This document shows positions 1 to 63,414 of a DNA stretch of 63,414 nucleotides, one piece after another (the stretch's first letter is position 1; every line of letters begins with the position of its first letter). The notes below the pieces were generated by a model, which saw only the letters and a program-made list of their open reading frames with translations, did not search any database and was not told the origin of the DNA. The translations under genes were made by a program, and so were the position numbers. This DNA is from a virus (taxonomy: Duplodnaviria; Caudoviricetes), in IMG/VR virus record IMGVR_UViG_3300045996_000494, positions 1 through 63,414 of that record. One strand, written 5' to 3'.

Positions 1-127
1 CTGGAGACGTTCGAGCAAGCCAACGCCCGCATCCGGCGCGTGGGCCAGAGCCACAAGCAGCAGATCATCATGTTCCAGTCGAGCGCCATTGAGCGCCGCA
101 TGTACTCCCGCCTGCGGGCGAAGAAGC
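1..127. repeat. Terminal direct repeat (assembly overlap), identical to 63288-63414
   Basis: First 127 nt match the last 127 nt exactly and the helicase frame runs across the join; 127 is a common assembler k-mer size. Confidence 0.97.
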
Positions 128-180
128 AGGTGCAGGAGAACATCTTGGAGCTGTTCGCAGACGCAACGGAGGAAGGCTGA
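1..180 (+). CDS. SNF2-like helicase, C-terminal part (continues 61911-63414)
   Basis: Frame 1 reads LETFEQANARIRRVGQ... (motif VI) to TGA at 178-180, in frame with the ATG at 61911 across the junction. Confidence 0.92.
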   Translation: METFEQANARIRRVGQSHKQQIIMFQSSAIERRMYSRLRAKKQVQENILELFADATEEG

Positions 181-364
181 TGACGTACGTGATCCTGATC
201 TATGTCGCCATGCTGGCTAACCAGCCAATCGCGGTGCCCGGCGGTGTGTGGAGGGGCATCGACGGAGCCGAGCAATGCCGGATCGAGGCGCGCATTCGCA
301 ACACACGAGAGCGGGGTTGGCACTGCATTGAGATAGCAGAATGACCTAACCCTAGGGGGTAACC

Positions 365-706
365 ATGCTGAAAGTGATTAACGGCGTCGCTCGCAAGAGT
401 GCCGAGTTCGAGAAGCGCCGTGTGTCGTTCGTGTGCATCGCGCCGCAAAGCGTGCAGATCATAAGCGGACAGATGATGGTGAAGCGCCGGGAAACGCCCG
501 GCGCAATGCCGCCCGAGTTCTACGGGCCGATCATGGCTGCGTGGGAGAACGTCCGCACCGCGTACCCGGAGGCAACCGCCGATCTCAAGGTGATAGGTGC
601 CTTGATCGCTGTGCCCGAAGGTTCGTTCCGTGGTCACATCGACTGGGTGAGAGACAGCGCCCCGAAGGTGATCGAGCATCAACCCAGTAACGAAGATGGA
701 GCCTAA
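365..706 (+). CDS. Hypothetical protein
   Basis: 113 aa ORF with a 16-bp motif just before its start and another overlapping its stop. Confidence 0.75.
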   Translation: MLKVINGVARKSAEFEKRRVSFVCIAPQSVQIISGQMMVKRRETPGAMPPEFYGPIMAAWENVRTAYPEATADLKVIGALIAVPEGSFRGHIDWVRDSAPKVIEHQPSNEDGA

Positions 707-721
707 CCCCAGGAGGTAAAC

Positions 722-1138
722 GTGACGCAAAACACCTCACCCCAGGTGAACTTCGAGAAGATGATCGGTGCTTATATCACGCTGCGGGACTGGCTCGACG
801 CCAAGAAGAAAGCGTACGAGGAAGAGATCGAGCCACGCAAGCAGCAGCTCGAAGCGCTGAACGAGTTGTTGTTGAAGAAGCTCAACGTCACTGGTCAAAA
901 CACTGCGCGTACCGAAGCCGGCACTGCCTATAAGAAGGTCTGGCACTCGGCTACCGTCGCCGACAAGGATGCCTTCATGCGTCACGTGATCGGCACGCAG
1001 GACTGGGACTTGATCGACTGGCGGGCGAACAAGACCGCCGTCGTGGACTGCGTGAAGGAAAACCAAGAACCCCCGCCGGGCATCAACTACTCGTCGGGCT
1101 ATGATGTGGGCGTGCGTCGCCCCGGAAAGGACGACTGA
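722..1138 (+). CDS. Conserved phage replication-region protein (coiled-coil N-terminus)
   Basis: AGGAGG RBS inside the motif, GTG start, coupled to the next ORF; typical position before SSB-like genes. Confidence 0.8.
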   Translation: MTQNTSPQVNFEKMIGAYITLRDWLDAKKKAYEEEIEPRKQQLEALNELLLKKLNVTGQNTARTEAGTAYKKVWHSATVADKDAFMRHVIGTQDWDLIDWRANKTAVVDCVKENQEPPPGINYSSGYDVGVRRPGKDD

Positions 1139-2421
1139 TGACACCGACTACCTCTCAACAGGCACTCGCAGTGCTGGCTCAGCAGCGGCTGGGTCAGCTC
1201 CCCGCCGTGTTCCGAGATCGTCTCGGGCAGGGCAAGCTCAACGAGGACATGGCGTCTGGCATCACTGCCGGCTTCGCCATCCTGTCGTTCCGCGGCAAGG
1301 CGTGGCGCGTCAAGCACCGCGGCGAAGAGCGCGTCATGCTCAAGCCCGACAACTCGCCAGTCTACAAAATCGAGGTGGTGATCGTTCGCACCTCCCCGAA
1401 CCTCTCGAAGGTGTGGTACGAGCACGGTTACGTGGAGGGCTCGACAGCGCCGCCGGATTGCTGGTCGGTCGACGGCAAGAAGCCGGACCCTGCCTCGCCC
1501 AAGCTGCAGAACCCCACCTGCGCCGGCTGCAAGTGGAACGCTTGGGGCTCCTCGCGCTCGCAAGCGGGAAGCGGCAAGGGTAAGGACTGTGCCGACAGCA
1601 AGCGCCTCGCCATTGTGCCGCTGCAGGACATCGACAACGAAATCCACGGCGGGCCAATGATGCTGCGCGTGCCGCCGGCCTCGCTTGCGGACTTGCTCGG
1701 CTATGCCAACTCGCTGGAGCAGATCGGCTACCCCTACTACGCGGTTGGGACGGCAATCAGCTTCGACGTGAACGCGGAGTACCCGAAGCTCATCTTCGAG
1801 CCGCTCCGTGCGCTCACCGAGGAGGAAGCGGAGAAGGTCGCTAAGCTGCAGGGAAGCGACATCGTGGATCGCATCATCTCGGCGGCGGTCGAGGCGGTGA
1901 CGACTGACGGCACGGACACCACCCACATTCAGCCCGTGCCGGCTGGGGCCACAGTTCCGCTAGTGTTGCCCCCAGATAAGCCGAAACCAGAACCGGCAGC
2001 GGCGCAGCCTACCCCGCAGGGTAACGATATGCGGGCGCAGATGCGGGCCATGGGGCTCAGCGAGCAGCAGATCATCGCGGCGCTCGGACCGGAGCCCAAG
2101 CCTGAACCACCGGCCGATCCGCGGATTGCACAGCTCAAGGCAATGGGGTTCGACGATGCGAAGATCGCGCAAATCCTTGGCGCACCGGCCGAGCCAGTTC
2201 CTGCGCCCGCTCCCGCGCCGGCCCCGGCCCCAACTCCGCAGCCCCGAACCAGACAAGGACGCAAGCCCAAAGAGGCCGCTAACGGGGCTCAGGAGCCTCC
2301 TGCAGCGCCTCCGGCGCCGGCTACCCCTGTGACGCCCGCCCCTGCGCCGCAGGCCGCTGGCGAGCTTCCGGCTGGCTTTGACGACCTACTTGACGGTATC
2401 ATGGCTGAGACGAAGCAATAA
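1138..2421 (+). CDS. Putative ssDNA-binding/recombination protein with Cys cluster and acidic tail
   Basis: PPDCWSVDG..CAGC..GKDC pattern, Pro/Ala linker, acidic C-terminus FDDLLDG; sits between helicase and primase. Confidence 0.6.
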   Translation: MTPTTSQQALAVLAQQRLGQLPAVFRDRLGQGKLNEDMASGITAGFAILSFRGKAWRVKHRGEERVMLKPDNSPVYKIEVVIVRTSPNLSKVWYEHGYVEGSTAPPDCWSVDGKKPDPASPKLQNPTCAGCKWNAWGSSRSQAGSGKGKDCADSKRLAIVPLQDIDNEIHGGPMMLRVPPASLADLLGYANSLEQIGYPYYAVGTAISFDVNAEYPKLIFEPLRALTEEEAEKVAKLQGSDIVDRIISAAVEAVTTDGTDTTHIQPVPAGATVPLVLPPDKPKPEPAAAQPTPQGNDMRAQMRAMGLSEQQIIAALGPEPKPEPPADPRIAQLKAMGFDDAKIAQILGAPAEPVPAPAPAPAPAPTPQPRTRQGRKPKEAANGAQEPPAAPPAPATPVTPAPAPQAAGELPAGFDDLLDGIMAETKQ

Positions 2422-2428
2422 CAACGAG

Positions 2429-2450
2429 AGGGCGGGGGTCTCCCCGCCCT
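2429..2450 (+). terminator. GC-rich hairpin, possible weak terminator
   Basis: AGGGCGGGG-gtct-CCCCGCCCT with a poor U-tract. Confidence 0.45.
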
Positions 2451-2471
2451 TCCTCACCCCGAGGAAACGAC

Positions 2472-5396
2472 ATGGACAACCTGCGGCTCTTCTTGTCCCG
2501 CATCCTGCCGTGGCCGCTCGACGGTAGCTACGTGAACATTCACTGGACCTTCCAAGGCGCTGGCTTCGACAGGCCGGCGTGGTCCGGCCGCGCGTGCACC
2601 ACCGTGGACGAGTGCGTCCGCACCGTAGAGTGGGTGCAGCGCATGCCCGACACTAGGGACTTCTACGTCTGTGTCTCGACGCAGAGCGCGTGCATTGAGG
2701 AGGTGGCGAAGAAGAGCGGCCGCACCGTGCGCAAGGCGGTGCGCAGCCAGCAGAACGCGACCGGCGTGCGCTCCCTGTTCATCGACGTGGACGTGAAGGG
2801 CGGCAAGCACAAGACCGGCTATGAGGACGGTGCCGAGGCTGGCCGTGCCGTCGTCAAGTTCTGCGTCGACGCCGGCATCCCGCGGCCGACGTTGTTCGTC
2901 TCGACTGGCTCCGGCGGCTTGCACCTCTACTGGACCCTGGAGCGCGCTCTGCCGGTGCCCGAGTGGCAACCCCTTGCGAACGCCCTGGCTGAGGCTACGC
3001 GGCGTTTCGGGCTCCAGGCCGACACGGGAGTGACCGTGGACGCGGCGCGCGTCATGCGCCTCCCTGAGACCAAACACAGCCACACCGGCAAGCTGGCGAC
3101 CATGTCCGTGCCGCACATGCTGCAGCACGACTACACCGTCGACCAGATGCGCAGCGCGCTCGCTCCGTACATGGGCGCGCAAGTCATCCCTCTCACCCCC
3201 CGAGGTAACAACGCGCCAACCGGAGCTAACGCTGATCTCGCCGGAGGCATCGAAACGCCAAAGGCCCCACCTGTAGCTGCACGCTCGATGGCTGACGCAG
3301 GATGCGGCTTCGTACGACGTGCGCTTGATACCGGCGGCGCCGACTATGCCAACCCCCTTTGGAACCTTACGACACTCGTTGCCACCTTTACCGAAGGTGG
3401 ACGGGCTGACGCTCACGCGATGGCTAAGGGGCACCCCACCTATGTCCCGCAAGAAACGGACGACCTCTACGACCGCAAGCTCAGGGAGCGGGACGAGAAA
3501 AACCTCGGCTGGCCCTCCTGTCAGTCGGTGGAGAATGCGGGCTGCGTTGAATGCCGGACTTGCCCTCTCAAAGGCCCAGGTACACGACCCCTACAGTTCG
3601 GACGACCTACCCCGGCCGTTCCCCTGGCACCCATGGCCGGTGCCGGAGCAGGAGGATCAGGACAGGGACTAGAGCTGCCGCCGCGTTACGTCCGCAGCCC
3701 GAGCGGCTTGGTCCAGCACATTGTCATCAACCCTAAGACGGGAGCGAGCAGCCTAGTCGATGTCGTCGGGTGTCCGATTGAGAACGGGTGGATGCAGGAC
3801 AACCCGTGGACGATCCACTTCACCGCTACGGTCGGGCACCGCAAGACGCAAGTTAGCGTCACCACGGCGCAGGCCAATTCGAGCGAGGGCTTCGCGAAAG
3901 AGATGGGCCACTACGGCATCCCGCTCAACGGCGACACCTCGAAGCTATTCAGGGAGTTCATCGTGGCTTGGCAGACCAAACTCCAACAGATCAAGGATGC
4001 GGTTGTGTCATCGGCACCGTTCGGTTGGTCAGAACCGGCGGGTGAAATCAACGGCTTCGCCTACGGTGGACGCGTGTGGCAGAAGAACGGAGACAAGCCA
4101 GCGTCCAACCCCGACCCCGAGGTGATCAAGCAGTTTACCCCCCAGGGTGACCTAGAGGTTTGGCGCGAGGCGGCGAGGATGATCACCGACTTACGGACGC
4201 CAGAGCGTGATGCGTTCCTAGCCGCGTCGTTCGGCGCCCCGCTGGTCCGGCTGATCGGACTGCGCGGCCTCCTGATCGCAGCTTTCTCCACAGACAGCGG
4301 CGCGTTCAAGTCCACGTCAATGGCAGTGGCGCAGGCGATATGGGGCAACCCGCAGACCGCGATGCAGCAGCTCGACGACACGCAGAATGGCGTGTTCAAG
4401 AAGCTCGGACAGCTGCAGGCGCTACCTATGCTGTGGGACGAGCTGCAGTCCAACGAGGACACACAGAAGTTCGTCAATCTGACCTTCCGCATGAGCGGCG
4501 GCAAAGAGAAAACGCGCATGTCGTCGGACACATCGTTGAGACAGTCCGGCCTGTGGCAGACCCTCTTGATGTCAGCGTCGAACGTGTCAGTGCTCGACTA
4601 CATCGCCCGCGCCAACAAGACTACGACCGCCGGCATCTACCGTGTGTTCGAGTACGAGATGCAGCCGATCCCCTCTACGAAGAGCATGGTCGCTGCCCAG
4701 CAGCAGGTAGCCAAACTCAATAGTCACTTCGGTCAAGCTGGACTGGTCTACGCAAAGTTCTTAGGCTCGAACTACGACACCATCGAGAAGGATGTCACCG
4801 CCCTCTTCGACAAGCTGGAGAACAAGCTCAACATCCGCAAGGAAGAACGGTTCTGGGTGGGCAGCATCGTGGCTCTCTATTGGGGTGCGGTCTATGCCAA
4901 CCGGTTGGAGCTAACCGATATAGACTTGCCGGCCCTGCTTAAGTTCTTGATCGCTACACTACAACGCATGCGCGGCGAAGTATCGCAGAAGCCTGTCAAC
5001 ATGACCGGTACCTCCGCTATCGGCAGCGTGGTGATGCAGTTTCTACGTGAGCGGCAGACCAAACACATGCTCCGCACCAACAAGATGCACACCCAGCGGG
5101 GTAAGCCGCCAGCCAACTCGATCAAGGTGACAGGCGACACGTCGAAGCTCGACGGCATCCAGATACACTTCGCCGACGAGAGCAAGCTCATGCGGGTAGC
5201 GTCGTCGCCGTTCCGCGACTGGGCGCACGAGAACAGCTACAGCCCGCACACGTTGATTGGCGCGCTGAAGCGCGAGTTCGGCGTGAAGGAAATCCAGGGG
5301 CGGCTAGGCGGCGGGACGCCTTACGTCAGCATGGTGGAGTACGTGTTGGAGTTCGACCTGAACAACCCAGCGCTGGCTGCCATACTGGAGTACTGA
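2472..5396 (+). CDS. Primase (AEP/RepB-like) fused to a DUF927-type helicase-like domain
   Basis: LFIDVD and STGSGGLHLYW primase motifs, RVMRLPET, Cys cluster CVECRTC, P-loop-like SGAFKST and LWDE. Confidence 0.85.
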   Translation: MDNLRLFLSRILPWPLDGSYVNIHWTFQGAGFDRPAWSGRACTTVDECVRTVEWVQRMPDTRDFYVCVSTQSACIEEVAKKSGRTVRKAVRSQQNATGVRSLFIDVDVKGGKHKTGYEDGAEAGRAVVKFCVDAGIPRPTLFVSTGSGGLHLYWTLERALPVPEWQPLANALAEATRRFGLQADTGVTVDAARVMRLPETKHSHTGKLATMSVPHMLQHDYTVDQMRSALAPYMGAQVIPLTPRGNNAPTGANADLAGGIETPKAPPVAARSMADAGCGFVRRALDTGGADYANPLWNLTTLVATFTEGGRADAHAMAKGHPTYVPQETDDLYDRKLRERDEKNLGWPSCQSVENAGCVECRTCPLKGPGTRPLQFGRPTPAVPLAPMAGAGAGGSGQGLELPPRYVRSPSGLVQHIVINPKTGASSLVDVVGCPIENGWMQDNPWTIHFTATVGHRKTQVSVTTAQANSSEGFAKEMGHYGIPLNGDTSKLFREFIVAWQTKLQQIKDAVVSSAPFGWSEPAGEINGFAYGGRVWQKNGDKPASNPDPEVIKQFTPQGDLEVWREAARMITDLRTPERDAFLAASFGAPLVRLIGLRGLLIAAFSTDSGAFKSTSMAVAQAIWGNPQTAMQQLDDTQNGVFKKLGQLQALPMLWDELQSNEDTQKFVNLTFRMSGGKEKTRMSSDTSLRQSGLWQTLLMSASNVSVLDYIARANKTTTAGIYRVFEYEMQPIPSTKSMVAAQQQVAKLNSHFGQAGLVYAKFLGSNYDTIEKDVTALFDKLENKLNIRKEERFWVGSIVALYWGAVYANRLELTDIDLPALLKFLIATLQRMRGEVSQKPVNMTGTSAIGSVVMQFLRERQTKHMLRTNKMHTQRGKPPANSIKVTGDTSKLDGIQIHFADESKLMRVASSPFRDWAHENSYSPHTLIGALKREFGVKEIQGRLGGGTPYVSMVEYVLEFDLNNPALAAILEY

Positions 5397-5397
5397 G

Positions 5398-5517
5398 ATG
5401 AAGGTCCAGCCGATCTTTGCGTGGTACGACCTGTGGGTGGGGGCGTTCTGGGATCGCTAGAAGCGCAAGCTCTACATCCTACCCCTGCCATGCATAGGCG
5501 TTGTGATCTCGTTCTGA
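5398..5517 (+). pseudogene. Small phage protein interrupted by an in-frame TAG
   Basis: MKVQPIFAWYDLWVGAFWDR*KRKLYILPLPCIGVVISF*; TAG at 5458-5460. Confidence 0.55.
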
Positions 5518-5570
5518 TAAGCTGGCTTCGTAGAGTTGCGTATGCGTACCCTCAACTGATGGAGTGTGAA

Positions 5571-5807
5571 ATGAGACTGCTCTTAGTGTGCATGTTTGTG
5601 ATGGCCTCGTCTGCGGTCTATGCGCAGGGCCATCTTCCCGAGGACTGCGACAAGGTTCGCGGCGAGATCATTTGCGTCGATCCCGTTGGGAACTCGGAGA
5701 ACTCTGACGGCCAGAGCCAGGAGGTTGACACGACCTCTCGCGGCAACTTGACCAACAAGCAGGAATGTTCCGGCCCTGGCAGCGGCAGCTCCAGCGCTGG
5801 CTGCTGA
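5571..5807 (+). CDS. Small secreted Cys-containing protein
   Basis: GGAG RBS, signal peptide MRLLLVCMFVMASSAVYA, four Cys in the mature part. Confidence 0.7.
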   Translation: MRLLLVCMFVMASSAVYAQGHLPEDCDKVRGEIICVDPVGNSENSDGQSQEVDTTSRGNLTNKQECSGPGSGSSSAGC

Positions 5808-5827
5808 AGCCAGCACAAAATGACTTC

Positions 5828-5855
5828 AACCCCGGCCTAACCGCCGGGGTTTTTT
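5828..5855 (+). terminator. Rho-independent terminator ending the replication arm
   Basis: AACCCCGGC-ctaacc-GCCGGGGTT followed by a T-run. Confidence 0.85.
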
Positions 5856-5963
5856 AATGCTAAGCTACTTACCCTGTGGGGGTAAGTCGTGTGGCCGAAG
5901 ATCAGGATGTCGCGCTCTACCTGCAGCTCGTGCGCGACATCATCGAGTCAGAGAAGCAGACCC

Positions 5964-6203
5964 TCAGCGCCATCCGCGGTTCGCAGACTTGGAGCGGATG
6001 CGTAGGTTCTTTGATCCATTGCCACCGCCATGGGCTAGGCGCTTTTTGTGGTCAACGTCTTTGCCCGCCACCGCCGACTTACCCTGTCGCTTTACAACCT
6101 CGGCCCGCGCCGCGTTGCGCTGCGCTCGCTTCTTGATCTGTTCGGGCGTGCCCTGGTAGTCGCGGTAGTGGCGAGCGTAATCTTCCTTCGTGGTGCGCCC
6201 CAT
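5964..6203 (-). CDS. Small HNH-endonuclease-like protein
   Basis: KDVDHKK..GG.N...NLR......NR pattern. Confidence 0.7.
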   Translation of the reverse strand: MGRTTKEDYARHYRDYQGTPEQIKKRAQRNAARAEVVKRQGKSAVAGKDVDHKKRLAHGGGNGSKNLRIRSKSANRGWR

Positions 6204-6268
6204 ATCTACTCCTCCTCACCATTCCAAGGGTCGAGCCCAACGTCAATGAAGGTGTTCGGTCCCATTGA

Positions 6269-6478
6269 TCAGTCCTCCGGTTTATTGCGCTCGCGGAAGC
6301 ATCCTGCGAGCCCATAGAAGAGGGCCACGGTGAGCGTGCCGAGACCTAAGCCGCTGGCGATGTCGAACCATCGATCCCGGCTGACCGGCCACACCAGCCA
6401 GACGGCAACGCCGACAAACGTGACTCCTATGGCGGTGAGGATAATGCTTAGTGAGTGATCGCGCCAGAGCCGTTTCAC
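6269..6478 (-). CDS. Two-TM membrane protein
   Basis: GTG start overlapping an upstream stop; two hydrophobic segments. Confidence 0.6.
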   Translation of the reverse strand: MKRLWRDHSLSIILTAIGVTFVGVAVWLVWPVSRDRWFDIASGLGLGTLTVALFYGLAGCFRERNKPED

Positions 6479-6568
6479 CGGTAGATCACCCACGTCATGG
6501 CGAGCACCAACACGCAGAGCGCCAGCAGCCACGGCAACCCCCACCAGCTCTCGTTCACCAGCACCCCC

Positions 6569-6811
6569 CTAGTCATGCTTCCACCCTCCACAGTGAGCTA
6601 CTTCGTGGGCCACCGTATCCTCGCGCTCGTACTCCCGCGCGACGATCACTAGGCACTTTCGTCCAGTCCTATACGCGCAGCCTCGGGTCAGTACTCCGCG
6701 AATGTCGGCTTGGCAGATCACCTGCACCTGCGCGGACGGCAAGCGCTTCACGGTAGTCTGCCCGCGCCAGCGCTGAACGTACTCAGCCGGAGGCGGTCCC
6801 CAATCCATCAT
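6569..6811 (-). CDS. Small HExxH-motif protein
   Basis: AHEVAHCGGWKH at the C-terminus. Confidence 0.6.
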   Translation of the reverse strand: MMDWGPPPAEYVQRWRGQTTVKRLPSAQVQVICQADIRGVLTRGCAYRTGRKCLVIVAREYEREDTVAHEVAHCGGWKHD

Positions 6812-7272
6812 CCTTGCTCAACCCACCCGTCGTTCCTTTGGTGGCGCGTTGAAAGGTGTGTGACTGCCGGCCGGTGGGGGTGTGGCTCCAGCCCCTTCGC
6901 TCGCGCAGCGAACCATAGTCGTTGATCGAGCGTGTTCCAATGCGCTGGCTGGCTCCAGATGCAGGGCGTAGCGTCCATCAGGTCGGGCGTGATCTTAGTG
7001 CAGCCGAAGCCGTGGTAGATGCCTATCCCCCCATGGAGCTTGTAGGAGTAGGCGCCCCACGCGCAAGAGCACGCGAACAGCTCCTCGATAGCGCCCGGCC
7101 ACGGGATGATGTCGTGCTCGACGATGACGAACGGCTCGCCCTCTTGCCACAGCCGGTGCATGAGCTGGCGGTAGGCGTCGTCCCCGACGAGATGCACGTA
7201 CTCGGGGTCGTATGGCTCGGTGACCTGTAGCGTGACAGGGTGCAGCTCAACGTATGGGACGACGACCTTCAT
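6808..7272 (-). CDS. Minimal glycosyltransferase-like (GT-A) protein
   Basis: VVVPY start, IVEHDII (DxD-like) and GFGC motif; a 16-bp motif sits just before the ATG. Confidence 0.55.
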   Translation of the reverse strand: MKVVVPYVELHPVTLQVTEPYDPEYVHLVGDDAYRQLMHRLWQEGEPFVIVEHDIIPWPGAIEELFACSCAWGAYSYKLHGGIGIYHGFGCTKITPDLMDATPCIWSQPAHWNTLDQRLWFAARAKGLEPHPHRPAVTHLSTRHQRNDGWVEQG

Positions 7273-7286
7273 GTTACCCCACGAGG

Positions 7287-7430
7287 TTACTTTTTCTTTT
7301 TGCCCTTGCGCTTGTCGGCCTCGTGGAACTCCTTCGCCACCGACCGGTCCATGCCGACCTTCTTGGCGAAGGATGGAGAGTTAGCCGCGGCGGCCATGAA
7401 CTTCTTCTGCTTCTTAGACTTGCTTGGCAT
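7287..7430 (-). CDS. Small basic conserved phage protein
   Basis: MPSKSKKQKKFMAAAANSPSFAKKVGMDRSVAKEF...; below the ORF-track cutoff; its stop is the TAA of the motif. Confidence 0.7.
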   Translation of the reverse strand: MPSKSKKQKKFMAAAANSPSFAKKVGMDRSVAKEFHEADKRKGKKKK

Positions 7431-7635
7431 TGGGGCCTCCGGTGGCGGCCTTCACCGCCCACATCGCGCCTTCCTCAAACGCCGTCTGCGCCAGGGCAGC
7501 TAGACGAGGATCGTTGCCCTTGAGCTTTTCGCACATGTCGATCAGCTCTGCAGCCTTCTGCTTCAGCTGGTCAACGTCGCTGTTGGCTGATGGATTGAAC
7601 GACACTCGCACTCTCTGTTCGCCTAAAGTTGCCAT
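7414..7635 (-). CDS. Acb2/Tad1-like helical-hairpin protein, putative signalling-nucleotide sponge
   Basis: FNPS...VDQLKQKAAELID...RLAALAQTAFEEGAMWAVKAAT resembles the Acb2/Tad1 hairpin family (recognised from memory). Confidence 0.6.
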   Translation of the reverse strand: MATLGEQRVRVSFNPSANSDVDQLKQKAAELIDMCEKLKGNDPRLAALAQTAFEEGAMWAVKAATGGPNAKQV

Positions 7636-7636
7636 G

Positions 7637-7780
7637 TCACACTCCTCTAAGCAGCACGATGATCAGGATGATCACGAGTACTAGGCCGATGCCACCGCCC
7701 CAGCGTGCGCCGCCCCAGTGGTAGCCCCCGAAGCCGCCGACGAGAAGCAGCACGATGAGGATCACAATGATCGGGTCCAT
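7637..7780 (-). CDS. DUF3309-like small membrane protein
   Basis: IIVILIVLLLVGG...GGGIGLVLVIILIIVLL, with a GGAG RBS. Confidence 0.7.
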   Translation of the reverse strand: MDPIIVILIVLLLVGGFGGYHWGGARWGGGIGLVLVIILIIVLLRGV

Positions 7781-7781
7781 G

Positions 7782-10700
7782 TCAGTCTCCCTGCAGCGCC
7801 GCGCGCCGCTTCTCTTTGTCCGCACGGATAGCGTCGAGCGCCTTGGTGCCGATCTTCTGGCGGGTGCGCTTCACCTCGTCTGCCTGCTTGTTGTGGATCA
7901 CAATGCGTGCCCTAATTTTCAACAGCTCGCTCGATGACCCAGCTTCGAGGTACTGTCGCTGCAGTCGCTTACGCTCCTCTTCGAGCTTCTTGCCGATGGC
8001 GATATTCGCGCCTGTCTTTTCGCCCTCCTCAGCCATCCGAGCCGAGCGGGCACCGGCTGCCTGAATGAACGCCTCGGACGTTGTGATGTCCCGGTTTACC
8101 CTCTGGGTAACTGCCTTCGCCGTGTCAGCCACGAACTTCGCCGGCACAGCCTTGATGAAGGCTTTGCCCAGATCGCCGTCTGCCGCGTGCTGTCCGGCGT
8201 CGGCCCAGTCCAGCATGAGCGAGGCAGGGGCGCCACCAAGAAGGCGAAACATGTACGCCTCGGCGCCCTCACGGTCCCCAGACTTGGGCTCGCCGAACAG
8301 CCACATGTCGGACATCGACACGCGCGACGACAGGTCGGGGAACGGGATGAACTGCGCGATCCCGCGGGCGAGAATGCCCTTGTTGATCAGCTCCTCCGGG
8401 GTCTTGCCGACCGTCTCCGCGAACCACTTGCGCCACTTGCGCTCTTGATCATCCCAGCCATCGCTGAGCCCGAGCATGGATGCTATCACGAAGCCGGTCT
8501 TTAGCAGCTCCAGCCCAGGCAGCCCCATGGCGCCAGCCATCGCCATCTGCACGGTCAGTAGCGCGCCGATCTGCCCCCAGGCGATGCGCTTCTCATGCGG
8601 CGTGCCAAACCCCGCCTTGCGCACCATGTCGACTAGCAGCGCCGTGACGTTCTGTGCGAACTTCTTGAACTGCAGCGCGGGCGCTGCAAGCGGATGGCTG
8701 AAGAACCGCGGCTGGTTGAACGCAGCGTAGTTGAACTGCGAGCGGTCAATAATGTCCTTGGCATGCGCGATAGCTTGCTCCTCGGTCATCCCCGAGCTTC
8801 GGCCAAGGCGGTAGGCGGCCACGGCGCTGACAGAGCGGTTGATGTCCTCGACGGCGATCATCATCTGGCGCGCGATGCGCTCGGCCTTCGCAATGGCCAT
8901 GCGCGTCTTGCCGGCGCCGGCAGAGATCGATGCCGCCAGCTCAAAGCCAGCCTCCGAGCCCAGCTGCCCCGTCGCCTGCAACTCGTTGATCAATTCGGTC
9001 AGCGCCACCCCATCCGGCTCCGCCGCTACGCGCTTGCGGATCGAGCCGATCAGGTCCGACGTGTCGAGCCCGAACTTGTTGAAGTGGCGGATCGCCTCCC
9101 CAGTGTTCGCCAGCCCACCGCCCAGCACGGTGTGCGCGCCAACAGCGCGGTAAGCCCGGTTCACCGCCGCCATGCTCCGCAGCGCCCCGTAGTGGCCTGT
9201 GAGCACCGGCACTGTGAACATGTTCGGCTGCAAGCTATTGACCGCCAAGTACATCGGCGAAAACAGCTTATCCATGAATGACAGCGTCAGCGCGAGCCTC
9301 ACCCACGGATGCTGCTCACGTGGGTTGATCACGTTCCGGTCGATGCGCGCTACCAGTTCGTTGAGCACTTGGTTGCGCGCCTGCATGAACTTGCTCTCGG
9401 GCTGGTCAGCGATCAGCCGGCGCATATCCTCAAGCGCGTCCCGCACCGTCGGCATGTAGCGCAGCTTGCCGAGATAGTTCGATGCCGCCGTGGCGTACTG
9501 CACAGTGTTGCGCGCGATGTCCTGCGAAGCCCCAGCCACGTTGCGGCGTGGTAGCGACCGCTGCTGGATGCGGTTGCCCGCCATGAGCCGCACCGACGCT
9601 TCTTTGGCGGCGTTCTTCAGCACCTGCTTGAAGCCAGCGTCGATGTCCGTCCGCTTGTCGATCACCGAGATGATCGACGCGAGCTGCGTATTGGTGAGAT
9701 CGCCGCCCTGCTCTGCTTCCTGACGGTCGAGCGCCTTACTGTCGGTCCACTCGAACTCGCCGCGGTTCTCCTCGATCCACCGCGCCGCCTCGCGCCCCGT
9801 GTCGAACATCTGCAGCCCGCGGCGCTGCACGCGAGCGCGGTAAGCCACCTCGTGCTTCTGACCCTTGGCGTCCTCGGCCGACACGATGGTGCCGTCCGGC
9901 AGATAGCGGCGCTTACCCACTGAGGTAATCTTGGCGCCGGTGCTCTCGGCAAACGCCTTGTATTGCACGCGTGCCGCCGCGTCCTTCGGCGCCCGCCACT
10001 CGATGATGACGTTGCCATGCTTGTCAGTCTCTACGATCTGGCCGCCGTGAAGATCACCGAGCCTCGCCCGCGTCCGCACCACCTTCTTGCCGTGGCGCAT
10101 GAGCGGGACGTAGATGCCCTTGACTACCCGCAGCTCGCCGGAGTCACGCAGAGCGTTGAACAGCGTCGGGTTGTCGAGGATGCCGGCGTCGTCCTCAGTC
10201 AGCGTGCCGTTCAACGTGTTGTTGAAAAGCTGTGCGTAAGCCTGTGGAGAAATGTCGCCCGGCGCGAGCGAACGCAGGATGTTGCCGACCAGCGCCTTGG
10301 TCATCTCGTTCTGCATGTCGCGGTAGTAAGTGGCGCTGTCGAGGATGTATTTCTGCACGTCGGTGGGCAGCGCCGCGAACTGCTGCTCCAGCCGTGCTAG
10401 CTGCGCCTTGTTCTGGTAGTTGCGCGCCACGTCCTTGCCGAGATGCGAGTTGTCGGCGTTCGGCCCCAGGTTGACGTTCGCCATGGTGGCGTCGATCCAC
10501 ACGCCGGCGGCGCGGCCCATCACATCGCGGCCGTGCTGCTCGATCAGCTGCAGCCAGCCCTGCGCGATGGCCTCGCCATCCTTGCGCTTGTTGTCGACGT
10601 AAACCGCCTGCTTGCTCAGCGCCTCGTAGATGCGGTCGAGCGGGTTGCCTTCGCCGCGCGCGCCCTCGAACGCCGGCCGCATGGTCCGCACGATCTGGTC

Positions 10701-13700
10701 GACTGTACCGGCCCACAGCCCGGTCCGCCTCCACCACGACTCTGCAGCAGCCCCGAGATACCGACTCTCATTCTGCAGCGTTTGTACGGTCTCGCTGACC
10801 TCCATGGGGAATGCTGTAAGCGGGTTCATCCTCCCTTGCCGCTGCGTGGTCTCGTCTAGCGCCTGGGCGACTCGAACGATCTGCTCTAGTACGGTGCGCG
10901 GTGGCCCACCCTTCCCAAACAGCGCCTTCTTGATCCCGAGTATTAGCGCATCCCAAGCTGACATGCGCTGCGAAGCACGACTAAGCCGGTTACCGACTAG
11001 TATATCGGCAATCACGTCGAACTGAGTGCGTTCAAGTATCTCTACGAAAGCACGATTTGAAAATGCCTCCGAGATGAACTCGTGGGGATTGGTTAATCCA
11101 TAAGGGACTCGATACTTGGTTTCACCAGCCGCTCGCGCCTCTTCTGCAAGCTGTGCACGTACAGCGTTCATCAAGTGCCCAATAAAAGTCCGCGCATCCT
11201 CGTTAGTATCAATAGCTCGATGGTATGCAGCGTGCAGTCCTTCGTGAATGATTATCTCAGCATTCAAATGATCAATATCAACAAAAATTTCATCAGTCTG
11301 CGAGGTATAGAACGCTCGCACTTTGCTCGTGTCCCTACCTGAAAAAAAGTGCTCTTTGGCAGCGTCCTGAAACGAAACCGGATCAAGCACGTGCACCCGC
11401 ACATCGCCGGCCAGCTTGCGGATGCGGTTCGCCGCCTCCGTCATCATCAGCTTGTGGACGCCGGTCAAGTTGGCGTCCAGCATCAAGCCACGGATAGCGT
11501 CTTTCAGCGCGCCGGTCCGGTAGACAAGCCCTTCCGTGACTGGCGCCTCAGCCTCCACCGCTTCACGGGCGAGCGGCACGTCAAGCGGCGCATCCTCTCG
11601 CGCTTGAGCAACCAACTGCTCCCGCGCCTCCGCCGGCGTTGTAGCGGTTGCTGTACCGGCAGCGGCTTGGTTACCCCGCCGGGTAATGGCAGCGCGTTCC
11701 TGGGGCGTAAGGATCGTCCGCTTCTTGCGGGTCTCCACCACCGCCACACGCTTGGCGCCGCCGATGACCGCGCCCTCCATGGCAGCGGCGGCCTTCGCCG
11801 CCACCTCAGCCTTGCGAGCCACCTCTGCAGCATCCAACTCCGCCTGCCGCGCCGCGGCGCGCTTGGCGTCGATCTCGTCGACAACCTCTTCCTCGGGGGC
11901 GTTCTCCACGGCACCGGCGGTCGTCGTGCCCCGCGGCGCGGGAGCCTCACCCTTCTCGTCCCTGAGCGCCACACCGCCCTCGGTGTGCGACTTGGTGAAC
12001 TCCTCGCCGCCACCCTGCCGCAGGCCGGTGTCTGTGACGACGAAATCCCGCACGCGGCTGACCGTGCCCTGGCCCTTCCCGATGGCGATGGCATCGCGGA
12101 TCAGCCGCAGCGCCGGGTCCGCATCGGTCTTGAGGTTGGCAAGCTTGATGTCGCCGACCTGAGCCAGCTCGACCAACTGCCTCGCGTAGGCCCTCAGCTG
12201 AGGCGTGGGAGCCTCTAGCGTAGGGGCGACAGGGAATTGAGCCTGCGCCGCACGAACGCGCTCTGCGAGCCCCGCTAGCTCTTCCTGGCGCTTCTGGCGG
12301 TCCAGGTCCTTGGCGCTGAGGATTTTCTCGGCGCCCGCCTCGATCTGTTCCTTCTTGCGCCGGCCCATGCGCGACGGCCCTTTGGCCTCGACTTTGAGAT
12401 TGCCGGCTGCGTCAATGACCAGCGCCTGCTCCTTCTTCGGAGCTTTCACATCTTCGAGCACGCGACGTGCAGGGCCGATCTCGATCCGCGACTGATCGCC
12501 GGGTGACGGCATGACCAGCTGGCCGATACCCCAGGGGTTACCGTCCTCGTCCACCAGTCCGAGCCTGCTGACGGAGCTGATAGTTCGCGGCTTCCCCTCG
12601 ACGACGTACTGAACCGGTCGACCGGCAGCGAGCGCGTCTTTCACCTCCTGTCGAACAGCATCGCCGGCGGCGGCCATGTCAAAGCCGGCGGCCGTCGAAT
12701 GAACTGCCTTGAGCATGTCGCCGGTAATGGTGCGCGTGCCTTCAGCTAGTGCAGGTGCTGCTGGCTCGACGAGCGGCGCCACTGGGGGTCCACCCACCGG
12801 AGCGGGCGGCGTGGCTTCCTCTGGTAGTGGTGGCTCGGCTGGCTGAACAGGAGGCGGTACGGCGGCAGCGGCAGGCTCTCCCGCCCCAATAGCCGCCGCC
12901 ATCTGTGGCGTAACCACAGGGACGCTAGGGACCGCAGGAACAGGAGGCGCAGGATCAAGAGGTTCAATATCGTCATCGGGGATGAACTCTTCAGTGCTTC
13001 CGCCAAGCTCGGGATCGTAAACGAGGGCTGCCGCTACATCCGGGGCCAGAACATCCGGTGCGACCGGGGCAGCCTTAGTAACCTGCTCCACCACACCCGC
13101 ATTGGCACCTCCTGCTTTCACCGTCTTGTCGAGCGCGTCCAGCTCCTGGCCGGGAGTCGTGCGCTTCTGGTCGAGCGTCACCTCCGGCCCGGCGTCCGGC
13201 GCCATGGCGCCGTTACCCGGCGGGGTAACCGGCGGCAGTGGCTCAGGACTGAGCGCCGCCGCGTTGTCCACGTCGATCTGGCGGTCCTCGACCACCGGCC
13301 GGCCGGGTGCGGCCTGCGCCGTGATAGCTCCCACGCCGCCGCCCAAGACACCGCCGACCAGCGCGCCGGACGCGGCGGCTTCCAGCGCCTTACGCCAGTC
13401 ATGGTCGCCAGCGCCGCCCTTGGCGTCGAACACCCCTTCCTGAGCCAGCAGCTCGCCAGAGGCGCCCTCGATGCCCTCCTGCGCTGCCTCACCCAGTGCG
13501 CCAAGCGCAGTGCCACGCAGCACCCCGCGGCCGGCCTGCCCCGCCGCCCGGTGCGCAACGAGACCCTCGACACCGTAGCGGGACGTGAGCGCCGTGATCG
13601 CCGCCATGATGAGCGGCTTGTAGCCGGCAGCTTCCTGAGTAAGCATGGACTTGGCGACGGCTTCGTCCATGCCCATGCCGCGAAGCCCGCGGTAGGTCTC

Positions 13701-14237
13701 GCTCTCCCGCTGCAGCTGCTCGTCCGGCGTCTTAGTCAGCTCGTCGCTGATCTGATTGAACACGTCGCCGCCGCTGAGCGCACCCGCCGCCGCGCCGCCC
13801 GCAGCCACGCCTGCTCCTGCCGACGAGGCGATGCGCGCCGCGAGCCCGCCGGGGATGATGCTGGCAAGTAGGCTCGGGACCGCCTGTGCTGCCCGCAGCC
13901 CGATGGCGTTGCTCGTTGAGACACCTGAGCCCCAGATGGTCTCCCCATCGCCGGGCAGCACAGTGGCGCGCATGGCGCGCTGCGCCGCCGGAGACATGCG
14001 CTCGGCCTGCCCTTCTGCGCCCTGCCGTGCCCACTCGCGGATGTCCGACAGCTCGTTGTCGGGTTCCGGCTTGATGGCGTACTCAGCCGCGCCAGCCAGC
14101 CCGCCAACCACACCATAGCCGCCTGCCGCGAGCGAGCGGACGTAATCGCTCAGTTCCACACCGCCGTCAGGTGACGTGCTGAACGGTGCTCCGGGTCCAG
14201 CTACAGGGGCTTCGTCAAGCCTGAGTGCGGAAGCCAT
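7782..14237 (-). CDS. Giant internal virion (ejection) protein with an embedded zincin-like metallopeptidase domain
   Basis: 2151 aa, Ala-rich and helical, last of three post-tail genes; IIIHEGLHAAYH...NPHEFISEAFSN. Confidence 0.8.
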   Translation of the reverse strand: MASALRLDEAPVAGPGAPFSTSPDGGVELSDYVRSLAAGGYGVVGGLAGAAEYAIKPEPDNELSDIREWARQGAEGQAERMSPAAQRAMRATVLPGDGETIWGSGVSTSNAIGLRAAQAVPSLLASIIPGGLAARIASSAGAGVAAGGAAAGALSGGDVFNQISDELTKTPDEQLQRESETYRGLRGMGMDEAVAKSMLTQEAAGYKPLIMAAITALTSRYGVEGLVAHRAAGQAGRGVLRGTALGALGEAAQEGIEGASGELLAQEGVFDAKGGAGDHDWRKALEAAASGALVGGVLGGGVGAITAQAAPGRPVVEDRQIDVDNAAALSPEPLPPVTPPGNGAMAPDAGPEVTLDQKRTTPGQELDALDKTVKAGGANAGVVEQVTKAAPVAPDVLAPDVAAALVYDPELGGSTEEFIPDDDIEPLDPAPPVPAVPSVPVVTPQMAAAIGAGEPAAAAVPPPVQPAEPPLPEEATPPAPVGGPPVAPLVEPAAPALAEGTRTITGDMLKAVHSTAAGFDMAAAGDAVRQEVKDALAAGRPVQYVVEGKPRTISSVSRLGLVDEDGNPWGIGQLVMPSPGDQSRIEIGPARRVLEDVKAPKKEQALVIDAAGNLKVEAKGPSRMGRRKKEQIEAGAEKILSAKDLDRQKRQEELAGLAERVRAAQAQFPVAPTLEAPTPQLRAYARQLVELAQVGDIKLANLKTDADPALRLIRDAIAIGKGQGTVSRVRDFVVTDTGLRQGGGEEFTKSHTEGGVALRDEKGEAPAPRGTTTAGAVENAPEEEVVDEIDAKRAAARQAELDAAEVARKAEVAAKAAAAMEGAVIGGAKRVAVVETRKKRTILTPQERAAITRRGNQAAAGTATATTPAEAREQLVAQAREDAPLDVPLAREAVEAEAPVTEGLVYRTGALKDAIRGLMLDANLTGVHKLMMTEAANRIRKLAGDVRVHVLDPVSFQDAAKEHFFSGRDTSKVRAFYTSQTDEIFVDIDHLNAEIIIHEGLHAAYHRAIDTNEDARTFIGHLMNAVRAQLAEEARAAGETKYRVPYGLTNPHEFISEAFSNRAFVEILERTQFDVIADILVGNRLSRASQRMSAWDALILGIKKALFGKGGPPRTVLEQIVRVAQALDETTQRQGRMNPLTAFPMEVSETVQTLQNESRYLGAAAESWWRRTGLWAGTVDQIVRTMRPAFEGARGEGNPLDRIYEALSKQAVYVDNKRKDGEAIAQGWLQLIEQHGRDVMGRAAGVWIDATMANVNLGPNADNSHLGKDVARNYQNKAQLARLEQQFAALPTDVQKYILDSATYYRDMQNEMTKALVGNILRSLAPGDISPQAYAQLFNNTLNGTLTEDDAGILDNPTLFNALRDSGELRVVKGIYVPLMRHGKKVVRTRARLGDLHGGQIVETDKHGNVIIEWRAPKDAAARVQYKAFAESTGAKITSVGKRRYLPDGTIVSAEDAKGQKHEVAYRARVQRRGLQMFDTGREAARWIEENRGEFEWTDSKALDRQEAEQGGDLTNTQLASIISVIDKRTDIDAGFKQVLKNAAKEASVRLMAGNRIQQRSLPRRNVAGASQDIARNTVQYATAASNYLGKLRYMPTVRDALEDMRRLIADQPESKFMQARNQVLNELVARIDRNVINPREQHPWVRLALTLSFMDKLFSPMYLAVNSLQPNMFTVPVLTGHYGALRSMAAVNRAYRAVGAHTVLGGGLANTGEAIRHFNKFGLDTSDLIGSIRKRVAAEPDGVALTELINELQATGQLGSEAGFELAASISAGAGKTRMAIAKAERIARQMMIAVEDINRSVSAVAAYRLGRSSGMTEEQAIAHAKDIIDRSQFNYAAFNQPRFFSHPLAAPALQFKKFAQNVTALLVDMVRKAGFGTPHEKRIAWGQIGALLTVQMAMAGAMGLPGLELLKTGFVIASMLGLSDGWDDQERKWRKWFAETVGKTPEELINKGILARGIAQFIPFPDLSSRVSMSDMWLFGEPKSGDREGAEAYMFRLLGGAPASLMLDWADAGQHAADGDLGKAFIKAVPAKFVADTAKAVTQRVNRDITTSEAFIQAAGARSARMAEEGEKTGANIAIGKKLEEERKRLQRQYLEAGSSSELLKIRARIVIHNKQADEVKRTRQKIGTKALDAIRADKEKRRAALQGD

Positions 14238-14240
14238 CGA

Positions 14241-16703
14241 TCACGGTGCTTCTGGTAGGAGACTGGGCGGCAGATTTAGAGCCCGGTTCCGGCGAGCGCC
14301 AGTCGGCGCGGTCGCGCCGGGAGTGGCCGGCTGCACACGATAGTTTGGACCCCAACGCTTCTGCCGCTCGCTCTCGGTGATGCGCTCCCGCATCTGCGCC
14401 AGCGCGATGAGGTTCTGGCGGCTGAGCAGCACCGGCGGCAGGTTGCCCACCTGCAGAGAGCCATCCGGTAGGACGCGCGGCTTCGAGTTACCCGACAGCG
14501 CCTCGCGCGTGATATTGATGGCGTCGTCGTTGGTAAGCCGGTTACCGGACGTAGCCCTGATCTCCGCGGCGATCTGCGAGGCCCACAGATGGTCGGTGGA
14601 CGTGCCTTCCTTCCACACCGTCGGCAGCTTGTCGCGGATTTCCTTGAAGTCTGTCTCGTCGACCTCTCGCTCTTTGGCGGGCATGCGCTGCAGAGCGGCC
14701 TGCGCCTGGACCGGTCCGACCTCGGTCTCGACGGCGCGCCGACGCACCTCCGCAGCAGTGCCCTCGCTTACCCCACGAGGTAGCGGCGTCGTGGTCTCCA
14801 CTGCCTCGATGCCTGCCTGCTCCGCAGTGTCCACCGCACCAAGGCGCCGGCTTTCGGCGGCTTCCTTCGCAGTCAGCTTGACGCCGGCACCGTCCTTCGT
14901 GGCTGTGCGCTTGTCGAGGATACGCTGGTCGATCTCCTGCTGGCGCTTACGGCGTGCGTCCTGGCTCTGGTCGAAGCGCTTGTTCCGCCCCTCTTCCTGA
15001 GCCTGCAGCTGCGCGAGCTTCTGCTCGTGCATAGTCATCACGCCCTCACGGGTCTTTTCCCACATCCCGTAGCGGGTGGCGAACTTGGCGATGTCGAGCG
15101 CTTCCTTCCGGTCGAGGTTCTCCGCGCCCTTCTTCATGCGCTCGTCGAACTTGAACTCGTCGAACGCCTGCTTGCGGTCGCGCTGCCACTCACGAACGGT
15201 GCGGTTCTGTTCCTCGGTCGGCATGTCGAGGAACTTCTTGCGGGACTCGTCGCTTGGGCGCGAAGCCATGAAGTCGCTGCGGTCGTCCTCGCTGAGCGTG
15301 GACTGGTACGCCTCCACGGACGAGCGCGCTTTCTCTGCCTTGCGCTCCGCAGCGGTCGGCTGCGAGGTGGCGAACTGCACCATGCTGCGCAGGTACTCGG
15401 TGCCGTTGACCATGCCGGTCGCCATCTGCACCATGTCGTCGATAGCCAGAGCGCCTTTCTCCGTCACGCGCCCCTGCGCGTCGTGCAGCTCGAACTTCAC
15501 GCCGTCGCCGCTCTTGCCCTTGATCTCCAACGTGTTGCCGTCAGGGACGAGCTGGTTGTAGCCCTTGGCGATAATCTCCGCGCGCTTTACGGGGTCATCG
15601 ACGGCGAGCGCCGCCGCGCCATACTGGGACGCTGCACGCTTCGCTGCACTGAGCATACTCCATGCCGCCCGGTCGGCCTTCTGCGGTTCGCCGCGGGCGG
15701 ACCAATACTGGTAGATGGCGTTGTAGCGCGCGACCTCCCGCAGTTCGGGAGGGAGCTGTCCCTTTGGGTCAATGGTCTGATCGACCATGGCGATCTCTTC
15801 GCGCCGCGGCGCGCCGGCATTGGTGGCGAGCGCCCTTACCCCGTCGGGGTTAATCCTGGCGGCTTCCGGCACGGCAGCATGGTGTGTCTCTGCGCCGAGC
15901 ATGCGCTGGCCGAACTTGAGCCCGCCGGCCACCGCGCGGCGCGCGCCCTCCACGTTCACTAGGTCGCGTGGGTCGTAACCATCATCCGGGTCCGTATTCT
16001 CGTAGGCCGCGGCCACCGCCGGGTTCGAGCCAGCGTGCTCGGTGTCGGCTAGGTCGGTCGGGATCACGCCGCCGCGCGCCGCATAGACCACCGGCACGGT
16101 CTCGTCGTCGAGACTGAGGGCGAAGCGGTCACCGGGACGGCGGAAGAAGCGCCGCGCGCCGCCGCGCGCCGTGGCGACAGGCGAGCCGTCATCCCATGCC
16201 GGGGGCTTACGTCCAAGCTTTGCCTGCGTGTCGGCGTCGTAGAAGTGCGTGGCGCCCTTGAGCGCGTTGCGCTTGGTTCGCAGCACCTCTTCCCAAGCCT
16301 GCCGCGCCGCCTCGACGCGGTCCTGCGGCTGATCTTGCCACGAGCCCCGGCTGACCGGCTCGAAAGCTCCTTCGTAGGCGACCACCTTCACCGGGTCGAC
16401 CTTGGCCGCCTCGGCGCGGTTGCGGATCACCTCAGCCACGTCATAAGGGTCGCCGCCCTCGGCCGCGATTACCTTCGGAATGTCGGCCGCAGTCAAGGAA
16501 ACGCCGCTCGTCCGACCAGTACTGGGGCGCGGTGAAGTACCCCGTGGGGTAGCTGTGGCCGCAGCCGTGTCGCCGGCGATGCGCGCGCCGCGCAGCCCCT
16601 CCGCTTCCTCGCGGTACAGCTCGTCCTTCCAGTCCGTCTTGAACGCCTTGTACGTATCGCGGAAATTGGACGCGAAGTCCTTCAGGTCTGCAGCGAAAGA
16701 CAT
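14241..16703 (-). CDS. Internal virion protein with an N-terminal SleB/Hydrolase_2-like cell-wall hydrolase domain
   Basis: IAAEG...VAEVIRNRA...GATHFY...PAW motifs; position among the ejection genes. Confidence 0.75.
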   Translation of the reverse strand: MSFAADLKDFASNFRDTYKAFKTDWKDELYREEAEGLRGARIAGDTAAATATPRGTSPRPSTGRTSGVSLTAADIPKVIAAEGGDPYDVAEVIRNRAEAAKVDPVKVVAYEGAFEPVSRGSWQDQPQDRVEAARQAWEEVLRTKRNALKGATHFYDADTQAKLGRKPPAWDDGSPVATARGGARRFFRRPGDRFALSLDDETVPVVYAARGGVIPTDLADTEHAGSNPAVAAAYENTDPDDGYDPRDLVNVEGARRAVAGGLKFGQRMLGAETHHAAVPEAARINPDGVRALATNAGAPRREEIAMVDQTIDPKGQLPPELREVARYNAIYQYWSARGEPQKADRAAWSMLSAAKRAASQYGAAALAVDDPVKRAEIIAKGYNQLVPDGNTLEIKGKSGDGVKFELHDAQGRVTEKGALAIDDMVQMATGMVNGTEYLRSMVQFATSQPTAAERKAEKARSSVEAYQSTLSEDDRSDFMASRPSDESRKKFLDMPTEEQNRTVREWQRDRKQAFDEFKFDERMKKGAENLDRKEALDIAKFATRYGMWEKTREGVMTMHEQKLAQLQAQEEGRNKRFDQSQDARRKRQQEIDQRILDKRTATKDGAGVKLTAKEAAESRRLGAVDTAEQAGIEAVETTTPLPRGVSEGTAAEVRRRAVETEVGPVQAQAALQRMPAKEREVDETDFKEIRDKLPTVWKEGTSTDHLWASQIAAEIRATSGNRLTNDDAINITREALSGNSKPRVLPDGSLQVGNLPPVLLSRQNLIALAQMRERITESERQKRWGPNYRVQPATPGATAPTGARRNRALNLPPSLLPEAP

Positions 16704-16707
16704 GCGT

Positions 16708-18033
16708 TCACCTCAGCGGTAGAGCTTGGCGATAGCGGTACGGGTCCAGATGGTCGTTGGCGAGCGGAGTATCCGGTTGCGGCCCGCCGCCAATAGGCAT
16801 CTCATACACGCCGCGCCGCAGTCCCTTGTCGAGCATCATCTTGCGGTGTTGGTCGGCCAAAGACATGTCAGGCGGAGCGCTCACGCCCATTGCTGCTTGC
16901 ACACCGGGATCGAGCGCGATGGCCTGCGTACGCCGCACCTCGGGCTTGGCTGGAGCTTCTGCGCGCTTCTTGCGGCTGCTCTCAATGGTGCGCTGGAAAA
17001 ACTCCTCGCCCTTCCACTTGACCACGTCCTCCGGCACGACGAACTCGCCGCCGTCGAGCTGAATGGCGCCGGTTGGTCCCTGCGCCGGGATGTCGTCGGT
17101 GATGCGATCACCGGAGGGTGACAGCTCCTCGTCGATCATGCCGCCTTCTGCGTAGCTCTTGCGGAACAGAGGGTTGATCAACCCCCCGAGAGCCGAGCTA
17201 GCCGGCGCTGTCGCCATCGACAAGCCGAGGCCGCCGATCAACCCCAGCGCCGAGCCCCAGCCGCTGCCCTGGCTGCGCTCCGCCTGATTGTACTTGTACT
17301 GGTCGAGAAGCTGGTTGTAGCCGGTTTTCATGGTGTCGGCCGCGGCACCGAGCCCACTCGTACCCAGCGCGCCCCACTGCTGCGGCGTGCCCATGCTGCT
17401 GGAGCCAGACGCTACGCCTGCCGTCTGTGTGCCGCCAGCCAGCGCGCCCTGTCCGCCAGCCAGCTGGTAGCCCTGCGCCGACATCCCCGGGTAGCCGCGG
17501 CCCACAGCGAGCGCCTCAGAGCGCAACGCTCGCGCCGTCGCTTCGGTCTGCTCGCGGGACATGTTGCCAGCGCCGGCACGCGCCGCCGCCTCGGAGATGC
17601 GCGTCCCGAGATCGAGCGCACCTGCACGCGTCTGCGACGGATCGATGCCGAAGCTCTCTAGGCGGTCCTGCGCCGCAGCGCGCGCCACCTTGTACTGGTT
17701 CGACACCTCGGCCATCGCCGCGCCCGAGCGCTGCTGGATGCGGGCCGGAGTGGCGTAGTCCTGTGCTTCCGCGACTAGCTGATCTTCGAGTGGCTGGAAG
17801 GTCTCCTTGTAGCGAGCGCGATCCTCCGCCGCCTGCTCATCGAGCACGTTCTGCCGAGCCAGCGCAGACTCGATAATCTTGTCGCTAGTCTCTTCGGTCT
17901 TGGCGTACTGCTGCCGCGCCCACGCCATCTGCTCCCGCTGCAGTTCGAGCGAGGAGTTAGCAGCCTGCGTTTGCGCCGCGATGATGCCGGAGTAATCCGG
18001 CGGGGGCGGTGCGTAGGATTTCTTGCTCGACAT
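16708..18033 (-). CDS. Internal virion/DNA pilot-like protein
   Basis: APPPPDY N-terminus, Gln/Ala/Gly-rich helices, GG..DDIPA..GEFVVP motif. Confidence 0.7.
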   Translation of the reverse strand: MSSKKSYAPPPPDYSGIIAAQTQAANSSLELQREQMAWARQQYAKTEETSDKIIESALARQNVLDEQAAEDRARYKETFQPLEDQLVAEAQDYATPARIQQRSGAAMAEVSNQYKVARAAAQDRLESFGIDPSQTRAGALDLGTRISEAAARAGAGNMSREQTEATARALRSEALAVGRGYPGMSAQGYQLAGGQGALAGGTQTAGVASGSSSMGTPQQWGALGTSGLGAAADTMKTGYNQLLDQYKYNQAERSQGSGWGSALGLIGGLGLSMATAPASSALGGLINPLFRKSYAEGGMIDEELSPSGDRITDDIPAQGPTGAIQLDGGEFVVPEDVVKWKGEEFFQRTIESSRKKRAEAPAKPEVRRTQAIALDPGVQAAMGVSAPPDMSLADQHRKMMLDKGLRRGVYEMPIGGGPQPDTPLANDHLDPYRYRQALPLR

Positions 18034-18034
18034 G

Positions 18035-18484
18035 CTAGTGCACCTTGTGGGCGGGCGAGACCCCTAAGAACCGGCAGTCGTCACGATACAGCGAGACGAT
18101 CACCATGTCATCATCGGGGTAGACGCCCTCAATTCCAGCCTCAGCTTTGAACCCAGCTTTGACGGCAAACTGAAAAGTCTCCGCATCGGTTCGCCGAATG
18201 TCACCGAAAATCTTCTTAACCCCAAGCTGGTTGAAGGGGTAGTCGAACACGATGAACAGCAGCCCGCGGCTGATCCATCGGCGGTCCCACGACGTGATGT
18301 GTATCTTGATGCTGCCGCCCGGCCCTGTGTAGTCGCTGAATATCACTCGGCCGAGCAGCTTACCCCGCGAGGTAACTCTGGCGATGCAGTGGTCAACGAG
18401 CGGGTTGAACCGGTACACGTCGTTTGGATGCGGCTTTGTTGCGTCCTGCAGATCGTTGAGCCGGACGCCTTTTATCAGAGCCAC
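18035..18484 (-). CDS. GNAT-like acetyltransferase of podovirus morphogenesis modules (start uncertain)
   Basis: FDYPFNQLGVKKI...KAGFKAE...DDMVIVSLYRDDCRFL; directly before the ejection genes. Confidence 0.7.
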   Translation of the reverse strand: MALIKGVRLNDLQDATKPHPNDVYRFNPLVDHCIARVTSRGKLLGRVIFSDYTGPGGSIKIHITSWDRRWISRGLLFIVFDYPFNQLGVKKIFGDIRRTDAETFQFAVKAGFKAEAGIEGVYPDDDMVIVSLYRDDCRFLGVSPAHKVH

Positions 18485-18782
18485 TGTCCGCCACCTTTTG
18501 AAGCGAGCGCCGCCGTTTCGCTGCGATGCCGTCCACCGCACTTTTGTCGCCGGCGGCGAGCTTGATAACCGCATCTGCAAGCTCTTCCACTGAAACAACG
18601 TCCAGATCAAGGACGGGTACCGGCAGCTCTACCCGTGGCGGGGGCTCGGGCGGACGATCACCGAGGACGTATTCGCCGGGGAACCCCCCGGCCTTCAGCG
18701 CAATGAAGTCCTCCGGGGATGGCACGCTGCCGCGAGCGGTCACCCTGCCGTCTTGGTCAACCCGGTTGAAGCTGATCGACAT
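18393..18782 (-). CDS. Hypothetical protein (possible fibre assembly)
   Basis: Coupled to the upstream ORF; its 3' end overlaps the GNAT gene. Confidence 0.5.
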   Translation of the reverse strand: MSISFNRVDQDGRVTARGSVPSPEDFIALKAGGFPGEYVLGDRPPEPPPRVELPVPVLDLDVVSVEELADAVIKLAAGDKSAVDGIAAKRRRSLQKVADSGSDKRRPAQRSAGRNKAASKRRVPVQPAR

Positions 18783-18982
18783 CAGATGTCCGTTCCTGCT
18801 TTTCCAGGCTGCGCTCTAGTTCCCGCCTCTTGTTCAGGCGGCAGCGCATCGAGCATGTCGGCTATGCCGACGAGCGAATGTCGGCTTGTCCCCAATTCGC
18901 GGAGCTGCTGCGTCGTGGCATTCTGCGCCATGTGCCGGAACGCCCGCGCCACGCCCTTACGATCCGTAGTGGCCACCCTCAT
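18782..18982 (-). CDS. Hypothetical protein
   Basis: GAGGAG RBS, in operon. Confidence 0.55.
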   Translation of the reverse strand: MRVATTDRKGVARAFRHMAQNATTQQLRELGTSRHSLVGIADMLDALPPEQEAGTRAQPGKAGTDI

Positions 18983-18993
18983 TTAATCGCTCC

Positions 18994-20046
18994 TCAGATG
19001 TCCGCCTGCGCCAGCTCGACCACTTGGATGCTCATGCCTAGCGTGTACCCACTAGGGTTATCCACCCCGAACGTATGAACACCCGGCGTCAACCCAGTCA
19101 CCTCGAAGGACTTAGATGTGGGGGTGACCCCTGCGTAGAACTGGTAGGATGAGCCACCCAGGTAGTTGGAAGAAACCAACGTGTCGAGCGCGTTCATAAT
19201 CCCGAAGCCGCTGAACCCATCGATAAGGAGTTGGAACGAGCGGATGGTCAGCGTGGTGGAGAAAGGAACAGTGTGAGTTGTAAATGACACATCCGAAATC
19301 GAGACAATCACGAGGAGACGAGAGTTCGCCCGCACCGTGAGGCTAGTGCTCAGCGTAGTGCCGCTGATGACATACCCCTCGGCAAATGCACCGTTGGCAG
19401 TGGCGTTAATCCCGATCTCTTGATGGCGGATCGTAACTGGCACACTGAAGTTGAACGTGACGCCGTTGTACGCGAACACCTCCTGCGGCGTGCCGCCCGC
19501 GTAGCTAGGATCGACTAGCCTGAACTGGTTGGCGGTGAACACTATCTCGCCGACGCCGCCACTCGTCCGCATTGCCTTCATGCCGATGGACGCACCGTTG
19601 ACGGTAAGCGTCCATCCGTACGAGGCGACGTACCCCGCTGGCGCAGCCTCCGCGACCAGATACACCTGCCCCGATGCTGTACCGCCGTTAGCTGTGGCTG
19701 TGACCGTGGTGATGTCGGACGCCAGCGCAGAGTCAGCGTCAGCGCGGGCGGTCTGCTCCGCAACTACCGAAGCCTCAACATCACCCATGTCCGCTTCGAG
19801 TTGCGTCGTGCGGATCACGACAGCCTGAAGGCTGTTGGCTTGTATCTGGATTTGCTCAGTGAACCGTGCCGTCGCCTCGCCAGAGCGACGCTCAATGATC
19901 CGTAGCTGGTTGGGGAATGAGAAGGCTTGGTTCGGTCGCTGACCGGTGACCAACTCCACACTTTCCTTGAGCCGGCCCACCGTGTTGTGCAGCGACTCCA
20001 GGCTCATAGCCGGGTCAGGAATGGCAGGGTAGCTCACGTCAGGCAC
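18994..20046 (-). CDS. Tail fibre/tip protein (DUF1983-like central region)
   Basis: Coiled coil EQTARADADSALA then F.ANQFRLVDP and a beta-rich C-terminus. Confidence 0.65.
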   Translation of the reverse strand: MPDVSYPAIPDPAMSLESLHNTVGRLKESVELVTGQRPNQAFSFPNQLRIIERRSGEATARFTEQIQIQANSLQAVVIRTTQLEADMGDVEASVVAEQTARADADSALASDITTVTATANGGTASGQVYLVAEAAPAGYVASYGWTLTVNGASIGMKAMRTSGGVGEIVFTANQFRLVDPSYAGGTPQEVFAYNGVTFNFSVPVTIRHQEIGINATANGAFAEGYVISGTTLSTSLTVRANSRLLVIVSISDVSFTTHTVPFSTTLTIRSFQLLIDGFSGFGIMNALDTLVSSNYLGGSSYQFYAGVTPTSKSFEVTGLTPGVHTFGVDNPSGYTLGMSIQVVELAQADI

Positions 20047-21754
20047 TACGCAGCTCCCGCACGTTCGACGCGATCATAAACGACTGCAGCTCGGTGTTCC
20101 CAGTGAAGGTGAACCGCCACACGTCGGACTTGAAGCCAGACGGCAACTTGATCTCTTTACCGCTGGAGTACACCGGACGGCTATAGACCGTGATCCACTC
20201 CGTCGTGCCGTCGTTACCCCGCAGGGTAACGTCGATTGTAAGGCTCAAGCTCTTATCCAGAGTGTCATCGAAGTATGCCTGGAACACACTGAAGTTGGCA
20301 GGGTAGGGATAGACGAACTCCTTGGATGTCCACGTGTAGGACACACGCGCCGCGCCGGGCTGCTCCCACTCGTAAAGCTTATAGGTGCCGCTCTCGTTGG
20401 TGATCATCCACGGCTTGCCGGACCAGTACTCGATGCCGATGTTGACCGGTGTGTCAGTCGTGTCGAAGTAGCTGACCCCACGCGTCTCCGGCTTCTGCGG
20501 CCAGAACCGCAGGCCGTCGTAGCCAGGGCCGGTCCTGAGCGTGATGTACTCACCGCCCTGCGCCATCGCACGGAAGTTCCGCGCGTCGATCACGCGCCAC
20601 TGCTCGCGCGAGATCAACTCTTTCGTGACCGTGTTGATGACACCGGGCGACACCAGAACGAGCCCTTCCTCGCTGGCGTAGTAGACGCCCTCCGGCGCTG
20701 CAGCGATGGAGCCGCGACCGATGCACGGCAGCGGGGCGTCGGTTTTCTGCAGGGCCATGGCACCGGCCTTGGTGCCGGTGACAATAGACGGACGCCCAAT
20801 CGTGCAAACGACGCAGCTGTTGCCGTACACAGCGAGCCCGACGATGGGCGCGTCCACCGTCATGGTGTACTCAGCGGGCCACGCATGCGGCCGGAAATTC
20901 TCCGAGAAGTATAGGGTGTTGTCCTTCCACGTCACAAAGATGCCATTCGGCATGAGCACCAACCCCTGCGTTCCCTCGGGCGGCAGAGCGTAGCTGGTGC
21001 TCTCCAGCATGACGGATAGGTTAGTGTCGGGCGTGGTGTCGGAGTACGCCGTAGTGCCCACTAGCAGCTCGGCCACGAGGAAGAAGTCGGTCAGGCCCGA
21101 GGTAGCTGTGACGGTGCGATAAAGCCGGATCGTGCTGAAGGCGACGTAGCTCCCAGCGGCCGGCGGCTGTGGGATGTTGGTGATGTCCCAGCTGCCATTG
21201 GCGAAGCCATCGATCTCGACCGGCAGGCTCGGGGCGCTCTCCTCCCCAAAGGCGTTTGCGAACGTGACGAGATACTGGCGCGTGACGATGGGCTCACTGC
21301 CGCCTGACACGCTGCCTGTGGGAGCGCCGCTAGGCGCCGGCACGCCGAGCGTAAAGCCACCTGTATCGAGGTGGCCGGTAACCCCGTCGAGGTAATCGCG
21401 GGAGGCGTGCCGCAACCCGGCAGTCGGCGAGCCCCAGTAGTACCGCTCATAGAGATCGTTGACGAGCGGCCCGCGGTAGACCTCGGTGTTGATGTCTTGA
21501 AACTCCAGCCAGTTGGCACTGGTCAGCGGCTCGCCCGCGGGGGTGGGCATAGAGACGCCCCCTTCCGGGAGACGAAAGACCAAGTTCGTGCCAGACAGCA
21601 ACGTCTTAATCACGACATGCGAGCGGTTGCCCTGGAGATAGGCGCCGCCGTCGCAGTCGATGTTGTTGGCTAGTACGGCGGCATTATCAGGGAGCGCTCG
21701 CGAGTCCCTGATAGGCCACATCCCCGAGAAGCCGGCAAGCCGGAGGAGCCCCAT
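20039..21754 (-). CDS. Tail nozzle/stabilisation protein (tail tubular protein B-like)
   Basis: 571 aa beta-rich; YLVTFANAFGEESAPS, FSENFRPHAWP, IKLPSGFK. Confidence 0.75.
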   Translation of the reverse strand: MGLLRLAGFSGMWPIRDSRALPDNAAVLANNIDCDGGAYLQGNRSHVVIKTLLSGTNLVFRLPEGGVSMPTPAGEPLTSANWLEFQDINTEVYRGPLVNDLYERYYWGSPTAGLRHASRDYLDGVTGHLDTGGFTLGVPAPSGAPTGSVSGGSEPIVTRQYLVTFANAFGEESAPSLPVEIDGFANGSWDITNIPQPPAAGSYVAFSTIRLYRTVTATSGLTDFFLVAELLVGTTAYSDTTPDTNLSVMLESTSYALPPEGTQGLVLMPNGIFVTWKDNTLYFSENFRPHAWPAEYTMTVDAPIVGLAVYGNSCVVCTIGRPSIVTGTKAGAMALQKTDAPLPCIGRGSIAAAPEGVYYASEEGLVLVSPGVINTVTKELISREQWRVIDARNFRAMAQGGEYITLRTGPGYDGLRFWPQKPETRGVSYFDTTDTPVNIGIEYWSGKPWMITNESGTYKLYEWEQPGAARVSYTWTSKEFVYPYPANFSVFQAYFDDTLDKSLSLTIDVTLRGNDGTTEWITVYSRPVYSSGKEIKLPSGFKSDVWRFTFTGNTELQSFMIASNVRELRSA

Positions 21755-21776
21755 TGATACTCTCCCGGCTCACAGG

Positions 21777-22472
21777 TCAGCCAAGAGCTTCGGGATCGTT
21801 AATCCGCACAACTTCCTTGACGGCGGCGTCGGGGTTCGGCCCCTTGCCGTCGTGCCAGCCATCCACCACGACTTCCTTAGCGCGGGGGATTTTGTGGCGT
21901 GACACCTTCTCAGCCTTCGCTCGCGTGCGCGGCACGTGCTTCTCGTCCGGCATGCTGACGAGGCGGGTGTTGATCTTGTCCTCCGGCCAGTCACCGGCGT
22001 TGATCGGCTTCGCCTCGGTGTCGACGCCACGCTCGTTGGCGAGGACCACCGGTTGGTTGACCGCCTGAGCAGTCACCATGTCGGTCGTCAAGTCCTCAGC
22101 GCGCTTGGTGTCCACGTCGGGATGATCGAGTTCCTCGACGGCGATCTGGTGCGCCGCGGTCAAGATCGGCTCGGCGCGGTCGGCCAGATGGATGATGGCC
22201 TCCAGCTCGGTCTGAGCCTGATCGGCGACCTCGGCGCCGGCGCGGTCACGATCTACTGTGTCGATGGGCCGGAGCTGCAGCAACTCGTCGCGCCGCTTCT
22301 CGTCCTCTTTGATGACCTTGTCGGCTTCCTTGAGGCGCCGGTTGAGATCGCTCTCGTCGTGGCCGGCGGCCTTGGCCACTTCACGGAGACGGGCGCGACC
22401 GGCCTCCAGCTCTTCGCGGCGGCGCTGCTCGAAGTTTGGGGCTTCGTTGCCAGTCGGGAGGGTTGAGGACAT
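21777..22472 (-). CDS. Hypothetical charged protein
   Basis: 231 aa ORF in operon with typical codon usage. Confidence 0.65.
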   Translation of the reverse strand: MSSTLPTGNEAPNFEQRRREELEAGRARLREVAKAAGHDESDLNRRLKEADKVIKEDEKRRDELLQLRPIDTVDRDRAGAEVADQAQTELEAIIHLADRAEPILTAAHQIAVEELDHPDVDTKRAEDLTTDMVTAQAVNQPVVLANERGVDTEAKPINAGDWPEDKINTRLVSMPDEKHVPRTRAKAEKVSRHKIPRAKEVVVDGWHDGKGPNPDAAVKEVVRINDPEALG

Positions 22473-22553
22473 ATCGTAGACCCTTTCTGATGCGGTTACC
22501 CCGTGAGGTAATGCAGTTGTAGCACTTCAGGTCGGGCGCCGCAAACCTGCTGG

Positions 22554-23006
22554 CTAATCAACCAACATGAACACCAAAGCCGGAACGCCCAAGGCTGTCA
22601 CCACGGCGAGAACGGTAAAGGCAGTGCGGTAGCTGTAGTGCGACAAGAACCAGATGGCAGCCGCTGCCCCAAGAATGTTCAGAACGACTGACATGCCAAA
22701 CCAAGGCCATGTCCGCAGCCAGAACGTATAATCCCAGTCGTTTCGGATGTAGAGAAACTGCATCCACTGCAAAAACGCCCTGAGAGCGCTACCAGCAGTG
22801 AAGATGGATAGAAAAACAACGGCATAGGTGACTGGGGTGAACTCAATCTGCCCTCTAGCTGACTTTCGTAGAAGGTAGCCGACGAAGGTGATTGTTAGAA
22901 ACAAGCTAGCCCAAAACCAGACTCCTGCGCCGAGTTCACGAACCCAGACATCCCAGTTCGTGTAGATTAACTGCCCTCCTTCGAGGGCCGACTTCCCTCC
23001 TTCCAT
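22554..23006 (-). CDS. Four-TM membrane protein (lysis region, low GC)
   Basis: Four hydrophobic segments; GAGGA RBS. Confidence 0.65.
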   Translation of the reverse strand: MEGGKSALEGGQLIYTNWDVWVRELGAGVWFWASLFLTITFVGYLLRKSARGQIEFTPVTYAVVFLSIFTAGSALRAFLQWMQFLYIRNDWDYTFWLRTWPWFGMSVVLNILGAAAAIWFLSHYSYRTAFTVLAVVTALGVPALVFMLVD

Positions 23007-23191
23007 GTTTGGTCCTCTCTCATTTGCTCAACGAGCATCCTGACATAATCAGCACGACTTTGGATATTTTTCAAGTCGTGTCGGACTTCACGGTTGCGCT
23101 GGTCGATCTGCTCGATGCGATGCTCAACCGTTTTATCGGGCGAACTGAACATCCCGCAAAACAGCTGGGCGAAGAAAGATTTCCCGCCCAC
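22967..23191 (-). CDS. Small coiled-coil protein (lysis region)
   Basis: GAGG RBS, overlaps the next gene. Confidence 0.55.
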   Translation of the reverse strand: MGGKSFFAQLFCGMFSSPDKTVEHRIEQIDQRNREVRHDLKNIQSRADYVRMLVEQMREDQTWKEGSRPSKEGS

Positions 23192-23195
23192 GAGT

Positions 23196-23438
23196 TCACC
23201 TCACGAATTTGAACGCTAGAGCCACTACGGAGCTGAACAAAAGCCCCGCTGCCCCTCCCCACATCGCCGCTTGGAATTTCAGCAGGGCGATGTCCGTCCT
23301 GATTTGAGCTATGTCGTCCTGCCGGAATTGCTCGATCTTCTTGTTGATCGCTTCCACGGCTGAATTGATCCTTTCCAGCTCGGTCAGGATTAACCGTCGG
23401 TAGCCCTCCCAGGAACGGTCGCCAGCATCGTCGGGCAT
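23196..23438 (-). CDS. Holin-like protein (coiled coil plus C-terminal TM)
   Basis: 80 aa with one C-terminal TM, near the endolysin. Confidence 0.55.
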   Translation of the reverse strand: MPDDAGDRSWEGYRRLILTELERINSAVEAINKKIEQFRQDDIAQIRTDIALLKFQAAMWGGAAGLLFSSVVALAFKFVR

Positions 23439-23441
23439 GGG

Positions 23442-23579
23442 CTACTCCACGGCGTCGCTCACGTAGCTGATAGTCCCGTAGATTACGGCAAAAGCGATGA
23501 GGCTGAATGCTATAGCACCCACGACGTAAGGCCAAGCCCAAACATGGCTCCACTCGCGCAGCGGGTCGTTGTCCTTCAT
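23442..23579 (-). CDS. Single-TM small protein
   Basis: ATG overlaps the peptidase stop; preceded by the motif at 23587. Confidence 0.5.
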   Translation of the reverse strand: MKDNDPLREWSHVWAWPYVVGAIAFSLIAFAVIYGTISYVSDAVE

Positions 23580-24289
23580 CGCCGTTTTACCTCGATGGGT
23601 AACGCCACCTCGCCGTAGTCCTCGATCAGGTTCTGCACATCGGCAGCGGTGAGCCACGCCTCTCCGCCCTCACCATAGTCCAAACCCCAGCTGTTGCGAA
23701 GCTTGTATTTTCCTGGCTTGCGGGTGACGGGGTCCAGGGCGAGGCGGTTACCCCCACGTAAGATGTAAGCGTGGCCACCATAGTTCGTTCCGGTGAAGCG
23801 CGCGAAGCCAAACTCATCGATGTACGACATGTCGCGGGTCCACGTCGTACCCATAACGACTACACCCACGGTGGCGAGGTGAGCGTGCACCTCGGCAACT
23901 GTCCTCGCCCAGCGATAGCTCGTGACGTAGCCGTTGGCGACCAGCCACTTCATAGCGGCGTGGACAGACGTGCCCTCGTAGTCATTACCGACCCACTCGT
24001 CGTGGTCTTGGCACCAGTGGTAGATCGAGCCGCGCGGGATACCCTCGACTTGGTTGCGATGCGGCGAGGCTTCAAGCATCCCGCGCGTGCTGTACTCGAC
24101 GCAATGCGGGGTATTGCCCTGATCCTGCAGATCGCCGGCCGCCCAGTAGCGATAGTCGACGTTCCGCGCCGCGGTGAGAAGCTTCTTCTCGACCCGCCAG
24201 TCCTGATCCTGCCAGACTTCAGACGCGCCCTTCCGCAGCCCGTGACCGGGCATGCGGATCGCTTTGTCCTTGGGGGAGAGGTACATCAT
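23576..24289 (-). CDS. Papain-like (C1) cysteine peptidase
   Basis: DQGNTPHC (Gln/Cys), GGHA (His) and RNSWG (Asn) catalytic motifs. Confidence 0.85.
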   Translation of the reverse strand: MMYLSPKDKAIRMPGHGLRKGASEVWQDQDWRVEKKLLTAARNVDYRYWAAGDLQDQGNTPHCVEYSTRGMLEASPHRNQVEGIPRGSIYHWCQDHDEWVGNDYEGTSVHAAMKWLVANGYVTSYRWARTVAEVHAHLATVGVVVMGTTWTRDMSYIDEFGFARFTGTNYGGHAYILRGGNRLALDPVTRKPGKYKLRNSWGLDYGEGGEAWLTAADVQNLIEDYGEVALPIEVKRR

Positions 24290-25473
24290 GGCCGGCTCTC
24301 CTCCTTGGCGGCTTCGCGAGCAACCTCGACAACCTTGCCAACGGTGCCAAGTACTCCCAGGAGCGGCGACAACCTCGCCAGTCCCTGCATGATGTCGAGC
24401 ACGCTATCTGCCACGTCGTTGATCTCGTGGCGGACCTTGTTCAGTGGCAGATGATCCATCGGGACATCTTCCGGCTTCACGGTCGTCCAGCCCTGCGCGC
24501 GCTCCTCAGCGCTAAGAGGTGGCGGCCCATTAGTAGCTACGTTGGCAGCTCTATCAGCAGCCACACCAGCAGCCACATTCGAGACCGTGATGGCTGCGCG
24601 CTCCTCAGCAATCTCCTGAGACCGCTTCTCAGCTCCTCGTGTCCCAAAGGTGATGATCTGTGTTTCAGACGCCCAGCGCTTGAACCACGCCCATCCAGCT
24701 GAGGCCGCCGCGAAAGCCGCGCCTCCGAACGGCCCCATGAGTTGGTCCTTCAGCGGCAGGGCAGGATTGTAGAGCACATACGCCACCCAAGCGGCGGCCA
24801 GCGCCCCACCCATAGCTCCGGTAAACACCGGGCTCTGGAACCATGGGATAGCCGGCTTCTCGTCCGTGCCAGGAATTTTCGCCGGGACAGTGGCAGGGAC
24901 GGTACCGGGAACGGCGCCGGGGACAGACGGAGGAACGACAACGGGTGCCATGGGTTGATCCTTGTCGGTTGCCCACACAGTCGAAGGCGGAGGGTTGGCC
25001 TTGTAAAGGGCCAGAGCCTCACGCGCAGCCTTGATGCGGGGGTTGAGGTTGATCTTGGCGGGCTTCTCGAAGTAAGCCGCTACGCGCCACGTGGCGTTCT
25101 CCAGCGACTTGGATGTCTTAATCACGTCGATCAAATCGGGGCGCAGACCGGTGACGCGGCGATCCTCGATGCCGGCAAGCTCGCGATAGAGGTAGCTGTA
25201 GTTGCCCTCGTAGCTGTCCGCTGCCCAGCCCTTGCGCCTGATCCACGCCTCGAACGTCTTGCGCCGCGCCGCGGTCCACTGCGCGAAGCCGGTGCCGCCA
25301 GCCCAGCCTTTGGCCAGCGCACCATCTTCTACAATGTCATTGAAGTACGCCGACTCGGCAGCGAAGTTGCCGACGAACGCTGCAGCCTGCTCGGCTGTCA
25401 GTCCGAAGTCGTGCATAAGGTCCGCGATGAACTGTGGCGCCCACTTATTCCAGCGAGCGTATTTGTCTGCCAT
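24286..25473 (-). CDS. Endolysin: phage-tail-lysozyme-type domain with C-terminal hydrophobic helices
   Basis: GLTAEQAAAFVGNFAAES...GFAQWT..RR...FEKP; two TM-like segments after a Pro-rich linker. Confidence 0.8.
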   Translation of the reverse strand: MADKYARWNKWAPQFIADLMHDFGLTAEQAAAFVGNFAAESAYFNDIVEDGALAKGWAGGTGFAQWTAARRKTFEAWIRRKGWAADSYEGNYSYLYRELAGIEDRRVTGLRPDLIDVIKTSKSLENATWRVAAYFEKPAKINLNPRIKAAREALALYKANPPPSTVWATDKDQPMAPVVVPPSVPGAVPGTVPATVPAKIPGTDEKPAIPWFQSPVFTGAMGGALAAAWVAYVLYNPALPLKDQLMGPFGGAAFAAASAGWAWFKRWASETQIITFGTRGAEKRSQEIAEERAAITVSNVAAGVAADRAANVATNGPPPLSAEERAQGWTTVKPEDVPMDHLPLNKVRHEINDVADSVLDIMQGLARLSPLLGVLGTVGKVVEVAREAAKEESRP

Positions 25474-25494
25474 GGTTACCCTCCGAGGTTACTC

Positions 25495-27885
25495 TTACGT
25501 CAGAACGCCAGCCAGCTTCAAATCCGCAATGAGGGTTCCTAACACATCTGCCAGCTCGTCGGTAGTGGTGGCGTTGGCATCAAACGAACGGTCGGTAACC
25601 ACGTTCGCCACGCTGTAGGCGCTCGTCTGCTTCACCACAAGCGCGTCGAGCACGAAGGCCGGTGCGGAGTTGCCGAGGTAAATCCACGTCACCCCATCGG
25701 CGAGCGTCTGCGTGCCACTCATGTGAGAGGGCTCGATCGACGACGCCCCGAAGGCGACCGCGCGGTAGAAGCGCCCCGACGTGGTGCTGACAACCGTGCC
25801 CCCGCCGACCGCGCCCGCCGACCAGGGACCATCGGCGATCACGCCTGTCGTGATGCAGACCCACTCATTGACGCTCCCGGCCGCCGTCGGCGACGAGTTG
25901 AGGTAGCGCTCGCCCCGAATGTACTGGCCGACCGTCGACGGCTGCGCGTCGCGAAGGCCAAAAACCCGGATCGACGGGCTGCTGAAGGCGGTCGCATCGG
26001 CAAGCCCAAAGTCGCGGAAGATCACCCGAGCCGTGTTGTCGACCCCGGCGCCGCCGCCATAGTCGATGTCGGTCGACGGCGTGGTAAACCGCATCACATA
26101 GCGGTTCGGGTTCCCAGCGTGCCCCACCGGCTGCCAATAGATGTCCTTCCCGAGGTAGCCGAGTGATCCCCAGACACCATCACCCTCAGCACCCTTGTTC
26201 CAAGTCAGGAATGCCGGCCCGCCGGAAGCCCCGTAACCGTTGACCGGGTTCGGCCCCCCGACGCGGAGAGTGACGCTCAAGCCGTGCGTCAGATACTCGC
26301 CGCTAGTGCCCATATTGGCAAAGCTGGCGCCGTAAAGTTGGCCAGTCCCGTAGGTAGGCGTGTAGCGCGTCCACCCACCGACCCCGCCAAGCGGCGCGGC
26401 AGCGCCATGGGCCAGCACGTTGGCTCCCTCGATGTAGGAGCCAATCACCTGTGAGTAAATGCTGAAGATGAAGATCGGGATGGTCAACAGGTCATAGTTG
26501 TTTGCCGCACTCCACTCAGGAAACGAAGCATTCACACCACTGTCGCGCAAATAATACCAGATTTGATCGTTGGTCCCTGGCGTAGTCGCTGCACCAATAC
26601 CTGATGCTGAGCTAATGAGTTGGTAGTGTTTACCAAGATAGTGGACACCAAGGTTCCCATAGCCGGTGATCTGCGGCTGAATGTGCGTGTTGCCGAGCGA
26701 GGAGCCGTCGAAAATCCCGCACCCGCCAATCCCACCGACGCCATGCGTCGTGAACTTGATCGAACAACCGCCGTTGGCGTCGATGCCGGCAATAGCGAGA
26801 GAGTGGCCTCGAACCTCGTGCGCGTAACAGTTATCGAGGAACCAACCGTTTGCGTTGCCATTGTGCTCGCCGGCATGCCCCGTGACGGCGTGAATGTAGA
26901 AGCCGTAGCCGGCCGCCGCGTAGACCCCAACCCGCACGCACGTCATCGAGCAGCGGATGTTGAAGCCGTGCCGGGTGGGGTCGTAGGTCAAGACACCGGA
27001 GGCGTTGTGGCAGGTAAAGCCTTCGCAGCGCGAACCCTGCGCAGTGCCGGGGTTTTGCCCGAACGGCCAGGGGCCGCCGGTCTCGGACCCACCGTTGCCG
27101 GCGTTGTTGCTGAAGAATACGAACCAAGAGCCCGACGTGTTAGTGAAGTGAAACTGCGAGGCGGCCCCGCCGCCGAACGCATCCGGCAGATGCCCCGCCG
27201 CCCCCCTGATATAGACAATGTCCCAGACCTTGATCGTCTGGGAGATCATGTACTTGCCAAAGCCGAGCTGAATAATAGGCGAAGTATTCGCCGCCGTGTT
27301 GCCGCTTGGATCGAATTGGGTGTAGCCAATAAGGTCCATCAAAGGCTGATAGTTGTCAGTCCCAGTGGAACCGTTCCAGTCAGCCTTGCCGCCGGTCTGC
27401 TCGATACGGACGGTGCCATCAATAGGCTCGATCTCCCACCACGCCCCGTCGAGGGACTGCGCATAGACTTTGCTGGTCGGAACCGTAGGAGCGCCTGAAC
27501 GTCGCCGCAGATGGCCCCAGCCACCATCCCCCTCATTCAGGTAGCCACCGACCAAGAGGCGATCAATCGAGGCATCGATAGTCGCTCCAAGGACCGCGGC
27601 GCGCGACTCGAAATATCGTGCCTCAACAGTGCTGGCGCCGGTGAACCCGCGAGGTATCCCGAGCGCTAGCGTCTGCGCAGGCGACGTGCCGCCAATGACC
27701 GCAGTAGCTGGCTCGCCGGGATCGAGCGTGGTGACACCGGCAATGCTGAGGACATTCGGCGGGCCGGGAACTGTGCTGGTCGGCCCCACCTTACCCTGCC
27801 GGGTAACTGTCACTGGGCTGCTCGTGACCGATGCCTCGTTGCGGGTTGCGTCGAGAGTGCCAGGGAGGCGGGTACGTGGAGCCAT
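25495..27885 (-). CDS. Tailspike/receptor-binding protein (beta-helix-like)
   Basis: GAGGA RBS before the ATG at 27885; GDGG.G..DGAWWE, IEQTGGKAD and G.Y.IS motifs typical of depolymerase spikes. Confidence 0.75.
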   Translation of the reverse strand: MAPRTRLPGTLDATRNEASVTSSPVTVTRQGKVGPTSTVPGPPNVLSIAGVTTLDPGEPATAVIGGTSPAQTLALGIPRGFTGASTVEARYFESRAAVLGATIDASIDRLLVGGYLNEGDGGWGHLRRRSGAPTVPTSKVYAQSLDGAWWEIEPIDGTVRIEQTGGKADWNGSTGTDNYQPLMDLIGYTQFDPSGNTAANTSPIIQLGFGKYMISQTIKVWDIVYIRGAAGHLPDAFGGGAASQFHFTNTSGSWFVFFSNNAGNGGSETGGPWPFGQNPGTAQGSRCEGFTCHNASGVLTYDPTRHGFNIRCSMTCVRVGVYAAAGYGFYIHAVTGHAGEHNGNANGWFLDNCYAHEVRGHSLAIAGIDANGGCSIKFTTHGVGGIGGCGIFDGSSLGNTHIQPQITGYGNLGVHYLGKHYQLISSASGIGAATTPGTNDQIWYYLRDSGVNASFPEWSAANNYDLLTIPIFIFSIYSQVIGSYIEGANVLAHGAAAPLGGVGGWTRYTPTYGTGQLYGASFANMGTSGEYLTHGLSVTLRVGGPNPVNGYGASGGPAFLTWNKGAEGDGVWGSLGYLGKDIYWQPVGHAGNPNRYVMRFTTPSTDIDYGGGAGVDNTARVIFRDFGLADATAFSSPSIRVFGLRDAQPSTVGQYIRGERYLNSSPTAAGSVNEWVCITTGVIADGPWSAGAVGGGTVVSTTSGRFYRAVAFGASSIEPSHMSGTQTLADGVTWIYLGNSAPAFVLDALVVKQTSAYSVANVVTDRSFDANATTTDELADVLGTLIADLKLAGVLT

Positions 27886-27895
27886 GTCGGTCCTC

Positions 27896-28480
27896 TTAGC
27901 GGCCGAAGCCGGGGAAGCGCCACAGCTGAGCGTTACGAACATCACCTGTCTCGGCAGCGCGCCGCGCGACCGCACACTCGGCCTTGTAGACCCGTTGGTG
28001 ATACGCAGCGAGCTGCGGATTGGAATACGGCTTGGCGGGCTGAACCATCATCATCGCCAGCACACCGTTGACAAACGCCTTGTGGTGTTTCGACCACATG
28101 TCGGCGGGGATCAAGTTCTCAATGTCGGAGCCGGTGTTGATGGCCGGCGCGAGCGCTACGACGGTGTTCAAGTCTCCAGCTGCCACGTCGGCCGCGGAGG
28201 GCGCCGTGTAGAGCGTGATCGTGCCGAACTCGTACGCCACACCTGTCAGGTCGAGCGTGTCATGGTCAACGCTCAACGCCGCAACGATCTCGGTGCCAAC
28301 CGGCGTGATAGCGTAAGTGTCCTCGCCTGCAGTCAGCGTCGTCTGAATAGTCTCGCGCCACGCCCACGACTCCCGGCAGAAGTCGTTCAGCATGTTCCAG
28401 ATTTCGAGCCGAAGAAGGTTGATCGTTGAGCCGACCAGCTTGACCTGTAGCTCATTCACGAGGCGGTCTGAGAGGGCCAT
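27896..28480 (-). CDS. Head-tail adaptor (tail tubular protein A-like)
   Basis: FCRES.AWRE...PAKPYSNPQLAAYH; follows the capsid module. Confidence 0.7.
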   Translation of the reverse strand: MALSDRLVNELQVKLVGSTINLLRLEIWNMLNDFCRESWAWRETIQTTLTAGEDTYAITPVGTEIVAALSVDHDTLDLTGVAYEFGTITLYTAPSAADVAAGDLNTVVALAPAINTGSDIENLIPADMWSKHHKAFVNGVLAMMMVQPAKPYSNPQLAAYHQRVYKAECAVARRAAETGDVRNAQLWRFPGFGR

Positions 28481-28839
28481 TATGCTGCTGCCGCCATCAT
28501 CTTGCCGATGAACCGAAGCTTGTACTGCTCAGCCCGTCGGTCGCTGCCGTCCTCGTCGTCACGCTCCAGAGCATGGCCGACGACGTAGTAGAGGAGCGGC
28601 ACCCGATACTGTTCGTCGATGGCGCTCATAGGGTCAGCGTTCGTACCGCCGATGGAGGTGACGCTGATGGTGCCCGGCGATGTCCCCAGAAACAAGTCCG
28701 CGCGCAGCTTGCGAGCTTCAAGGAGGCCGAGGTTGAGCGCGTCGATCAAGTCACTGTCCGAGTACCGGACGGGGTGCGTCTGGTCCTGCAGAAGCGACCG
28801 AGCCTGCGCGAGGTAGTCGGTGACGGTGTCGAGCGCCAT
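28480..28839 (-). CDS. Head-tail connector/adaptor protein
   Basis: ARSLLQD...RYSDSDLIDALN...RADLF pattern. Confidence 0.7.
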   Translation of the reverse strand: MALDTVTDYLAQARSLLQDQTHPVRYSDSDLIDALNLGLLEARKLRADLFLGTSPGTISVTSIGGTNADPMSAIDEQYRVPLLYYVVGHALERDDEDGSDRRAEQYKLRFIGKMMAAAA

Positions 28840-28862
28840 CTGCTGATCCTGAAAAGGCTGGG

Positions 28863-28890
28863 CCGAGGTTACCCCGAAAGGTAACCCCGG
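28863..28890 (-). terminator. UUCG-capped hairpin after the major capsid gene (contains one 16-bp motif)
   Basis: Minus strand CCGGGGTTACCT-TTCG-GGGTAACCTCGG, a 12-bp stem with G-U pairs. Confidence 0.65.
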
Positions 28891-28924
28891 TCCAGCAAGG
28901 CAGTTCGGAGCAGCGTCAACCCGG

Positions 28925-29896
28925 TTACGGGATGACGATGGCCTGAGCGATGGCAGTGCTGTCGATGGTGCCGTAGCCGTAAATCTGCAGGCCACGGATC
29001 AGCGTACCGAAGGTGCTCTCCGACCGCAGGGTCTCCATCTTCGTCATCTGGGTGGCGAAGGTGAGGCCGTGCGCGTGGCCGGCGTAGATGGCCCATTCGC
29101 CCGCCGCCAGACCAGCCGCCACGCCCGAAGGCAGGAGGTTGGAGCTGTAGATGGTGAAGCGGTCCACCATGCCGAGGCGGCCGTTGCGGAGGATCGACTG
29201 CGAGTCGCCAGTGAGCGAGGCGTCGCGCAGCTCGGACATCTTGATGCGCGAAGCGAACCAAGCCGGCACGACGATCCAACGTCCCGTCTCGGGGATGTTC
29301 TGCTCGTCGAGCACCTGACCAAGGCGCACGATCATGTCGACCACTTCCACCTGACCGGCGGTCGGGTTGCGGGCGACGACGGTGACCGGCGTACCGGTGA
29401 CACCGAGGTTGATCGACGCCGACTTGGCGCCGGCGGTCGTGCCGCGGTTGGACGCATGCGCGTCGCCGAGAAGCGAGGTGAGGACCGCCGTGTCGATGGT
29501 GATCTTCATCTGCTCGGCGGCATCGTCCGACCACATCGACAGCAGGTTCACGTCGGCCTGCACGTCCATCACGTCATCTAGGATGGCGTTGAAGTACTTG
29601 CCCTGGTCGATGCTGAGATCGACCATGTTGGACGACGGACGCTCAACCAGAAGCGTCTGGCCGGAGGTGTAGTCGCGGATGGTCAGGGTCGGTCGGGTGC
29701 GGATGTGCACCGTGTCGCCCTGGTTCTTGATCTCGCCCTCGTAGTCGGTGTTCGCGATGGCCGCGAGGACGGTCGTCGCGTAGAACTTCTCGATGATCTT
29801 TCCCGACCAAATCTCGGGAATAAAGACCCCAGCGTAAGCCGGCGACGGCTGCGCTGAACCGGACGGATACGGAGTACCTGCAAGAGGATAAGCCAC
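28925..29896 (-). CDS. Major capsid protein (HK97 fold, P22-coat-like)
   Basis: FIPEIWSGKIIEKFY, TDYEGEIKNQGDTVHI and RGLQIYG motifs; strong codon bias. Confidence 0.9.
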   Translation of the reverse strand: MAYPLAGTPYPSGSAQPSPAYAGVFIPEIWSGKIIEKFYATTVLAAIANTDYEGEIKNQGDTVHIRTRPTLTIRDYTSGQTLLVERPSSNMVDLSIDQGKYFNAILDDVMDVQADVNLLSMWSDDAAEQMKITIDTAVLTSLLGDAHASNRGTTAGAKSASINLGVTGTPVTVVARNPTAGQVEVVDMIVRLGQVLDEQNIPETGRWIVVPAWFASRIKMSELRDASLTGDSQSILRNGRLGMVDRFTIYSSNLLPSGVAAGLAAGEWAIYAGHAHGLTFATQMTKMETLRSESTFGTLIRGLQIYGYGTIDSTAIAQAIVIP

Positions 29897-29939
29897 GGCG
29901 GCACCTCAGTCGAGCGCGCCGCCGTCTGGCTGGTCGCGC

Positions 29940-31061
29940 TTAGGGTTGCGGAGGTCCGGCTCGGACGCGGCCTGCGTTACCAGCGGCGATGATCGCACGC
30001 TCATACGCTTCTGCTTCCTTCTCCCGCCCCTTCCACTTCCCTGTTCTCAGGTCCGTGTAGAAGCGCGAGATGTCGCCGGATGTGAAATACTGGGGCTCTG
30101 CGGTCGCACTTGCAGCGGCGGGCGCAGAACGGGCGGGACCGGGAGCCGCAAAACGCTCCAGACCATTCTGGGGAGGCGGCGAACCGGCTCCGTTGGCCTG
30201 AGCTGCTGGCTTGGTAAGTCCAGCGTCCCGTGCGTAGCTCTCGAAAATGGCGGCAACTCGGCCGGCATCGTTTGAGCTGAAGGCTTCTTTTAGCAGCTGA
30301 TGGCGCTGCCGTCCAGAGAGCTTTTCAGGATACTGCAGCCACTCAACGAAGCTGTCGTCCTCGTTGAGCGCTCGCCACGAATGGTCGCTCTGCACCCCCA
30401 GGGTCGGGTGGTTGTCGAGCGTGTTCATCATGGCCGCGCGTGAAGTGGCCACGGTGGACTGCTGCTGCACCTCCATCCGCTTTTTCAGCTGATCGATCTC
30501 CGCCCGCAGCTGGTGCTCTACAGGCGCCGTCAGCTCCTTGAAGCGCTTCTCCATGACCGGCAGAACGTCCTTCCACTCCTCCTGCTCTTCCGGCGTGAGA
30601 AGTTGCTGCACCGTCATCGGCGCCGCGGGCTCGGGAGGAGGCGCTGACTGCACCGCGGACAGAAGGCGCTGCATCTCGTCGAGTCGCGTGGACATGCCCT
30701 GCAGGTCCTGCTGCAGGCGGCGCGTCCGGCCGACTTGGCTCTCATAGCGCTGCTTCCACGTCTGATCGTCCGGCGAGGGTTCCCCGGTTTGGGGCTCTGG
30801 GGCCTGCTGGGGAGCCGCCTGACGCTCTTGCTGCTGCGGAGGTGGCTCGGGAGGGGGCGCCGGCGGAGGCTGCTCCTGGGCCTGCTGTGGCTCCTGGGGA
30901 GGCTGTTCCTGCGGGGGCGGCATGGGCGGCAGCGGTGTCTCTACCGCTCGGGCTCGCTCCATGGCTTCGCGCTGGAGCTTCTCAGCGCGCTCCGCGGCGC
31001 GTTTGGCAGCCGGCGGAATGGTGTTTTGGTCGATCTGCTTAGGGTTTGGTGCGAGAGCCAT
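29940..31061 (-). CDS. Capsid scaffolding protein
   Basis: Pro/Gln-rich linker, coiled coil WKQRYES..GR; immediately upstream of the capsid gene. Confidence 0.75.
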   Translation of the reverse strand: MALAPNPKQIDQNTIPPAAKRAAERAEKLQREAMERARAVETPLPPMPPPQEQPPQEPQQAQEQPPPAPPPEPPPQQQERQAAPQQAPEPQTGEPSPDDQTWKQRYESQVGRTRRLQQDLQGMSTRLDEMQRLLSAVQSAPPPEPAAPMTVQQLLTPEEQEEWKDVLPVMEKRFKELTAPVEHQLRAEIDQLKKRMEVQQQSTVATSRAAMMNTLDNHPTLGVQSDHSWRALNEDDSFVEWLQYPEKLSGRQRHQLLKEAFSSNDAGRVAAIFESYARDAGLTKPAAQANGAGSPPPQNGLERFAAPGPARSAPAAASATAEPQYFTSGDISRFYTDLRTGKWKGREKEAEAYERAIIAAGNAGRVRAGPPQP

Positions 31062-31311
31062 CTTTACGTTCCTTCTCTGCTATCTGCGCGGCAAGCTCCC
31101 GGCCTGAAGCGAGAGCCTTGAACACGTCGCGAATTTCGCGTGCGCGTCCTTGGCGCTCGGGCAAGTCGGCAGGTGGGGCGGAGATGCAAGCTTCAGTCAC
31201 GTCATCGAGATATTGTGCCAGTGCTGCCATGAAAGCATTCCAGGCAGGAGGCGAGGCGGCCGACAGTTCGAGGACCGCCTTGGCGAGCCGAACCTGTGTC
31301 TCGTTCTTCAT
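31039..31311 (-). CDS. Hypothetical protein (conserved pre-scaffold gene)
   Basis: Helical 90 aa with a QGRARE motif; coupled to its neighbours. Confidence 0.7.
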   Translation of the reverse strand: MKNETQVRLAKAVLELSAASPPAWNAFMAALAQYLDDVTEACISAPPADLPERQGRAREIRDVFKALASGRELAAQIAEKERKDGSRTKP

Positions 31312-31651
31312 TTCCTCTTCATCGGTTTGGGGGGTTGGAAGCCGCCGATCTTGTACGGCGTGGCAGCGGCGTAGGTAGGTATCTTAACATCAGGCGGCTT
31401 GTAGCCATCGGGGGCGAGCGTCGGCTGGCGTCGCCGACGCTTCACCATGTCAGCCTGCGCCTCGCGCGGCGTACGCGCTTTCTTGAACTCGAACGGCATT
31501 AGCGGGGCTTGGCGGCCTTCACGCTCTGCTTGCCAAACATGTGGGTGCTGCCCCCACGATGCGCTGGCAGCTTGCCGGTCGAGATGACCTTGGACTTGCC
31601 GGTGAACGAAGATGAGCGCTTGTTCGTCGGCCGGATTGCACCACGAGCCAT
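31308..31651 (-). CDS. Two small basic ORFs (31499-31651 and 31308-31499)
   Basis: MARGAIRPTNKRSSSF... and MPFEFKKARTP...; TAATG coupling; GGAG RBS after the motif at 31666. Confidence 0.55.
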
Positions 31652-31684
31652 GAGTCTCTCCTGTGTTACCCCGCAGGGTAAGAG

Positions 31685-32050
31685 CTACGCTACCAGACGC
31701 TTGATAACTGACATAGTGCCTGAGAACAACGGCACAATCACCCCCGAGGAGACGATGGTCATCCGGGTTTGGTGAAAAAGCTTCTTCTGCCCGCGACCCA
31801 CAGTGTCCGAGCCCTGAAGGTAAATGACCACGGTGGACTGACCGCCATTCGTCACAAACGTGACATCCCCGAGCGCAGTACTTTTCTTGATGGGCACGGA
31901 AGCCGCGGCGTCGAACTGCGAGGGTGACGCCCACCACTCGATCAGCGATGGGACTGGAATTTCATAGGGCATGCCGTTCCACGTGATGGGAACAGACAGG
32001 GTGTGAGGGGCACCCTCGATCACCTCAAAGTCTTGGTTGGGCACGCTCAT
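31685..32050 (-). CDS. Small beta-rich virion protein
   Basis: 121 aa, ATGA-coupled to the repeat protein gene. Confidence 0.65.
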   Translation of the reverse strand: MSVPNQDFEVIEGAPHTLSVPITWNGMPYEIPVPSLIEWWASPSQFDAAASVPIKKSTALGDVTFVTNGGQSTVVIYLQGSDTVGRGQKKLFHQTRMTIVSSGVIVPLFSGTMSVIKRLVA

Positions 32051-33984
32051 TGGAATGAACCTTCTAGCTCGTCTGCGTTCTGGACGCTACCACGAAGCTC
32101 GCCGCCCACCTCCGCCGAGCCCTCCAGGCTGCGGCCAAAGACCGTGCTACCCCGTAGGGTAATCTCGCGGCCACCGAAGATCGCCAGCGCCGGGGTGTGG
32201 AACGGAGACACATCGCTGCCGAAGATCGGCACGGCGTCTGCAACGGTCGTGAGCGTGTAGTGGATCGGCGACCGGGTAAAGACCGGCGTGACGGTCGCGC
32301 CAGTGATCGGGACCGTACCGGCGGTGATCGTGACGGTGCCACTCTGCGACCAAACCGGCGTGACGGTCGCGCCAGTGATCGGGACCACACCGGCAGTGAT
32401 GGGCGGCTCGTACCGCCCGTAGACCATCGTGACAGGCTGGCCGACAATCTCGACCCACCCGGCGATCCACGCTGCAGTGACACCCACTGAGCCTGTGACA
32501 GTCTGCCCAGCAATGGCGACCGTGCCAGCCGTGACGCTGATCGTGTAATTGACGCCACCTCCCGACCACACCGGCATGATGCTGGCGCCGGTGATCGGGA
32601 AAATGTCGGCGTCGACGACAATGCCATAGCCGAAAACCGGGCTGACTGTCTGGCCAACGATGTCGACCGTCCCGGCGGTGATCGTGACCACTCGACCAAA
32701 GACCGGAGTGACTGTCTGCCCGACAATGGCCACGGTCCCGGCAGTGATCGTAACCGTATAGCCGGTGCCCTCGATGGGCGTGACGGTCTGACCGGTGATC
32801 GCGACCGCACCCGCAGTGACGCTAATCGAGCGCCCGTAAGCGGGAGTGACGGTCTGGCCAACGATGGCAACTGTGCCCGCCGTGATCGAGACCGCTCGGG
32901 CGAACACCGGCGTGACCGTCTGCCCGACGATGGCGACCGTGCCAGCGGTGATCGCAACAGCACGTCCGTAGGCGACCGCGACCGTCTGCCCGGCGATGGC
33001 GACCGTGCCAGCCGTGATGCTGGCAGTCCAGCCGCGCGCAGGCGTAACTGTCTGCCCGATGATGTCCACGGTCCCAGCGGTGACCGTGATGCTGTAACCG
33101 CCGCTCTTAACCGGGTTGACCGTCTGCCCGACGATGTCGACCGTGCCAGCGGTGATGCTGATCGTGCGGCCAAAGACGGAGGTGATGGTCTGCCCAGTGA
33201 TCGCGACGGTGCCAGCAGTGATCGCCACCGCGCGCCCGTAAGCTGGCGTGACGGTCTGACCGGTGATCGCGACCGCACCCGCAGTGACGCTAATCGAGCG
33301 CCCGTAGGCAGGCGTCACCGTCTGCCCGGTAATCGCAACCGTGCCAGCTGTGATCGCGACAGCCCGCCCGAACACCGGCGTGACGGTCTGGCCGACGATG
33401 TCGACCGTCCCAGCGGTGATCGAGATCGTATAGGAACTGCCCGAGCCATAGACCGGCGTGACGGTCTGCCCGACGATGTCAACGGTCCCGGCAGTGATGC
33501 TGATCGAGCGCCCGTAAGCGGGCGTGACCGTCTGCCCGACGATGTCAACGGTGCCTGCGGTGATCGCGACCGCACGGCCGTAGGCGGGTGTAACAGTAGC
33601 GCCGGTGATCGCGACCGTACCGGCAGTGATTGTCGGCTCGATGCGCCCGTAGCTCGGAGTGACGGTCTGACCAACAATCCCAACGGTGCCGGCAGTGATC
33701 GCGACGGCGCGCCCGTACGCTGGCGTGACCGTCTGCCCGGTGATCGCAACCGTAGCAGGAGTGATAGCCGGCTCGACGCGCCCGTAGTTCGGAGTGACCG
33801 TCTGCCCGGTGATCGCAACGGTGCCGGCAGTGATCGTAATGTCGTAGCCGACTACCGTGTCCTCTTGGACGAGATAGCCAGAGCCGTCCTCAAGGAGGAT
33901 GCCGAAGCCGTCCTCCTGCAGGATTTTCCCGCCTGCAACCGTTCCTACGAGCGAGATGATCGGGACGCGGACGCGCAAAGCCAT
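32047..33984 (-). CDS. Repeat protein with about 24 copies of a ~22-aa unit (ITAGTVAITGQTVTPxYGR)
   Basis: Repeats counted in the translation; exact 62-bp DNA duplication at 32777-32838 and 33245-33306. Confidence 0.85.
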   Translation of the reverse strand: MALRVRVPIISLVGTVAGGKILQEDGFGILLEDGSGYLVQEDTVVGYDITITAGTVAITGQTVTPNYGRVEPAITPATVAITGQTVTPAYGRAVAITAGTVGIVGQTVTPSYGRIEPTITAGTVAITGATVTPAYGRAVAITAGTVDIVGQTVTPAYGRSISITAGTVDIVGQTVTPVYGSGSSYTISITAGTVDIVGQTVTPVFGRAVAITAGTVAITGQTVTPAYGRSISVTAGAVAITGQTVTPAYGRAVAITAGTVAITGQTITSVFGRTISITAGTVDIVGQTVNPVKSGGYSITVTAGTVDIIGQTVTPARGWTASITAGTVAIAGQTVAVAYGRAVAITAGTVAIVGQTVTPVFARAVSITAGTVAIVGQTVTPAYGRSISVTAGAVAITGQTVTPIEGTGYTVTITAGTVAIVGQTVTPVFGRVVTITAGTVDIVGQTVSPVFGYGIVVDADIFPITGASIMPVWSGGGVNYTISVTAGTVAIAGQTVTGSVGVTAAWIAGWVEIVGQPVTMVYGRYEPPITAGVVPITGATVTPVWSQSGTVTITAGTVPITGATVTPVFTRSPIHYTLTTVADAVPIFGSDVSPFHTPALAIFGGREITLRGSTVFGRSLEGSAEVGGELRGSVQNADELEGSFQ

Positions 33985-33988
33985 GGCG

Positions 33989-34765
33989 TCAAGCCCCGAT
34001 TAGAGGTGGACCGTCGGGATACAGAAGTCCTGCGTTCACACCCCCCATAGCACCGCCGAGCCAAGCCTCCAAGGCGGCGTGTTTTTCTATGAGGGGGGCT
34101 GGCGCAGTACCAGTATGAAAAGAGTTTGTGACCGCCTTGTAGGGCTCAGGCGCGCGACCGGGATGCTGTTGAGCGCCCCACATATAAATGCTCTCTCCGC
34201 CGCTTACAGACGGACTTCCAGCAGCCGTAGAAAGCCCAATGTCCACAAGATAACCGCTATTGGTTGGAAGCACTGCGGTCCAGCATCGCCACCAGCCATT
34301 CCCGAGAAATCGCATGCCGGCGTTAATAGCCGCCGAACCTCGCTCAGCAACTACACCAGTTCCCAAGTTAAAATATGTGCGAACATCGGGGCCAGAAATT
34401 TGACGAATAGTGCAGATATTTGTATCTTTAGCCTTAGCAAACACTGACACTACATTCCAAACACCAGATGTTTGCCCACCATTTAGGTAACGGCAAATTG
34501 CTTCTCCAGCAGCACCCGTAGTTGCGACAGTGTTTGCTACTGTAGTACCATCTGGGCCGACTGCGGTTGCAGTTGTAACTGTAAGACTATTTTGAGACCA
34601 AAAGTTAAAATCAGCACTACCGACAATTATATTTGAACTATCGATGTCGGTTGTCCACTGCTCGCGATTTGGGCCAAACCAAATGCCGCCGGATGTCCCA
34701 CGCTCCGGCCGCCAGACGCGGCGCTGGTACTGTGCTTCGTCTAGGCGATTGACTCCCCGCGGCAC
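33989..34765 (-). CDS. Virion protein with a carbohydrate-binding-like beta-sandwich domain
   Basis: GPDGT..A, SVFAKA, GNGWWRC and IYMWGAQ motifs; AT-rich core. Confidence 0.65.
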   Translation of the reverse strand: MPRGVNRLDEAQYQRRVWRPERGTSGGIWFGPNREQWTTDIDSSNIIVGSADFNFWSQNSLTVTTATAVGPDGTTVANTVATTGAAGEAICRYLNGGQTSGVWNVVSVFAKAKDTNICTIRQISGPDVRTYFNLGTGVVAERGSAAINAGMRFLGNGWWRCWTAVLPTNSGYLVDIGLSTAAGSPSVSGGESIYMWGAQQHPGRAPEPYKAVTNSFHTGTAPAPLIEKHAALEAWLGGAMGGVNAGLLYPDGPPLIGA

Positions 34766-34766
34766 G

Positions 34767-35192
34767 TCACGTCACGCTCTCGTTGTAGGGCCGAACCTTA
34801 ATCGAGTTGCCCGACGCAGCAAACGCAGCGCCGGAATTGTTGGTGATGCAGAGCTGGCAGGGACTCGGGTAGAGCCGAACCATCGGGAAGATCACCTTCT
34901 TCGCGCTGGCTCCTACGGTGAGCACTTGCGTGTAAGGCTCGCCACCCCGCACAGAGCCGGTGTTGTCGGGGTCACTGGTGCCGTGCGAAACGAACACCCG
35001 CAGCGTGATCGAAGCATCCGCAGTCGAAGTGAACGACCCCAGGTCAACCTCGATGGAGGCGTAGAGATCGAGCAGGGACGAGTTGTCGTGCTCGACGAAC
35101 CCCGACGTGGCGCCGTTGGCAAGCGAGTCGAGCGTCGCGCCCGCAATATTCGAGCCGACTGCGCTGGGAGTAGCCCATTTTGCTGTGGCCAT
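34767..35192 (-). CDS. Hypothetical virion protein
   Basis: 141 aa beta-rich ORF in a tight operon. Confidence 0.7.
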   Translation of the reverse strand: MATAKWATPSAVGSNIAGATLDSLANGATSGFVEHDNSSLLDLYASIEVDLGSFTSTADASITLRVFVSHGTSDPDNTGSVRGGEPYTQVLTVGASAKKVIFPMVRLYPSPCQLCITNNSGAAFAASGNSIKVRPYNESVT

Positions 35193-35195
35193 GGT

Positions 35196-35501
35196 TTACG
35201 GCTCCGCTGCCCACGCAGTGACGAACGAGTTGACGGCGGTCTGGATCGCTGCGTCGGTAATGTTACCCTGCAGGGTACCGGGCGTGCCTTGTATGGTCGT
35301 ATGGCTCAGGAACCAGCGAAACTCCTTCAGTCCGTCGTCGCGGTAATTCGCGAACACCTTCTTGGCCCAGGCGATGCGTGGCGCGGTCTCGCCGCCGGTG
35401 TTCATCACCGTCATCGCAGCCTGCAGACGTGCACCCAGGAAACGCTCGTAGAGCTGCGAATTGCCATCGGCAAACTCGTTGAGCTGAGTGATCGTGGCCA
35501 T
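35196..35501 (-). CDS. Hypothetical virion protein
   Basis: 101 aa, ITDAAIQTAVNS C-terminus. Confidence 0.7.
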   Translation of the reverse strand: MATITQLNEFADGNSQLYERFLGARLQAAMTVMNTGGETAPRIAWAKKVFANYRDDGLKEFRWFLSHTTIQGTPGTLQGNITDAAIQTAVNSFVTAWAAEP

Positions 35502-35510
35502 TGTATCCCC

Positions 35511-36434
35511 TCAAAAAACCGCGAACATTCTATGTTGCCCAGCAGAAGCGGCAGGTGTGTATGTTATGACAATAATACCCTGACCGCCAGCACTTGTACC
35601 ACCCGTACCCTGACCACGGCCAGAGCCTGCGCCGCCGTAGTTGGCACCATCGGCGGCTGTTCCAGTAGCGGACCCGCCTCCAGCCGCACCGCCACCCGTA
35701 GCTGCGCCAACTACGCTGGTAGTCGTGGCATCTGGAAGGTGTGTGGATGTCCACAACCCGGTGCCGGGAGTTGCAGCGACGCCCGCACCTGATCCGTTAG
35801 CACCGGTGGCTCCTGCACCACCACCGTCAGCGTTTGTCCCCCCAGTGCCGCCTGACGTACCTCCAGGGCCGCCAGCCCCGCCAGCTGTCGTAAGGCCGGC
35901 GCCGGCGCCGCCACCGCCACCACAATCCTGGCCAGCCGCACTCGTATCACCGGCGCCGCCACCGCCACCGTTCCCTCCAGGCCCACCTGCGCCGCCACCG
36001 CCGCCGCCAGTGAGAACACCCGAACTGCCCGCCCCACCTGTACCACCAGAGTTGCGGACGCCGCCACTTGTAGGAAAGCCGTTTGCCGCTACGCCGCCAG
36101 CAGCGCCAGTCGAAGAGGTTGCGCCTGAGCCTCCCTTAGCACCGACAAGCGAGGAGGCGAGAGAAGTCGCACCGAACCAAGTGTCACCGCCTGCACCGCC
36201 CGCGGAGCCGGCCACGCCCACGGCGAAGTCCACAACCGTAGTACCGGGCGTAAAGGTGTTGACGTTCGTACGCGCGCTATAGGCGCCACCGCCACCGCCA
36301 CCACCGCCAGCACCAGCCACGCGACCACCGCCGCCGCCCCCGACAACTTCGACCTTATTGACGTTGGTCCAGTCAGCCGGGACATTCCACTGCCCAGCCC
36401 CGGTCGCGGTCAGGAAAATGACCTTGTCCGGCAT
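35511..36434 (-). CDS. Glycine-rich domain protein
   Basis: WNVPAD..VEVVGGGGGG...GGQGIIVITY, typical of glycine-rich fibre/tip domains. Confidence 0.75.
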   Translation of the reverse strand: MPDKVIFLTATGAGQWNVPADWTNVNKVEVVGGGGGGRVAGAGGGGGGGGAYSARTNVNTFTPGTTVVDFAVGVAGSAGGAGGDTWFGATSLASSLVGAKGGSGATSSTGAAGGVAANGFPTSGGVRNSGGTGGAGSSGVLTGGGGGGAGGPGGNGGGGGAGDTSAAGQDCGGGGGAGAGLTTAGGAGGPGGTSGGTGGTNADGGGAGATGANGSGAGVAATPGTGLWTSTHLPDATTTSVVGAATGGGAAGGGSATGTAADGANYGGAGSGRGQGTGGTSAGGQGIIVITYTPAASAGQHRMFAVF

Positions 36435-36437
36435 GGA

Positions 36438-36917
36438 TCAGAAGCCCTTGGCGTAGGCTACCACGTCCCAGAAGCCGGCGTCGGCGTTGTAAATGCAACC
36501 GATGTAGTCGGTCTTACCCGATGTAGTGGCAGTCAGCGCCGTGATGTCGGTGCCAAACCGGAAGCCGCCGGCGCCTGTGTTGAGCGCCAGCGTGCGATCT
36601 GCGCCGGACGCAGTGTGGCGGATAACGATCTTCTGGCCAGCGCTGGGGTTGGACGGCACGGCGATGGTGCGATTGCCCGCCGCCGTGAGCTTAAACATGT
36701 TCCCAAGGGCAGCGTCGAGCGCAGGTGTCGCACCATCAGTAAGTGTAACTACCGCGTCAATACCTGCAAGGGTCTGCAGGTAGGCGCGGATCATCGCAAT
36801 AGTGGCGCGCTTGCTTGAACCACTGGAGCCCGGCGTAGCCGTGTCGTTGATAGGGAACTCGTCAGTCCCCTCGACAGTAGTGGCCGCCGTCAGGCCGCTG
36901 ATCTTCGCGTCGGCCAC
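36438..36917 (-). CDS. Fibre-associated protein
   Basis: MADAKISGLTAA N-terminal motif; LTDGAT...GNRTIAVPSNP...TDYIGCIYN. Confidence 0.7.
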   Translation of the reverse strand: MADAKISGLTAATTVEGTDEFPINDTATPGSSGSSKRATIAMIRAYLQTLAGIDAVVTLTDGATPALDAALGNMFKLTAAGNRTIAVPSNPSAGQKIVIRHTASGADRTLALNTGAGGFRFGTDITALTATTSGKTDYIGCIYNADAGFWDVVAYAKGF

Positions 36918-36926
36918 TAGTCATCC

Positions 36927-37187
36927 TTACTGCGGGGGCTGGAAGTTCTGCCCGCCCTTCATGACGGAGACCATGCGCGCCAGCTCGACGTGCTCCTGCG
37001 AAATGGCGCCGATCTTCGCCTTGGCCTCGTTCACGGGGCCGAGGGCATCGGCATACTTCTGCGGCTCAGCCTGACGGTCGATCTTGCGCAGCTTCTCCTG
37101 CTCCTTCATCAGCGAGCCCTCAAGACGCTGGCGCTCCTTCACCACGTCGGCGAGCTTCTTCTCGAAATCTGTCGTTCCCTTGGCCAT
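36927..37187 (-). CDS. Small coiled-coil protein (possible chaperone)
   Basis: AGGAGG RBS, 86 aa helical. Confidence 0.65.
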   Translation of the reverse strand: MAKGTTDFEKKLADVVKERQRLEGSLMKEQEKLRKIDRQAEPQKYADALGPVNEAKAKIGAISQEHVELARMVSVMKGGQNFQPPQ

Positions 37188-37199
37188 GCGGCCCTCCTG

Positions 37200-37640
37200 T
37201 TAGCCCACAACGAGCAGGTTGCCCGCGGGGATGGTGTACGTGTCGGTGTTGGCCATGGTCACGTCGGAGCCGTGATCAAGCCAACCGACGACCGGGTTAA
37301 GCGGCGACGTGGGAGTGTCGTCGACGAGGATCAACCAGCGGAAGGTGGCAACGGCACCGGTGGCTGTCAGCACCACGGCCGAGGACATGCCGACGTTGGT
37401 GGACGCGGTGGACTGCGTCATCGCCGCCATGGTGGCCAAAAGGCCGCCGGCGCCGTCGGTCATCTGGGTGTAGCCGCCACCCGTGGCGATCTGCGTGATG
37501 TTCGAGAGAAGGTTTGTCGTGGCGGCAACCGGCGCGTTGGCGTTAGCCACCAGAACCCAGCGGAACGTGTCGGTGTCGAGATCGTACACCTTGTTGCAGA
37601 GGTTCAGCGAGAAGATGTTCGGCCTCGTGAAGGTCGCCAT
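37200..37640 (-). CDS. Putative fibre/filament subunit
   Basis: DLDTDTFRWVL...GGGYT pattern of small phage structural proteins; perfect motif just upstream. Confidence 0.65.
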   Translation of the reverse strand: MATFTRPNIFSLNLCNKVYDLDTDTFRWVLVANANAPVAATTNLLSNITQIATGGGYTQMTDGAGGLLATMAAMTQSTASTNVGMSSAVVLTATGAVATFRWLILVDDTPTSPLNPVVGWLDHGSDVTMANTDTYTIPAGNLLVVG

Positions 37641-37677
37641 TGGTCAGTCCCTTTGCAGTTACCCCGCGGGGTAAAGG

Positions 37678-38010
37678 TTACGGCACCACGCCGGTGGGGA
37701 GACTGTCCAGAATGGTAGTCCCCATGAGGTTGGTTGCTTTGTTGCGGAAGCGGACCCGCTTGCCCTGGTCCGCGGCGGCGAGCGCGTAGGTCGCGCCAGT
37801 CTGACCACTGATCTCGTCGTTGTTGCGCACCCACGCGCGTGTAGTGGTCACGGTGCCCGAGCCGGTGAAGGTGGCGTTGGTGCCGGTCTGCGTCTGGCCC
37901 ACAGTCACGGTGCCGGTGCGCGTCGGCAGCGCGGAGGCGCGCGGCTTGAAGCGCCCATCGGCCATCAGCCCCTGGTACTCCAGCATGTGGCGCTGCGAAC
38001 GACCCATCAC
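37678..38010 (-). CDS. Ig-like domain protein
   Basis: VGQT.T...W.R....ISGQTGATY.L.AADQGKRVRF pattern. Confidence 0.65.
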   Translation of the reverse strand: MMGRSQRHMLEYQGLMADGRFKPRASALPTRTGTVTVGQTQTGTNATFTGSGTVTTTRAWVRNNDEISGQTGATYALAAADQGKRVRFRNKATNLMGTTILDSLPTGVVP

Positions 38011-40070
38011 AATCCTCCTGTCATGGCGCGAGATGCGTTACCTTCTGGAACGCCCAAGTCCATGTTTTGTGGCCCGGCCACATCTCCTGTCGGTGGCGGC
38101 AGCATACCCGGAGCCGCCACGGGTGGCAAATCTTCTTCTGGGGGCACGATGTCGTCGTCGATGCCGACCGTGCTGGAGACCGAGCGGAGCAGCTTGGCGC
38201 GACCCTGCGGCCCCATGATCTGAAGGTCGAACGGGTTGGCTGTGGCGGTCAGAAGCTCGATCTGCCGGACCCGCGCCGTCTCGCGCTGAACAGCCACCTC
38301 AACGCCACGCACGCGAATAGTCTCATCACCCCGGAACGTCCCGCTCTGATCGGTGAGCATGATCATGTCGTAAAGCCCTTCGAGCAAGGGCTTGATCACG
38401 TCGTGGTCGATGTTCTGTGCAACCATCTGTAGGATTTTGGAGGCGTTGCCCATGAGCATCGCCAGCCCCGACGCAGTGCGGCCGGCCCCGCCGCCGGGGT
38501 TCGAGCCGCTCATGTAGCGCGGGATCGCCGAGAGATCGTCGGCAAGCCCCTGGAAGAAGCTGTAGACGCCGACCAGCTCCTGCGCGTGCGAGGGCGGGCT
38601 GAAGAAGTCCACCGGCTTGATCGAGCCGGTCTGCGGCACCATCGGGTCCGACTTAGTGCGCCAGCGCTTCCACGGGTACATGTCGTCCCCGCTTTCCAGA
38701 ATAGACAGCCGCTCCTCGTCGATGACCACCTGCGGCCCCGAGGCTATCGACAGGTTGTTCACCAGCGCACGGAGCGTAGCGTTGCAGACATCCTGAATGT
38801 CGGACAAGATGTCTGGGAGTGCGTTCCCAATAGGTGTCCCTGGAACTTTCTCGAAACTAGTGATATAGTAAGGATGACGCTTGCGAGGGTTGGGGGAAAT
38901 CTGTGCCTTGATTATGTACCGGCCAACCAACCACGCCTGAACGAAGTAATCACGCAGGGGGTCTGGAATTTCCTCTGCCGAGAAGCCATAATCGAGTAGG
39001 AGGCGCCCTTGGACGTTGCCATGAAATTCGGCGCAATCGATCATCCCCGACCGATTGAAATGAGGGTTCTCCCTGGACTCACCCTCCGCCCGTTCGCTGT
39101 CAGTGGAGTCCATCCAGTCCCCAGAGAGACCCCCACGTCCATAGTCGTCGAGCACTTTCTCGATGTTTGCCTTGTTGTATCCTGGGAGGTCCATGACATC
39201 GTTGAGGTCCGCACGGGTCAACCGCTGGCGCTCAATGACCGCCGCATCCTTGATATGCGACGCGCCGGGTGACCAGTAAATGTCGAACGGGCTCTTGCGC
39301 TCCCAGAACATCTTCGGCCGCTGTTGGGTGATCGGCTTGCCTTCCTGCCACACCACGTCCGGCACGACGCGGACGACCGGCCCCTTGATGCAGGCGAAGG
39401 GGAACAGGGGGATGTCGGTGATGAACTCGGTCAACGCCGAGTAGAAGCCCCCCTCGGACAGCCTATCGTCGAGCTTAGACTCCGCGACCTTGGCTTCCTT
39501 CGCAGCCTTTTTCTTAGCCGCCTTGCGCGCCGCAGAAATCAGCGAATTTGTGCGATCTCGCAGTGCGTTGATGTCGAGCTGCTGCCCTGCAGCGATCTGC
39601 GCCTGAGCCTCCATAGCGACCAGCGCCTGCACGTCCTGCATGATGTCGTCCGGCAGCACGGGCTCGGGCGACGGCTCCAGCCCCCATGGCTTGTCGGTCG
39701 TCAGATACACCTCGCGCAGGAGCGCGCTGGCGCCGCGGCATTTGAGGGCGATCACCCGCGCGTACACCTCCGACCCGCCGAACTGCTTGATCGACATGAG
39801 CTGGTCGGGATCGTACTTGCCGTTGAATACGCGCTGTGCGTGGATGAGGCGCTCGTTCCAGCCGGATGCGCTGTTGCGATGGTTGCGCATCACCTCCCAC
39901 TCGGTGCGAATGTGGCGAGCAAGCTCGTCCATCCGCGTGTCTTGATCGTCCGGCAGCGAAGCAGCCACAGTGGCGCGCTCGTGCTCCAGTAACCCCTGCG
40001 GGGTAACTACGCGCAGCAGCGGCGGGCCGGAGGGTGCCGTGGGCGGGGAAAGTGGGAGCGCAGTCGCCAT
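38007..40070 (-). CDS. Portal protein
   Basis: 687 aa; KGPVVR, SPFDIYW, NNLSIASGPQ and RTASGLAMLM motifs of podoviral portals. Confidence 0.85.
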   Translation of the reverse strand: MATALPLSPPTAPSGPPLLRVVTPQGLLEHERATVAASLPDDQDTRMDELARHIRTEWEVMRNHRNSASGWNERLIHAQRVFNGKYDPDQLMSIKQFGGSEVYARVIALKCRGASALLREVYLTTDKPWGLEPSPEPVLPDDIMQDVQALVAMEAQAQIAAGQQLDINALRDRTNSLISAARKAAKKKAAKEAKVAESKLDDRLSEGGFYSALTEFITDIPLFPFACIKGPVVRVVPDVVWQEGKPITQQRPKMFWERKSPFDIYWSPGASHIKDAAVIERQRLTRADLNDVMDLPGYNKANIEKVLDDYGRGGLSGDWMDSTDSERAEGESRENPHFNRSGMIDCAEFHGNVQGRLLLDYGFSAEEIPDPLRDYFVQAWLVGRYIIKAQISPNPRKRHPYYITSFEKVPGTPIGNALPDILSDIQDVCNATLRALVNNLSIASGPQVVIDEERLSILESGDDMYPWKRWRTKSDPMVPQTGSIKPVDFFSPPSHAQELVGVYSFFQGLADDLSAIPRYMSGSNPGGGAGRTASGLAMLMGNASKILQMVAQNIDHDVIKPLLEGLYDMIMLTDQSGTFRGDETIRVRGVEVAVQRETARVRQIELLTATANPFDLQIMGPQGRAKLLRSVSSTVGIDDDIVPPEEDLPPVAAPGMLPPPTGDVAGPQNMDLGVPEGNASRAMTGGL

Positions 40071-40131
40071 CGGCCCTCAACTATATTATGTTACGGCGAA
40101 ATCCAACCCATTAAGCCATGGATCGACCCAA

Positions 40132-40614
40132 ATGACAAATGTCGCCATCCCGGTTTCGGACATAGACCGCAAGATGCGGCTCGTCGCCAGAGAGCTGGCG
40201 GTTGACATCATGGAGCCGCAGACAATCGTTGAAAAGTTTGATCTGAGCATCGCTGAGTGGGACACGATTATTCAGCACCCTCAGTTCAAGGAAATGCTGA
40301 TTGAGGAGAAGGAGCGCTGGAACAGCTCCCTGAACACCCGCGAGCGAGTAGAATACAAGACATGGCAAATCCTTGAGGACGCCCTGCTCAAGTTCCAAGA
40401 GTACCTGCATTCCCCAGCCTTCAGCGACACTGCCAAGGTGCAGCTGCTCCAGGCCCTGCAGAAGCAGGTGGGCATTGGCCAGCGTGATGCTAACCCCGGC
40501 GCTGCAATGGGCGAGCGCTTCCAGATCACGATCAACATGGGGGGCGAAGTCAAAGTTGAACAAGATATTACCCCGCAAGGTAAGCTGATCGAGGGAGAGG
40601 TGGTGAACCCATGA
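40132..40614 (+). CDS. terS: Putative terminase small subunit
   Basis: 160 aa, ATGA-coupled to terL; C-terminal FQITINMG. Confidence 0.6.
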   Translation: MTNVAIPVSDIDRKMRLVARELAVDIMEPQTIVEKFDLSIAEWDTIIQHPQFKEMLIEEKERWNSSLNTRERVEYKTWQILEDALLKFQEYLHSPAFSDTAKVQLLQALQKQVGIGQRDANPGAAMGERFQITINMGGEVKVEQDITPQGKLIEGEVVNP

Positions 40615-42098
40615 GCGTACTGTCAGGCCCACTGACCAAAATCAGGTTCGACGCTCCCCCCACCGTCGGCGCGTTCATGCGCAGCCAGTCCTTCTTCCGG
40701 CTGATCGCCGGCCCGGTGGGCTCCGGCAAGACTACGGGCTGCATCTTCGAACTGCTGCGGCGTGCCATGGAGCAGGCGCCGGCGGCGGACGGGCTGCGCT
40801 ACACCCGCTTCGCCATCGTGCGCCAGACGCTGAAGCAGCTCAAGGACACGGTGCTCAAGGACATCGAGCAGTGGCTCAAGGGGCTGGTGGCGTACAAGGT
40901 CTCCGACAACACGGTGTACGTCCACTTTGGCGACGTGCGCTCCGAGTGGCTCCTGATCCCGCTCGATGACCCCGAGGACCAGCGCCGGCTCCTCTCGATG
41001 CAGCTGACGGGCGCGTGGCTCTCCGAGGCCATCGAGATGGACACCGACATCATCCCCCCGGTGCTCGGGCGCTGCGGCCGCTACCCCGGCATGGGCATGA
41101 AGCCGGACGCGCACGAAGGTCAGTGGCCAACGTGGTACGGCGCCATCGCCGACACCAACATGCCGTCCGAAGGTTCGAGCTGGCACAACCTCATGGAGGT
41201 GGAGACCCCTCCCGACTGGCAAATTTTTGTTCAGCCGGGCGGCATGGAGCCGAACGCGGAGAACATCGCCAACCTGCCCGGCGGACGCATCTACTACGAA
41301 CGCGCGTCACGCGGCCATTCGCCGGAATGGATTACCCGGTATGTTCACGCCCAATATGGACCGGACCCATCCGGCTCGGCGGTGTTTAGGAGCACCTTCA
41401 ACAGAAAGTTTCACACCGTTGCGCTGACAGATGAGGCGCGCGGTCGAGGCGATCAGTTTGCACTCAGCCCAACTCACGGCCTTCCCCTTATCGTCCTCCA
41501 AGACTTCGGACGTAACCCCTGCTCCCTGATTTGCCAGATAGACCATAAGGGCCGTGGCTTGGTCCTTCAGGAACTCGTAGCCGAAGATGTTGGACTGCAG
41601 CTGCACGTGCAGCAAGCGCTCGTCCCCGCGTTGAAAAATGACCGCTTCATTCGCCACAGCGTATATGTAGTGGGTGACCCAAGCGGACGGCAGAAGAATA
41701 CTTCCTACGAGGAGACTTCCTTCGATGTATTGAAGAACGCCGGTCTCCAAGCATTCCCAGCCCCAACGAATGCCATTGACCGTCGGATCAAAGCCGTAGA
41801 AAACATGCTCCTCCAGCAGCGCGACGGCGGTGCAGCACTGCTTATCGATGCGGATCAATGCCAAAAACTGGTAATGGCCCTCGCCGGTAAGTACCGGTTT
41901 GCTAAGCGAAAGAACGGACAACTTGCTAGCCTCCCAGAAAAGCTACACCCATGGAGCGATCTCGCAGACGATCTGCAGTACTTCTGTCTGGTTATCCAGG
42001 GGGGACTTCAGGAGTACATTGCAAACCGGATGAGTAATCAGATACGGGTGGCGCAGCTCGGTCCGCGGCAGCGTATTTCGCCACGTGCATGGACTTGA
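40611..42098 (+). CDS. terL: Terminase large subunit
   Basis: Walker A GPVGSGKT, WLSE, DTN.P coupling motif, nuclease QDFGRNP, GDPSG and SDLADDLQY. Confidence 0.92.
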   Translation: MSVLSGPLTKIRFDAPPTVGAFMRSQSFFRLIAGPVGSGKTTGCIFELLRRAMEQAPAADGLRYTRFAIVRQTLKQLKDTVLKDIEQWLKGLVAYKVSDNTVYVHFGDVRSEWLLIPLDDPEDQRRLLSMQLTGAWLSEAIEMDTDIIPPVLGRCGRYPGMGMKPDAHEGQWPTWYGAIADTNMPSEGSSWHNLMEVETPPDWQIFVQPGGMEPNAENIANLPGGRIYYERASRGHSPEWITRYVHAQYGPDPSGSAVFRSTFNRKFHTVALTDEARGRGDQFALSPTHGLPLIVLQDFGRNPCSLICQIDHKGRGLVLQELVAEDVGLQLHVQQALVPALKNDRFIRHSVYVVGDPSGRQKNTSYEETSFDVLKNAGLQAFPAPTNAIDRRIKAVENMLLQQRDGGAALLIDADQCQKLVMALAGKYRFAKRKNGQLASLPEKLHPWSDLADDLQYFCLVIQGGLQEYIANRMSNQIRVAQLGPRQRISPRAWT

Positions 42099-42690
42099 CC
42101 CCATCCAGCACGTACTGCTCGCAGGACATGGCTATGTAGGCTATGTATGCCTGCAGCATACGCATGCCGGCTTCGTCCCACTGGGTCACCGGTAGCCCCA
42201 CGTCGGCCCCCACGAGTCAGTAAGAGGACGCTTGTAGCCATTAGCCTGCATTAGCTGAAAGAGGATCGCGACCATAGCCAGCTCAGCCATCTCTGTTTCG
42301 TAACCAGCCAGCCGCCATGCGTCGGGGACGTAGCGGTTCAGGGTCATCTGGAGCGTGCGTTCGTTAGGGCAGTCAACTGCCTTCTCATCGCGTACCAGGC
42401 AAAAGTGAACTGTAACCACTTAGCCCTAGCGTACAGCCTATCGTTGCGATACAGCTCGTAGTCCAGCACGGTTAACCTTGCGGGGTAAGGCGGGGGAGAG
42501 CTACGCGGAGGGCGATCCATGCTCTCCCCCTACCCCGCGCCACCGGGGCAGTGTGGTGGCACAGGGGGTCTTGTTACAGGCGGGCCGGTCTCCATCCTTC
42601 CGGGTAGGAGTGCCCCAGGCGAGGCTCATTCCGTAGTCCGAGCCAAGCGATAGCCCCTGGGTGCCGGCAAACACAGCCCGCCTGTAGCTC

Positions 42691-43383
42691 TTACTTCTTG
42701 TAGTTCTTCGTCCGCGGGCGACCCTGCTTCTTGGCCGCTGCACGGTCGTTGCGGGCAAGGTGCTCGCCGACGGTCTCGTCTTTATGGCCCCGCGGCACGG
42801 GCTCGGCGACGCGCACCGGCTGCCCCTCGGCGTCTGCCGCGCCGCGGCGGATTTCTTGGTTGGCAGTGCCTGAGCGCTCCGCACCGCCGGAGACCTTGCG
42901 CTTGCGCGGGCTCTCCAGGGGGGCGTTCTCTGCCGCCTCGAAGTCTGCCTGACGCTCACTACCAGCAGCCATCTCCTCCTCGGTCTCGGGGGTGACGAAC
43001 CCCTCCTGGCCGACAGTGAGCTGCAGCGGGTCATCCTTGGCGAGGCGCTTTTTCTCCAGCTCCGCCCGCACCTGCTCGGTCAGCGGCAGGAAGCGGAAGG
43101 CGGCGGTGGCGCTGCGCTTCTCTTTCTTCACGGTCTCCCCACCGTCGATGGGGAACTCTTCGAGGATCACCTCCTCCTGCTCCAACGACTGGCGCGGCTC
43201 GTAAATCTGCACGAGGTACGGCCGGTTGTTGGGCGCCGTGATGATCATGCGGAAATCCGGGTCCGGCGCGGCGTTCTCGCCGGCAGGAGAGACACGAGCC
43301 GGGGCGACGCCCGCGGCGATCTTAGTCACCCGGCTTTGCGGGTTCTGTGACGAGGGCAGGGTCTGTGGTTCGATCCGCATCAT
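42691..43383 (-). CDS. Hypothetical protein
   Basis: AGGAG RBS, 230 aa, typical codon usage. Confidence 0.7.
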   Translation of the reverse strand: MMRIEPQTLPSSQNPQSRVTKIAAGVAPARVSPAGENAAPDPDFRMIITAPNNRPYLVQIYEPRQSLEQEEVILEEFPIDGGETVKKEKRSATAAFRFLPLTEQVRAELEKKRLAKDDPLQLTVGQEGFVTPETEEEMAAGSERQADFEAAENAPLESPRKRKVSGGAERSGTANQEIRRGAADAEGQPVRVAEPVPRGHKDETVGEHLARNDRAAAKKQGRPRTKNYKK

Positions 43384-43421
43384 AGTCTCCTAGGCGGCAG
43401 GGGAGCCGTTGCCGCGGCACT

Positions 43422-43598
43422 CTACGTGGTTTCACGAGCTTTGTCATCGCGCGCTTTTTTCTGCGCCTTGACAGCCTGCGCGTAGGTCGAGAACCAGCCG
43501 ATGCGCTCCCCGGTCTTGCGATCCTCCACAGAGAAGCCGTTACCGGGATCACAGATCGCAAAGCGGGCAGTGGAGGTGTTGCGGTATAAAGTGCTCAT
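43422..43598 (-). CDS. Small hypothetical protein (58 aa)
   Basis: MSTLYRNTSTARFAICDPGNGFSVEDRKTGERIGWFSTY...DKARETT; coupled to the HTH gene. Confidence 0.6.
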   Translation of the reverse strand: MSTLYRNTSTARFAICDPGNGFSVEDRKTGERIGWFSTYAQAVKAQKKARDDKARETT

Positions 43599-43879
43599 CA
43601 CGTGGTTTCCCGAGCTTTGTCAGCATAGTCGGCGCGGACCAGTCCGTCGTCGATCCATGACAAAACGTCGAGCTTGCGATAGTAGGTCTTTCGCCCAAGG
43701 TAGACGAACACGGGACCGGTGCCGGTCTGCCTCCACCCATTGAGGGTGTACTCGCTGATCTCCAGCATGGACGCCAACTCGCCGGGGGTCATCAGCCCCA
43801 GCTCGCGCCGGAGCTTCTCGCCCTGCGACGGGCTGCGTGATGTAGATGTTGTAGGGGTCTTTGACGGGGATCGGGACAT
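43598..43879 (-). CDS. Excisionase/AlpA-like winged-HTH DNA-binding protein
   Basis: LMTPGELASMLEISEYTLNGWRQTGTGPVFVYLGRKTYYRKLDVLSWI; GGAG RBS. Confidence 0.85.
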   Translation of the reverse strand: MSRSPSKTPTTSTSRSPSQGEKLRRELGLMTPGELASMLEISEYTLNGWRQTGTGPVFVYLGRKTYYRKLDVLSWIDDGLVRADYADKARETT

Positions 43880-44997
43880 AGCAGGTTGTCTCCATAACGT
43901 AGGCAACAGCCAAAGCCTGGGTCAGCAGCTCCGCGGCCCAAACATCAGTTTGCAGCAGCCAGACCTGAAAGAGGTTGAACCTTATGTCGGCACGCTCGTG
44001 CTGATCGCTCATTTCCGCAGCCCTCGTGCGAACTCCCATGTTCGCTCTTTGCCGGCCAGCTCTTCCCACTGCAGACTGGCCATGTTGTTGACCCACTCTG
44101 CAACGCGGCGCTGCCAGTCGTTCCACCAATAGTCGGCACGAAGCCAGGAGTCGGGGTTGGTCTGTGTCGGCATCACTTTACCTCAGATGGCCTGCGCTTC
44201 ACGCAGACCCTTGCGGATTTACCTCTCGGGGTAATTGGTACTGCTGACCGGGGGATGGCTTCAGAGATTTCCAATACATGAAGGCTATAAAAGACATATC
44301 GGTCAGCACGGCGGCATGGTTAAGTAGGTGGTACATTTCCCAGTCCATCAAATGGTCGGCAAACTCTGCTGTCTGATCCTGCCAGTGGACGGCACTGACA
44401 GCGTCGAGATCAAATGTGTACCATTCAAGCAAGTAGACCATTAGTCGTCCCAGAACCAACGCTCGGAGTGATCGAGCTGGATCATGCAATTGAACATAGC
44501 TATATCGGCAGCCCCCCAGTTGAAAAAGGGAAGATAATCTTCAAGAGTGAGGTGGTTCATTTCCACAATTTCTCCTGCTCTTGCCATATAGCATAATGGG
44601 CAAGCTGCCACATGCGACGCTGCAGCAAATTGTAATAGTAGCGGGAGAAGCGGGCGCGGTTCATAGCCACCCTCGCCACACAGCGACGACATGTGCTGCG
44701 TCCATCCCAAGCCCCGCCATTGCGCTGTCGAGCGCCACCTCCGCCACGTACCAGCATATATGGTCAAGCTGCGCAGAGTGGTAGATCATCGGTATGACAA
44801 CACGATATTCAGCTGTTCGTAGAGGGCATAGTCGGCAGTGGAGAGCTTCATCGCCTCCAGAATGGCGAGGTTGTGGTTGAAGGTCATTCGACTAACCGGT
44901 TCAGCTCGGCAAGAGTGCTACTCTGAGCAATCAGCCAGCAGATCGCCCGCAGCTCGATCAGGGTGGCAGTGGGGGGAGTGGGTACGGGCATGGGGGG

Positions 44998-45026
44998 TAT
45001 TTAGTGGCTCTCGATGGGGTTGTCAA
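44998..45026 (-). promoter_or_regulatory. Leftward sigma70-type promoter
   Basis: Minus strand TTGACA-17 nt-TAAATA, upstream of the leftward small-gene cluster. Confidence 0.55.
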
Positions 45027-45289
45027 GTGTTGGGGGAGTTTTCAGTGGGATAGGGTGGATTTTGGGAAAATTTTACTTTTTTATTGGGTGTGGTCGGTTG
45101 ACGCAGTTGGTGCTCAAATCGTCGATTGGGTGGCCTAGTAGGAATGAGACCAGGGGGAGGGGGGACGAAAATTTTTTGTTACATTAGGGTTTGGTAGGCT
45201 GGGTATTTTCAAGACACCCTAAAAGATGCCCGGCCCCCCACCCCGGCGCCTGTCCAGATACCCCCACGGGGGTCCCGACCCTTAATTCC

Positions 45290-45950
45290 TGCCGCCTATG
45301 GGGAGAGACCGAACCGCAAGTGCCTAGTGCCCCGGTTCAGCCCGAGCTTACTTTACGACGCCCCTTGGCGGGGCGTGCGGCCGGGTGCTACACAGGAAGC
45401 CAAGCGTGACGCGCAACCCACAGGGGCGCGTCGCCCGCAAGGCTATGCGGTACCGAGCCCCACAAGTTGCCTGAGACATGGCGGCGGGTCTCCCCGAAAC
45501 GAAACTCACACCCGTTGATATTGGCAAGGCATCACAGCAGACTACCTAACCGACCCTCGCGTTGGTGCTCGTAACCTCAAAGGCGCATCGCCCCGTATGT
45601 TGCGGCATCTCCAAAGGCTCTCGGCAGGACGTTGAGCGACCATGTGCTCGGAAACACATGGCCCATGACAGGAGCGAGGCACTAGCAACGCCTCCCCACG
45701 CAGCCTACTCGGCGGCGAGTTTAGGACTAGGCGTGAAAATGTCTCTCTTGCCGCGCCTTGCGCTGCATGCTTGGAACGCTGCCTCGCACTGTCCAGGGCT
45801 TGATTGCTTCAGACAGTGCGATGCGTTTCGGGCGGTGCGGTGCCCGACCAAGCGCGGCCCTGTTAGTTTCCCGACCGGGACATGGCGCAAGCTGTGTCCC
45901 GGTTGCTTTGCGTTGGCGTCACGGTCCTGCGGGACTGTGACACGCAACGC
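45290..45950 (+). ncRNA. Candidate large structured RNA or 5' leader
   Basis: At least ten consecutive stems, plus-strand G-U pairs, a GCAA tetraloop and no credible ORF. Confidence 0.6.
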
Positions 45951-45965
45951 AACCGGAGACTGACA

Positions 45966-46475
45966 ATGTCCAAGATGAACCTCTACACCACGGCTGCCGA
46001 GATCGCCGCCGCGACCATTAAGTTCACGAAGGCCAACGTGCGGCTCGAAACCGAGGCACACAAGTTGGCTTGCAGCGTGCTCGCTCACGTCGGCGAGTAT
46101 GGTGACATCCATGTTGTGTCGCGCTTCCTGGCCAGCTTCTCAGAGATGGCGCGTGTCAACGCTGCCCGTGCGTGGTTTGAAGAGTTCGGCCCCGTTACCT
46201 TCGAGGGTAACGAGCCCAAGTTCGTGCGAGGCAAGAAAACCCGCCTCGGCGAGGCGATGGACACGTTCTTCTGGAAGTTCGTGAAAGAAGGCGTGTACAA
46301 GCCGGTCGACCCACAGGCGGAGTTGGTCAAGCTCACCAAGCGCCTAAAGACCGACACCAAGAAAACCGGCACCGATCATTCTGCCATCATCGCCGCTCTG
46401 AGCGCGATTCGCGTCCAGATGCACACCCCTGCTCCGGCGCTGCTCATGATCGAGCACCAGCCGGCAGTTCACTGA
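45966..46475 (+). CDS. Conserved early phage protein
   Basis: GGAG RBS, 169 aa, strong codon bias, followed by a terminator. Confidence 0.8.
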   Translation: MSKMNLYTTAAEIAAATIKFTKANVRLETEAHKLACSVLAHVGEYGDIHVVSRFLASFSEMARVNAARAWFEEFGPVTFEGNEPKFVRGKKTRLGEAMDTFFWKFVKEGVYKPVDPQAELVKLTKRLKTDTKKTGTDHSAIIAALSAIRVQMHTPAPALLMIEHQPAVH

Positions 46476-46487
46476 GCGTTACTGAAT

Positions 46488-46517
46488 TGCGGCGGGCCTA
46501 TTGAGCCCGCCGCGTTT
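46488..46517 (+). terminator. Rho-independent terminator
   Basis: GCGGCGGGC-ctattga-GCCCGCCGC followed by GTTTGT. Confidence 0.7.
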
Positions 46518-46545
46518 GTCCCTTTGCGCAACAAAATTACACAGG

Positions 46546-47060
46546 TGATGTTTTATACATCAGTTCTGGGTGTGCAAACATCAGTCCTGGGTGTGCAAAC
46601 ATCAATCTTGATGTGCGCACCCCCCAAAGCTGATGTGCCAGACATCAACGGAGCGGCCCGCAAACGGGCGAAATAGGCCCAAAACGCCTATTTCGGCACG
46701 ATTTGTACTGAAAAAGGTAAGTAGGGCTGATTTTGGGAATTGATTGATGGACAAAAAACTCTAGAGATTACAGATAGATATAGATATATAATAATATAAA
46801 TAAGTAATACCTGTTTTCCTGCAACCTGATGGAACTCGCGGCGGCTTGATAGGCTCGCCCGCAATCCGTCCGCATGCCAGATATCTGCCCCTGTCTCCAT
46901 TTTTTGCAATTATATTTGTTACAATACCATAAGCCTATGAAATCATTGGGCTATTAAGATTGTACAAACGTTCGTATATTGCATTACATTCGCACAGTTA
47001 TGAAATCATTGAGCTTTTTCGTTTATATTATATATCCAAGCTCCGCCTATTCCACCCCTT
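46546..47060. other. Putative replication origin: 21-bp tandem repeats plus AT-rich tract
   Basis: Three 21-mers at 46557, 46578 and 46599; AT-rich tract at about 46760-46810; 13-bp repeat at 46936 and 46999. Confidence 0.55.
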
Positions 47061-47469
47061 CAACTCGTGGAATTATCATGCTGACACTCATCCGTCGCTT
47101 CTTCATCTACCGCGCTCGCTTGCGGTTATATAAGCACCCCGAGCTTTTGTGCGTGCAGGCTCGCCGCCAGATTTGGCTTGAGACCCTCTAACCCCGCGAG
47201 GTGAACGTGAAGCACCCCCACTACGAGAGTGACGCGGCTCGACAGCGCCGCGAAGCTCGTGAGCGTGCCGAGGACGAGGCGCGTGCCTATCTCGCCGCTC
47301 AACGCTCGCAACCCCAGCCGCGCCGCATCTGGCACAACGGCTGACCCCTTGGCCAGCTCGCCAGCCTATCTCGACCGCTGGTGCCTACGCCGTGGAGCTG
47401 GCCATTTTACGAGCAGGCGGCTGCGCGTGCCGCCGCATAACCCCATGAGGTGACTGCCATGTATATGTG

Positions 47470-47845
47470 AGGGTTGCCGTGCAGGGCTCCTGCCGCCCAG
47501 TGCCGGCGCTAACCCCCAAGCGCTTTTCCCTATAGCGGCACCATCGGCATTGTGCGGACCCGCCCAGGTAGCGGGTAGCTGCCAGCCGCACGACGTGAAG
47601 GAACCCTTATCGCCCATCAACTGCCCCTGTGTGGGGCGCGGGCTATCCTTGGCTGCCAGACGTGGCGCCGCCTGCCTTAGATGCCGTACCTTAGCTGCGG
47701 GCAGGAGCACGGCAAAGCGTCGAGCCTATGGACCACCACCTCGCTGACAGCAGCGCACCGCAAGGGGCCGGTGTAAAAGCCCAACGTCTGAGCGACGGCG
47801 TAACCATCCAGGCTGCCGGGTGCCTGCCCCAAACCCGGCGCGCCT
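47470..47845 (+). ncRNA. Second candidate structured RNA
   Basis: Long-range closing helix 47474-47494 with 47700-47715 enclosing nested stems; flanked by motifs at 47438 and 47848. Confidence 0.55.
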
Positions 47846-48597
47846 TTTCACCCATGAGGGTAATATCACAATGACCCTGCAAGAGATCGAGCGCGCCCTA
47901 GCCGAGGGCCGCATCTCCGCCCGCATGAACAGCGGCCGCCAGTGGCAAGTGCGGCGCAACGGCGCCACCAAGCTGTGGAAAACCCGCCCCGGCGACTTCC
48001 GCATCCCGGTCAAGGCCGGCTTCTGCGCGTGCGGTTACATCACGCAGGAGAACTTCGACCGCTCGTTCATCGTGAAGGAGGGCTAATGTCGGGAGTGAAA
48101 GACACCGTGGTGTACGCTGGCACCGACGGCAAGGTGACGCGCCAGGAGGGGCTGGGGTTCACCCAGTTCCTCGCCGTGCGCTGGGCTCGCGGCGTGCCGA
48201 AAAGCCGCTACTTCAACAGCGAGCGTGCCGCCAAGGCGTGGCTCGCGAAGCACCTCGCCAACGGCATGAGGTGAGAGGAGGGCTAATGTACCAAGTCATC
48301 GTCGAGTTCACCACTAGCGCGCCAGCGTGGCTCGGGCGCTACCACGATGCCGACAGGGCGCGTGACGTGTACGCTGCCCACGCCAACCGCAAGGACCGCA
48401 CCGGCTCGAAGATCAAGGCGGTGTTCCTGTGCAAGGATGGCGTCGTGGTGGCGCGAGCATAGGGCAACGAGTACCCCGCGCTAACCCCGTGGGGTATCGC
48501 CGCTCTATGAGCGACGCGCCTAGCGGCGCTTCGCCTAACCGCGGGACCGGTCCCGATGCGCGCCGGCTTAAGGTGCATCACACCCCGAGGTGCCTAC

Positions 48598-49260
48598 ATG
48601 ACCCAGTCGAACTCAATGTTCACCGATCTCAACGCTCTGCTGCGTTCCGTCCGCTCGCTTGCGGACAAGTACGCTCAGGGCTCGCTCTCCCGTCCCGAGA
48701 TGCTGGTCAACACCGCCATCGCGGCTCGTGAGGGTGTCGCCTCCACCGACGATGCCGAGGCCATCTGGGACGCCTTCGCCGAGCGTACCAACAAGAAGAT
48801 CGCCGATGTGACCGTCATCGGCGGCAAGGAGGGCTTCGGCTCGGACAAGGCGCATACCGTGCGCTGCTCCGAGGTGCGCACCGTCATCGCCGCGGCGATC
48901 AAGCACAACGATCTCCCCGAGGTGCTCAACGACGCACGTGTCACCGTCACCAACCTCAAGGGTGAGGGGCGCTACAAGGGCAACATGCAGGATGCCTTCG
49001 TCGCCATCGCTCGTGCCGCCAAGAAGAGCGACACGCCTCTGACCGAGGATGAGGTCATTGACGCCGTGTGCCCGGCACGCGAGTCGCCGGAGCGCACCGA
49101 GAAGAAGGAGCTGGAGAAGCTCAAGAAGCAGATGTGCGTGCTGCGCGACGGCACCAAGGGCAAGCCGGAGGAAGGCGTGCCGCCCAAGGAGCCGTTCGTG
49201 TCGGACGAGCTGCTTGCCATGATCGACCTGTGCGAGCAGCGCCTCGCGCAGTTCGTCTAA
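48598..49260 (+). CDS. Hypothetical early protein (220 aa)
   Basis: GAGG RBS, strong codon bias; its stop is the TAA of the motif at 49258. Confidence 0.8.
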   Translation: MTQSNSMFTDLNALLRSVRSLADKYAQGSLSRPEMLVNTAIAAREGVASTDDAEAIWDAFAERTNKKIADVTVIGGKEGFGSDKAHTVRCSEVRTVIAAAIKHNDLPEVLNDARVTVTNLKGEGRYKGNMQDAFVAIARAAKKSDTPLTEDEVIDAVCPARESPERTEKKELEKLKKQMCVLRDGTKGKPEEGVPPKEPFVSDELLAMIDLCEQRLAQFV

Positions 49261-51202
49261 CCCTGCGGGGTTAGGGTGGAGGGTGTGGCTAGAGTATGGG
49301 CATAGGCCCTGATGCCGCACCCTCCATCAAGTGCTAATCACGTGTGGAGGGTAAACATGTGGACGTTCATCGCAATGGCGCCCGACGGGCGCGAGCTAGG
49401 ACGTGAGAGCGGCGGGCGTGACGCCGAGGCCCGCATGCGTGGGATCGTCGACCGGTTCAACGTCCACCTGCCCCGGCTCGTGCAGAAGGTGGCCTACGTC
49501 AAGACCGTGCCCACGGTCTTTGCCGACCGCTTCGAGGATGAGCCCGTCGTCACTGCGCCGGTTAACCCTAAGAGGTAAGCCATGATGGAGTACTTGCGCG
49601 CACTGGTGTTCGGTGCCAGCGCCATCATCAGCGTCACTGACGGTGCATCTCACCAACTCTGGAGGGTAACATGCTCTATACCTACGTCTACCGCACCTCA
49701 CGGTGCACCCACGGCTACTGTGCTACCGTCACCAAGTATGGCGAGCGCCCCGAGCCATTCGTAGTGTCCCGCTCGAACTACCCCACACGCAGCCGCGCCT
49801 ACAAAGCCGCCAGGGCTATGGCGCAGGTACTCGCTAAGCGCTCGCGCGTGTGGGCTGTCGCCGTGTCCGAGCGCGGCTTTCACCCCAGAGGGTAACGTGC
49901 CCTGTTGCATACTATGCCGGACGAACTACGGCAAGACCACAGAGGCGCACTGCACCCTTGTGTTATCCGAGGACCGCTACGCCCCCACGACCCGCGTGCC
50001 GCTGTGCGGCCGCCACGACGAGGCGTGGCGCATACCTTATGCGCACTGCGAGATGACGTTCAAGCTGCCGCTGACCCGTCGCTCCTCTCCCGCCGACTGG
50101 GAGTGGGACATGGAGGTGATCTTCCCTTTGACGTGACCCTCGCCCTACCCAGGAGAGTATCGTGTGGATGATCGTGGCTGCTGCTGCTTACCAATACGAC
50201 TATGCTTGGTGGATTTGGGTTGCCATGCCCGACGGCTGGTGCGACCCCCGCGCCCTTACCCATGGATGAGGAGAGCTGACACATGATCCGTGCTGCTTAC
50301 CGCGCCTTCTACGTCGCCGAGCAAGGCATGCGCACTCGCTACTTCGCCACCAAGCGCGAGCTGCGGTCATTCCTCGCCGAGTGCCGGCACGCCAAGATTA
50401 AGGCGTGGGAGCCTCGTGATCAGAAGCTCGTGACCGTGGTCATGCCGACCATCGAGCGCACCGAACTGTATGGCTACCCCACCCCGCCCAAGAAGAAGGG
50501 TAAGGAAAAGAAGGTGCTATCATCGGTGGCAGAGATCAGAGCACAGCAAGCAGGGCTCCGCCGCGTGCAGGACTACAACGCTAACCTCGCAGGGTAAACA
50601 TCCCTATGGTCGTGCCGGACTGGGTGGAACCTCGGAGGGTAACATGATGTGGTTCGACTGGTGGTTCTTCGGTGGGGATTTCTACTGGTACTTTGTGATC
50701 TCTTTGGATGATCTGCGCGACCGCTAACCTCGGAGGGTAACATGGCACGTTTCTACGGCATCGTTGATGGTCGCCGTGGTCAAGCCTCACGTGAGGGCGA
50801 CACCCGCAGTGGCGTGAGCACTGTTTGCGCAGCGTACGCCGGCGCCATTCGCTGCCAAGCCTACGCCAAGGGCGACCATGACTGGGTGCGCGTCACCCGC
50901 ATCCCGTGGCACGGCTCCGGCGGCGACACCGTGGTGCTCTACGAGGGGCCGCTGATGCTCAAGCGTGAGGACGTAGGGCCGATCCTGATTAACCTCGGAG
51001 GGTAACGTGTGGTTCTACTGTTACGAGCTGAACAACCTGCGTGAAGCGAGCTTTCACTGGTTCTTCCCAATGCCCGACGTTCATGGAGGCGTACCGTGAT
51101 GATCGAGATCGCACCAATGTGGTTCCTCGCCATCGTGCAAGGCGCCTTCGCTGCCGGCTTAGTGTTGGCGTACCTCCTGCTCAAGGGCATGAGACAGCTC
51201 TG

Positions 51203-51472
51203 ATGTCCCTGCGGGAGAAGCTGCTCGGGATGCGCGAGCGCATCTGGATGGCTGACGGCAGGCTTAGGCGCCACGGCATCCTCGCAGAGATCGCGCGTGA
51301 GCTGGGTGTCAGCCGCCAGTGCGTCGGCACCGCCGCTCGCCGCGCCATCCACGGCCGCGAGCCCCGCAACCAGTACTATGAACGGGTGCGGCGCGTGTAT
51401 GGTCCGCAGAAAGACTGGCCGCTTGACGTGCTGGAGTACTATCGCCGGCACTACAAGAAGAGGAAGCCATGA
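51203..51472 (+). CDS. HTH DNA-binding protein
   Basis: ILAEIARELGVSRQCVGTAARR helix-turn-helix. Confidence 0.65.
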   Translation: MSLREKLLGMRERIWMADGRLRRHGILAEIARELGVSRQCVGTAARRAIHGREPRNQYYERVRRVYGPQKDWPLDVLEYYRRHYKKRKP

Positions 51473-52581
51473 CCCTAAACCTACTCCAGTGGCACATAGC
51501 CTACCACGCCACCGATGATCAGCTCACCCGTTTAATGGTGTACTGGCCATGAACTACGACCCGGTGCCCGCATGGTTCCAGTGGAAAGCAGCAGAGTATG
51601 CACTCCGAGCAGCACTGCGGAAGTTGGTGCACGCAAGACTAAAGGTTGAGCCATGACGACGTTCTCGTTCCGCGCCTTCAACTTCGACGCATGGCGTGAC
51701 CGGGCAAAGCTTTTCCACGATGGGTGGCGTGTAGCTAACTACGCTATGGACAGCGAGATCGCGCAACTGGAGATCGCTCACGATGCCTGCAAAAATAGGG
51801 AAGCGCTGGCGCACATGGCTCGCCAAGCGCTCGATACCGCCTGGAAAAATCGCCCGCCCCGGCATGCGCAAAGACAAGGTCGCCGTCAAGGCAGCTAAGG
51901 TCTCCGCACAGGAGCGCGAGCAGCTCGCCATCATCAAGCGCCGGCGCGAAGAGATCGCCCGTGAGAACGCACGCCTCGCCCGCCAGGAGGCACGTCTGGC
52001 TTCCCGCCAGCGCCGTGCCGACGAGGAGGCGCAGTGGCACTACGAGCGTCAGATGGAGGACTACGTCCTCGGTCGCACTAACCCCGAGAGGTAATGGCCA
52101 TGGCCTACCGCTGGCACATCTATAAGATGATCACCCGTGAGCGTGCTGAGATTGTTGCCCGCGAACTGGCGCTGGCGGTCGAGATACCGCGCGACGGCGA
52201 CTGCCTCGCTGAGGTTGGGCGGGAAGGGCTCCCCTGCCGGCTGTGTGCTCGCAACCGCATGGAATGGCGGGCGGCAGTCGGTCGTGTACGCCTCGCGCTG
52301 AAGAAGGCTTTCAGCTAACCCCGAGAGGTAAATGTCATGCTCATGTTCATGGAGACAGAGGGCACCGTGCTGCTTGTGCAGAATGGTGTGTATAACGAGG
52401 TGAAGGTCTGCCGTTATCTGGATCGCCTATACGGCAAGATTGGTAAAGACCGGTATGTTGAGCTGCACCGGGACCACTATACCAGCAATCCCAAGACGAT
52501 GTGGAAACTTATTGCTGGCATCCACTATGAAGTGGACAACAAGTCAGGTGCTATCATCTTGGCGTAGGAATATATAGCCTC

Positions 52582-52610
52582 TTGACACTAGGTTAGTCTT
52601 ACATTATATT
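52582..52610 (+). promoter_or_regulatory. Sigma70-type promoter
   Basis: TTGACA-17 nt-TATATT followed by a GGAGGAGG RBS. Confidence 0.8.
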
Positions 52611-52628
52611 ATGTGGGAGGAGGGTCAC

Positions 52629-52820
52629 ATGGACTACCGTGAGCGCCTGCACGACGAACAGCTTGAGCTTCAGGCGCAGCGCATCACCCGCGATGTTCTT
52701 GCGACACTCCGCGAGAACGGTGACAACCTCGACATTCTCGCCGCCGTGCGGCGGGCCTTGCTCGACCATAACCCCGGAAAGGTAACTCATGGACACCGAG
52801 AAGATACTGATCAAGCGTGA
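52629..52820 (+). CDS. Hypothetical protein
   Basis: First ORF after the promoter, strong RBS. Confidence 0.65.
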   Translation: MDYRERLHDEQLELQAQRITRDVLATLRENGDNLDILAAVRRALLDHNPGKVTHGHREDTDQA

Positions 52821-53169
52821 GCAGACGCACGGCGGCTACACCGACACCGCCGCCTATGCGCAGTCGATCAAGAACGTGCTGCGCCTCACCGAGAAGTACC
52901 ACTCCCTCGCGCCGACGGCGAAGGAAAGCCTCGACCTGATCGCCACTAAGATCGCCCGCATCCTGTCCGGCGATGCCGAGCTTGCCGAGCACTGGGAGGA
53001 CATCGCTGGCTACGCAGGACTTGAGGCGCGGCGCCTGGGAAAGATGCGGGACAAGCTCCAGCCGAGCTTGATGGGCGGCGGCACCCTTCCATTCACCCTA
53101 CCGAAAAGCGTCCCACCACGGGAGACCCCCGATGAAATTGCCACTGAGGAGACCGCGCCGGCCCGGTAA
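52789..53169 (+). CDS. DUF6378-like protein
   Basis: REQTHG.Y...KIARILSGD....HWEDIAGYA motif. Confidence 0.75.
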   Translation: MDTEKILIKREQTHGGYTDTAAYAQSIKNVLRLTEKYHSLAPTAKESLDLIATKIARILSGDAELAEHWEDIAGYAGLEARRLGKMRDKLQPSLMGGGTLPFTLPKSVPPRETPDEIATEETAPAR

Positions 53170-53203
53170 GAAACCCCTAACCCACCTGAAGGAGGAGCTG
53201 CCA

Positions 53204-53569
53204 ATGCTCACCGAGCACCAGTACGCACGCATCTACAGGCGCGTGCGTGCTGCGACGATGATCGATCCGCGGGCGCTCGCTGAGTACGACGGCGCGCGCA
53301 ACATCGTCTACATCAACGTGGACATCTTCGACGAGCTGCCCACACACGAACGGTCCCGCGTGTTCTACGACTCGTACTGGGACGCTGCCAGCTAACCCCG
53401 AGAGGTAACAATGGAACTCACACTCACCCAGGCAGAGCTGGAGGTGCTTAGGAAGCTCGTGCCGCACCTTGAGCTGATCCCCGGAGGTGGGGACATCGGC
53501 GAGGACTACAACCTCACCGAGGACGACGACAACGCGCTGTGGAGCTTCATCAAGAAGCTGCAGGCGTAA
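53204..53569 (+). CDS. Two small hypothetical ORFs (53204-53395 and 53411-53569)
   Basis: RBSs present; joined by the motif at 53393. Confidence 0.65.
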
Positions 53570-53604
53570 CTCACCCCCACTACCCCTTACCCCGAGAGGT
53601 TACC

Positions 53605-54681
53605 ATGAAACTAAAAGATATCGAGCGCCGCCTTGTGACGTGGTTCAAGAGCGGCAAGTGCGTGTACCTGCGCGGACCCATCGGTCGTGGCAAGACCACG
53701 GTCATCCAGTCCGCTCCCGCCCGCCTCAAGGAAGCGCTTGGCGGCAGCTACGGCATCGTGATCGTCTCCGGTCCGCTGCTCAACCCGCCGGACGCTGTGG
53801 GCTACCTCATGCCGGAGAAGCGTGGTGAGTGGCTCATGTCGCTGTTTACCCAGCCCTTCTGGTTCATCACCGACGAAGGCAAGCACATCTCTGAGTACAC
53901 CGGCGGCATCATCCTTGTGGACGAGGCCGACAAGATGGACACCGACGTGAAGAAGGTGATCGGTGAGGCAGCCTTGTCCGGTCGCCTCGGCCCACACCGC
54001 CTTGCTGACCACGGTGACTGGCACGTGTGGATGGCGGGCAACCGTGCGGGTGATCGTTCGGGCGCCACCAAAGAGTTTGATCACCTGATCAACCGCCGCA
54101 TGGAGATCAACGTCGACGACGATCTTGAGTCGACGGAGGATTACTACATGAAGGCGGGTGTGCGGCCGGAGTTCATCGCCTTCGCGCACTCCAACCCGCA
54201 AATCGTGTTCATGGACCCGCCGCCGGTGCCGGGACCGTGGTGCACACCTCGCTCACTGCACTCGCTGGCTGACTACGCCATGCAGCACGTAGATGGCGAG
54301 GGCCTGCTGCCGACCGACCCACTGTTCAAAGAGGAAGCCGCCGGCTTCATCGGCGAGGGGCCGACCGCGCAGCTGTTCGCTACCCTGGAGCTGGCGCGTG
54401 AAATGCCACGCTTCGAGGAGATCGTTGCTAACCCCAGCAAGGTAAAGCTGCCGACCAAGGCGGATGCCCAGATGCTCGTGGTCTACACGCTCGCTGCGAA
54501 GGTGGACGACAAGACGTTGGGGCCGTGCATCAAGTACATCGAGCGCATGCCGGCGGAGTTCACCATCACTTTCGGCAAGAGCGTGGTGACCCGCAAGAAG
54601 GCGTTCGTGGTGCACCCCGAGTTCGCTGCATGGTGCCAGCGTAACAGCGCGCTCCTGATGGCCATCACCCAGATCGGGTGA
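53605..54681 (+). CDS. MoxR-like AAA+ ATPase
   Basis: Walker A GPIGRGKT, Walker B ILVDE, AGNR..D, NR and TPRS motifs. Confidence 0.88.
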   Translation: MKLKDIERRLVTWFKSGKCVYLRGPIGRGKTTVIQSAPARLKEALGGSYGIVIVSGPLLNPPDAVGYLMPEKRGEWLMSLFTQPFWFITDEGKHISEYTGGIILVDEADKMDTDVKKVIGEAALSGRLGPHRLADHGDWHVWMAGNRAGDRSGATKEFDHLINRRMEINVDDDLESTEDYYMKAGVRPEFIAFAHSNPQIVFMDPPPVPGPWCTPRSLHSLADYAMQHVDGEGLLPTDPLFKEEAAGFIGEGPTAQLFATLELAREMPRFEEIVANPSKVKLPTKADAQMLVVYTLAAKVDDKTLGPCIKYIERMPAEFTITFGKSVVTRKKAFVVHPEFAAWCQRNSALLMAITQIG

Positions 54682-54779
54682 TGTCTATCGGGTTCCACCC
54701 TGGCTGGATGGTGTCGTGTCCAGACGGTGCCGTCAGCATCTGGTTTTTTGACCACCCCTTCCCTAGGAGACAGAGAGCT

Positions 54780-55049
54780 ATGAGCGACAAGGATCAAGAG
54801 CAGCAGGATCGCGAGGCTTCGCACGTGGCCTACGCCATCTCTACGGCTATCGTGAACAGCCGCTTCACCGACGAGGAGCGGACGCTGGTCAAGCAGCTGG
54901 TGACCGAGGCGGCGCAGCAGCTCAGCATCAAGATGTCCTTGATGCTGGGAAACGGCGACGGCCGCCCGCGGTTCTCCATCGGCGGCTATATCAAGACGAG
55001 CAATTCGGGCCAACGCAAGTTGGAGCTGAACTTAGAAGAGACAGCTTAG
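54780..55049 (+). CDS. Hypothetical protein
   Basis: AGGAG RBS, 89 aa. Confidence 0.6.
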   Translation: MSDKDQEQQDREASHVAYAISTAIVNSRFTDEERTLVKQLVTEAAQQLSIKMSLMLGNGDGRPRFSIGGYIKTSNSGQRKLELNLEETA

Positions 55050-55136
55050 CGTACGACGTGCTCAGGTGGCATGCTTCCCGCCCCGTGAGCACATCTGAGC
55101 CACCCGAATAGCTCCTCTCACCCCGGAGGGTAACAC

Positions 55137-56450
55137 ATGGAAATCCTGAAGAAGCCCCGTGAGATACATGCGACCGAGGTGTCGCTGACCGGCCAGCAGA
55201 CAAAGCTGTGGGATCAGTCCCGCGCCAAGTTCATGCTGTCGTGCCCGGCGTTCTGCCACATCCTCTACCAGATGATGAACCCGCGGCGGCAGGAGAAGCA
55301 TGCGGTGTTCACGCATGACGTGCCCATCGCCGGCACCGACGGGCTCTACATGTATCTGAACCCGGAGCGATGGTTCAAGTACACGCTCGGCGAGCGGTGC
55401 TTCATCATGGCTCACGAGGTGCTGCACGCCATCTTCAATCACTGCATCATCTTCCACATGTACCGCACCCGCGAACATGTGAAGTTCTCGGACGGCACGC
55501 AGCTGCCGTACGTCGAGATCGTGATGCAGCTCGCTGCCGACTGCGTGATCAACGCCATCATCCGCGACAGCGCCTTCGACGGCTTCGCCGTGCCGGCCGA
55601 CGCTCAGTTTCAGGATGACATCACGTCTGAGGACCAGCTGATCGAGGCGTACCGCAAGGTATTCAAACAGACCAAGGGCGGCAAGAAGTTACCCGGTGAT
55701 GGTAAGCCGGGCGAGGGTGGGCCGAGCAACGGCTTCGATGTGCACCTTGAGCCGGGCTCCACCGAGGGCAAGCCCGGCACGGTCGCTGCGCAGGACCGCA
55801 ACGAGCAGGAGTGGAAGATCGCGGTGTCTGCCGCCATCGCCCTGGCGAAGGCACAGGGCAACCTCCCTGGCACCCTGGCGCGCGTTCTGGAAGACGTGCT
55901 CGACCCGCAGGTGTCGTGGCAGGACTACGTCGAGGGCTGGTGCAAGCGCAAGGCGGGTGGTGGCAGCTTCAACTTCCGCCGGCCAGACCGCAGGCTGATC
56001 TCCCGAGAAGTGCCGATCTATGCCCCGGCGCGCAGCGGGTTTGGCGTGAACAACATGGTCGTGGTCGTGGACACGTCAGGCTCGATCACTGACCCGACCA
56101 TCAGCATGTTCTTCGCCGAGATGAAAGGTGTGCTGGAGGACGTGAAGCCGGAGCATATGTTCGTGATCTGGTGCGATGCGAAGGTGCACCGCATCGACTA
56201 CATCGAGGACATGAGCGACTTGCTCGCCCTGCGCAGGAAGGATGCGCCGGGCGGCGGTGGCACTAGCTTCGTCCCACCGTTCGACACGGTGCGCGACGAT
56301 CTCGGGATCACGCCCGACGCGCTGATCTACCTCACCGATGGCGACGGCACATTCCCCGCGGCGGCGCCGAGCTACCCCGTGTTGTGGGGCACGATCAAGA
56401 AGAACAATTACCCCTGGGGTGAAGTCGTCGAGATACCGCAGGTGCAGTGA
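55137..56450 (+). CDS. Metallopeptidase-vWA protein (DUF2201-like)
   Basis: AGTDG, AHEVLH (HExxH), MIDAS DTSGS, GGGGTSF and LTDG. Confidence 0.88.
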   Translation: MEILKKPREIHATEVSLTGQQTKLWDQSRAKFMLSCPAFCHILYQMMNPRRQEKHAVFTHDVPIAGTDGLYMYLNPERWFKYTLGERCFIMAHEVLHAIFNHCIIFHMYRTREHVKFSDGTQLPYVEIVMQLAADCVINAIIRDSAFDGFAVPADAQFQDDITSEDQLIEAYRKVFKQTKGGKKLPGDGKPGEGGPSNGFDVHLEPGSTEGKPGTVAAQDRNEQEWKIAVSAAIALAKAQGNLPGTLARVLEDVLDPQVSWQDYVEGWCKRKAGGGSFNFRRPDRRLISREVPIYAPARSGFGVNNMVVVVDTSGSITDPTISMFFAEMKGVLEDVKPEHMFVIWCDAKVHRIDYIEDMSDLLALRRKDAPGGGGTSFVPPFDTVRDDLGITPDALIYLTDGDGTFPAAAPSYPVLWGTIKKNNYPWGEVVEIPQVQ

Positions 56451-56980
56451 TGGGACGACTGCTCTACGTCTGTGAGGGATGCGAGCCTGAAGTGTGCGGA
56501 TGGGAAAAACGGGAGAGCTTGCGTGTCACCCCCGATGGCCGGTGGCTGTGTGAAGGGTGCTTTAGTGAAGAGCCATGTGACGAGGAGGACGGACCATGGT
56601 GGAACGACTGCTTTATGCCACCTGAGTATATCCTGGTCGAGGTGCCGCGATGAAGCTCGAAGGGAAGCATCTGCCAGCCATCGTCACCGCGCTGCGAGGT
56701 GCTATCATAAGTGGCGCGGTGACAATCGCGGAAGCGAGAGAGTTCTGTGACGCTACGTTCGACGTGGTGCTTGAGGAGATCGCCAATGGACGAAAAGACC
56801 CAGCCCCAGCTGTTCGAGAACCCGCCCCAGCCCGAGACCCCCGAAGCCTCGCGGCAGCAGCGAAAGAACGAGCTGCTTCTGCGCGCTCTCGTGACGAAGG
56901 ACAGGGACGAGATGCGCCGGCTGACGGCGGAGTGGACGGACCTAGTGCTGGAGCAGCTTAACGCCACACCGAAGTGCTGA
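56447..56980 (+). CDS. Small hypothetical ORFs (56447-56653 Cys-rich, 56650-56961, 56786-56980)
   Basis: Coupled starts and RBSs; the last two overlap substantially. Confidence 0.5.
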
Positions 56981-57009
56981 ACCACTCTAACCCCGAGAGG
57001 TAACTGATC

Positions 57010-57756
57010 ATGCCTAGACGAGGACGCGCTCTTGGCGAGCGCAAGGACGACTGGGTTGGCTGCTGCCGGCGCTTTCAGGCACAGGCAGTCAAGACCGGCA
57101 TCACGATCATGCGCAACCGAGCCATTGCGTGGCAAAACCCGGAGATCACGCACGACGAGCTGTTGCGCACCTTCGTGCCGGTCCATCTGCAGGAGATGGC
57201 AAAGCTGGTGGTCAAGCATTTTGGCACTGCCGCTATCCACTATCAGCAGTGGGAGTGCGGCAGTCCGAAGATGCAGATCGCGATCCGCTACGACGATGCT
57301 GACTGGGCTCCACCCAAGCAGAAGGTGCTGCTTCCCGGCCCTGGTCTCGACAAGCTCACGGCGTGGTGCGAGTGGCGCTATGCACGTGGCTGCGAGTGGG
57401 GACTGGTCCGTGCGGTGTGGGACCGGCTCAACGACTTATGCGAAAAGCACTGGCCGGGCTCAAACCGCCTTCACGTGGTGCGCTACTTGTGGCCGACCGT
57501 GATGACATTGCTGGAGGTGGGCGGCGAACCCGATGAAGCCACGAAGCTCCGCAGTGCCCGCCCGCCCGAAGAGCTTCCACGCATATATCCCGAGCTGCGT
57601 GAGGCGATGCGTATCACCGCTGGCACCGTCGCTGCTGCCACCCTGCTGCCAGCTAAGTTCGACAACGTTGACGACGACTGGCCGGTTACGCTGGAGACGC
57701 AGGAGTACAGAGGCCCGAAGCCGAAGCTGGACGGAACAGCCTATAGCGTAATGTAA
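57010..57756 (+). CDS. Hypothetical protein
   Basis: 248 aa, follows the motif at 56988. Confidence 0.75.
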   Translation: MPRRGRALGERKDDWVGCCRRFQAQAVKTGITIMRNRAIAWQNPEITHDELLRTFVPVHLQEMAKLVVKHFGTAAIHYQQWECGSPKMQIAIRYDDADWAPPKQKVLLPGPGLDKLTAWCEWRYARGCEWGLVRAVWDRLNDLCEKHWPGSNRLHVVRYLWPTVMTLLEVGGEPDEATKLRSARPPEELPRIYPELREAMRITAGTVAAATLLPAKFDNVDDDWPVTLETQEYRGPKPKLDGTAYSVM

Positions 57757-57785
57757 TACCCCATCCACCCCAGGAGGTAACCGCT

Positions 57786-58202
57786 ATGCCCCGACAGATG
57801 AACACTCTCAAGTACGCAGAGCGCAAGCAGATCGAGCCCCTACTGCTGGCGCACCTCTCCAAGAGGGAGGACGGCACCTGCTATTACGCGGACGGTTGGA
57901 GCGATCACCGCATCGCAGAGCTGGCGTCTGAGACGTTGCAGCGAACCGTCACGACCCACAACATCGCCGGCCTGCGTTTAGAGACTGCGGGGCTTCTGTT
58001 CCGCAAGCGCGGGAAGAAGGTGAACGGGCACGCTGAGCCAGACCCGGTGCCGTCCGCGCAAGCAGTGATTATTGGCTCGCTGCAGGAGCACACCACTCAA
58101 CTTGACCAACGGCTAGCCAAGTTGGGTTTAGTGCTGGCGCGTTTGAACGCACGCCTATCGTGGCTGGAGAACAGCCTCGGCGGTGGCATGCCCGAGAAAT
58201 GA
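57786..58202 (+). CDS. Putative DNA-binding protein with a C-terminal coiled coil
   Basis: WSDHRIAE...VTTHNIAGLR HTH-like segment; AGGAGG RBS inside the motif. Confidence 0.55.
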   Translation: MPRQMNTLKYAERKQIEPLLLAHLSKREDGTCYYADGWSDHRIAELASETLQRTVTTHNIAGLRLETAGLLFRKRGKKVNGHAEPDPVPSAQAVIIGSLQEHTTQLDQRLAKLGLVLARLNARLSWLENSLGGGMPEK

Positions 58203-58235
58203 AAAGGGGCGGTCCCCCGCCAGAAGGACCGCCCC
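58202..58235. terminator. Hairpin, possibly a bidirectional terminator
   Basis: GGGGCGGTCC/GGACCGCCCC stem preceded by an A-run. Confidence 0.5.
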
Positions 58236-58307
58236 CAACACTCTCACCCCGAGAGTACGCGGGAGGACGCGCACCTCCCAACGTAGTCGCCCCGAGGGTC
58301 ACAGTCA

Positions 58308-60245
58308 ATGAGCTACGTCGTTCTCGATTTTGAGACCTACTACGACAAAGAGTACTCCCTGCGAAAAATGACGCCAGTGGAGTACCTGCTTGACACGCGC
58401 TTCGAGGTGATCGGCTGCGCGGTGATCGACCGCGAGGGGCTGCAGGCTAGACTCTTGGACGGCAAGCCGGTGTTCGTCGAGCCCGAGCCGCTGCGCGATT
58501 ACCTCGCAGGGTTACGGCAGCGCCAGCTACAGGGCGAGGTGCTCACCGTAATATCACACAATGCTCTGTTCGACATGTGCATCCTCGCCTGGAAGTATGG
58601 CGTGGTGCCGGACCTGATCATCGACACGCTCTCAATGGCGCGGGCAACGGTCTATGCCTACACCGGGAGCGCGGCGCTAGATGTCGTGGCTGACTACTTC
58701 TCTCTGCCTCCCAAGGGCACGGCGATCAAACACGTCTCGGGCATGAACGCGCAAGCGATCAAGGATGCCGGGCTGTGGGACACGTACACAGCCTACGCAG
58801 AACATGACGCTTGGCTGTGCGAGCAGATTTACCAGATGCTAATGAATGATTGGGACTTCCCCGAGGAAGAGCTGGAGATTTACGATCTCGTCATCAAGTG
58901 CGCCGTGGTGCCCAAGTTCCAGCTCGACGCCGATCTCCTGGCGCAGCACGCCGCCCAGCTGGAAGCACACAAGCAGGCGCTGCTGGCGCGCTGCGGAATG
59001 ACCGACCGCCTCGCGCTGATGTCGAACGAGAAGTTCGCGGCGGCGCTCGGTGCCATTGGGCTCAACATCGAGATACCGATGAAGCTATCGCCGACGACGG
59101 GTGAGTTGACCTACGCCTTCGCCAAGTCCGACCCCGCCATGATCGAGCTGTCCGAGCACGAGGATGTGCGGGTGCAGGCGCTGGTCGCTGCACGCATCGG
59201 CCACAAGTCGACCATCGAGCAGACGCGCACCGAGAAGCTGCTGCGCATCGCCCAGCTGGAGTGGCCGAACGGTAGCCGCGGTTGGTGCCCCATCCCGCTC
59301 CGCAACGCCGGAGCCCACACGCACCGTCTATCGGGCGACTGGAAGCTCAACGCTCAGAACTGGCCGCGCTTCACCACGTATGAGGGGCAGGAGAAACAGA
59401 CCGGATTGCTGCGCCGTGCACACAAGGCGCCACCCGGCAAGAGCGTGGTGAAGCGTGACGCCAGCCAGATCGAGGCGCGCATCGTCGCGTGGTTGCCGCG
59501 CCAGTTGGACTTAGTGCAGGCATTCCGCGAGGGCCGTGACATTTACTCCGAGTTCGCGGAGCAGGCGATCTACCACTACCCTGTCAACAAGACGACGGTG
59601 GACGAGCGCTTCGTCGGCAAGACCGCGATCCTGGGGCTGGGCTTTGGTGTCGGCCCCGACAAGTTCGCCAGCGAGGTGGCGGCCAAGAGCTATGCCAACC
59701 TCGGGCACAAGATCGACATGCCGGTTACCCAGGCAGGTAACATCGTCAATGCCTACCGCACCATGTACCCGATGATCCCTTTGGCCTGGAAAACGCTGCA
59801 GAACTATATCCCAGTTATGGCACGCGATCTGAATTTTGCGATGGCCTTTGGGCCAGTAATACTGGAACACCAATCAATATTCCTGCCCAACGGTCAACGG
59901 CTCTACTACCACAATCTGGAGTATGACACGCAGAAGCAGGAGTGGATGTTCAAGTACGGCCGCATGCCGAAGAAGATTTACGGCGGCAAGATGTTCGAGA
60001 ACATAGTGCAGGCGCTGGCGCGGATCATCACCATGTCCGCCACACTCAAGATGAAGAAGCTATTTCCAAAGATCGGGCTGGCGCATCAGGTGCACGACGA
60101 CCTAGTCTACATCGTCCCGAATGACATGGTGATCGAGTTCGATCACGCGCTCGCCCAGTGCATGAACGAGCCGCCGCTGTGGGCCGCAGAGCTGCCGCTC
60201 GCCAGCGAGGGCGGCATCGGTCCGAACTACGGAGATGCGAAATGA
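58308..60245 (+). CDS. DNA polymerase family A with 3'-5' exonuclease
   Basis: LDFETY, HNALFD, motif A DASQIEAR, motif B RFVGKTAILGLGFG, motif C VHDD. Confidence 0.93.
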   Translation: MSYVVLDFETYYDKEYSLRKMTPVEYLLDTRFEVIGCAVIDREGLQARLLDGKPVFVEPEPLRDYLAGLRQRQLQGEVLTVISHNALFDMCILAWKYGVVPDLIIDTLSMARATVYAYTGSAALDVVADYFSLPPKGTAIKHVSGMNAQAIKDAGLWDTYTAYAEHDAWLCEQIYQMLMNDWDFPEEELEIYDLVIKCAVVPKFQLDADLLAQHAAQLEAHKQALLARCGMTDRLALMSNEKFAAALGAIGLNIEIPMKLSPTTGELTYAFAKSDPAMIELSEHEDVRVQALVAARIGHKSTIEQTRTEKLLRIAQLEWPNGSRGWCPIPLRNAGAHTHRLSGDWKLNAQNWPRFTTYEGQEKQTGLLRRAHKAPPGKSVVKRDASQIEARIVAWLPRQLDLVQAFREGRDIYSEFAEQAIYHYPVNKTTVDERFVGKTAILGLGFGVGPDKFASEVAAKSYANLGHKIDMPVTQAGNIVNAYRTMYPMIPLAWKTLQNYIPVMARDLNFAMAFGPVILEHQSIFLPNGQRLYYHNLEYDTQKQEWMFKYGRMPKKIYGGKMFENIVQALARIITMSATLKMKKLFPKIGLAHQVHDDLVYIVPNDMVIEFDHALAQCMNEPPLWAAELPLASEGGIGPNYGDAK

Positions 60246-60326
60246 TCTGGTGGCGGCTGTGTGTCCCGTGGCCAGACGAGGATGGTTGGTTCGCGTTTGG
60301 GCTTCCCCTAACCCCGGAGGGTAACG

Positions 60327-60581
60327 ATGGCTGACGATCCGTTGAAAGAGTGGATGGACAAGAACGTGTCGACAGGTGGCCCGGTCGAGTTGCCGCCCGC
60401 ACCTAAGTCGGTGTGCGGCAACTGCCGCTTTGGTCTGCCGACCGCGCAGCTGAACCAGCTCGGGTGTGCGCGCTTCCCGCCACAGATCGTGCTGCTGCCA
60501 CCGAACCAGCTGCTCACTCAATTCCCCATGGTGCAGCCTACGCAATACTGTGGAGAGCACCAGCCGAAGTTGAATAGCTGA
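60327..60581 (+). CDS. Small Cys-rich protein
   Basis: CGNCRF...CARFPP...YCGEH; follows the motif at 60309. Confidence 0.7.
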   Translation: MADDPLKEWMDKNVSTGGPVELPPAPKSVCGNCRFGLPTAQLNQLGCARFPPQIVLLPPNQLLTQFPMVQPTQYCGEHQPKLNS

Positions 60582-60772
60582 TGAAACATCTGTTGCAGCT
60601 AACAGCGAACTGCTGCAAGTGGGTGGAAGGCGATCCACGCTCGCTTATGTACTGCGGCGAGCCGGTGCAGCCGGGCACTAGCTGGTGCCCGAGGCATCAC
60701 AAGATCGTCTTTCCCGGCAAGCCGCCGCCAGCCCCGGCGCAGCCACCCCGCAAGCCAGGATGGTTCCGATGA
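60581..60772 (+). CDS. gcrA: GcrA-like protein, C-terminal domain only
   Basis: LLQLTANCCKWVEGDP...YCGEP...SWCPRH matches the GcrA CTD pattern. Confidence 0.72.
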   Translation: MKHLLQLTANCCKWVEGDPRSLMYCGEPVQPGTSWCPRHHKIVFPGKPPPAPAQPPRKPGWFR

Positions 60773-61500
60773 ACGTGCACACTACCCGCTTCGCCCCCGC
60801 CAAGCAGAAGCCCTTCGCGTGGTCGTACACGAAGCTGAAAAACTTCGAGGCGTGTCCGAAGCGACACTACCACGTCGACGTGATCAAGGATGTGAAGGAA
60901 GAGGAAAGTGAGCAGCTCCGATACGGCAACATCATCCACACCATCCTCGACCAGTACGTCCGGCACGGCACCACTCTGCCACCCGTGCACGAGCCCCACC
61001 TCAAGCCCTGGGTCGACCGCGTCTTTACCTTCCGAGGTAAGGACGTGCGACAGCACGGCGCCATCGTCAACGCCGAGCAGCAGCTGGCGATCAACAAGGA
61101 CTTTGCCCCGACCGAGTGGTTCGGCCGTGAGGCGTGGTACCGCGCCAAGGTAGACGTGATGTGGCGCCTCGGCCCCGTCGCCGGCGTCGTTGATTGGAAA
61201 ACCGGGAAGGTGGTTGAGGACAGTGTGCAGCTCATGCTGACCGCAGCCTGCGCCTTCGCCCATTACCCCGAGGTGCAGATAATCCGCTCCACGTTCGCGT
61301 GGCTCGCGGAGGGTGCTACGACCGACTGCGACATGCGCCGCGAAGAGCTGCCGGAGATGTGGTCGAGCCTATGGGACCGCATCGAGCTACTGAGGCACGC
61401 CTATGAAACAGTCTCGTACCCGCCAACCCCGTGCCGGCTCTGCCGAGCGTGGTGCCCCGTCAAGCAATGTCCGCACCATGGAGAAGCGCACGGTGGATAA
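60769..61500 (+). CDS. Cas4-like PD-(D/E)xK exonuclease
   Basis: WSYT..F..CPK, G..IH, VD...DWKTGK and C-terminal LC..WCPV..C. Confidence 0.85.
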   Translation: MNVHTTRFAPAKQKPFAWSYTKLKNFEACPKRHYHVDVIKDVKEEESEQLRYGNIIHTILDQYVRHGTTLPPVHEPHLKPWVDRVFTFRGKDVRQHGAIVNAEQQLAINKDFAPTEWFGREAWYRAKVDVMWRLGPVAGVVDWKTGKVVEDSVQLMLTAACAFAHYPEVQIIRSTFAWLAEGATTDCDMRREELPEMWSSLWDRIELLRHAYETVSYPPTPCRLCRAWCPVKQCPHHGEAHGG

Positions 61501-61584
61501 ATGGGTGAGACATTGGGTAGAACAGATTATGGATGAACAAATATACTGGGTTTGGGATAAAGGCCGGAATAAAAGGACTTGACA

Positions 61585-61914
61585 ATGGCCACCCCGGAAG
61601 GTAAAATCAAAACCAAGATCAAGAAACTACTCAAGACTTACGAGGACCAGGGTATCTACTACGAGATGCCAGTGCCCTCGGGCTATGGCAAGTCAGGTCT
61701 CGACTTCTATGGTTGCTTCCGTGGGTACTTCTTTGCCATCGAGGCGAAGGCCCTAAAAGGAATGGTAACTCCACTACAAGACTTTACCATAAATAATATA
61801 CGTGCAAGCGGAGGAGCGGTGTTTGTAATTAGGGACGATCATGGTCTGAAAGAACTAGACGTATGGTTGGTAATGGTTAGTGCAATGAACCGACAACTGG
61901 TACAAGTGCTATGA
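61585..61914 (+). CDS. VRR-NUC domain nuclease
   Basis: TPEGKIK...G..D...FAIEAKA...TPLQ...I..SGG. Confidence 0.85.
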   Translation: MATPEGKIKTKIKKLLKTYEDQGIYYEMPVPSGYGKSGLDFYGCFRGYFFAIEAKALKGMVTPLQDFTINNIRASGGAVFVIRDDHGLKELDVWLVMVSAMNRQLVQVL

Positions 61915-63414
61915 TCCAGATCAGCGCAAAGCATAAAGTCGTCGGCGTACCGGCGCAGCCCCAGCTGCAGAACCTGTTCCCGAAGGCGCGCACCGCCGTG
62001 CTCAACGGGCAGGAGCTGGTCCTCCTGCCGCATGGGTTCCAAGAGACCGTGATGTTGCGCAACCTCGGCTACGAGGTGCCGGCACCGATCCTCACGCAGT
62101 ACGACTGGCCCGGCGACAAGCGGCCGTTCGACGTGCAGCGGTGGACCGCCGCTGCCATGACCACGAACCAACGCTTCTATTGCCTCAACGGCATGGGCAC
62201 CGGCAAGACGCGCGCTGCGCTGTGGGCCTACGATTACCTGCGGGGTAACTCGATGGCGAAGCGGGCGCTCGTGGTCGCCCCGCTCTCGACGCTCGACAAC
62301 GTGTGGCGGCGTGAAGCCTTCCGCACCTGCCCCCATCTGTCGGTCGGTGTCTTACACAACACCGACAAGAAGAAGCGCCTCGACGTGCTGGCGCAGGACC
62401 ATGACATCTACGTCACCAACACCGATGGCATCAAGGTGCTGGCGAAGCAGCTCATTGCCGACAAGCGCATCGACACACTGATCCTCGACGAGCTGGCACT
62501 GTTCCGCAACGCGGGCTCCGACCGCAACAAGGTGGCTCGGGCGCTGGCGCAGCGCATGACATGGGTGTGGGGGCTGACCGGCAGCCCGACGCCTAACGAG
62601 CCGCCGGACGCCTGGGGTCAGTGCCTGATCATCACGCCGCACACCATCCCCAAGACCATGGGGCGGTTCCGCGCCGAGACGATGCACAAGATCACGCAGT
62701 TCAAGCAGGTGCCAAAGAAGGACGCCTCGGACCGGGTGTTCCGCGCCATGCAGCCCGCAGTGCGCTTCACGCTAGATGACGTGGTCGAGCTGCCGGACGT
62801 GATCGAGCGGACCATCGACGTAAGTATGGGCTCGCGGCAGCTTCATGTCTATGAAGAGATGCGCAAGCATTCCATTGTCGCTATCCAAGAACACAAGATT
62901 ACCGCCGTGAACGCCGGTGTAGCACTCAACAAGATGCTCCAAATATCGCTGGGTTACGTCTACACACGCAATGGCGCCGTTGTACCACTCGATAACGACA
63001 AGCGGCTCGATGCTATCATTGATGCTGTCCGCAGCACGGATCGGAAGGTGCTGATCTTCGTGCCGTTCACTCATGCTTTGGAGGGTATCCACAAGAAGCT
63101 CCTAGGGGACAAGATCGACTGCGCTCTCGTGTACGGCCAGACATCGAAGAAGCAGCGCGACTACATCTTCAACTTGTTCCAGAGCACCACGAAATTCAAG
63201 GCCATTGCCGCGCACCCTGGCTGCATGAGCCACGGGCTCACACTGACCGCGGCTGACACCGTCATCTGGGCTGGGCCGACGACTTCACTGGAGACGTTCG
63301 AGCAAGCCAACGCCCGCATCCGGCGCGTGGGCCAGAGCCACAAGCAGCAGATCATCATGTTCCAGTCGAGCGCCATTGAGCGCCGCATGTACTCCCGCCT
63401 GCGGGCGAAGAAGC
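61911..63414 (+). CDS. SNF2-like superfamily II helicase (runs through the junction to 180)
   Basis: NGMGTGKT, ILDELA, LTGSPTPN, HGLTLT and QANARIRRVGQ; absent from the ORF track because no stop occurs before the window end. Confidence 0.92.
   Translation, partial: MIQISAKHKVVGVPAQPQLQNLFPKARTAVLNGQELVLLPHGFQETVMLRNLGYEVPAPILTQYDWPGDKRPFDVQRWTAAAMTTNQRFYCLNGMGTGKTRAALWAYDYLRGNSMAKRALVVAPLSTLDNVWRREAFRTCPHLSVGVLHNTDKKKRLDVLAQDHDIYVTNTDGIKVLAKQLIADKRIDTLILDELALFRNAGSDRNKVARALAQRMTWVWGLTGSPTPNEPPDAWGQCLIITPHTIPKTMGRFRAETMHKITQFKQVPKKDASDRVFRAMQPAVRFTLDDVVELPDVIERTIDVSMGSRQLHVYEEMRKHSIVAIQEHKITAVNAGVALNKMLQISLGYVYTRNGAVVPLDNDKRLDAIIDAVRSTDRKVLIFVPFTHALEGIHKKLLGDKIDCALVYGQTSKKQRDYIFNLFQSTTKFKAIAAHPGCMSHGLTLTAADTVIWAGPTTSLETFEQANARIRRVGQSHKQQIIMFQSSAIERRMYSRLRAKK

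Follow-up and report, generated by a model that had tools for sequence, protein, structure and literature searches.

The window, a complete 63-kb soil phage genome (63,414 nt), carries copies of a 16-bp palindrome that lie between its genes, at gene junctions and within coding sequences (Table 1). For the pattern TTACCY-N4-RGGTAA (TNACCYNNNNRGGTAA), 53 strand matches fall at 37 places, 16 of which match on both strands, compared with 0.02 places expected and a maximum of 1 in 100 dinucleotide shuffles; the places number 51 once one arm mismatch and N5 or N7 spacers are admitted. Within two mismatches of TTACCYNNNNRGGTAA there are 56 16-mers (16 perfect, 25 one-mismatch and 15 two-mismatch), where a first-order Markov model (30 simulations) predicts 0, 0.1 and 1.27 per genome, respectively. 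The enriched arrangement is inverted only, at spacers of 6 (16 copies), 5 (2) and 7 (2) nucleotides, while copies in direct or everted orientation, or at any other spacer, were near zero in the same scan, and lone half-sites were not enriched beyond those contained in full sites. An earlier sequence-only reading had listed 49 copies, 48 of which are recovered in the list of sites with up to two mismatches (the exception, at 49654, has three), and its eight variants with spacing off by one are all real N5 or N7 forms with no more than one arm mismatch. Copies at 9913, 58499 and 55689 (an N7 form) had been overlooked. The centre of the motif, described there as four free nucleotides, is free only in part, with Y at position 6, R at position 11, and a leaning to Y at 7 and to R at 10. 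The array is confirmed as real, and as more than an RBS.

Table 1. Palindromic sites in the window (mismatches are arm mismatches; strand of genes in brackets)
Feature	Position	Form	Context
Site	347..362	N6, 1 mismatch (TAACC)	+ strand ATG 2 nt downstream
Site	704..719	N6, 1 mismatch	5' TAA is stop of ORF 365-706; GTG 2 nt downstream
Site	2009..2024	N6, 1 mismatch	Deep inside CDS 1138-2421 (+), frame 1
Site	3193..3208	N6, 1 mismatch	In primase-helicase CDS 2472-5396, frame 1
Site	4135..4150	N6, 1 mismatch	In primase-helicase CDS, frame 1
Site	5869..5885	N7, perfect arms	Convergent intergenic region separating + and - gene blocks
Site	7274..7289	N6, 1 mismatch	1 nt before ATG of gene 6808-7272 (-)
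Site	8096..8110	N5, perfect arms	In giant virion-protein CDS 7782-14237 (-)
Site	9913..9928	Perfect	In giant CDS 7782-14237 (-), frame 1
Site	11671..11686	Perfect	In giant CDS 7782-14237 (-), frame 1
Site	13213..13228	Perfect	In giant CDS 7782-14237 (-), frame 1
Site	14768..14783	N6, 1 mismatch	In CDS 14241-16703 (-)
Site	15836..15852	N7, 1 mismatch	In CDS 14241-16703 (-)
Weaker site	16537..16552	2 mismatches	In CDS 14241-16703 (-)
Site	18360..18375	Perfect	In CDS 18035-18484 (-), frame 1
Weaker site	19045..19060	2 mismatches	In CDS 18994-20046 (-)
Site	20214..20229	Perfect	In CDS 20039-21754 (-), frame 1
Site	21379..21395	N7, 1 mismatch	In CDS 20039-21754 (-)
Site	22496..22511	Perfect	Intergenic; 23 nt upstream of gene 21777-22472 (-)
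Site	23587..23602	Perfect	3' end of CDS 23576-24289 (-); next gene's ATG 7 nt downstream
Site	25476..25491	N6, 1 mismatch	2 nt before ATG of gene 24286-25473 (-)
Site	27791..27806	Perfect	In CDS 25495-27885 (-), frame 1
Site	28869..28884	Perfect	Between major capsid gene 28925-29896 (-) and next gene
Site	31666..31681	Perfect	Intergenic; 14 nt upstream of a - strand start
Site	32147..32162	N6, 1 mismatch	In CDS 32047-33984 (-)
Site	35263..35278	N6, 1 mismatch	In CDS 35196-35501 (-)
Site	37659..37674	Perfect 16-bp palindrome TTACCCCGCGGGGTAA	Intergenic; 18 nt upstream of a - strand start
Site	39990..40006	N7, 1 mismatch	64 nt into portal CDS 38007-40070 (-)
Site	40568..40583	Perfect	3' end of small-terminase-position CDS 40132-40614 (+); 27 nt before large terminase start
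Site	42473..42488	N6, 1 mismatch	Intergenic
Site	44219..44234	Perfect	Intergenic
Site	46195..46210	Perfect	In CDS 45966-46475 (+)
Weaker site	47189..47204	2 mismatches (TAACC...GGTGA)	5' TAA is ORF stop; GTG 2 nt downstream
Weaker site	47438..47453	2 mismatches	
Site	47848..47863	N6, 1 mismatch (TCACC)	ATG 7 nt downstream
Weaker site	48482..48497	2 mismatches	5' TAA is ORF stop
Symmetric variant	49258..49273	TAACC...GGTTA	5' TAA is stop of ORF 48598-49260
Site	49563..49578	1 mismatch	3' TAA is stop of ORF 49357-49578; ATG 3 nt downstream
Site	49880..49895	1 mismatch	3' TAA is stop of ORF 49671-49895; GTG 1 nt downstream
Site	50582..50597	1 mismatch	3' TAA is stop of ORF 50283-50597
Weaker site	50627..50642	2 mismatches	ATG 1 nt downstream (by eye)
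Site	50725..50740	1 mismatch	5' TAA is ORF stop; ATG of 50742-51005 1 nt downstream
Site	50990..51005	1 mismatch	3' TAA is stop of ORF 50742-51005
Site	52079..52094	1 mismatch	3' TAA is stop of ORF 51783-52094; ATG 5 nt downstream
Site	52316..52331	1 mismatch	5' TAA is stop of ORF 52100-52318; ATG 5 nt downstream
Site	52769..52785	N7, 1 mismatch	Directly ahead of start of 52789-53169
Site	53393..53408	1 mismatch	5' TAA is stop of ORF 53204-53395; ATG 2 nt downstream
Site	53587..53602	1 mismatch	2 nt before ATG of ATPase gene 53605-54681
Site	54429..54445	N7, 1 mismatch	In ATPase CDS 53605-54681
Site	55118..55133	1 mismatch (TCACC)	ATG of 55137-56450 3 nt downstream
Site	55689..55705	N7, perfect arms	In CDS 55137-56450
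Site	56988..57003	1 mismatch	ATG of 57010-57756 6 nt downstream
Weaker site	57765..57780	2 mismatches	ATG of 57786-58202 5 nt downstream
Site	58499..58514	1 mismatch	In DNA polymerase CDS 58308-60245; column common with site in relative G001
Site	59725..59740	Perfect	In DNA polymerase CDS 58308-60245, frame 1
Site	60309..60324	1 mismatch	ATG of 60327-60581 2 nt downstream
Site	61025..61040	Perfect	In PD-(D/E)XK nuclease CDS 60769-61500; column common with site in relative G004
Weaker site	61589..61604	2 mismatches	In spacer and -10 of strong sigma-70-like promoter match 61579-61607
Site	62234..62248	N5, perfect arms	In SNF2 helicase CDS 61911-63413

Selection and spacing of the sites

Perfect copies lying at least 30 nt inside CDSs number 12, against a mean of 0.31 and a maximum of 3 in 200 synonymous-codon shuffles, which upholds the earlier claim of in-gene copies; one-mismatch copies in CDSs (7 versus 3.15, maximum 7) are not significant alone. 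The motif's codons are used by 10 of the 15 compatible hexapeptides ([FLIV]T..G[KN]), where codon usage predicts 0.19. In-gene copies are selected at the nucleotide (DNA) level, as the shuffles and hexapeptides together indicate, and sites also occur with no translation start nearby, as at 5869, between the convergent gene blocks, and in the middle of giant genes. Their spacing is more even than chance, with a coefficient of variation (CV) of late-region gaps of 0.40 compared with 0.94 for random placement (none of 3000 simulations was as low) and a CV of 0.17 for the six sites within two giant genes (P = 0.0003). In the early region, 17 of 30 copies sit 1-7 nt before start codons, compared with 16% of random positions, and copies double as stop codon and Shine-Dalgarno sequence. 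Because these copies are placed so precisely before starts, part of the signal is translational.

Distribution in relatives and hosts, and the search for a binder

The motif is conserved family-wide, with 25-98 sites in each of nine complete genomes versus 0-4 for an N9 control, and its carriers include the cultured Rhizobium phage RHph_TM27A. A site just after the capsid gene is found again in relatives. Site positions nevertheless turn over, with only 12 of 64 in-CDS sites sharing a column with another genome in 10 orthologue alignments. At 80-90% flank identity the arms are fully retained in 58% of 55 comparisons versus 20% expected; averaged over relatives, arm conservation does not exceed that of the flanks (0.743 versus 0.706, P = 0.23). 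At 46195..46210, all 10 arm positions are retained in relative L091, despite only 68% identity in the match around them.

The motif is phage-specific and absent from host chromosomes. In an 8.7-Mb Bradyrhizobium host assembly, five of the six perfect sites fall on a 60.5-kb phage contig, and all 26 sites found along 100 kb of a Xanthobacteraceae MAG contig lie between 51.5 and 109.2 kb, where a prophage spans about 48.5-108.4 kb. Across the whole collection, homologues of window proteins were found at 20 of 30 multi-site loci versus 3 of 50 single-site loci. A host factor had earlier been named as a possible binder; one with a host regulon of its own is unlikely given the single perfect site outside the Bradyrhizobium phage contig, compared with four for a control pattern.

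Three phage HTH proteins had also been proposed as binders, and none is supported. The product of 43598-43879 contains the one DNA-binding domain (HTH_17) found in a Pfam scan of 50 window proteins, with homologues in three of the eight complete relatives, while the motif is present in all eight; 57786-58202 and 51230-51472 match no family. Six-frame searches found neither ParB_N nor HTH_3, and no small DNA-binding protein common to all nine genomes was found.

Half-sites, base pairing and a proposed dimeric binder

How the two arms vary bears on whether they are read by a protein or paired with one another. Among 158 N6 sites deep within CDSs, drawn from relatives totalling 1.1 Mb, Y at position 6 and R at position 11 form Watson-Crick pairs 61 times (61.8 expected), C..A (39) is as frequent as C..G (38), covariation is absent from the flanking G/C preference, and the sense-strand position matrix is symmetric. 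Imperfect sites mostly carry mismatches in one arm (25 in the window, 32 in G001 and 16 in TM27A), with compensated palindromic doubles at background (1, 0 and 1). Predicted hairpins are weak, with RNA energies of -1.1 to -7.8 kcal/mol for the 16-mers (mostly -1.6 to -2.7 at start-associated sites) and a DNA mean of -2.6 kcal/mol for perfect sites. The half-sites vary independently, and this pattern supports recognition of each on its own, as would be expected of a dimeric dsDNA-binding protein; such a protein is favoured over RNA or ssDNA structure because the half-sites are independent, base-pair covariation is absent and the hairpins are weak.

The sites could instead act as RNA or ssDNA hairpins. 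N5 and N6 forms coexist within one genome (20 versus 22 perfect in G019; 8 versus 26 in TM27A), which a hairpin loop would tolerate and a rigid dimer does not predict, so that the spacing, unlike the half-site variation, speaks against the dimer. At N6, the whole non-redundant set contains 34 symmetric arm variants that are compensated (five in G004 alone), compared with about 11 at control spacers, while non-compensated mirrored doubles are not enriched (18 versus about 22). Base pairing may matter, or lineages could have shifted specificity. Against the hairpins stand the chance-level pairing at positions 6 and 11 and their weak energies.

We tentatively propose, at somewhat under even odds, that the array is a set of candidate dsDNA sites, serving the lytic cycle, for a sequence-specific protein that acts as a symmetric dimer and is most probably phage-encoded. 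Here, each subunit would read one half-site, (G)TTACCY, with the half-sites facing one another across three to four (rarely five) free base pairs. Selection would maintain at least one site per 1-2 kb across the whole genome. In long genes, the site would be written in frame, mostly as xTT ACC YNN NNR GGT AAx, wherever the protein tolerates it, while in the gene-dense early region it would occupy gene junctions and have its own letters reused, with TAA as the upstream gene's stop and RGGT as the next gene's Shine-Dalgarno sequence. From the site pattern we infer protein binding, the dimer state, the phage origin of the binder and the effect of binding, in which the array may mark phage DNA apart from host DNA.

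Its role would be lytic rather than one of lysogenic repression. Silencing of the stoperator kind, suggested earlier, is a poor fit: no integrase is present in the window, and site numbers are lowest in the three relatives that carry one, which speaks against a lysogenic silencer. Among published motifs, the nearest analogue of the window's 16-bp array is a 17-bp palindrome, itself unexplained, in Cluster O mycobacteriophages.

An inverted site dispersed along the phage genome

The array of inverted sites in the window is a real and robust finding. The sequence-only reading had described an operator-like 16-bp palindrome, TTACCY-N4-RGGTAA, spread over the whole genome, and its pattern is strongly enriched, with 53 strand matches that fall at 37 places, 0.02 being expected. 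With the arms TTACC and GGTAA set apart by a six-nucleotide spacer (N6) and at most two mismatches, the window holds 56 sites, against about 1.4 expected, 16 of them perfect and 25 with one mismatch. Allowing spacers of 5 to 7 nt and no more than one arm mismatch gives 51 non-overlapping sites. Forty-eight of the 49 start positions in that reading are found among the 56 sites and the remaining one is not, while its eight variants with spacing off by one are all real. Only the inverted arrangement TTACC-Nk-GGTAA is enriched, with k = 6 (16 copies), 5 (2) or 7 (2); everted arrangements, direct arrangements and isolated half-sites show no enrichment in the window. A Chi-like or uptake-sequence reading was rejected, as lone half-sites show no excess and the motif is missing from host DNA. 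The site map of the window further bears out the claim that copies lie within genes as well as between them, genome-wide. Four sequencing runs covering 44001-63414, essentially of one strain, vary at 32 places; none of these falls in a site, but only about 0.45 would be expected to, and the comparison has no power.

The window, a complete virus record, spans 63,414 bp, has terminal repeats and is about 62% G+C; its gene layout was drawn from a self-trained ORF map together with family searches (see table). The rightward block contains many small ORFs, an ATPase, a VWA/metallopeptidase protein, a DNA polymerase, an SNF2 helicase and a DUF927 primase-helicase, along with nucleases of the PD-(D/E)XK and VRR-NUC types. 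Megablast found no near-identical phage records; the five datasets that contain the window sequence are all soil-metagenome DNA contigs, none of them RNA, and Rfam and tRNA scans of the window returned no matches. Sigma-70-like promoter matches are not enriched in 42-61.9 kb (9 against 5.2 +/- 2.3), where only site 61589 overlaps one.

Coordinates of gene blocks, candidate proteins and other features of the window
Feature	Position	Strand	Basis or remarks
Rightward early and replication block	~45.9 kb through record end to 5.8 kb	+	ORF map, family searches
Leftward block	~44.5 kb to 6 kb	-	Portal, capsid, tail proteins, cell-wall hydrolase, 2151-aa polyvalent virion protein
Two terminase genes	40.1-42.1 kb	+	ORF map, family searches
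Point where the gene blocks diverge	45000-47100		~2 kb, mostly non-coding, with one small ORF (45966-46475); nothing found by Rfam; plausible origin and early-promoter region
G+C-rich stretch	45.2-45.96 kb		Without a good ORF
Iteron-like tandem repeats	~46550-46660
AT-rich stretch	46.7-47.05 kb		Promoter-like hexamers
Stretch between scaffold/capsid module and portal gene	31685-38007		Nine leftward ORFs (50-645 aa) without Pfam match and with almost no homologues among eight complete relatives; looks like a window-specific insertion within the structural operon
Near-consensus sigma-70-like promoters in rightward block	52582-52610, 61579-61607		11/12 hexamer matches; a weak motif copy (61589) occupies the spacer and -10 of the match at 61579-61607
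Site 3' of capsid gene	28860-28895		By eye, part of a longer inverted repeat, with ccgggg...cctcgg flanking the 16-mer and a TTCG coding-strand centre; may also act as an RNA stem-loop
HTH_17 protein	43598-43879		Pfam
p138	722-1138		Core protein upstream of primase-helicase; long N-terminal helix and small beta domain
p427	1138-2421		Core protein upstream of primase-helicase; 4 invariant Cys

Sites within genes and at gene junctions

Copies inside coding sequence had been put forward as more than ribosome-binding sites, and they withstand a codon-preserving shuffle. Across 81 CDSs there are 12 perfect in-CDS sites, against a mean of 0.31 and a maximum of 3 in 200 synonymous shuffles; the one-mismatch in-CDS sites alone (7 against 3.15) are not significant. 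The hexapeptide [FLIV]T..G[KN] is written with the motif codons in 10 of its 15 proteome occurrences, where codon usage predicts 0.19, and the frequency of the hexapeptide itself is raised about 9-fold, a rough estimate from 15 occurrences. Nearly all deep in-CDS sites share the dyad-symmetric frame xTT ACC YNN NNR GGT AAx. Selection acts on the nucleotides rather than on the peptides, synonymous sites included.

The sites are also regularly spaced. In the late region, the leftward structural block, the coefficient of variation (CV) of the gaps is 0.40 against 0.94 for random placement, a value as low being reached in none of 3000 simulations, and for the six sites within the two largest genes it falls to 0.17 (P=0.0003), with 1.5-1.8 kb between sites inside these giant genes. 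Comparable regularity is found in the early region of RHph_TM27A, a complete cultured relative, and in a second complete relative, G001, but not in a third, G004.

Many of the remaining copies mark gene junctions. An ATG or GTG opening at least 40 codons lies 0-8 nt 3' of 23 of the 56 sites, against 15.6% of random positions, and these start-associated sites make up 17 of 30 in the early region (the rightward block) and 6 of 26 in the late region. The centre and 3' arm of such junction sites spell GGAGG or GAGAGG, the upstream ORF is closed by the site's 5' TAA (the arm being TAACC) or by its 3' TAA, and the start-associated copies are asymmetric on the coding strand, with TAACC at the 5' side. 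In RHph_TM27A many copies likewise stand 2-6 nt before annotated starts. These features speak for a primarily translational role, in which the site would be a stop-Shine-Dalgarno-start junction cassette (a 'start-associated sequence'), possibly with a translational regulator, and the in-CDS copies would be by-products. We regard this as quite unlikely, since the most perfect palindromes are the deep in-CDS copies, which are selected at synonymous sites and symmetric on the sense strand, and even spacing occurs in genes without internal starts. About half of the window copies lie inside genes or far from starts, and those that are not start-associated are deep in genes or elsewhere between them, including site 5869 at the convergent junction of the two gene blocks. 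A translational role leaves such a convergent intergenic copy unaccounted for, together with the low start-associated share of late sites, and pairing with the 3' end of 16S rRNA does not explain the outer TTA/TAA and the G/C flank.

The motif in relatives and in host DNA

A capsid protein search of IMG/VR gave 246 relatives, and the best 80 of these 246 matches were used. Closest among cultured phages are four of Rhizobium, RHph_TM27A/B, TM29 and TM3_14A, which match the window capsid at about 67% identity and whose primase is about 38% identical to that of the window, figures that mark the motif-bearing family as deeply diverged. In 76 non-redundant sequences, of which 4 are genomes and 72 are loci, TTAC-N8-GTAA occurs 205 times and TTAC-N7-GTAA 74 times, while seven other spacers give 4-13 each, and sites are absent from a few short loci. 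The nine complete or near-complete genomes carry 25-98 sites each at one mismatch or less, against 0-4 for an N9 control. RHph_TM27A (56% G+C), a name not found in the literature searched, has perfect sites with both spacers, 26 N6 and 8 N5, of which 20 extend to GTTACC...GGTAAC, with six sites inside a 2307-aa gene. The balance between spacers shifts among members: N5 and N6 sites are about equally common in one complete relative, G019 (20 and 22 perfect), and the most N5-biased member seen is L210, a 63.6-kb IMG/VR contig with 11 N5 sites and 1 N6 site in 9.9 kb, which is useful for asking what determines spacer preference. The motif is kept across phages of different hosts at 54-62% G+C.

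A collection-wide scan, whose query was one 18-mer form of the site, found homologues of window proteins in 20 of 30 loci with at least two sites, against 3 of 50 single-site loci, among the 80 loci listed. Loci with arrays mostly carry homologues of window proteins, and arrays are therefore essentially a property of the window's phage family. Two other repeats were considered as alternative arrays and set aside: TCCAGG-N4-CCTGGA in the motif-poor locus L005 (3 copies, 2 of them adjacent) is unconvincing, and GTGACGCGGCGCGTCAC in locus L080, where the TTACC motif is missing from the stretch of sequence covered, is present as four identical copies at 824-2395, a local cluster within 1.6 kb that may be an operator or origin cluster.

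The motif is retained across the family while its positions turn over. On ten orthologue alignments from four genomes, 12 of 64 in-CDS sites share a column with a site of another genome, no column has a site in three genomes, and many sites face gaps or different residues in the relatives. For 63 perfect sites that could be aligned with a relative, identity averages 0.743 in the arms against 0.706 in the flanks (P=0.23), so that on average the arms are no better kept than their surroundings. Retention of the arms is nevertheless bimodal: where flank identity is 80-90%, the arms are intact in 58% of 55 comparisons, while 20% would be expected. A separate average over many pairs of relatives, in which arms equalled flanks, was driven mainly by one-mismatch sites that occur by chance in the conserved capsid gene.

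In L091, a locus from a close relative, the arms of site 46195 are kept at 10 of 10 bases inside a 68%-identical match, and several window-L091 matches end at or beside sites. The early genes at 45.9-53.6 kb have almost no homologues in eight relatives, and nearly every junction there bears the motif. Such a pattern would be expected if the repeats were kept mainly as recombination linkers, short identical boundary sequences that let related phages swap early-gene cassettes precisely, and indels in Cluster O phages have been explained by recombination between repeats (PMC4351075). As the main reason for the array this is nonetheless very unlikely, because it leaves in-frame copies in conserved genes, even spacing and dyad symmetry unexplained; recombination between sites more probably follows from their presence than accounts for it.

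A search of host genomes bears out the confinement of the array to phage DNA. The relative G004 is a 60.5-kb contig within the assembly of a Bradyrhizobium isolate, and of the six perfect sites in that 8.7-Mb assembly five lie on the phage contig, a control pattern giving 4. Site density is about 1 per kb in phage and about 1 per 8 Mb in this one host assembly. Another relative is an integrated prophage in a Xanthobacteraceae MAG, with flanking host genes and a tyrosine integrase; all 26 sites in a 100-kb stretch of its contig lie at 51.5-109.2 kb, essentially inside the prophage, and the host flanks are free of sites except for a single one-mismatch match at 109,190, just beyond the integrase. 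The integrase carriers G004, G015 and G016 have the three lowest site counts among the nine genomes (kinship ignored), and the integrase is absent from the window, G001, G017, G018, G019 and RHph_TM27A.

Two observations on prophage and integrase records stand apart from the array. In contig G021:C4 of a Pseudolabrys MAG (loci L123/L124; 465 kb) the same phage genome occurs twice in tandem, all three perfect sites being repeated at an offset of 61,893 bp, which reflects either a tandem prophage or an assembly artefact. The gene at 42248-45331 of MN988461 (L081), annotated as 'putative integrase protein', is a homologue of the window's DUF927 primase-helicase, and the PF00589 integrase was not found in that record; this annotation in Rhizobium phages is probably wrong.

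Reading of the site and comparison with known systems

How the site is read can be approached through the deep in-CDS copies, of which 236 were collected from 1.1 Mb, near-duplicate loci included. Their position matrix is symmetric on the sense strand. Positions 6/11 prefer Y/R, with 61 Watson-Crick pairs against 61.8 expected (C..A 39, C..G 38), and neither these positions nor the flanking G...C preference shows covariation in this set. Sites with a mismatch in one arm number 25 in the window, 32 in G001 and 16 in RHph_TM27A, while symmetric variants in which the second arm compensates the first number 1, 0 and 1, which is background. Predicted hairpins are mostly weaker than -5 kcal/mol (DNA mean -2.6; many RNA forms -1.1 to -2.9). 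The symmetry, the lack of covariation, the one-arm mismatches, the background level of compensated variants and the weak hairpins together favour two half-sites read independently on duplex DNA.

Other observations go the other way. N5 and N6 spacers occur together within single genomes, which a rigid dimer would not tolerate. In the pooled non-redundant set, compensated N6 variants number 34 against about 11 at control spacers, whereas non-compensated mirrored doubles are not enriched, and G004 alone has five compensated variants. The compensated variants are scattered over loci poor in canonical sites, and TTACT...AGTAA, which recurs in L034, L062 and L067, may represent a shifted specificity.

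The site could instead be a small hairpin in single-stranded nucleic acid, whose 5-bp stem TTACC/GGTAA and first and last loop bases a protein would read. On lagging-strand template DNA it might, for example, tell the phage primase-helicase where to prime or load, once per Okazaki-fragment length, and on mRNA it might be a stem-loop at which the transcript is processed or a protein binds. The inversion is strict and, the repeat being a palindrome, both strands give the same hairpin; loops of 5, 6 and 7 nt stand side by side in one genome, the spacing inside the giant genes is close to the length of bacterial Okazaki fragments, all changes at positions 5/12 are transitions, and compensated arm variants reach about 3-fold over control spacers in the pooled set. 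We nevertheless consider a hairpin unlikely, given that variable positions do not covary, stem-breaking one-arm mismatches match perfect sites in frequency, compensated doubles do not exceed background in three site-rich genomes and predicted stabilities are marginal. None of 18 terminator-like hairpins in 42-61.9 kb overlaps a site, and the site matches no Rfam family.

The search for a protein that reads the duplex site yielded no strong candidate. The one DNA-binding domain that Pfam detects in 50 window proteins is HTH_17; the protein that carries it had been proposed as a binder, a proposal weakened by the presence of homologues in only 3 of 8 relatives. Six-frame searches of the window found no ParB_N (PF02195) at E<=1 and no HTH_3 repressor-type domain. 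Phylogenetic profiling was uninformative because the motif is in every complete genome and no non-core gene tracks it. The proteins common to all nine genomes are structural or act in replication and recombination, apart from two of unassigned family, p138 and p427. The only structural lead for p138 is a weak likeness to a Gam-type nuclease inhibitor (2p2u_B, Z 5.0, rmsd 3.2, 71 residues), with nothing from Foldseek at E<=0.001, and it was set aside as a sequence-specific binder. In p427 a long Pro/Ala-rich tail is disordered and its acidic end conserved, and the model is poor (pLDDT 59.5); we take the protein, by analogy from its invariant Cys and disordered tail, to be a zinc-containing SSB-like protein. 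No meaningful match came from profile searches of either protein against PDB sequences, and in the Atlas both fall only in unnamed viral clusters. The Gam-like and SSB-like readings do not suggest sequence-specific binding.

Our tentative interpretation, favoured but short of probable, is that the sites form a genome-wide array for a dimeric protein on duplex DNA, marking phage DNA during lytic growth. A more speculative form of it, unlikely as it stands, is that the array is a sequence-encoded 'self' label that tells phage DNA from host DNA. Here, palindromes 1-2 kb apart would each be a loading point for a phage protein, which would occupy the surrounding DNA or spread over it. The label could protect the phage against nucleases, whether its own or the host's, or else confine the machinery of replication, recombination or packaging to phage DNA. 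This would be an alternative to hmC or dU self-marking that is free of base modification, and the genome would pay for it in rewritten codons and even amino acids. If the array is such a label, or an organizing scaffold, it would represent a new principle of phage genome biology and a constraint for gene annotation and for phage engineering (recoding, synthetic genomes). The motif belongs to a large, mostly uncultured group of soil phages, and because some family members are in culture, the reader of the site and the purpose of the array are experimentally accessible.

Type I and Type IIB enzymes recognize bipartite targets of 3-5 bp + N5-8 + 3-5 bp, an architecture into which the motif falls in both its 5-N6-5 and 5-N5-5 forms. 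The match, together with the one-base spacer variants and the phage-encoded PD-(D/E)XK and VRR-NUC nucleases, could indicate that a DNA-modifying enzyme of bipartite specificity, restriction-modification-like or otherwise, acts on the motif, or else that a host factor binds it. Either is highly improbable: phages normally avoid enzyme targets, whereas these sites are enriched and evenly spaced, neither a methyltransferase nor a specificity subunit came up in Pfam scans of the 50 window proteins, the motif shows no enrichment in host genomes, and it persists across different hosts over the family's range of G+C.

Several known systems resemble the duplex array in part. The stoperators of L5 and other Cluster A mycobacteriophages are asymmetric 13-mers that follow the direction of transcription and serve the lysogenic repressor. 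They too are present in tens of genome-wide copies of one short site, often at junctions near starts or stops, and are bound by one phage protein; in contrast, the window site is palindromic, with sense-strand symmetry in its deep in-CDS copies, the window lacks an integrase and an HTH_3 domain, and integrase-bearing relatives are poorest in sites. The start-associated sequences (SAS) of Cluster K mycobacteriophages are asymmetric, include the Shine-Dalgarno sequence and occur only at gene starts. They share with the window a conserved Shine-Dalgarno-containing motif just upstream of many starts, but fewer than half of the window sites are start-associated. The sites of ParB-parS, Noc-NBS and SlmA-SBS are 14-16-bp palindromes read by dimers, many per replicon, each serving a neighbourhood. 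The window site is likewise a 16-bp palindrome with many copies along the replicon; unlike parS and NBS it is found in a phage, inside genes and at about 1 per kb, and neither ParB_N nor any spreading or CTPase protein was identified in the window. Each of these systems fails on a defining feature.

Dispersed palindromes are already known in a few phage groups. A limited literature search found no published description of this motif, and its sole relevant match on dispersed motifs was an account of Cluster O mycobacteriophages. These phages carry 34 copies of a 17-bp palindrome, TGTTCGG-N3-CCGAACA, between and within genes, which is absent from host genomes; its role was left unexplained, with a dimeric regulator suggested by the authors and recombination between copies noted (PMC4351075). 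The window array resembles it in its short inverted arms, its small variable centre and its tens of dispersed copies, which lie between genes, near starts and inside CDSs and are absent from hosts (PMC4351075). It differs in sequence, which is unrelated, and in its phages, those of Cluster O being unrelated siphoviruses of actinobacteria (PMC4351075). The Cluster O arms are invariant (PMC4351075), whereas those of the window tolerate one mismatch, two or three spacer lengths coexist and copies double as stop plus Shine-Dalgarno sequence. Even spacing, codon-level selection at synonymous sites and conservation across a large family despite positional turnover are the new quantitative points here, and none of them was seen in the consulted sections of the Cluster O account (PMC4351075). 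The Cluster O-type dispersed palindromic repeat, to which the window array can be compared, is a descriptive class and not a homologous family.

Follow-up and report, generated by a model that had tools for sequence, protein, structure and literature searches.

The early leader of phage T7 carries an RNase III site ahead of gene 0.3, and the T7 sites are single hairpins of about 60 nt. For the N leader of phage lambda, the work of Wilson et al. in 1997 and 2002 is reportedly the source. As that leader is summarised in passages of PMC5725501, the transcript from pL carries nutL and then a highly structured, RNase III-sensitive stretch before the ribosome binding site (RBS) of N, translation of which is repressed; the gamma-proteobacterial BoxA consensus is given there as GYTCTTTAANA. 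PMC12286853 deals with the large ornate RNAs GOLLD, ROOL and OLE, and a comparative screen (Fremin, Bhatt and Kyrpides 2023, PMC10690425) reports 10,006 viral structured-RNA candidates, with cis-regulatory structures upstream of genes among them.

The stretch of DNA studied here, which we call the window, is the complete 63,414-base record of a virus with a terminal repeat of 127 bases, and its plus strand holds at 45304-45965 a predicted structured leader. As in lambda pL-N, a long structured leader would separate an early promoter from the first early gene and set the translation of that gene; unlike lambda, it is about three times longer and without a boxA-like element, an N-like protein was not found, an 11-bp helix pairs the RBS directly and the host would be an alphaproteobacterium. 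As in T7, non-coding RNA with long helices suited to RNase III precedes the first early gene of a podovirus, and homologues of this gene lie at the left end of Autographiviridae genomes, but in place of single hairpins there are more than 25 helices, and cleavage by RNase III is suggested by analogy. The RBS-occluding helix that marks a riboswitch-like expression platform has its counterpart in the 11-bp pairing between an anti-Shine-Dalgarno (anti-SD) strand and the Shine-Dalgarno (SD) sequence; a conserved sensor-like body lies upstream of it, and a sister type of leader has mutually exclusive anti-SD pairings. Unlike riboswitches, the leader is several times larger than known aptamers, has no match among the riboswitch models of Rfam and gave no alternative fold in the window type. 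It shares with GOLLD, ROOL and OLE a length above 500 nt and many covarying helices, and differs from them in that it adjoins and pairs the RBS of a gene, gives no covariance-model match and is represented by two sequences. Its placement upstream of a viral gene is like that of the cis-regulatory structures described in the viral screen, and it may be listed among the candidates there (PMC10690425). The leader works like an RBS-sequestering platform, sits like the lambda N and T7 early leaders, exceeds both of these in length by a factor of three or more, and matches no catalogued Rfam family.

The portal protein and the family-A DNA polymerase of the window are 60% and 41% identical, respectively, to those of the Rhizobium phages RHph_TM27A, TM27B, TM29 and TM3_14A, which have genomes of about 61 kb, and judged by its sequence the phage is a Rhizobium-phage-like podovirus of about 63 kb. 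Since the first rightward gene also has three homologues in bacteria, one in Pannonibacter and two in Bradyrhizobium, the host is probably a member of the Hyphomicrobiales. The leader occupies a 975-base gap separating two divergent gene blocks, with the following features.

44991 leftward, minus strand: leftward gene block, first start at 44991 (ATG)
44999-45027, minus strand: leftward sigma-70-type promoter-like site, hexamers 17 nt apart, the second ending about 7 nt before the ATG at 44991
45178-45303, plus strand: conserved upstream module, with a motif at about 45197-45227, a C-rich tract and a motif at 45250-45266
45304-45746, plus strand: Domain I, a multi-branched body of about 20 helices closed by 45304-10/45741-46
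45311-38, 45340-86, 45392-451 and 45455-92, plus strand: hairpins of Domain I in the helix map
45406-45440, plus strand: variable arm of Domain I, a 35-nt stem-loop
45494-731, plus strand: sub-domain of Domain I that includes 45535-38/45631-34, 45564-609, 45640-61 and 45676-94
45747-45859, plus strand: Domain II, a long irregular hairpin
45750-56/45852-58, 45760-79/45823-43 (20-bp, G-U-rich), 45785-93/45812-20 and 45796-99/45806-09, plus strand: helices of Domain II
45860-45965, plus strand: Domain III, a three-way junction of 106 nt with base helix 45861-71/45955-65
45872-905 (GCAA loop) and 45908-52, plus strand: hairpins of Domain III
45966-46475, plus strand: first rightward gene, 169 aa, family phrog_1448 of PHROGs (E 1.3e-27), SD GGAGA at 45955-59
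45966 through the record end to 5396, plus strand: one-directional rightward gene block of about 23 kb

In Autographiviridae phages of Rhizobium and Pseudomonas putida, relatives of the first rightward gene lie at the left genome end. Its product matched no Pfam family and only unnamed viral clusters in the ESM Atlas, its AlphaFold2 model (pLDDT 76) had no Foldseek match at E<=0.001, and the best VIA-align Z of that model was 6.2, to generic helical bundles. The first gene of RHph_TM27A is not homologous to it. The roughly 2 kb past the gene (46476-48556) contain only short ORFs with weak start contexts (G+C is 0.52 in 46001-47000), yet are 71-81% identical to the contig of a related phage, L002, and could hold small early genes or more non-coding elements. 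A conserved motif of about 18 nt that includes the SD sequence lies directly 5' of the start codons of at least a dozen plus-strand rightward genes (copies at 703, 47188, 52078, 52315, 53392, 53586, 56987, 60308 and others); similar copies occur in RHph_TM27A, and the motif may be a shared translation-initiation or regulatory signal. On the minus strand, a 645-aa ORF without a Pfam family (32047-33984) contains about 23 tandem units of 66 nt (22 aa) and probably encodes a repetitive fibre or surface protein, while a 2151-aa protein with a weak LPD39 match (7782-14237) and an 820-aa protein with a cell-wall hydrolase domain (14241-16703) look like the ejected internal virion proteins of podoviruses.

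The original prediction, made from the sequence of the window by itself, was of about 650 nt of continuous RNA-like structure with no credible ORF ahead of the first early gene. All six frames of the leader contain at least five stops each in both the window and L002, the seven internal indels between the two (six of 1 nt and one of 35 nt) break every frame, and their 124 substitutions are split 53/37/34 by phase; a small conserved ORF within the leader is ruled out by these stops, indels and substitution phases. Folding of the plus strand of 45290-45950 gives -300.3 kcal/mol compared to -271.2 +/- 8.2 for dinucleotide shuffles (z -3.54, 0/20 as good), thus bearing out the expectation of an energy better than shuffles, and the minus strand of the same stretch gives -305.8 kcal/mol (z -2.76). 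For the plus strand of 45745-45862 the energy is -65.7 kcal/mol (z -4.80), and for that of 45860-45975 (116 nt) it is -73.0 kcal/mol (z -8.67), in both cases with 0/200 shuffles as good.

Infernal with Rfam 15, the check that had been suggested for a new RNA, gave no matches at the gathering threshold over the whole window. When E-value mode was applied to 44950-46050, there were five matches, all far below threshold, the best with 20.3 bits where 100 are needed; a match to BjrC68 had 18.9 bits where 39 are needed. There was no match at E<=10 in this region to GOLLD, ROOL or OLE, families that are presumably present in Rfam, and the same search on 11 related loci gave four weak matches, none within a leader. 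Full-text word searches of the literature, which are not proof of absence, found no description of the element, and likewise nothing under the names of the TM27A-group phages.

Scanning IMG/VR under protein guidance gave 17 candidate stretches, of which two were confirmed. The window leader type comprises two sequences only, the window and L002. The first-gene protein of L002 is 86% identical to that of the window, and the same non-coding region lies upstream of it. The two leaders are identical at 589 of 713 aligned columns (82.6%), compared to 88%, 93% and 68% at codon positions 1, 2 and 3 of the adjacent gene (115/169 for third positions), which argues that the leader is under constraint. 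RNAalifold predicts 219 pairs for the two sequences, with none broken and 24 changed on both sides yet kept; a further 14 have changed on one side and are kept, and 10 lie in a hairpin present only in the window. In 60 column shuffles there were 6.3 +/- 1.7 compensated pairs (maximum 10), and the consensus energy was -194.5 +/- 9.2 compared to -288.5 for the real alignment, though z-values from such shuffles are inflated since they do not keep dinucleotides. Moving the 3' partners by 1-3 columns left 0-1 compensated pairs. Both controls are generous, owing to the fact that the structure was derived from the same two sequences, and despite this the covariation signal is far beyond chance. The leader is a real, selected, large RNA-type structure. 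Compensated pairs relative to L002 are distributed over Domain I, all on the plus strand, as follows.

closing helix of Domain I: 2 compensated pairs
45340-47/80-86: 2 compensated pairs
45356-64/70-79: 3 compensated pairs
45392-401/41-51: 1 compensated pair
45466-71/80-85: 1 compensated pair
45512-18/709-15: 1 compensated pair
45535-38/631-34: 2 compensated pairs
45564-75/599-609: 1 compensated pair
45640-46/55-61: 4 compensated pairs
45676-80/90-94: 1 compensated pair

Domain II has 2 compensated pairs and 3 G-U/G-C exchanges, and the two hairpins of Domain III have 3 and 1 compensated pairs, respectively. Several other searches for members of the window type were made. Exact or degenerate pattern scans of IMG/VR returned contigs that were already known and two coding-region matches without leader similarity, a protein-guided scan with P0004 found the L008 contig again and no new member, and P0003, a 67% identical protein, lies on a contig of 966 nt. 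A blastn search of 45000-46000 against public phage genomes gave no match. Seven sequencing runs contain the sequence, all of them soil DNA from four studies and none of them RNA; from four of the seven (X2, X3, X4 and X7), all contigs recovered were identical apart from a single fragment resembling L002, and new variants were absent.

What stands of the structured stretch as originally drawn is its non-coding character and its conserved fold, while two of its stems and the partner of its closing stem do not, and the argument for its strand is right only in part. Eight of the ten proposed stems are conserved, one in altered form and one only in the window. The stems at 45311-16/45333-38, 45358-76 (3 compensated pairs), 45640-61 (4), 45784-93/45812-21 (2), 45874-903 (3, with the GCAA loop retained) and 45908-47 (1) are all kept in L002. 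The stem at 45406-14/45426-34 is counted among the eight, yet lies within the variable arm, the 35-nt insertion that is present in the window and absent from L002 (alignment columns 202-236). The 5' half of the stem at 45435-50 falls in the stretch deleted from L002, and this stem is not confirmed. That at 45828-47 has one pair broken and another weakened in L002; its changed bases are unpaired in the consensus, where the segment instead forms the 20-bp helix with 45760-79. A closing stem had been placed at 45300-10/45487-95, and this does form in the minimum-energy fold of the window itself. However, changes on the 5' strand in L002 are unmatched at 45487-95, which is invariant, and are matched at 45741-46 with two compensated pairs, so that the closing stem is better drawn as 45304-10/45741-46, and 45487-95 and 45741-46 may be alternative partners of 45300-10. 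The suggested pseudoknot or switch pairing, 45291-300/45477-85, is compatible with L002, but through wobble pairs only, and a rival local hairpin (45466-71/45480-85) has a true compensated pair there.

The original prediction had also taken G-U pairs on the plus strand as a sign of selection on RNA. In helices common to both strands there are indeed 9 stacked G-U compared to 5 A-C positions, but over 45304-45746 the fold of the minus strand is at least as good. Watson-Crick covariation cannot choose the strand, since the minus strand also gives 19 compensated pairs, with an energy z of -8.6 against column shuffles. In Domain I the minus-strand energy is below that of the plus strand by 10-26 kcal/mol, as fits the composition of the plus strand (A>U, C>G), and counts of G-U and A-C choose neither strand. 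For Domains II and III the plus strand is better by 7-18 kcal/mol in both phages: by 7.2 kcal/mol in the window and 9.6 in L002 for Domain II, and with -73.0 compared to -54.8 kcal/mol for the stretch of Domain III in the window. G-U content does not fix the strand in the 5' two-thirds of the leader. The 3' third fixes it as plus, by these energies and by the helix at its end.

The 3' end of the leader is also where a function can be read most directly. In the 11-bp helix 45861-71/45955-65, the anti-SD strand pairs with the SD GGAGA and with the spacer to the last base before the AUG. L002 retains the three-way junction: the inner six pairs of this helix are identical there, while the outer five are rebuilt from other bases, with a one-base bulge. 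The structure of the leader thus covaries with the translation signals of a plus-strand gene, which argues that it acts in plus-strand RNA, and since the base helix of Domain III pairs the SD and spacer, translation of the first gene would depend on the state of the leader. The mean unpaired probability of the 17-nt RBS window is 0.30-0.31 in the full leader and 0.26-0.30 in the last 140 nt of the window and L002, and the RBS stays paired in both predicted ensembles; 45300-10 can pair either with 45487-95 or with 45741-46. No alternative fold freeing the RBS of the window type was found when these ensembles were compared, and its 'on' state is for this reason hypothetical.

Given that the SD-pairing helix is continuous with the rest of the structure, and that a second RBS-sequestering leader exists at the same locus, a leader acting in cis is the simplest reading, and with moderate confidence we favour 45304-45965 (plus strand) as the predicted structured 5' leader of the mRNA of the rightward block. 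Such an RNA would be transcribed from a promoter in 45030-45300, and its 5' end could lie as far back as about 45230. The roughly 550 nt of Domains I and II would set or sense the state of Domain III, which might be opened when the long helices undergo RNase III-type processing, when a factor or ligand binds, or in the course of co-transcriptional folding. Candidate RNase III substrates are the 20-bp helix 45760-79/45823-43 and the stacked 11 and 15 bp in Domain III, and opening by this enzyme is offered by analogy with the lambda N leader and the T7 0.3 site. The leader could perhaps control elongation too, with a termination-resistant RNA polymerase over the block of about 23 kb, which is an unsupported suggestion.

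The second type of leader comes from phages syntenic with the window. When metagenome contigs were scanned with a protein profile, 71 candidate stretches were obtained and 12 of them confirmed. Eight of the 12 (L008-L015, with L013 and L014 99.5% identical to each other) have in common a non-coding region before the gene that is conserved among them and differs from that of the window. The L008 contig matches the window on both sides of the leader, with 83-85% identity at 43001-43824, 76-82% at 44996-45299, 68% over the first gene and 79% at 48546-49247, whereas nothing in it aligns with 45300-45965. The sister leader is 447-517 nt as folded (including 14 nt of the gene), with invariant loop and linker motifs, and 35 of the 55 pairs in its seven-sequence fold have a compensated change. 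The 5' core has 27 pairs, 10 of them with both bases changed, compared to 3.6 +/- 1.3 in shuffles (0/500 as many), and slid controls give 1-4. The plus strand is favoured both by consensus energy (-35.8 compared to -27.0) and by the ratio of G-U to A-C cells (50:11 in the plus model and 38:26 in the minus model). A covariance model of the 102-position core (R1), which comprises an invariant 9-nt loop, a 7-nt loop and three helices, recovers its five training sequences as well as the untrained truncated L011 (42.3 bits) and L010 (20.0 bits). Neither the window nor L002 gives it a match at E<=10, and with the filters switched off its top hit in them is one hairpin, at 8.3 bits. The three bacterial loci of first-gene homologues in Pannonibacter and Bradyrhizobium have no match either. 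As R1 misses the window type, features are not transferable between the types by homology, and we treat the window type as a distinct variant and not as a shown homologue of the sister type.

The two types appear, by their predicted folds, to have RBS control as a common theme. The SD is paired in all seven sister leaders that were folded locally (L008, L009, L010, L011, L012, L013 and L015), by different sequences in each, and in four of the seven (L008, L009, L010 and L011) the start codon is paired too, with a conserved motif upstream. The first 40 nt or so of L008 (2054-2515), L009 (77-523) and L015 (77-562) can pair, by their complementarity, with the anti-SD strand close to the 3' end; this panhandle competes with sequestration of the RBS, and the duplexes between 5' end and anti-SD have energies of -58, -38 and -44 kcal/mol compared to -23, -9 and -24 for those between anti-SD and SD; the values for L009 are imprecise because the segment boundaries cut its anti-SD strand. 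In these three the RBS is unpaired at 0.56-0.62 in the full leader compared to 0.29-0.50 in the last 140 nt, whereas the same comparison of ensembles finds no such freeing of the RBS by the full leader in L012, L013, the window and L002. Closing of the 5' and 3' leader ends should thus turn translation on in L008, L009 and L015, and the modelled panhandle illustrates how long-range pairing can gate translation at this locus. The leader that RHph_TM27A has at this locus is likewise long and non-coding, and of a separate kind; it is 100% identical in four records and so shows no variation.

The module at 45178-45303 is the only sequence common to the window type and the sister type. By blastn it is shared with L002, L008, L009, L012 and L013/L014, and weakly with RHph_TM27A; it is present in a single copy in the window genome, its predicted helices have no compensated pairs, and it could be either promoter DNA or an unstructured RNA 5' end. 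A second partial copy lies in L010 (1569-1599), about 860 nt past the first gene, and would fit a repeated promoter-type signal. A stricter sigma-70 scan of 44700-46600 listed no promoter, and a relaxed scan gave only weak candidates for rightward RNA. One of these, with its second hexamer at 45296-301, was rejected because transcription from it would begin within the covarying helix that closes Domain I; given the compensated pairs at 45305-06, the first base of the RNA must be 45304 or lie upstream of it. Promoter candidates are the strongly conserved motif near 45217-45227 and the preceding A/T-rich tract. For leftward transcription, the hexamers of the site at 44999-45027 fit what we take to be the rhizobial sigma-70 pattern, and equivalents are found in L002, L008 and RHph_TM27A, where the copy is even better. 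With about 7 nt between the end of this site and the ATG at 44991, the 35-aa ORF that comes first in the leftward direction would either lack a leader or have a wrongly assigned start.

Other readings of the leader can be weighed against control in cis. The original prediction was of a new large phage ncRNA, for example a sponge, decoy or antitermination element; the large structure is real and has no Rfam family, but nothing points to a free-standing sponge or decoy. We consider it unlikely that the leader is a trans-acting RNA of about 550-600 nt, free-standing or processed, that is released by termination or cleavage near 45905 and serves as a protein sponge, as a decoy, or in anti-defence or host takeover; the RBS helix would then be secondary. 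The terminator-like hairpin at 45872-45905, with 15 pairs followed by 5 T in 8 bases, would suit such a release, though its U tract is a weak one and is absent from the corresponding hairpins of the sister leaders. The 1.9-kb stretch contains four terminator-like sites where 1.8 +/- 1.3 are expected. The size and helix count far exceed what RBS sequestration needs, and the leader body has been swapped for an unrelated-looking one within flanks that are 79-85% identical to L021, a pattern expected under diversifying pressure. However, the anti-SD strand 5' of the hairpin pairs 3' of it, so that an RNA terminated there would lack the conserved junction.

Less likely still is a cis-acting RNA for processive antitermination, put-like or nut/boxA-like, at the start of the rightward block of about 23 kb. 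Its place at the head of a long one-directional block (45966 to 5396) is as such an element would require, and no RNA polymerase was found among the 27 predicted proteins, a minority of ORFs, that were scanned with Pfam and PHROGs. In the RHph_TM27A leader an 11-mer about 60 nt in (L020 9765-9775) matches the gamma-proteobacterial BoxA consensus at 10/11 positions, but the window, L002 and all sister leaders have at best 3/11 mismatches to it, and sites of that quality are at background level in the window (88 and 81 on the two strands). The RHph_TM27A 11-mer occurs once or twice in each of three alphaproteobacterial genomes, where the loci of about 3 kb around four copies had no Rfam match at gathering level, rRNA included; its identity as BoxA is not validated, there being no rRNA near these four copies. 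A role of the hairpins in single-stranded or cruciform DNA, as a replication origin, a packaging or ejection signal or a physical genome end, seems to us very improbable. It would account for the equally strong Watson-Crick covariation of the minus strand, for the lower minus-strand energy of Domain I, and for the location at a divergent intergenic site adjoining A/T- and G-rich tracts (45040-45190). Against it, Domains II and III prefer the plus strand through G-U pairs, the sister type has an excess of plus-strand G-U, the base helix covaries and includes the SD of a plus-strand gene, and 45304-45965 contains no iterons.

A leader that controls translation in cis thus remains our preferred reading, and an extension of it, which we regard as doubtful, is that Domains I and II together form a large RNA that has a tertiary fold and an independent function, and that the RBS-sequestering junction reads out its state. 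As part of that same doubtful extension, the body could sense a host metabolite or protein, or act as a decoy for a host defence or RNA-binding factor. If this were true, the swap of leader types within flanks of 79-85% identity would record an arms race at the first RNA that the phage makes.

The locus provides a very large, covariation-supported early leader with two interchangeable types in one phage lineage. Solidly covarying structured RNAs of more than 500 nt are rare, and a clear output can be named for few of them. In the present case it can be read, because the structure ends in a helix hiding the start signals of the first rightward gene. The second leader type and the cultured relative RHph_TM27A make it testable what the phage senses or times with its first transcript, and the example shows that large RNAs can be sought in a place yet unexplored, the early leaders of alphaproteobacterial phages from soil.
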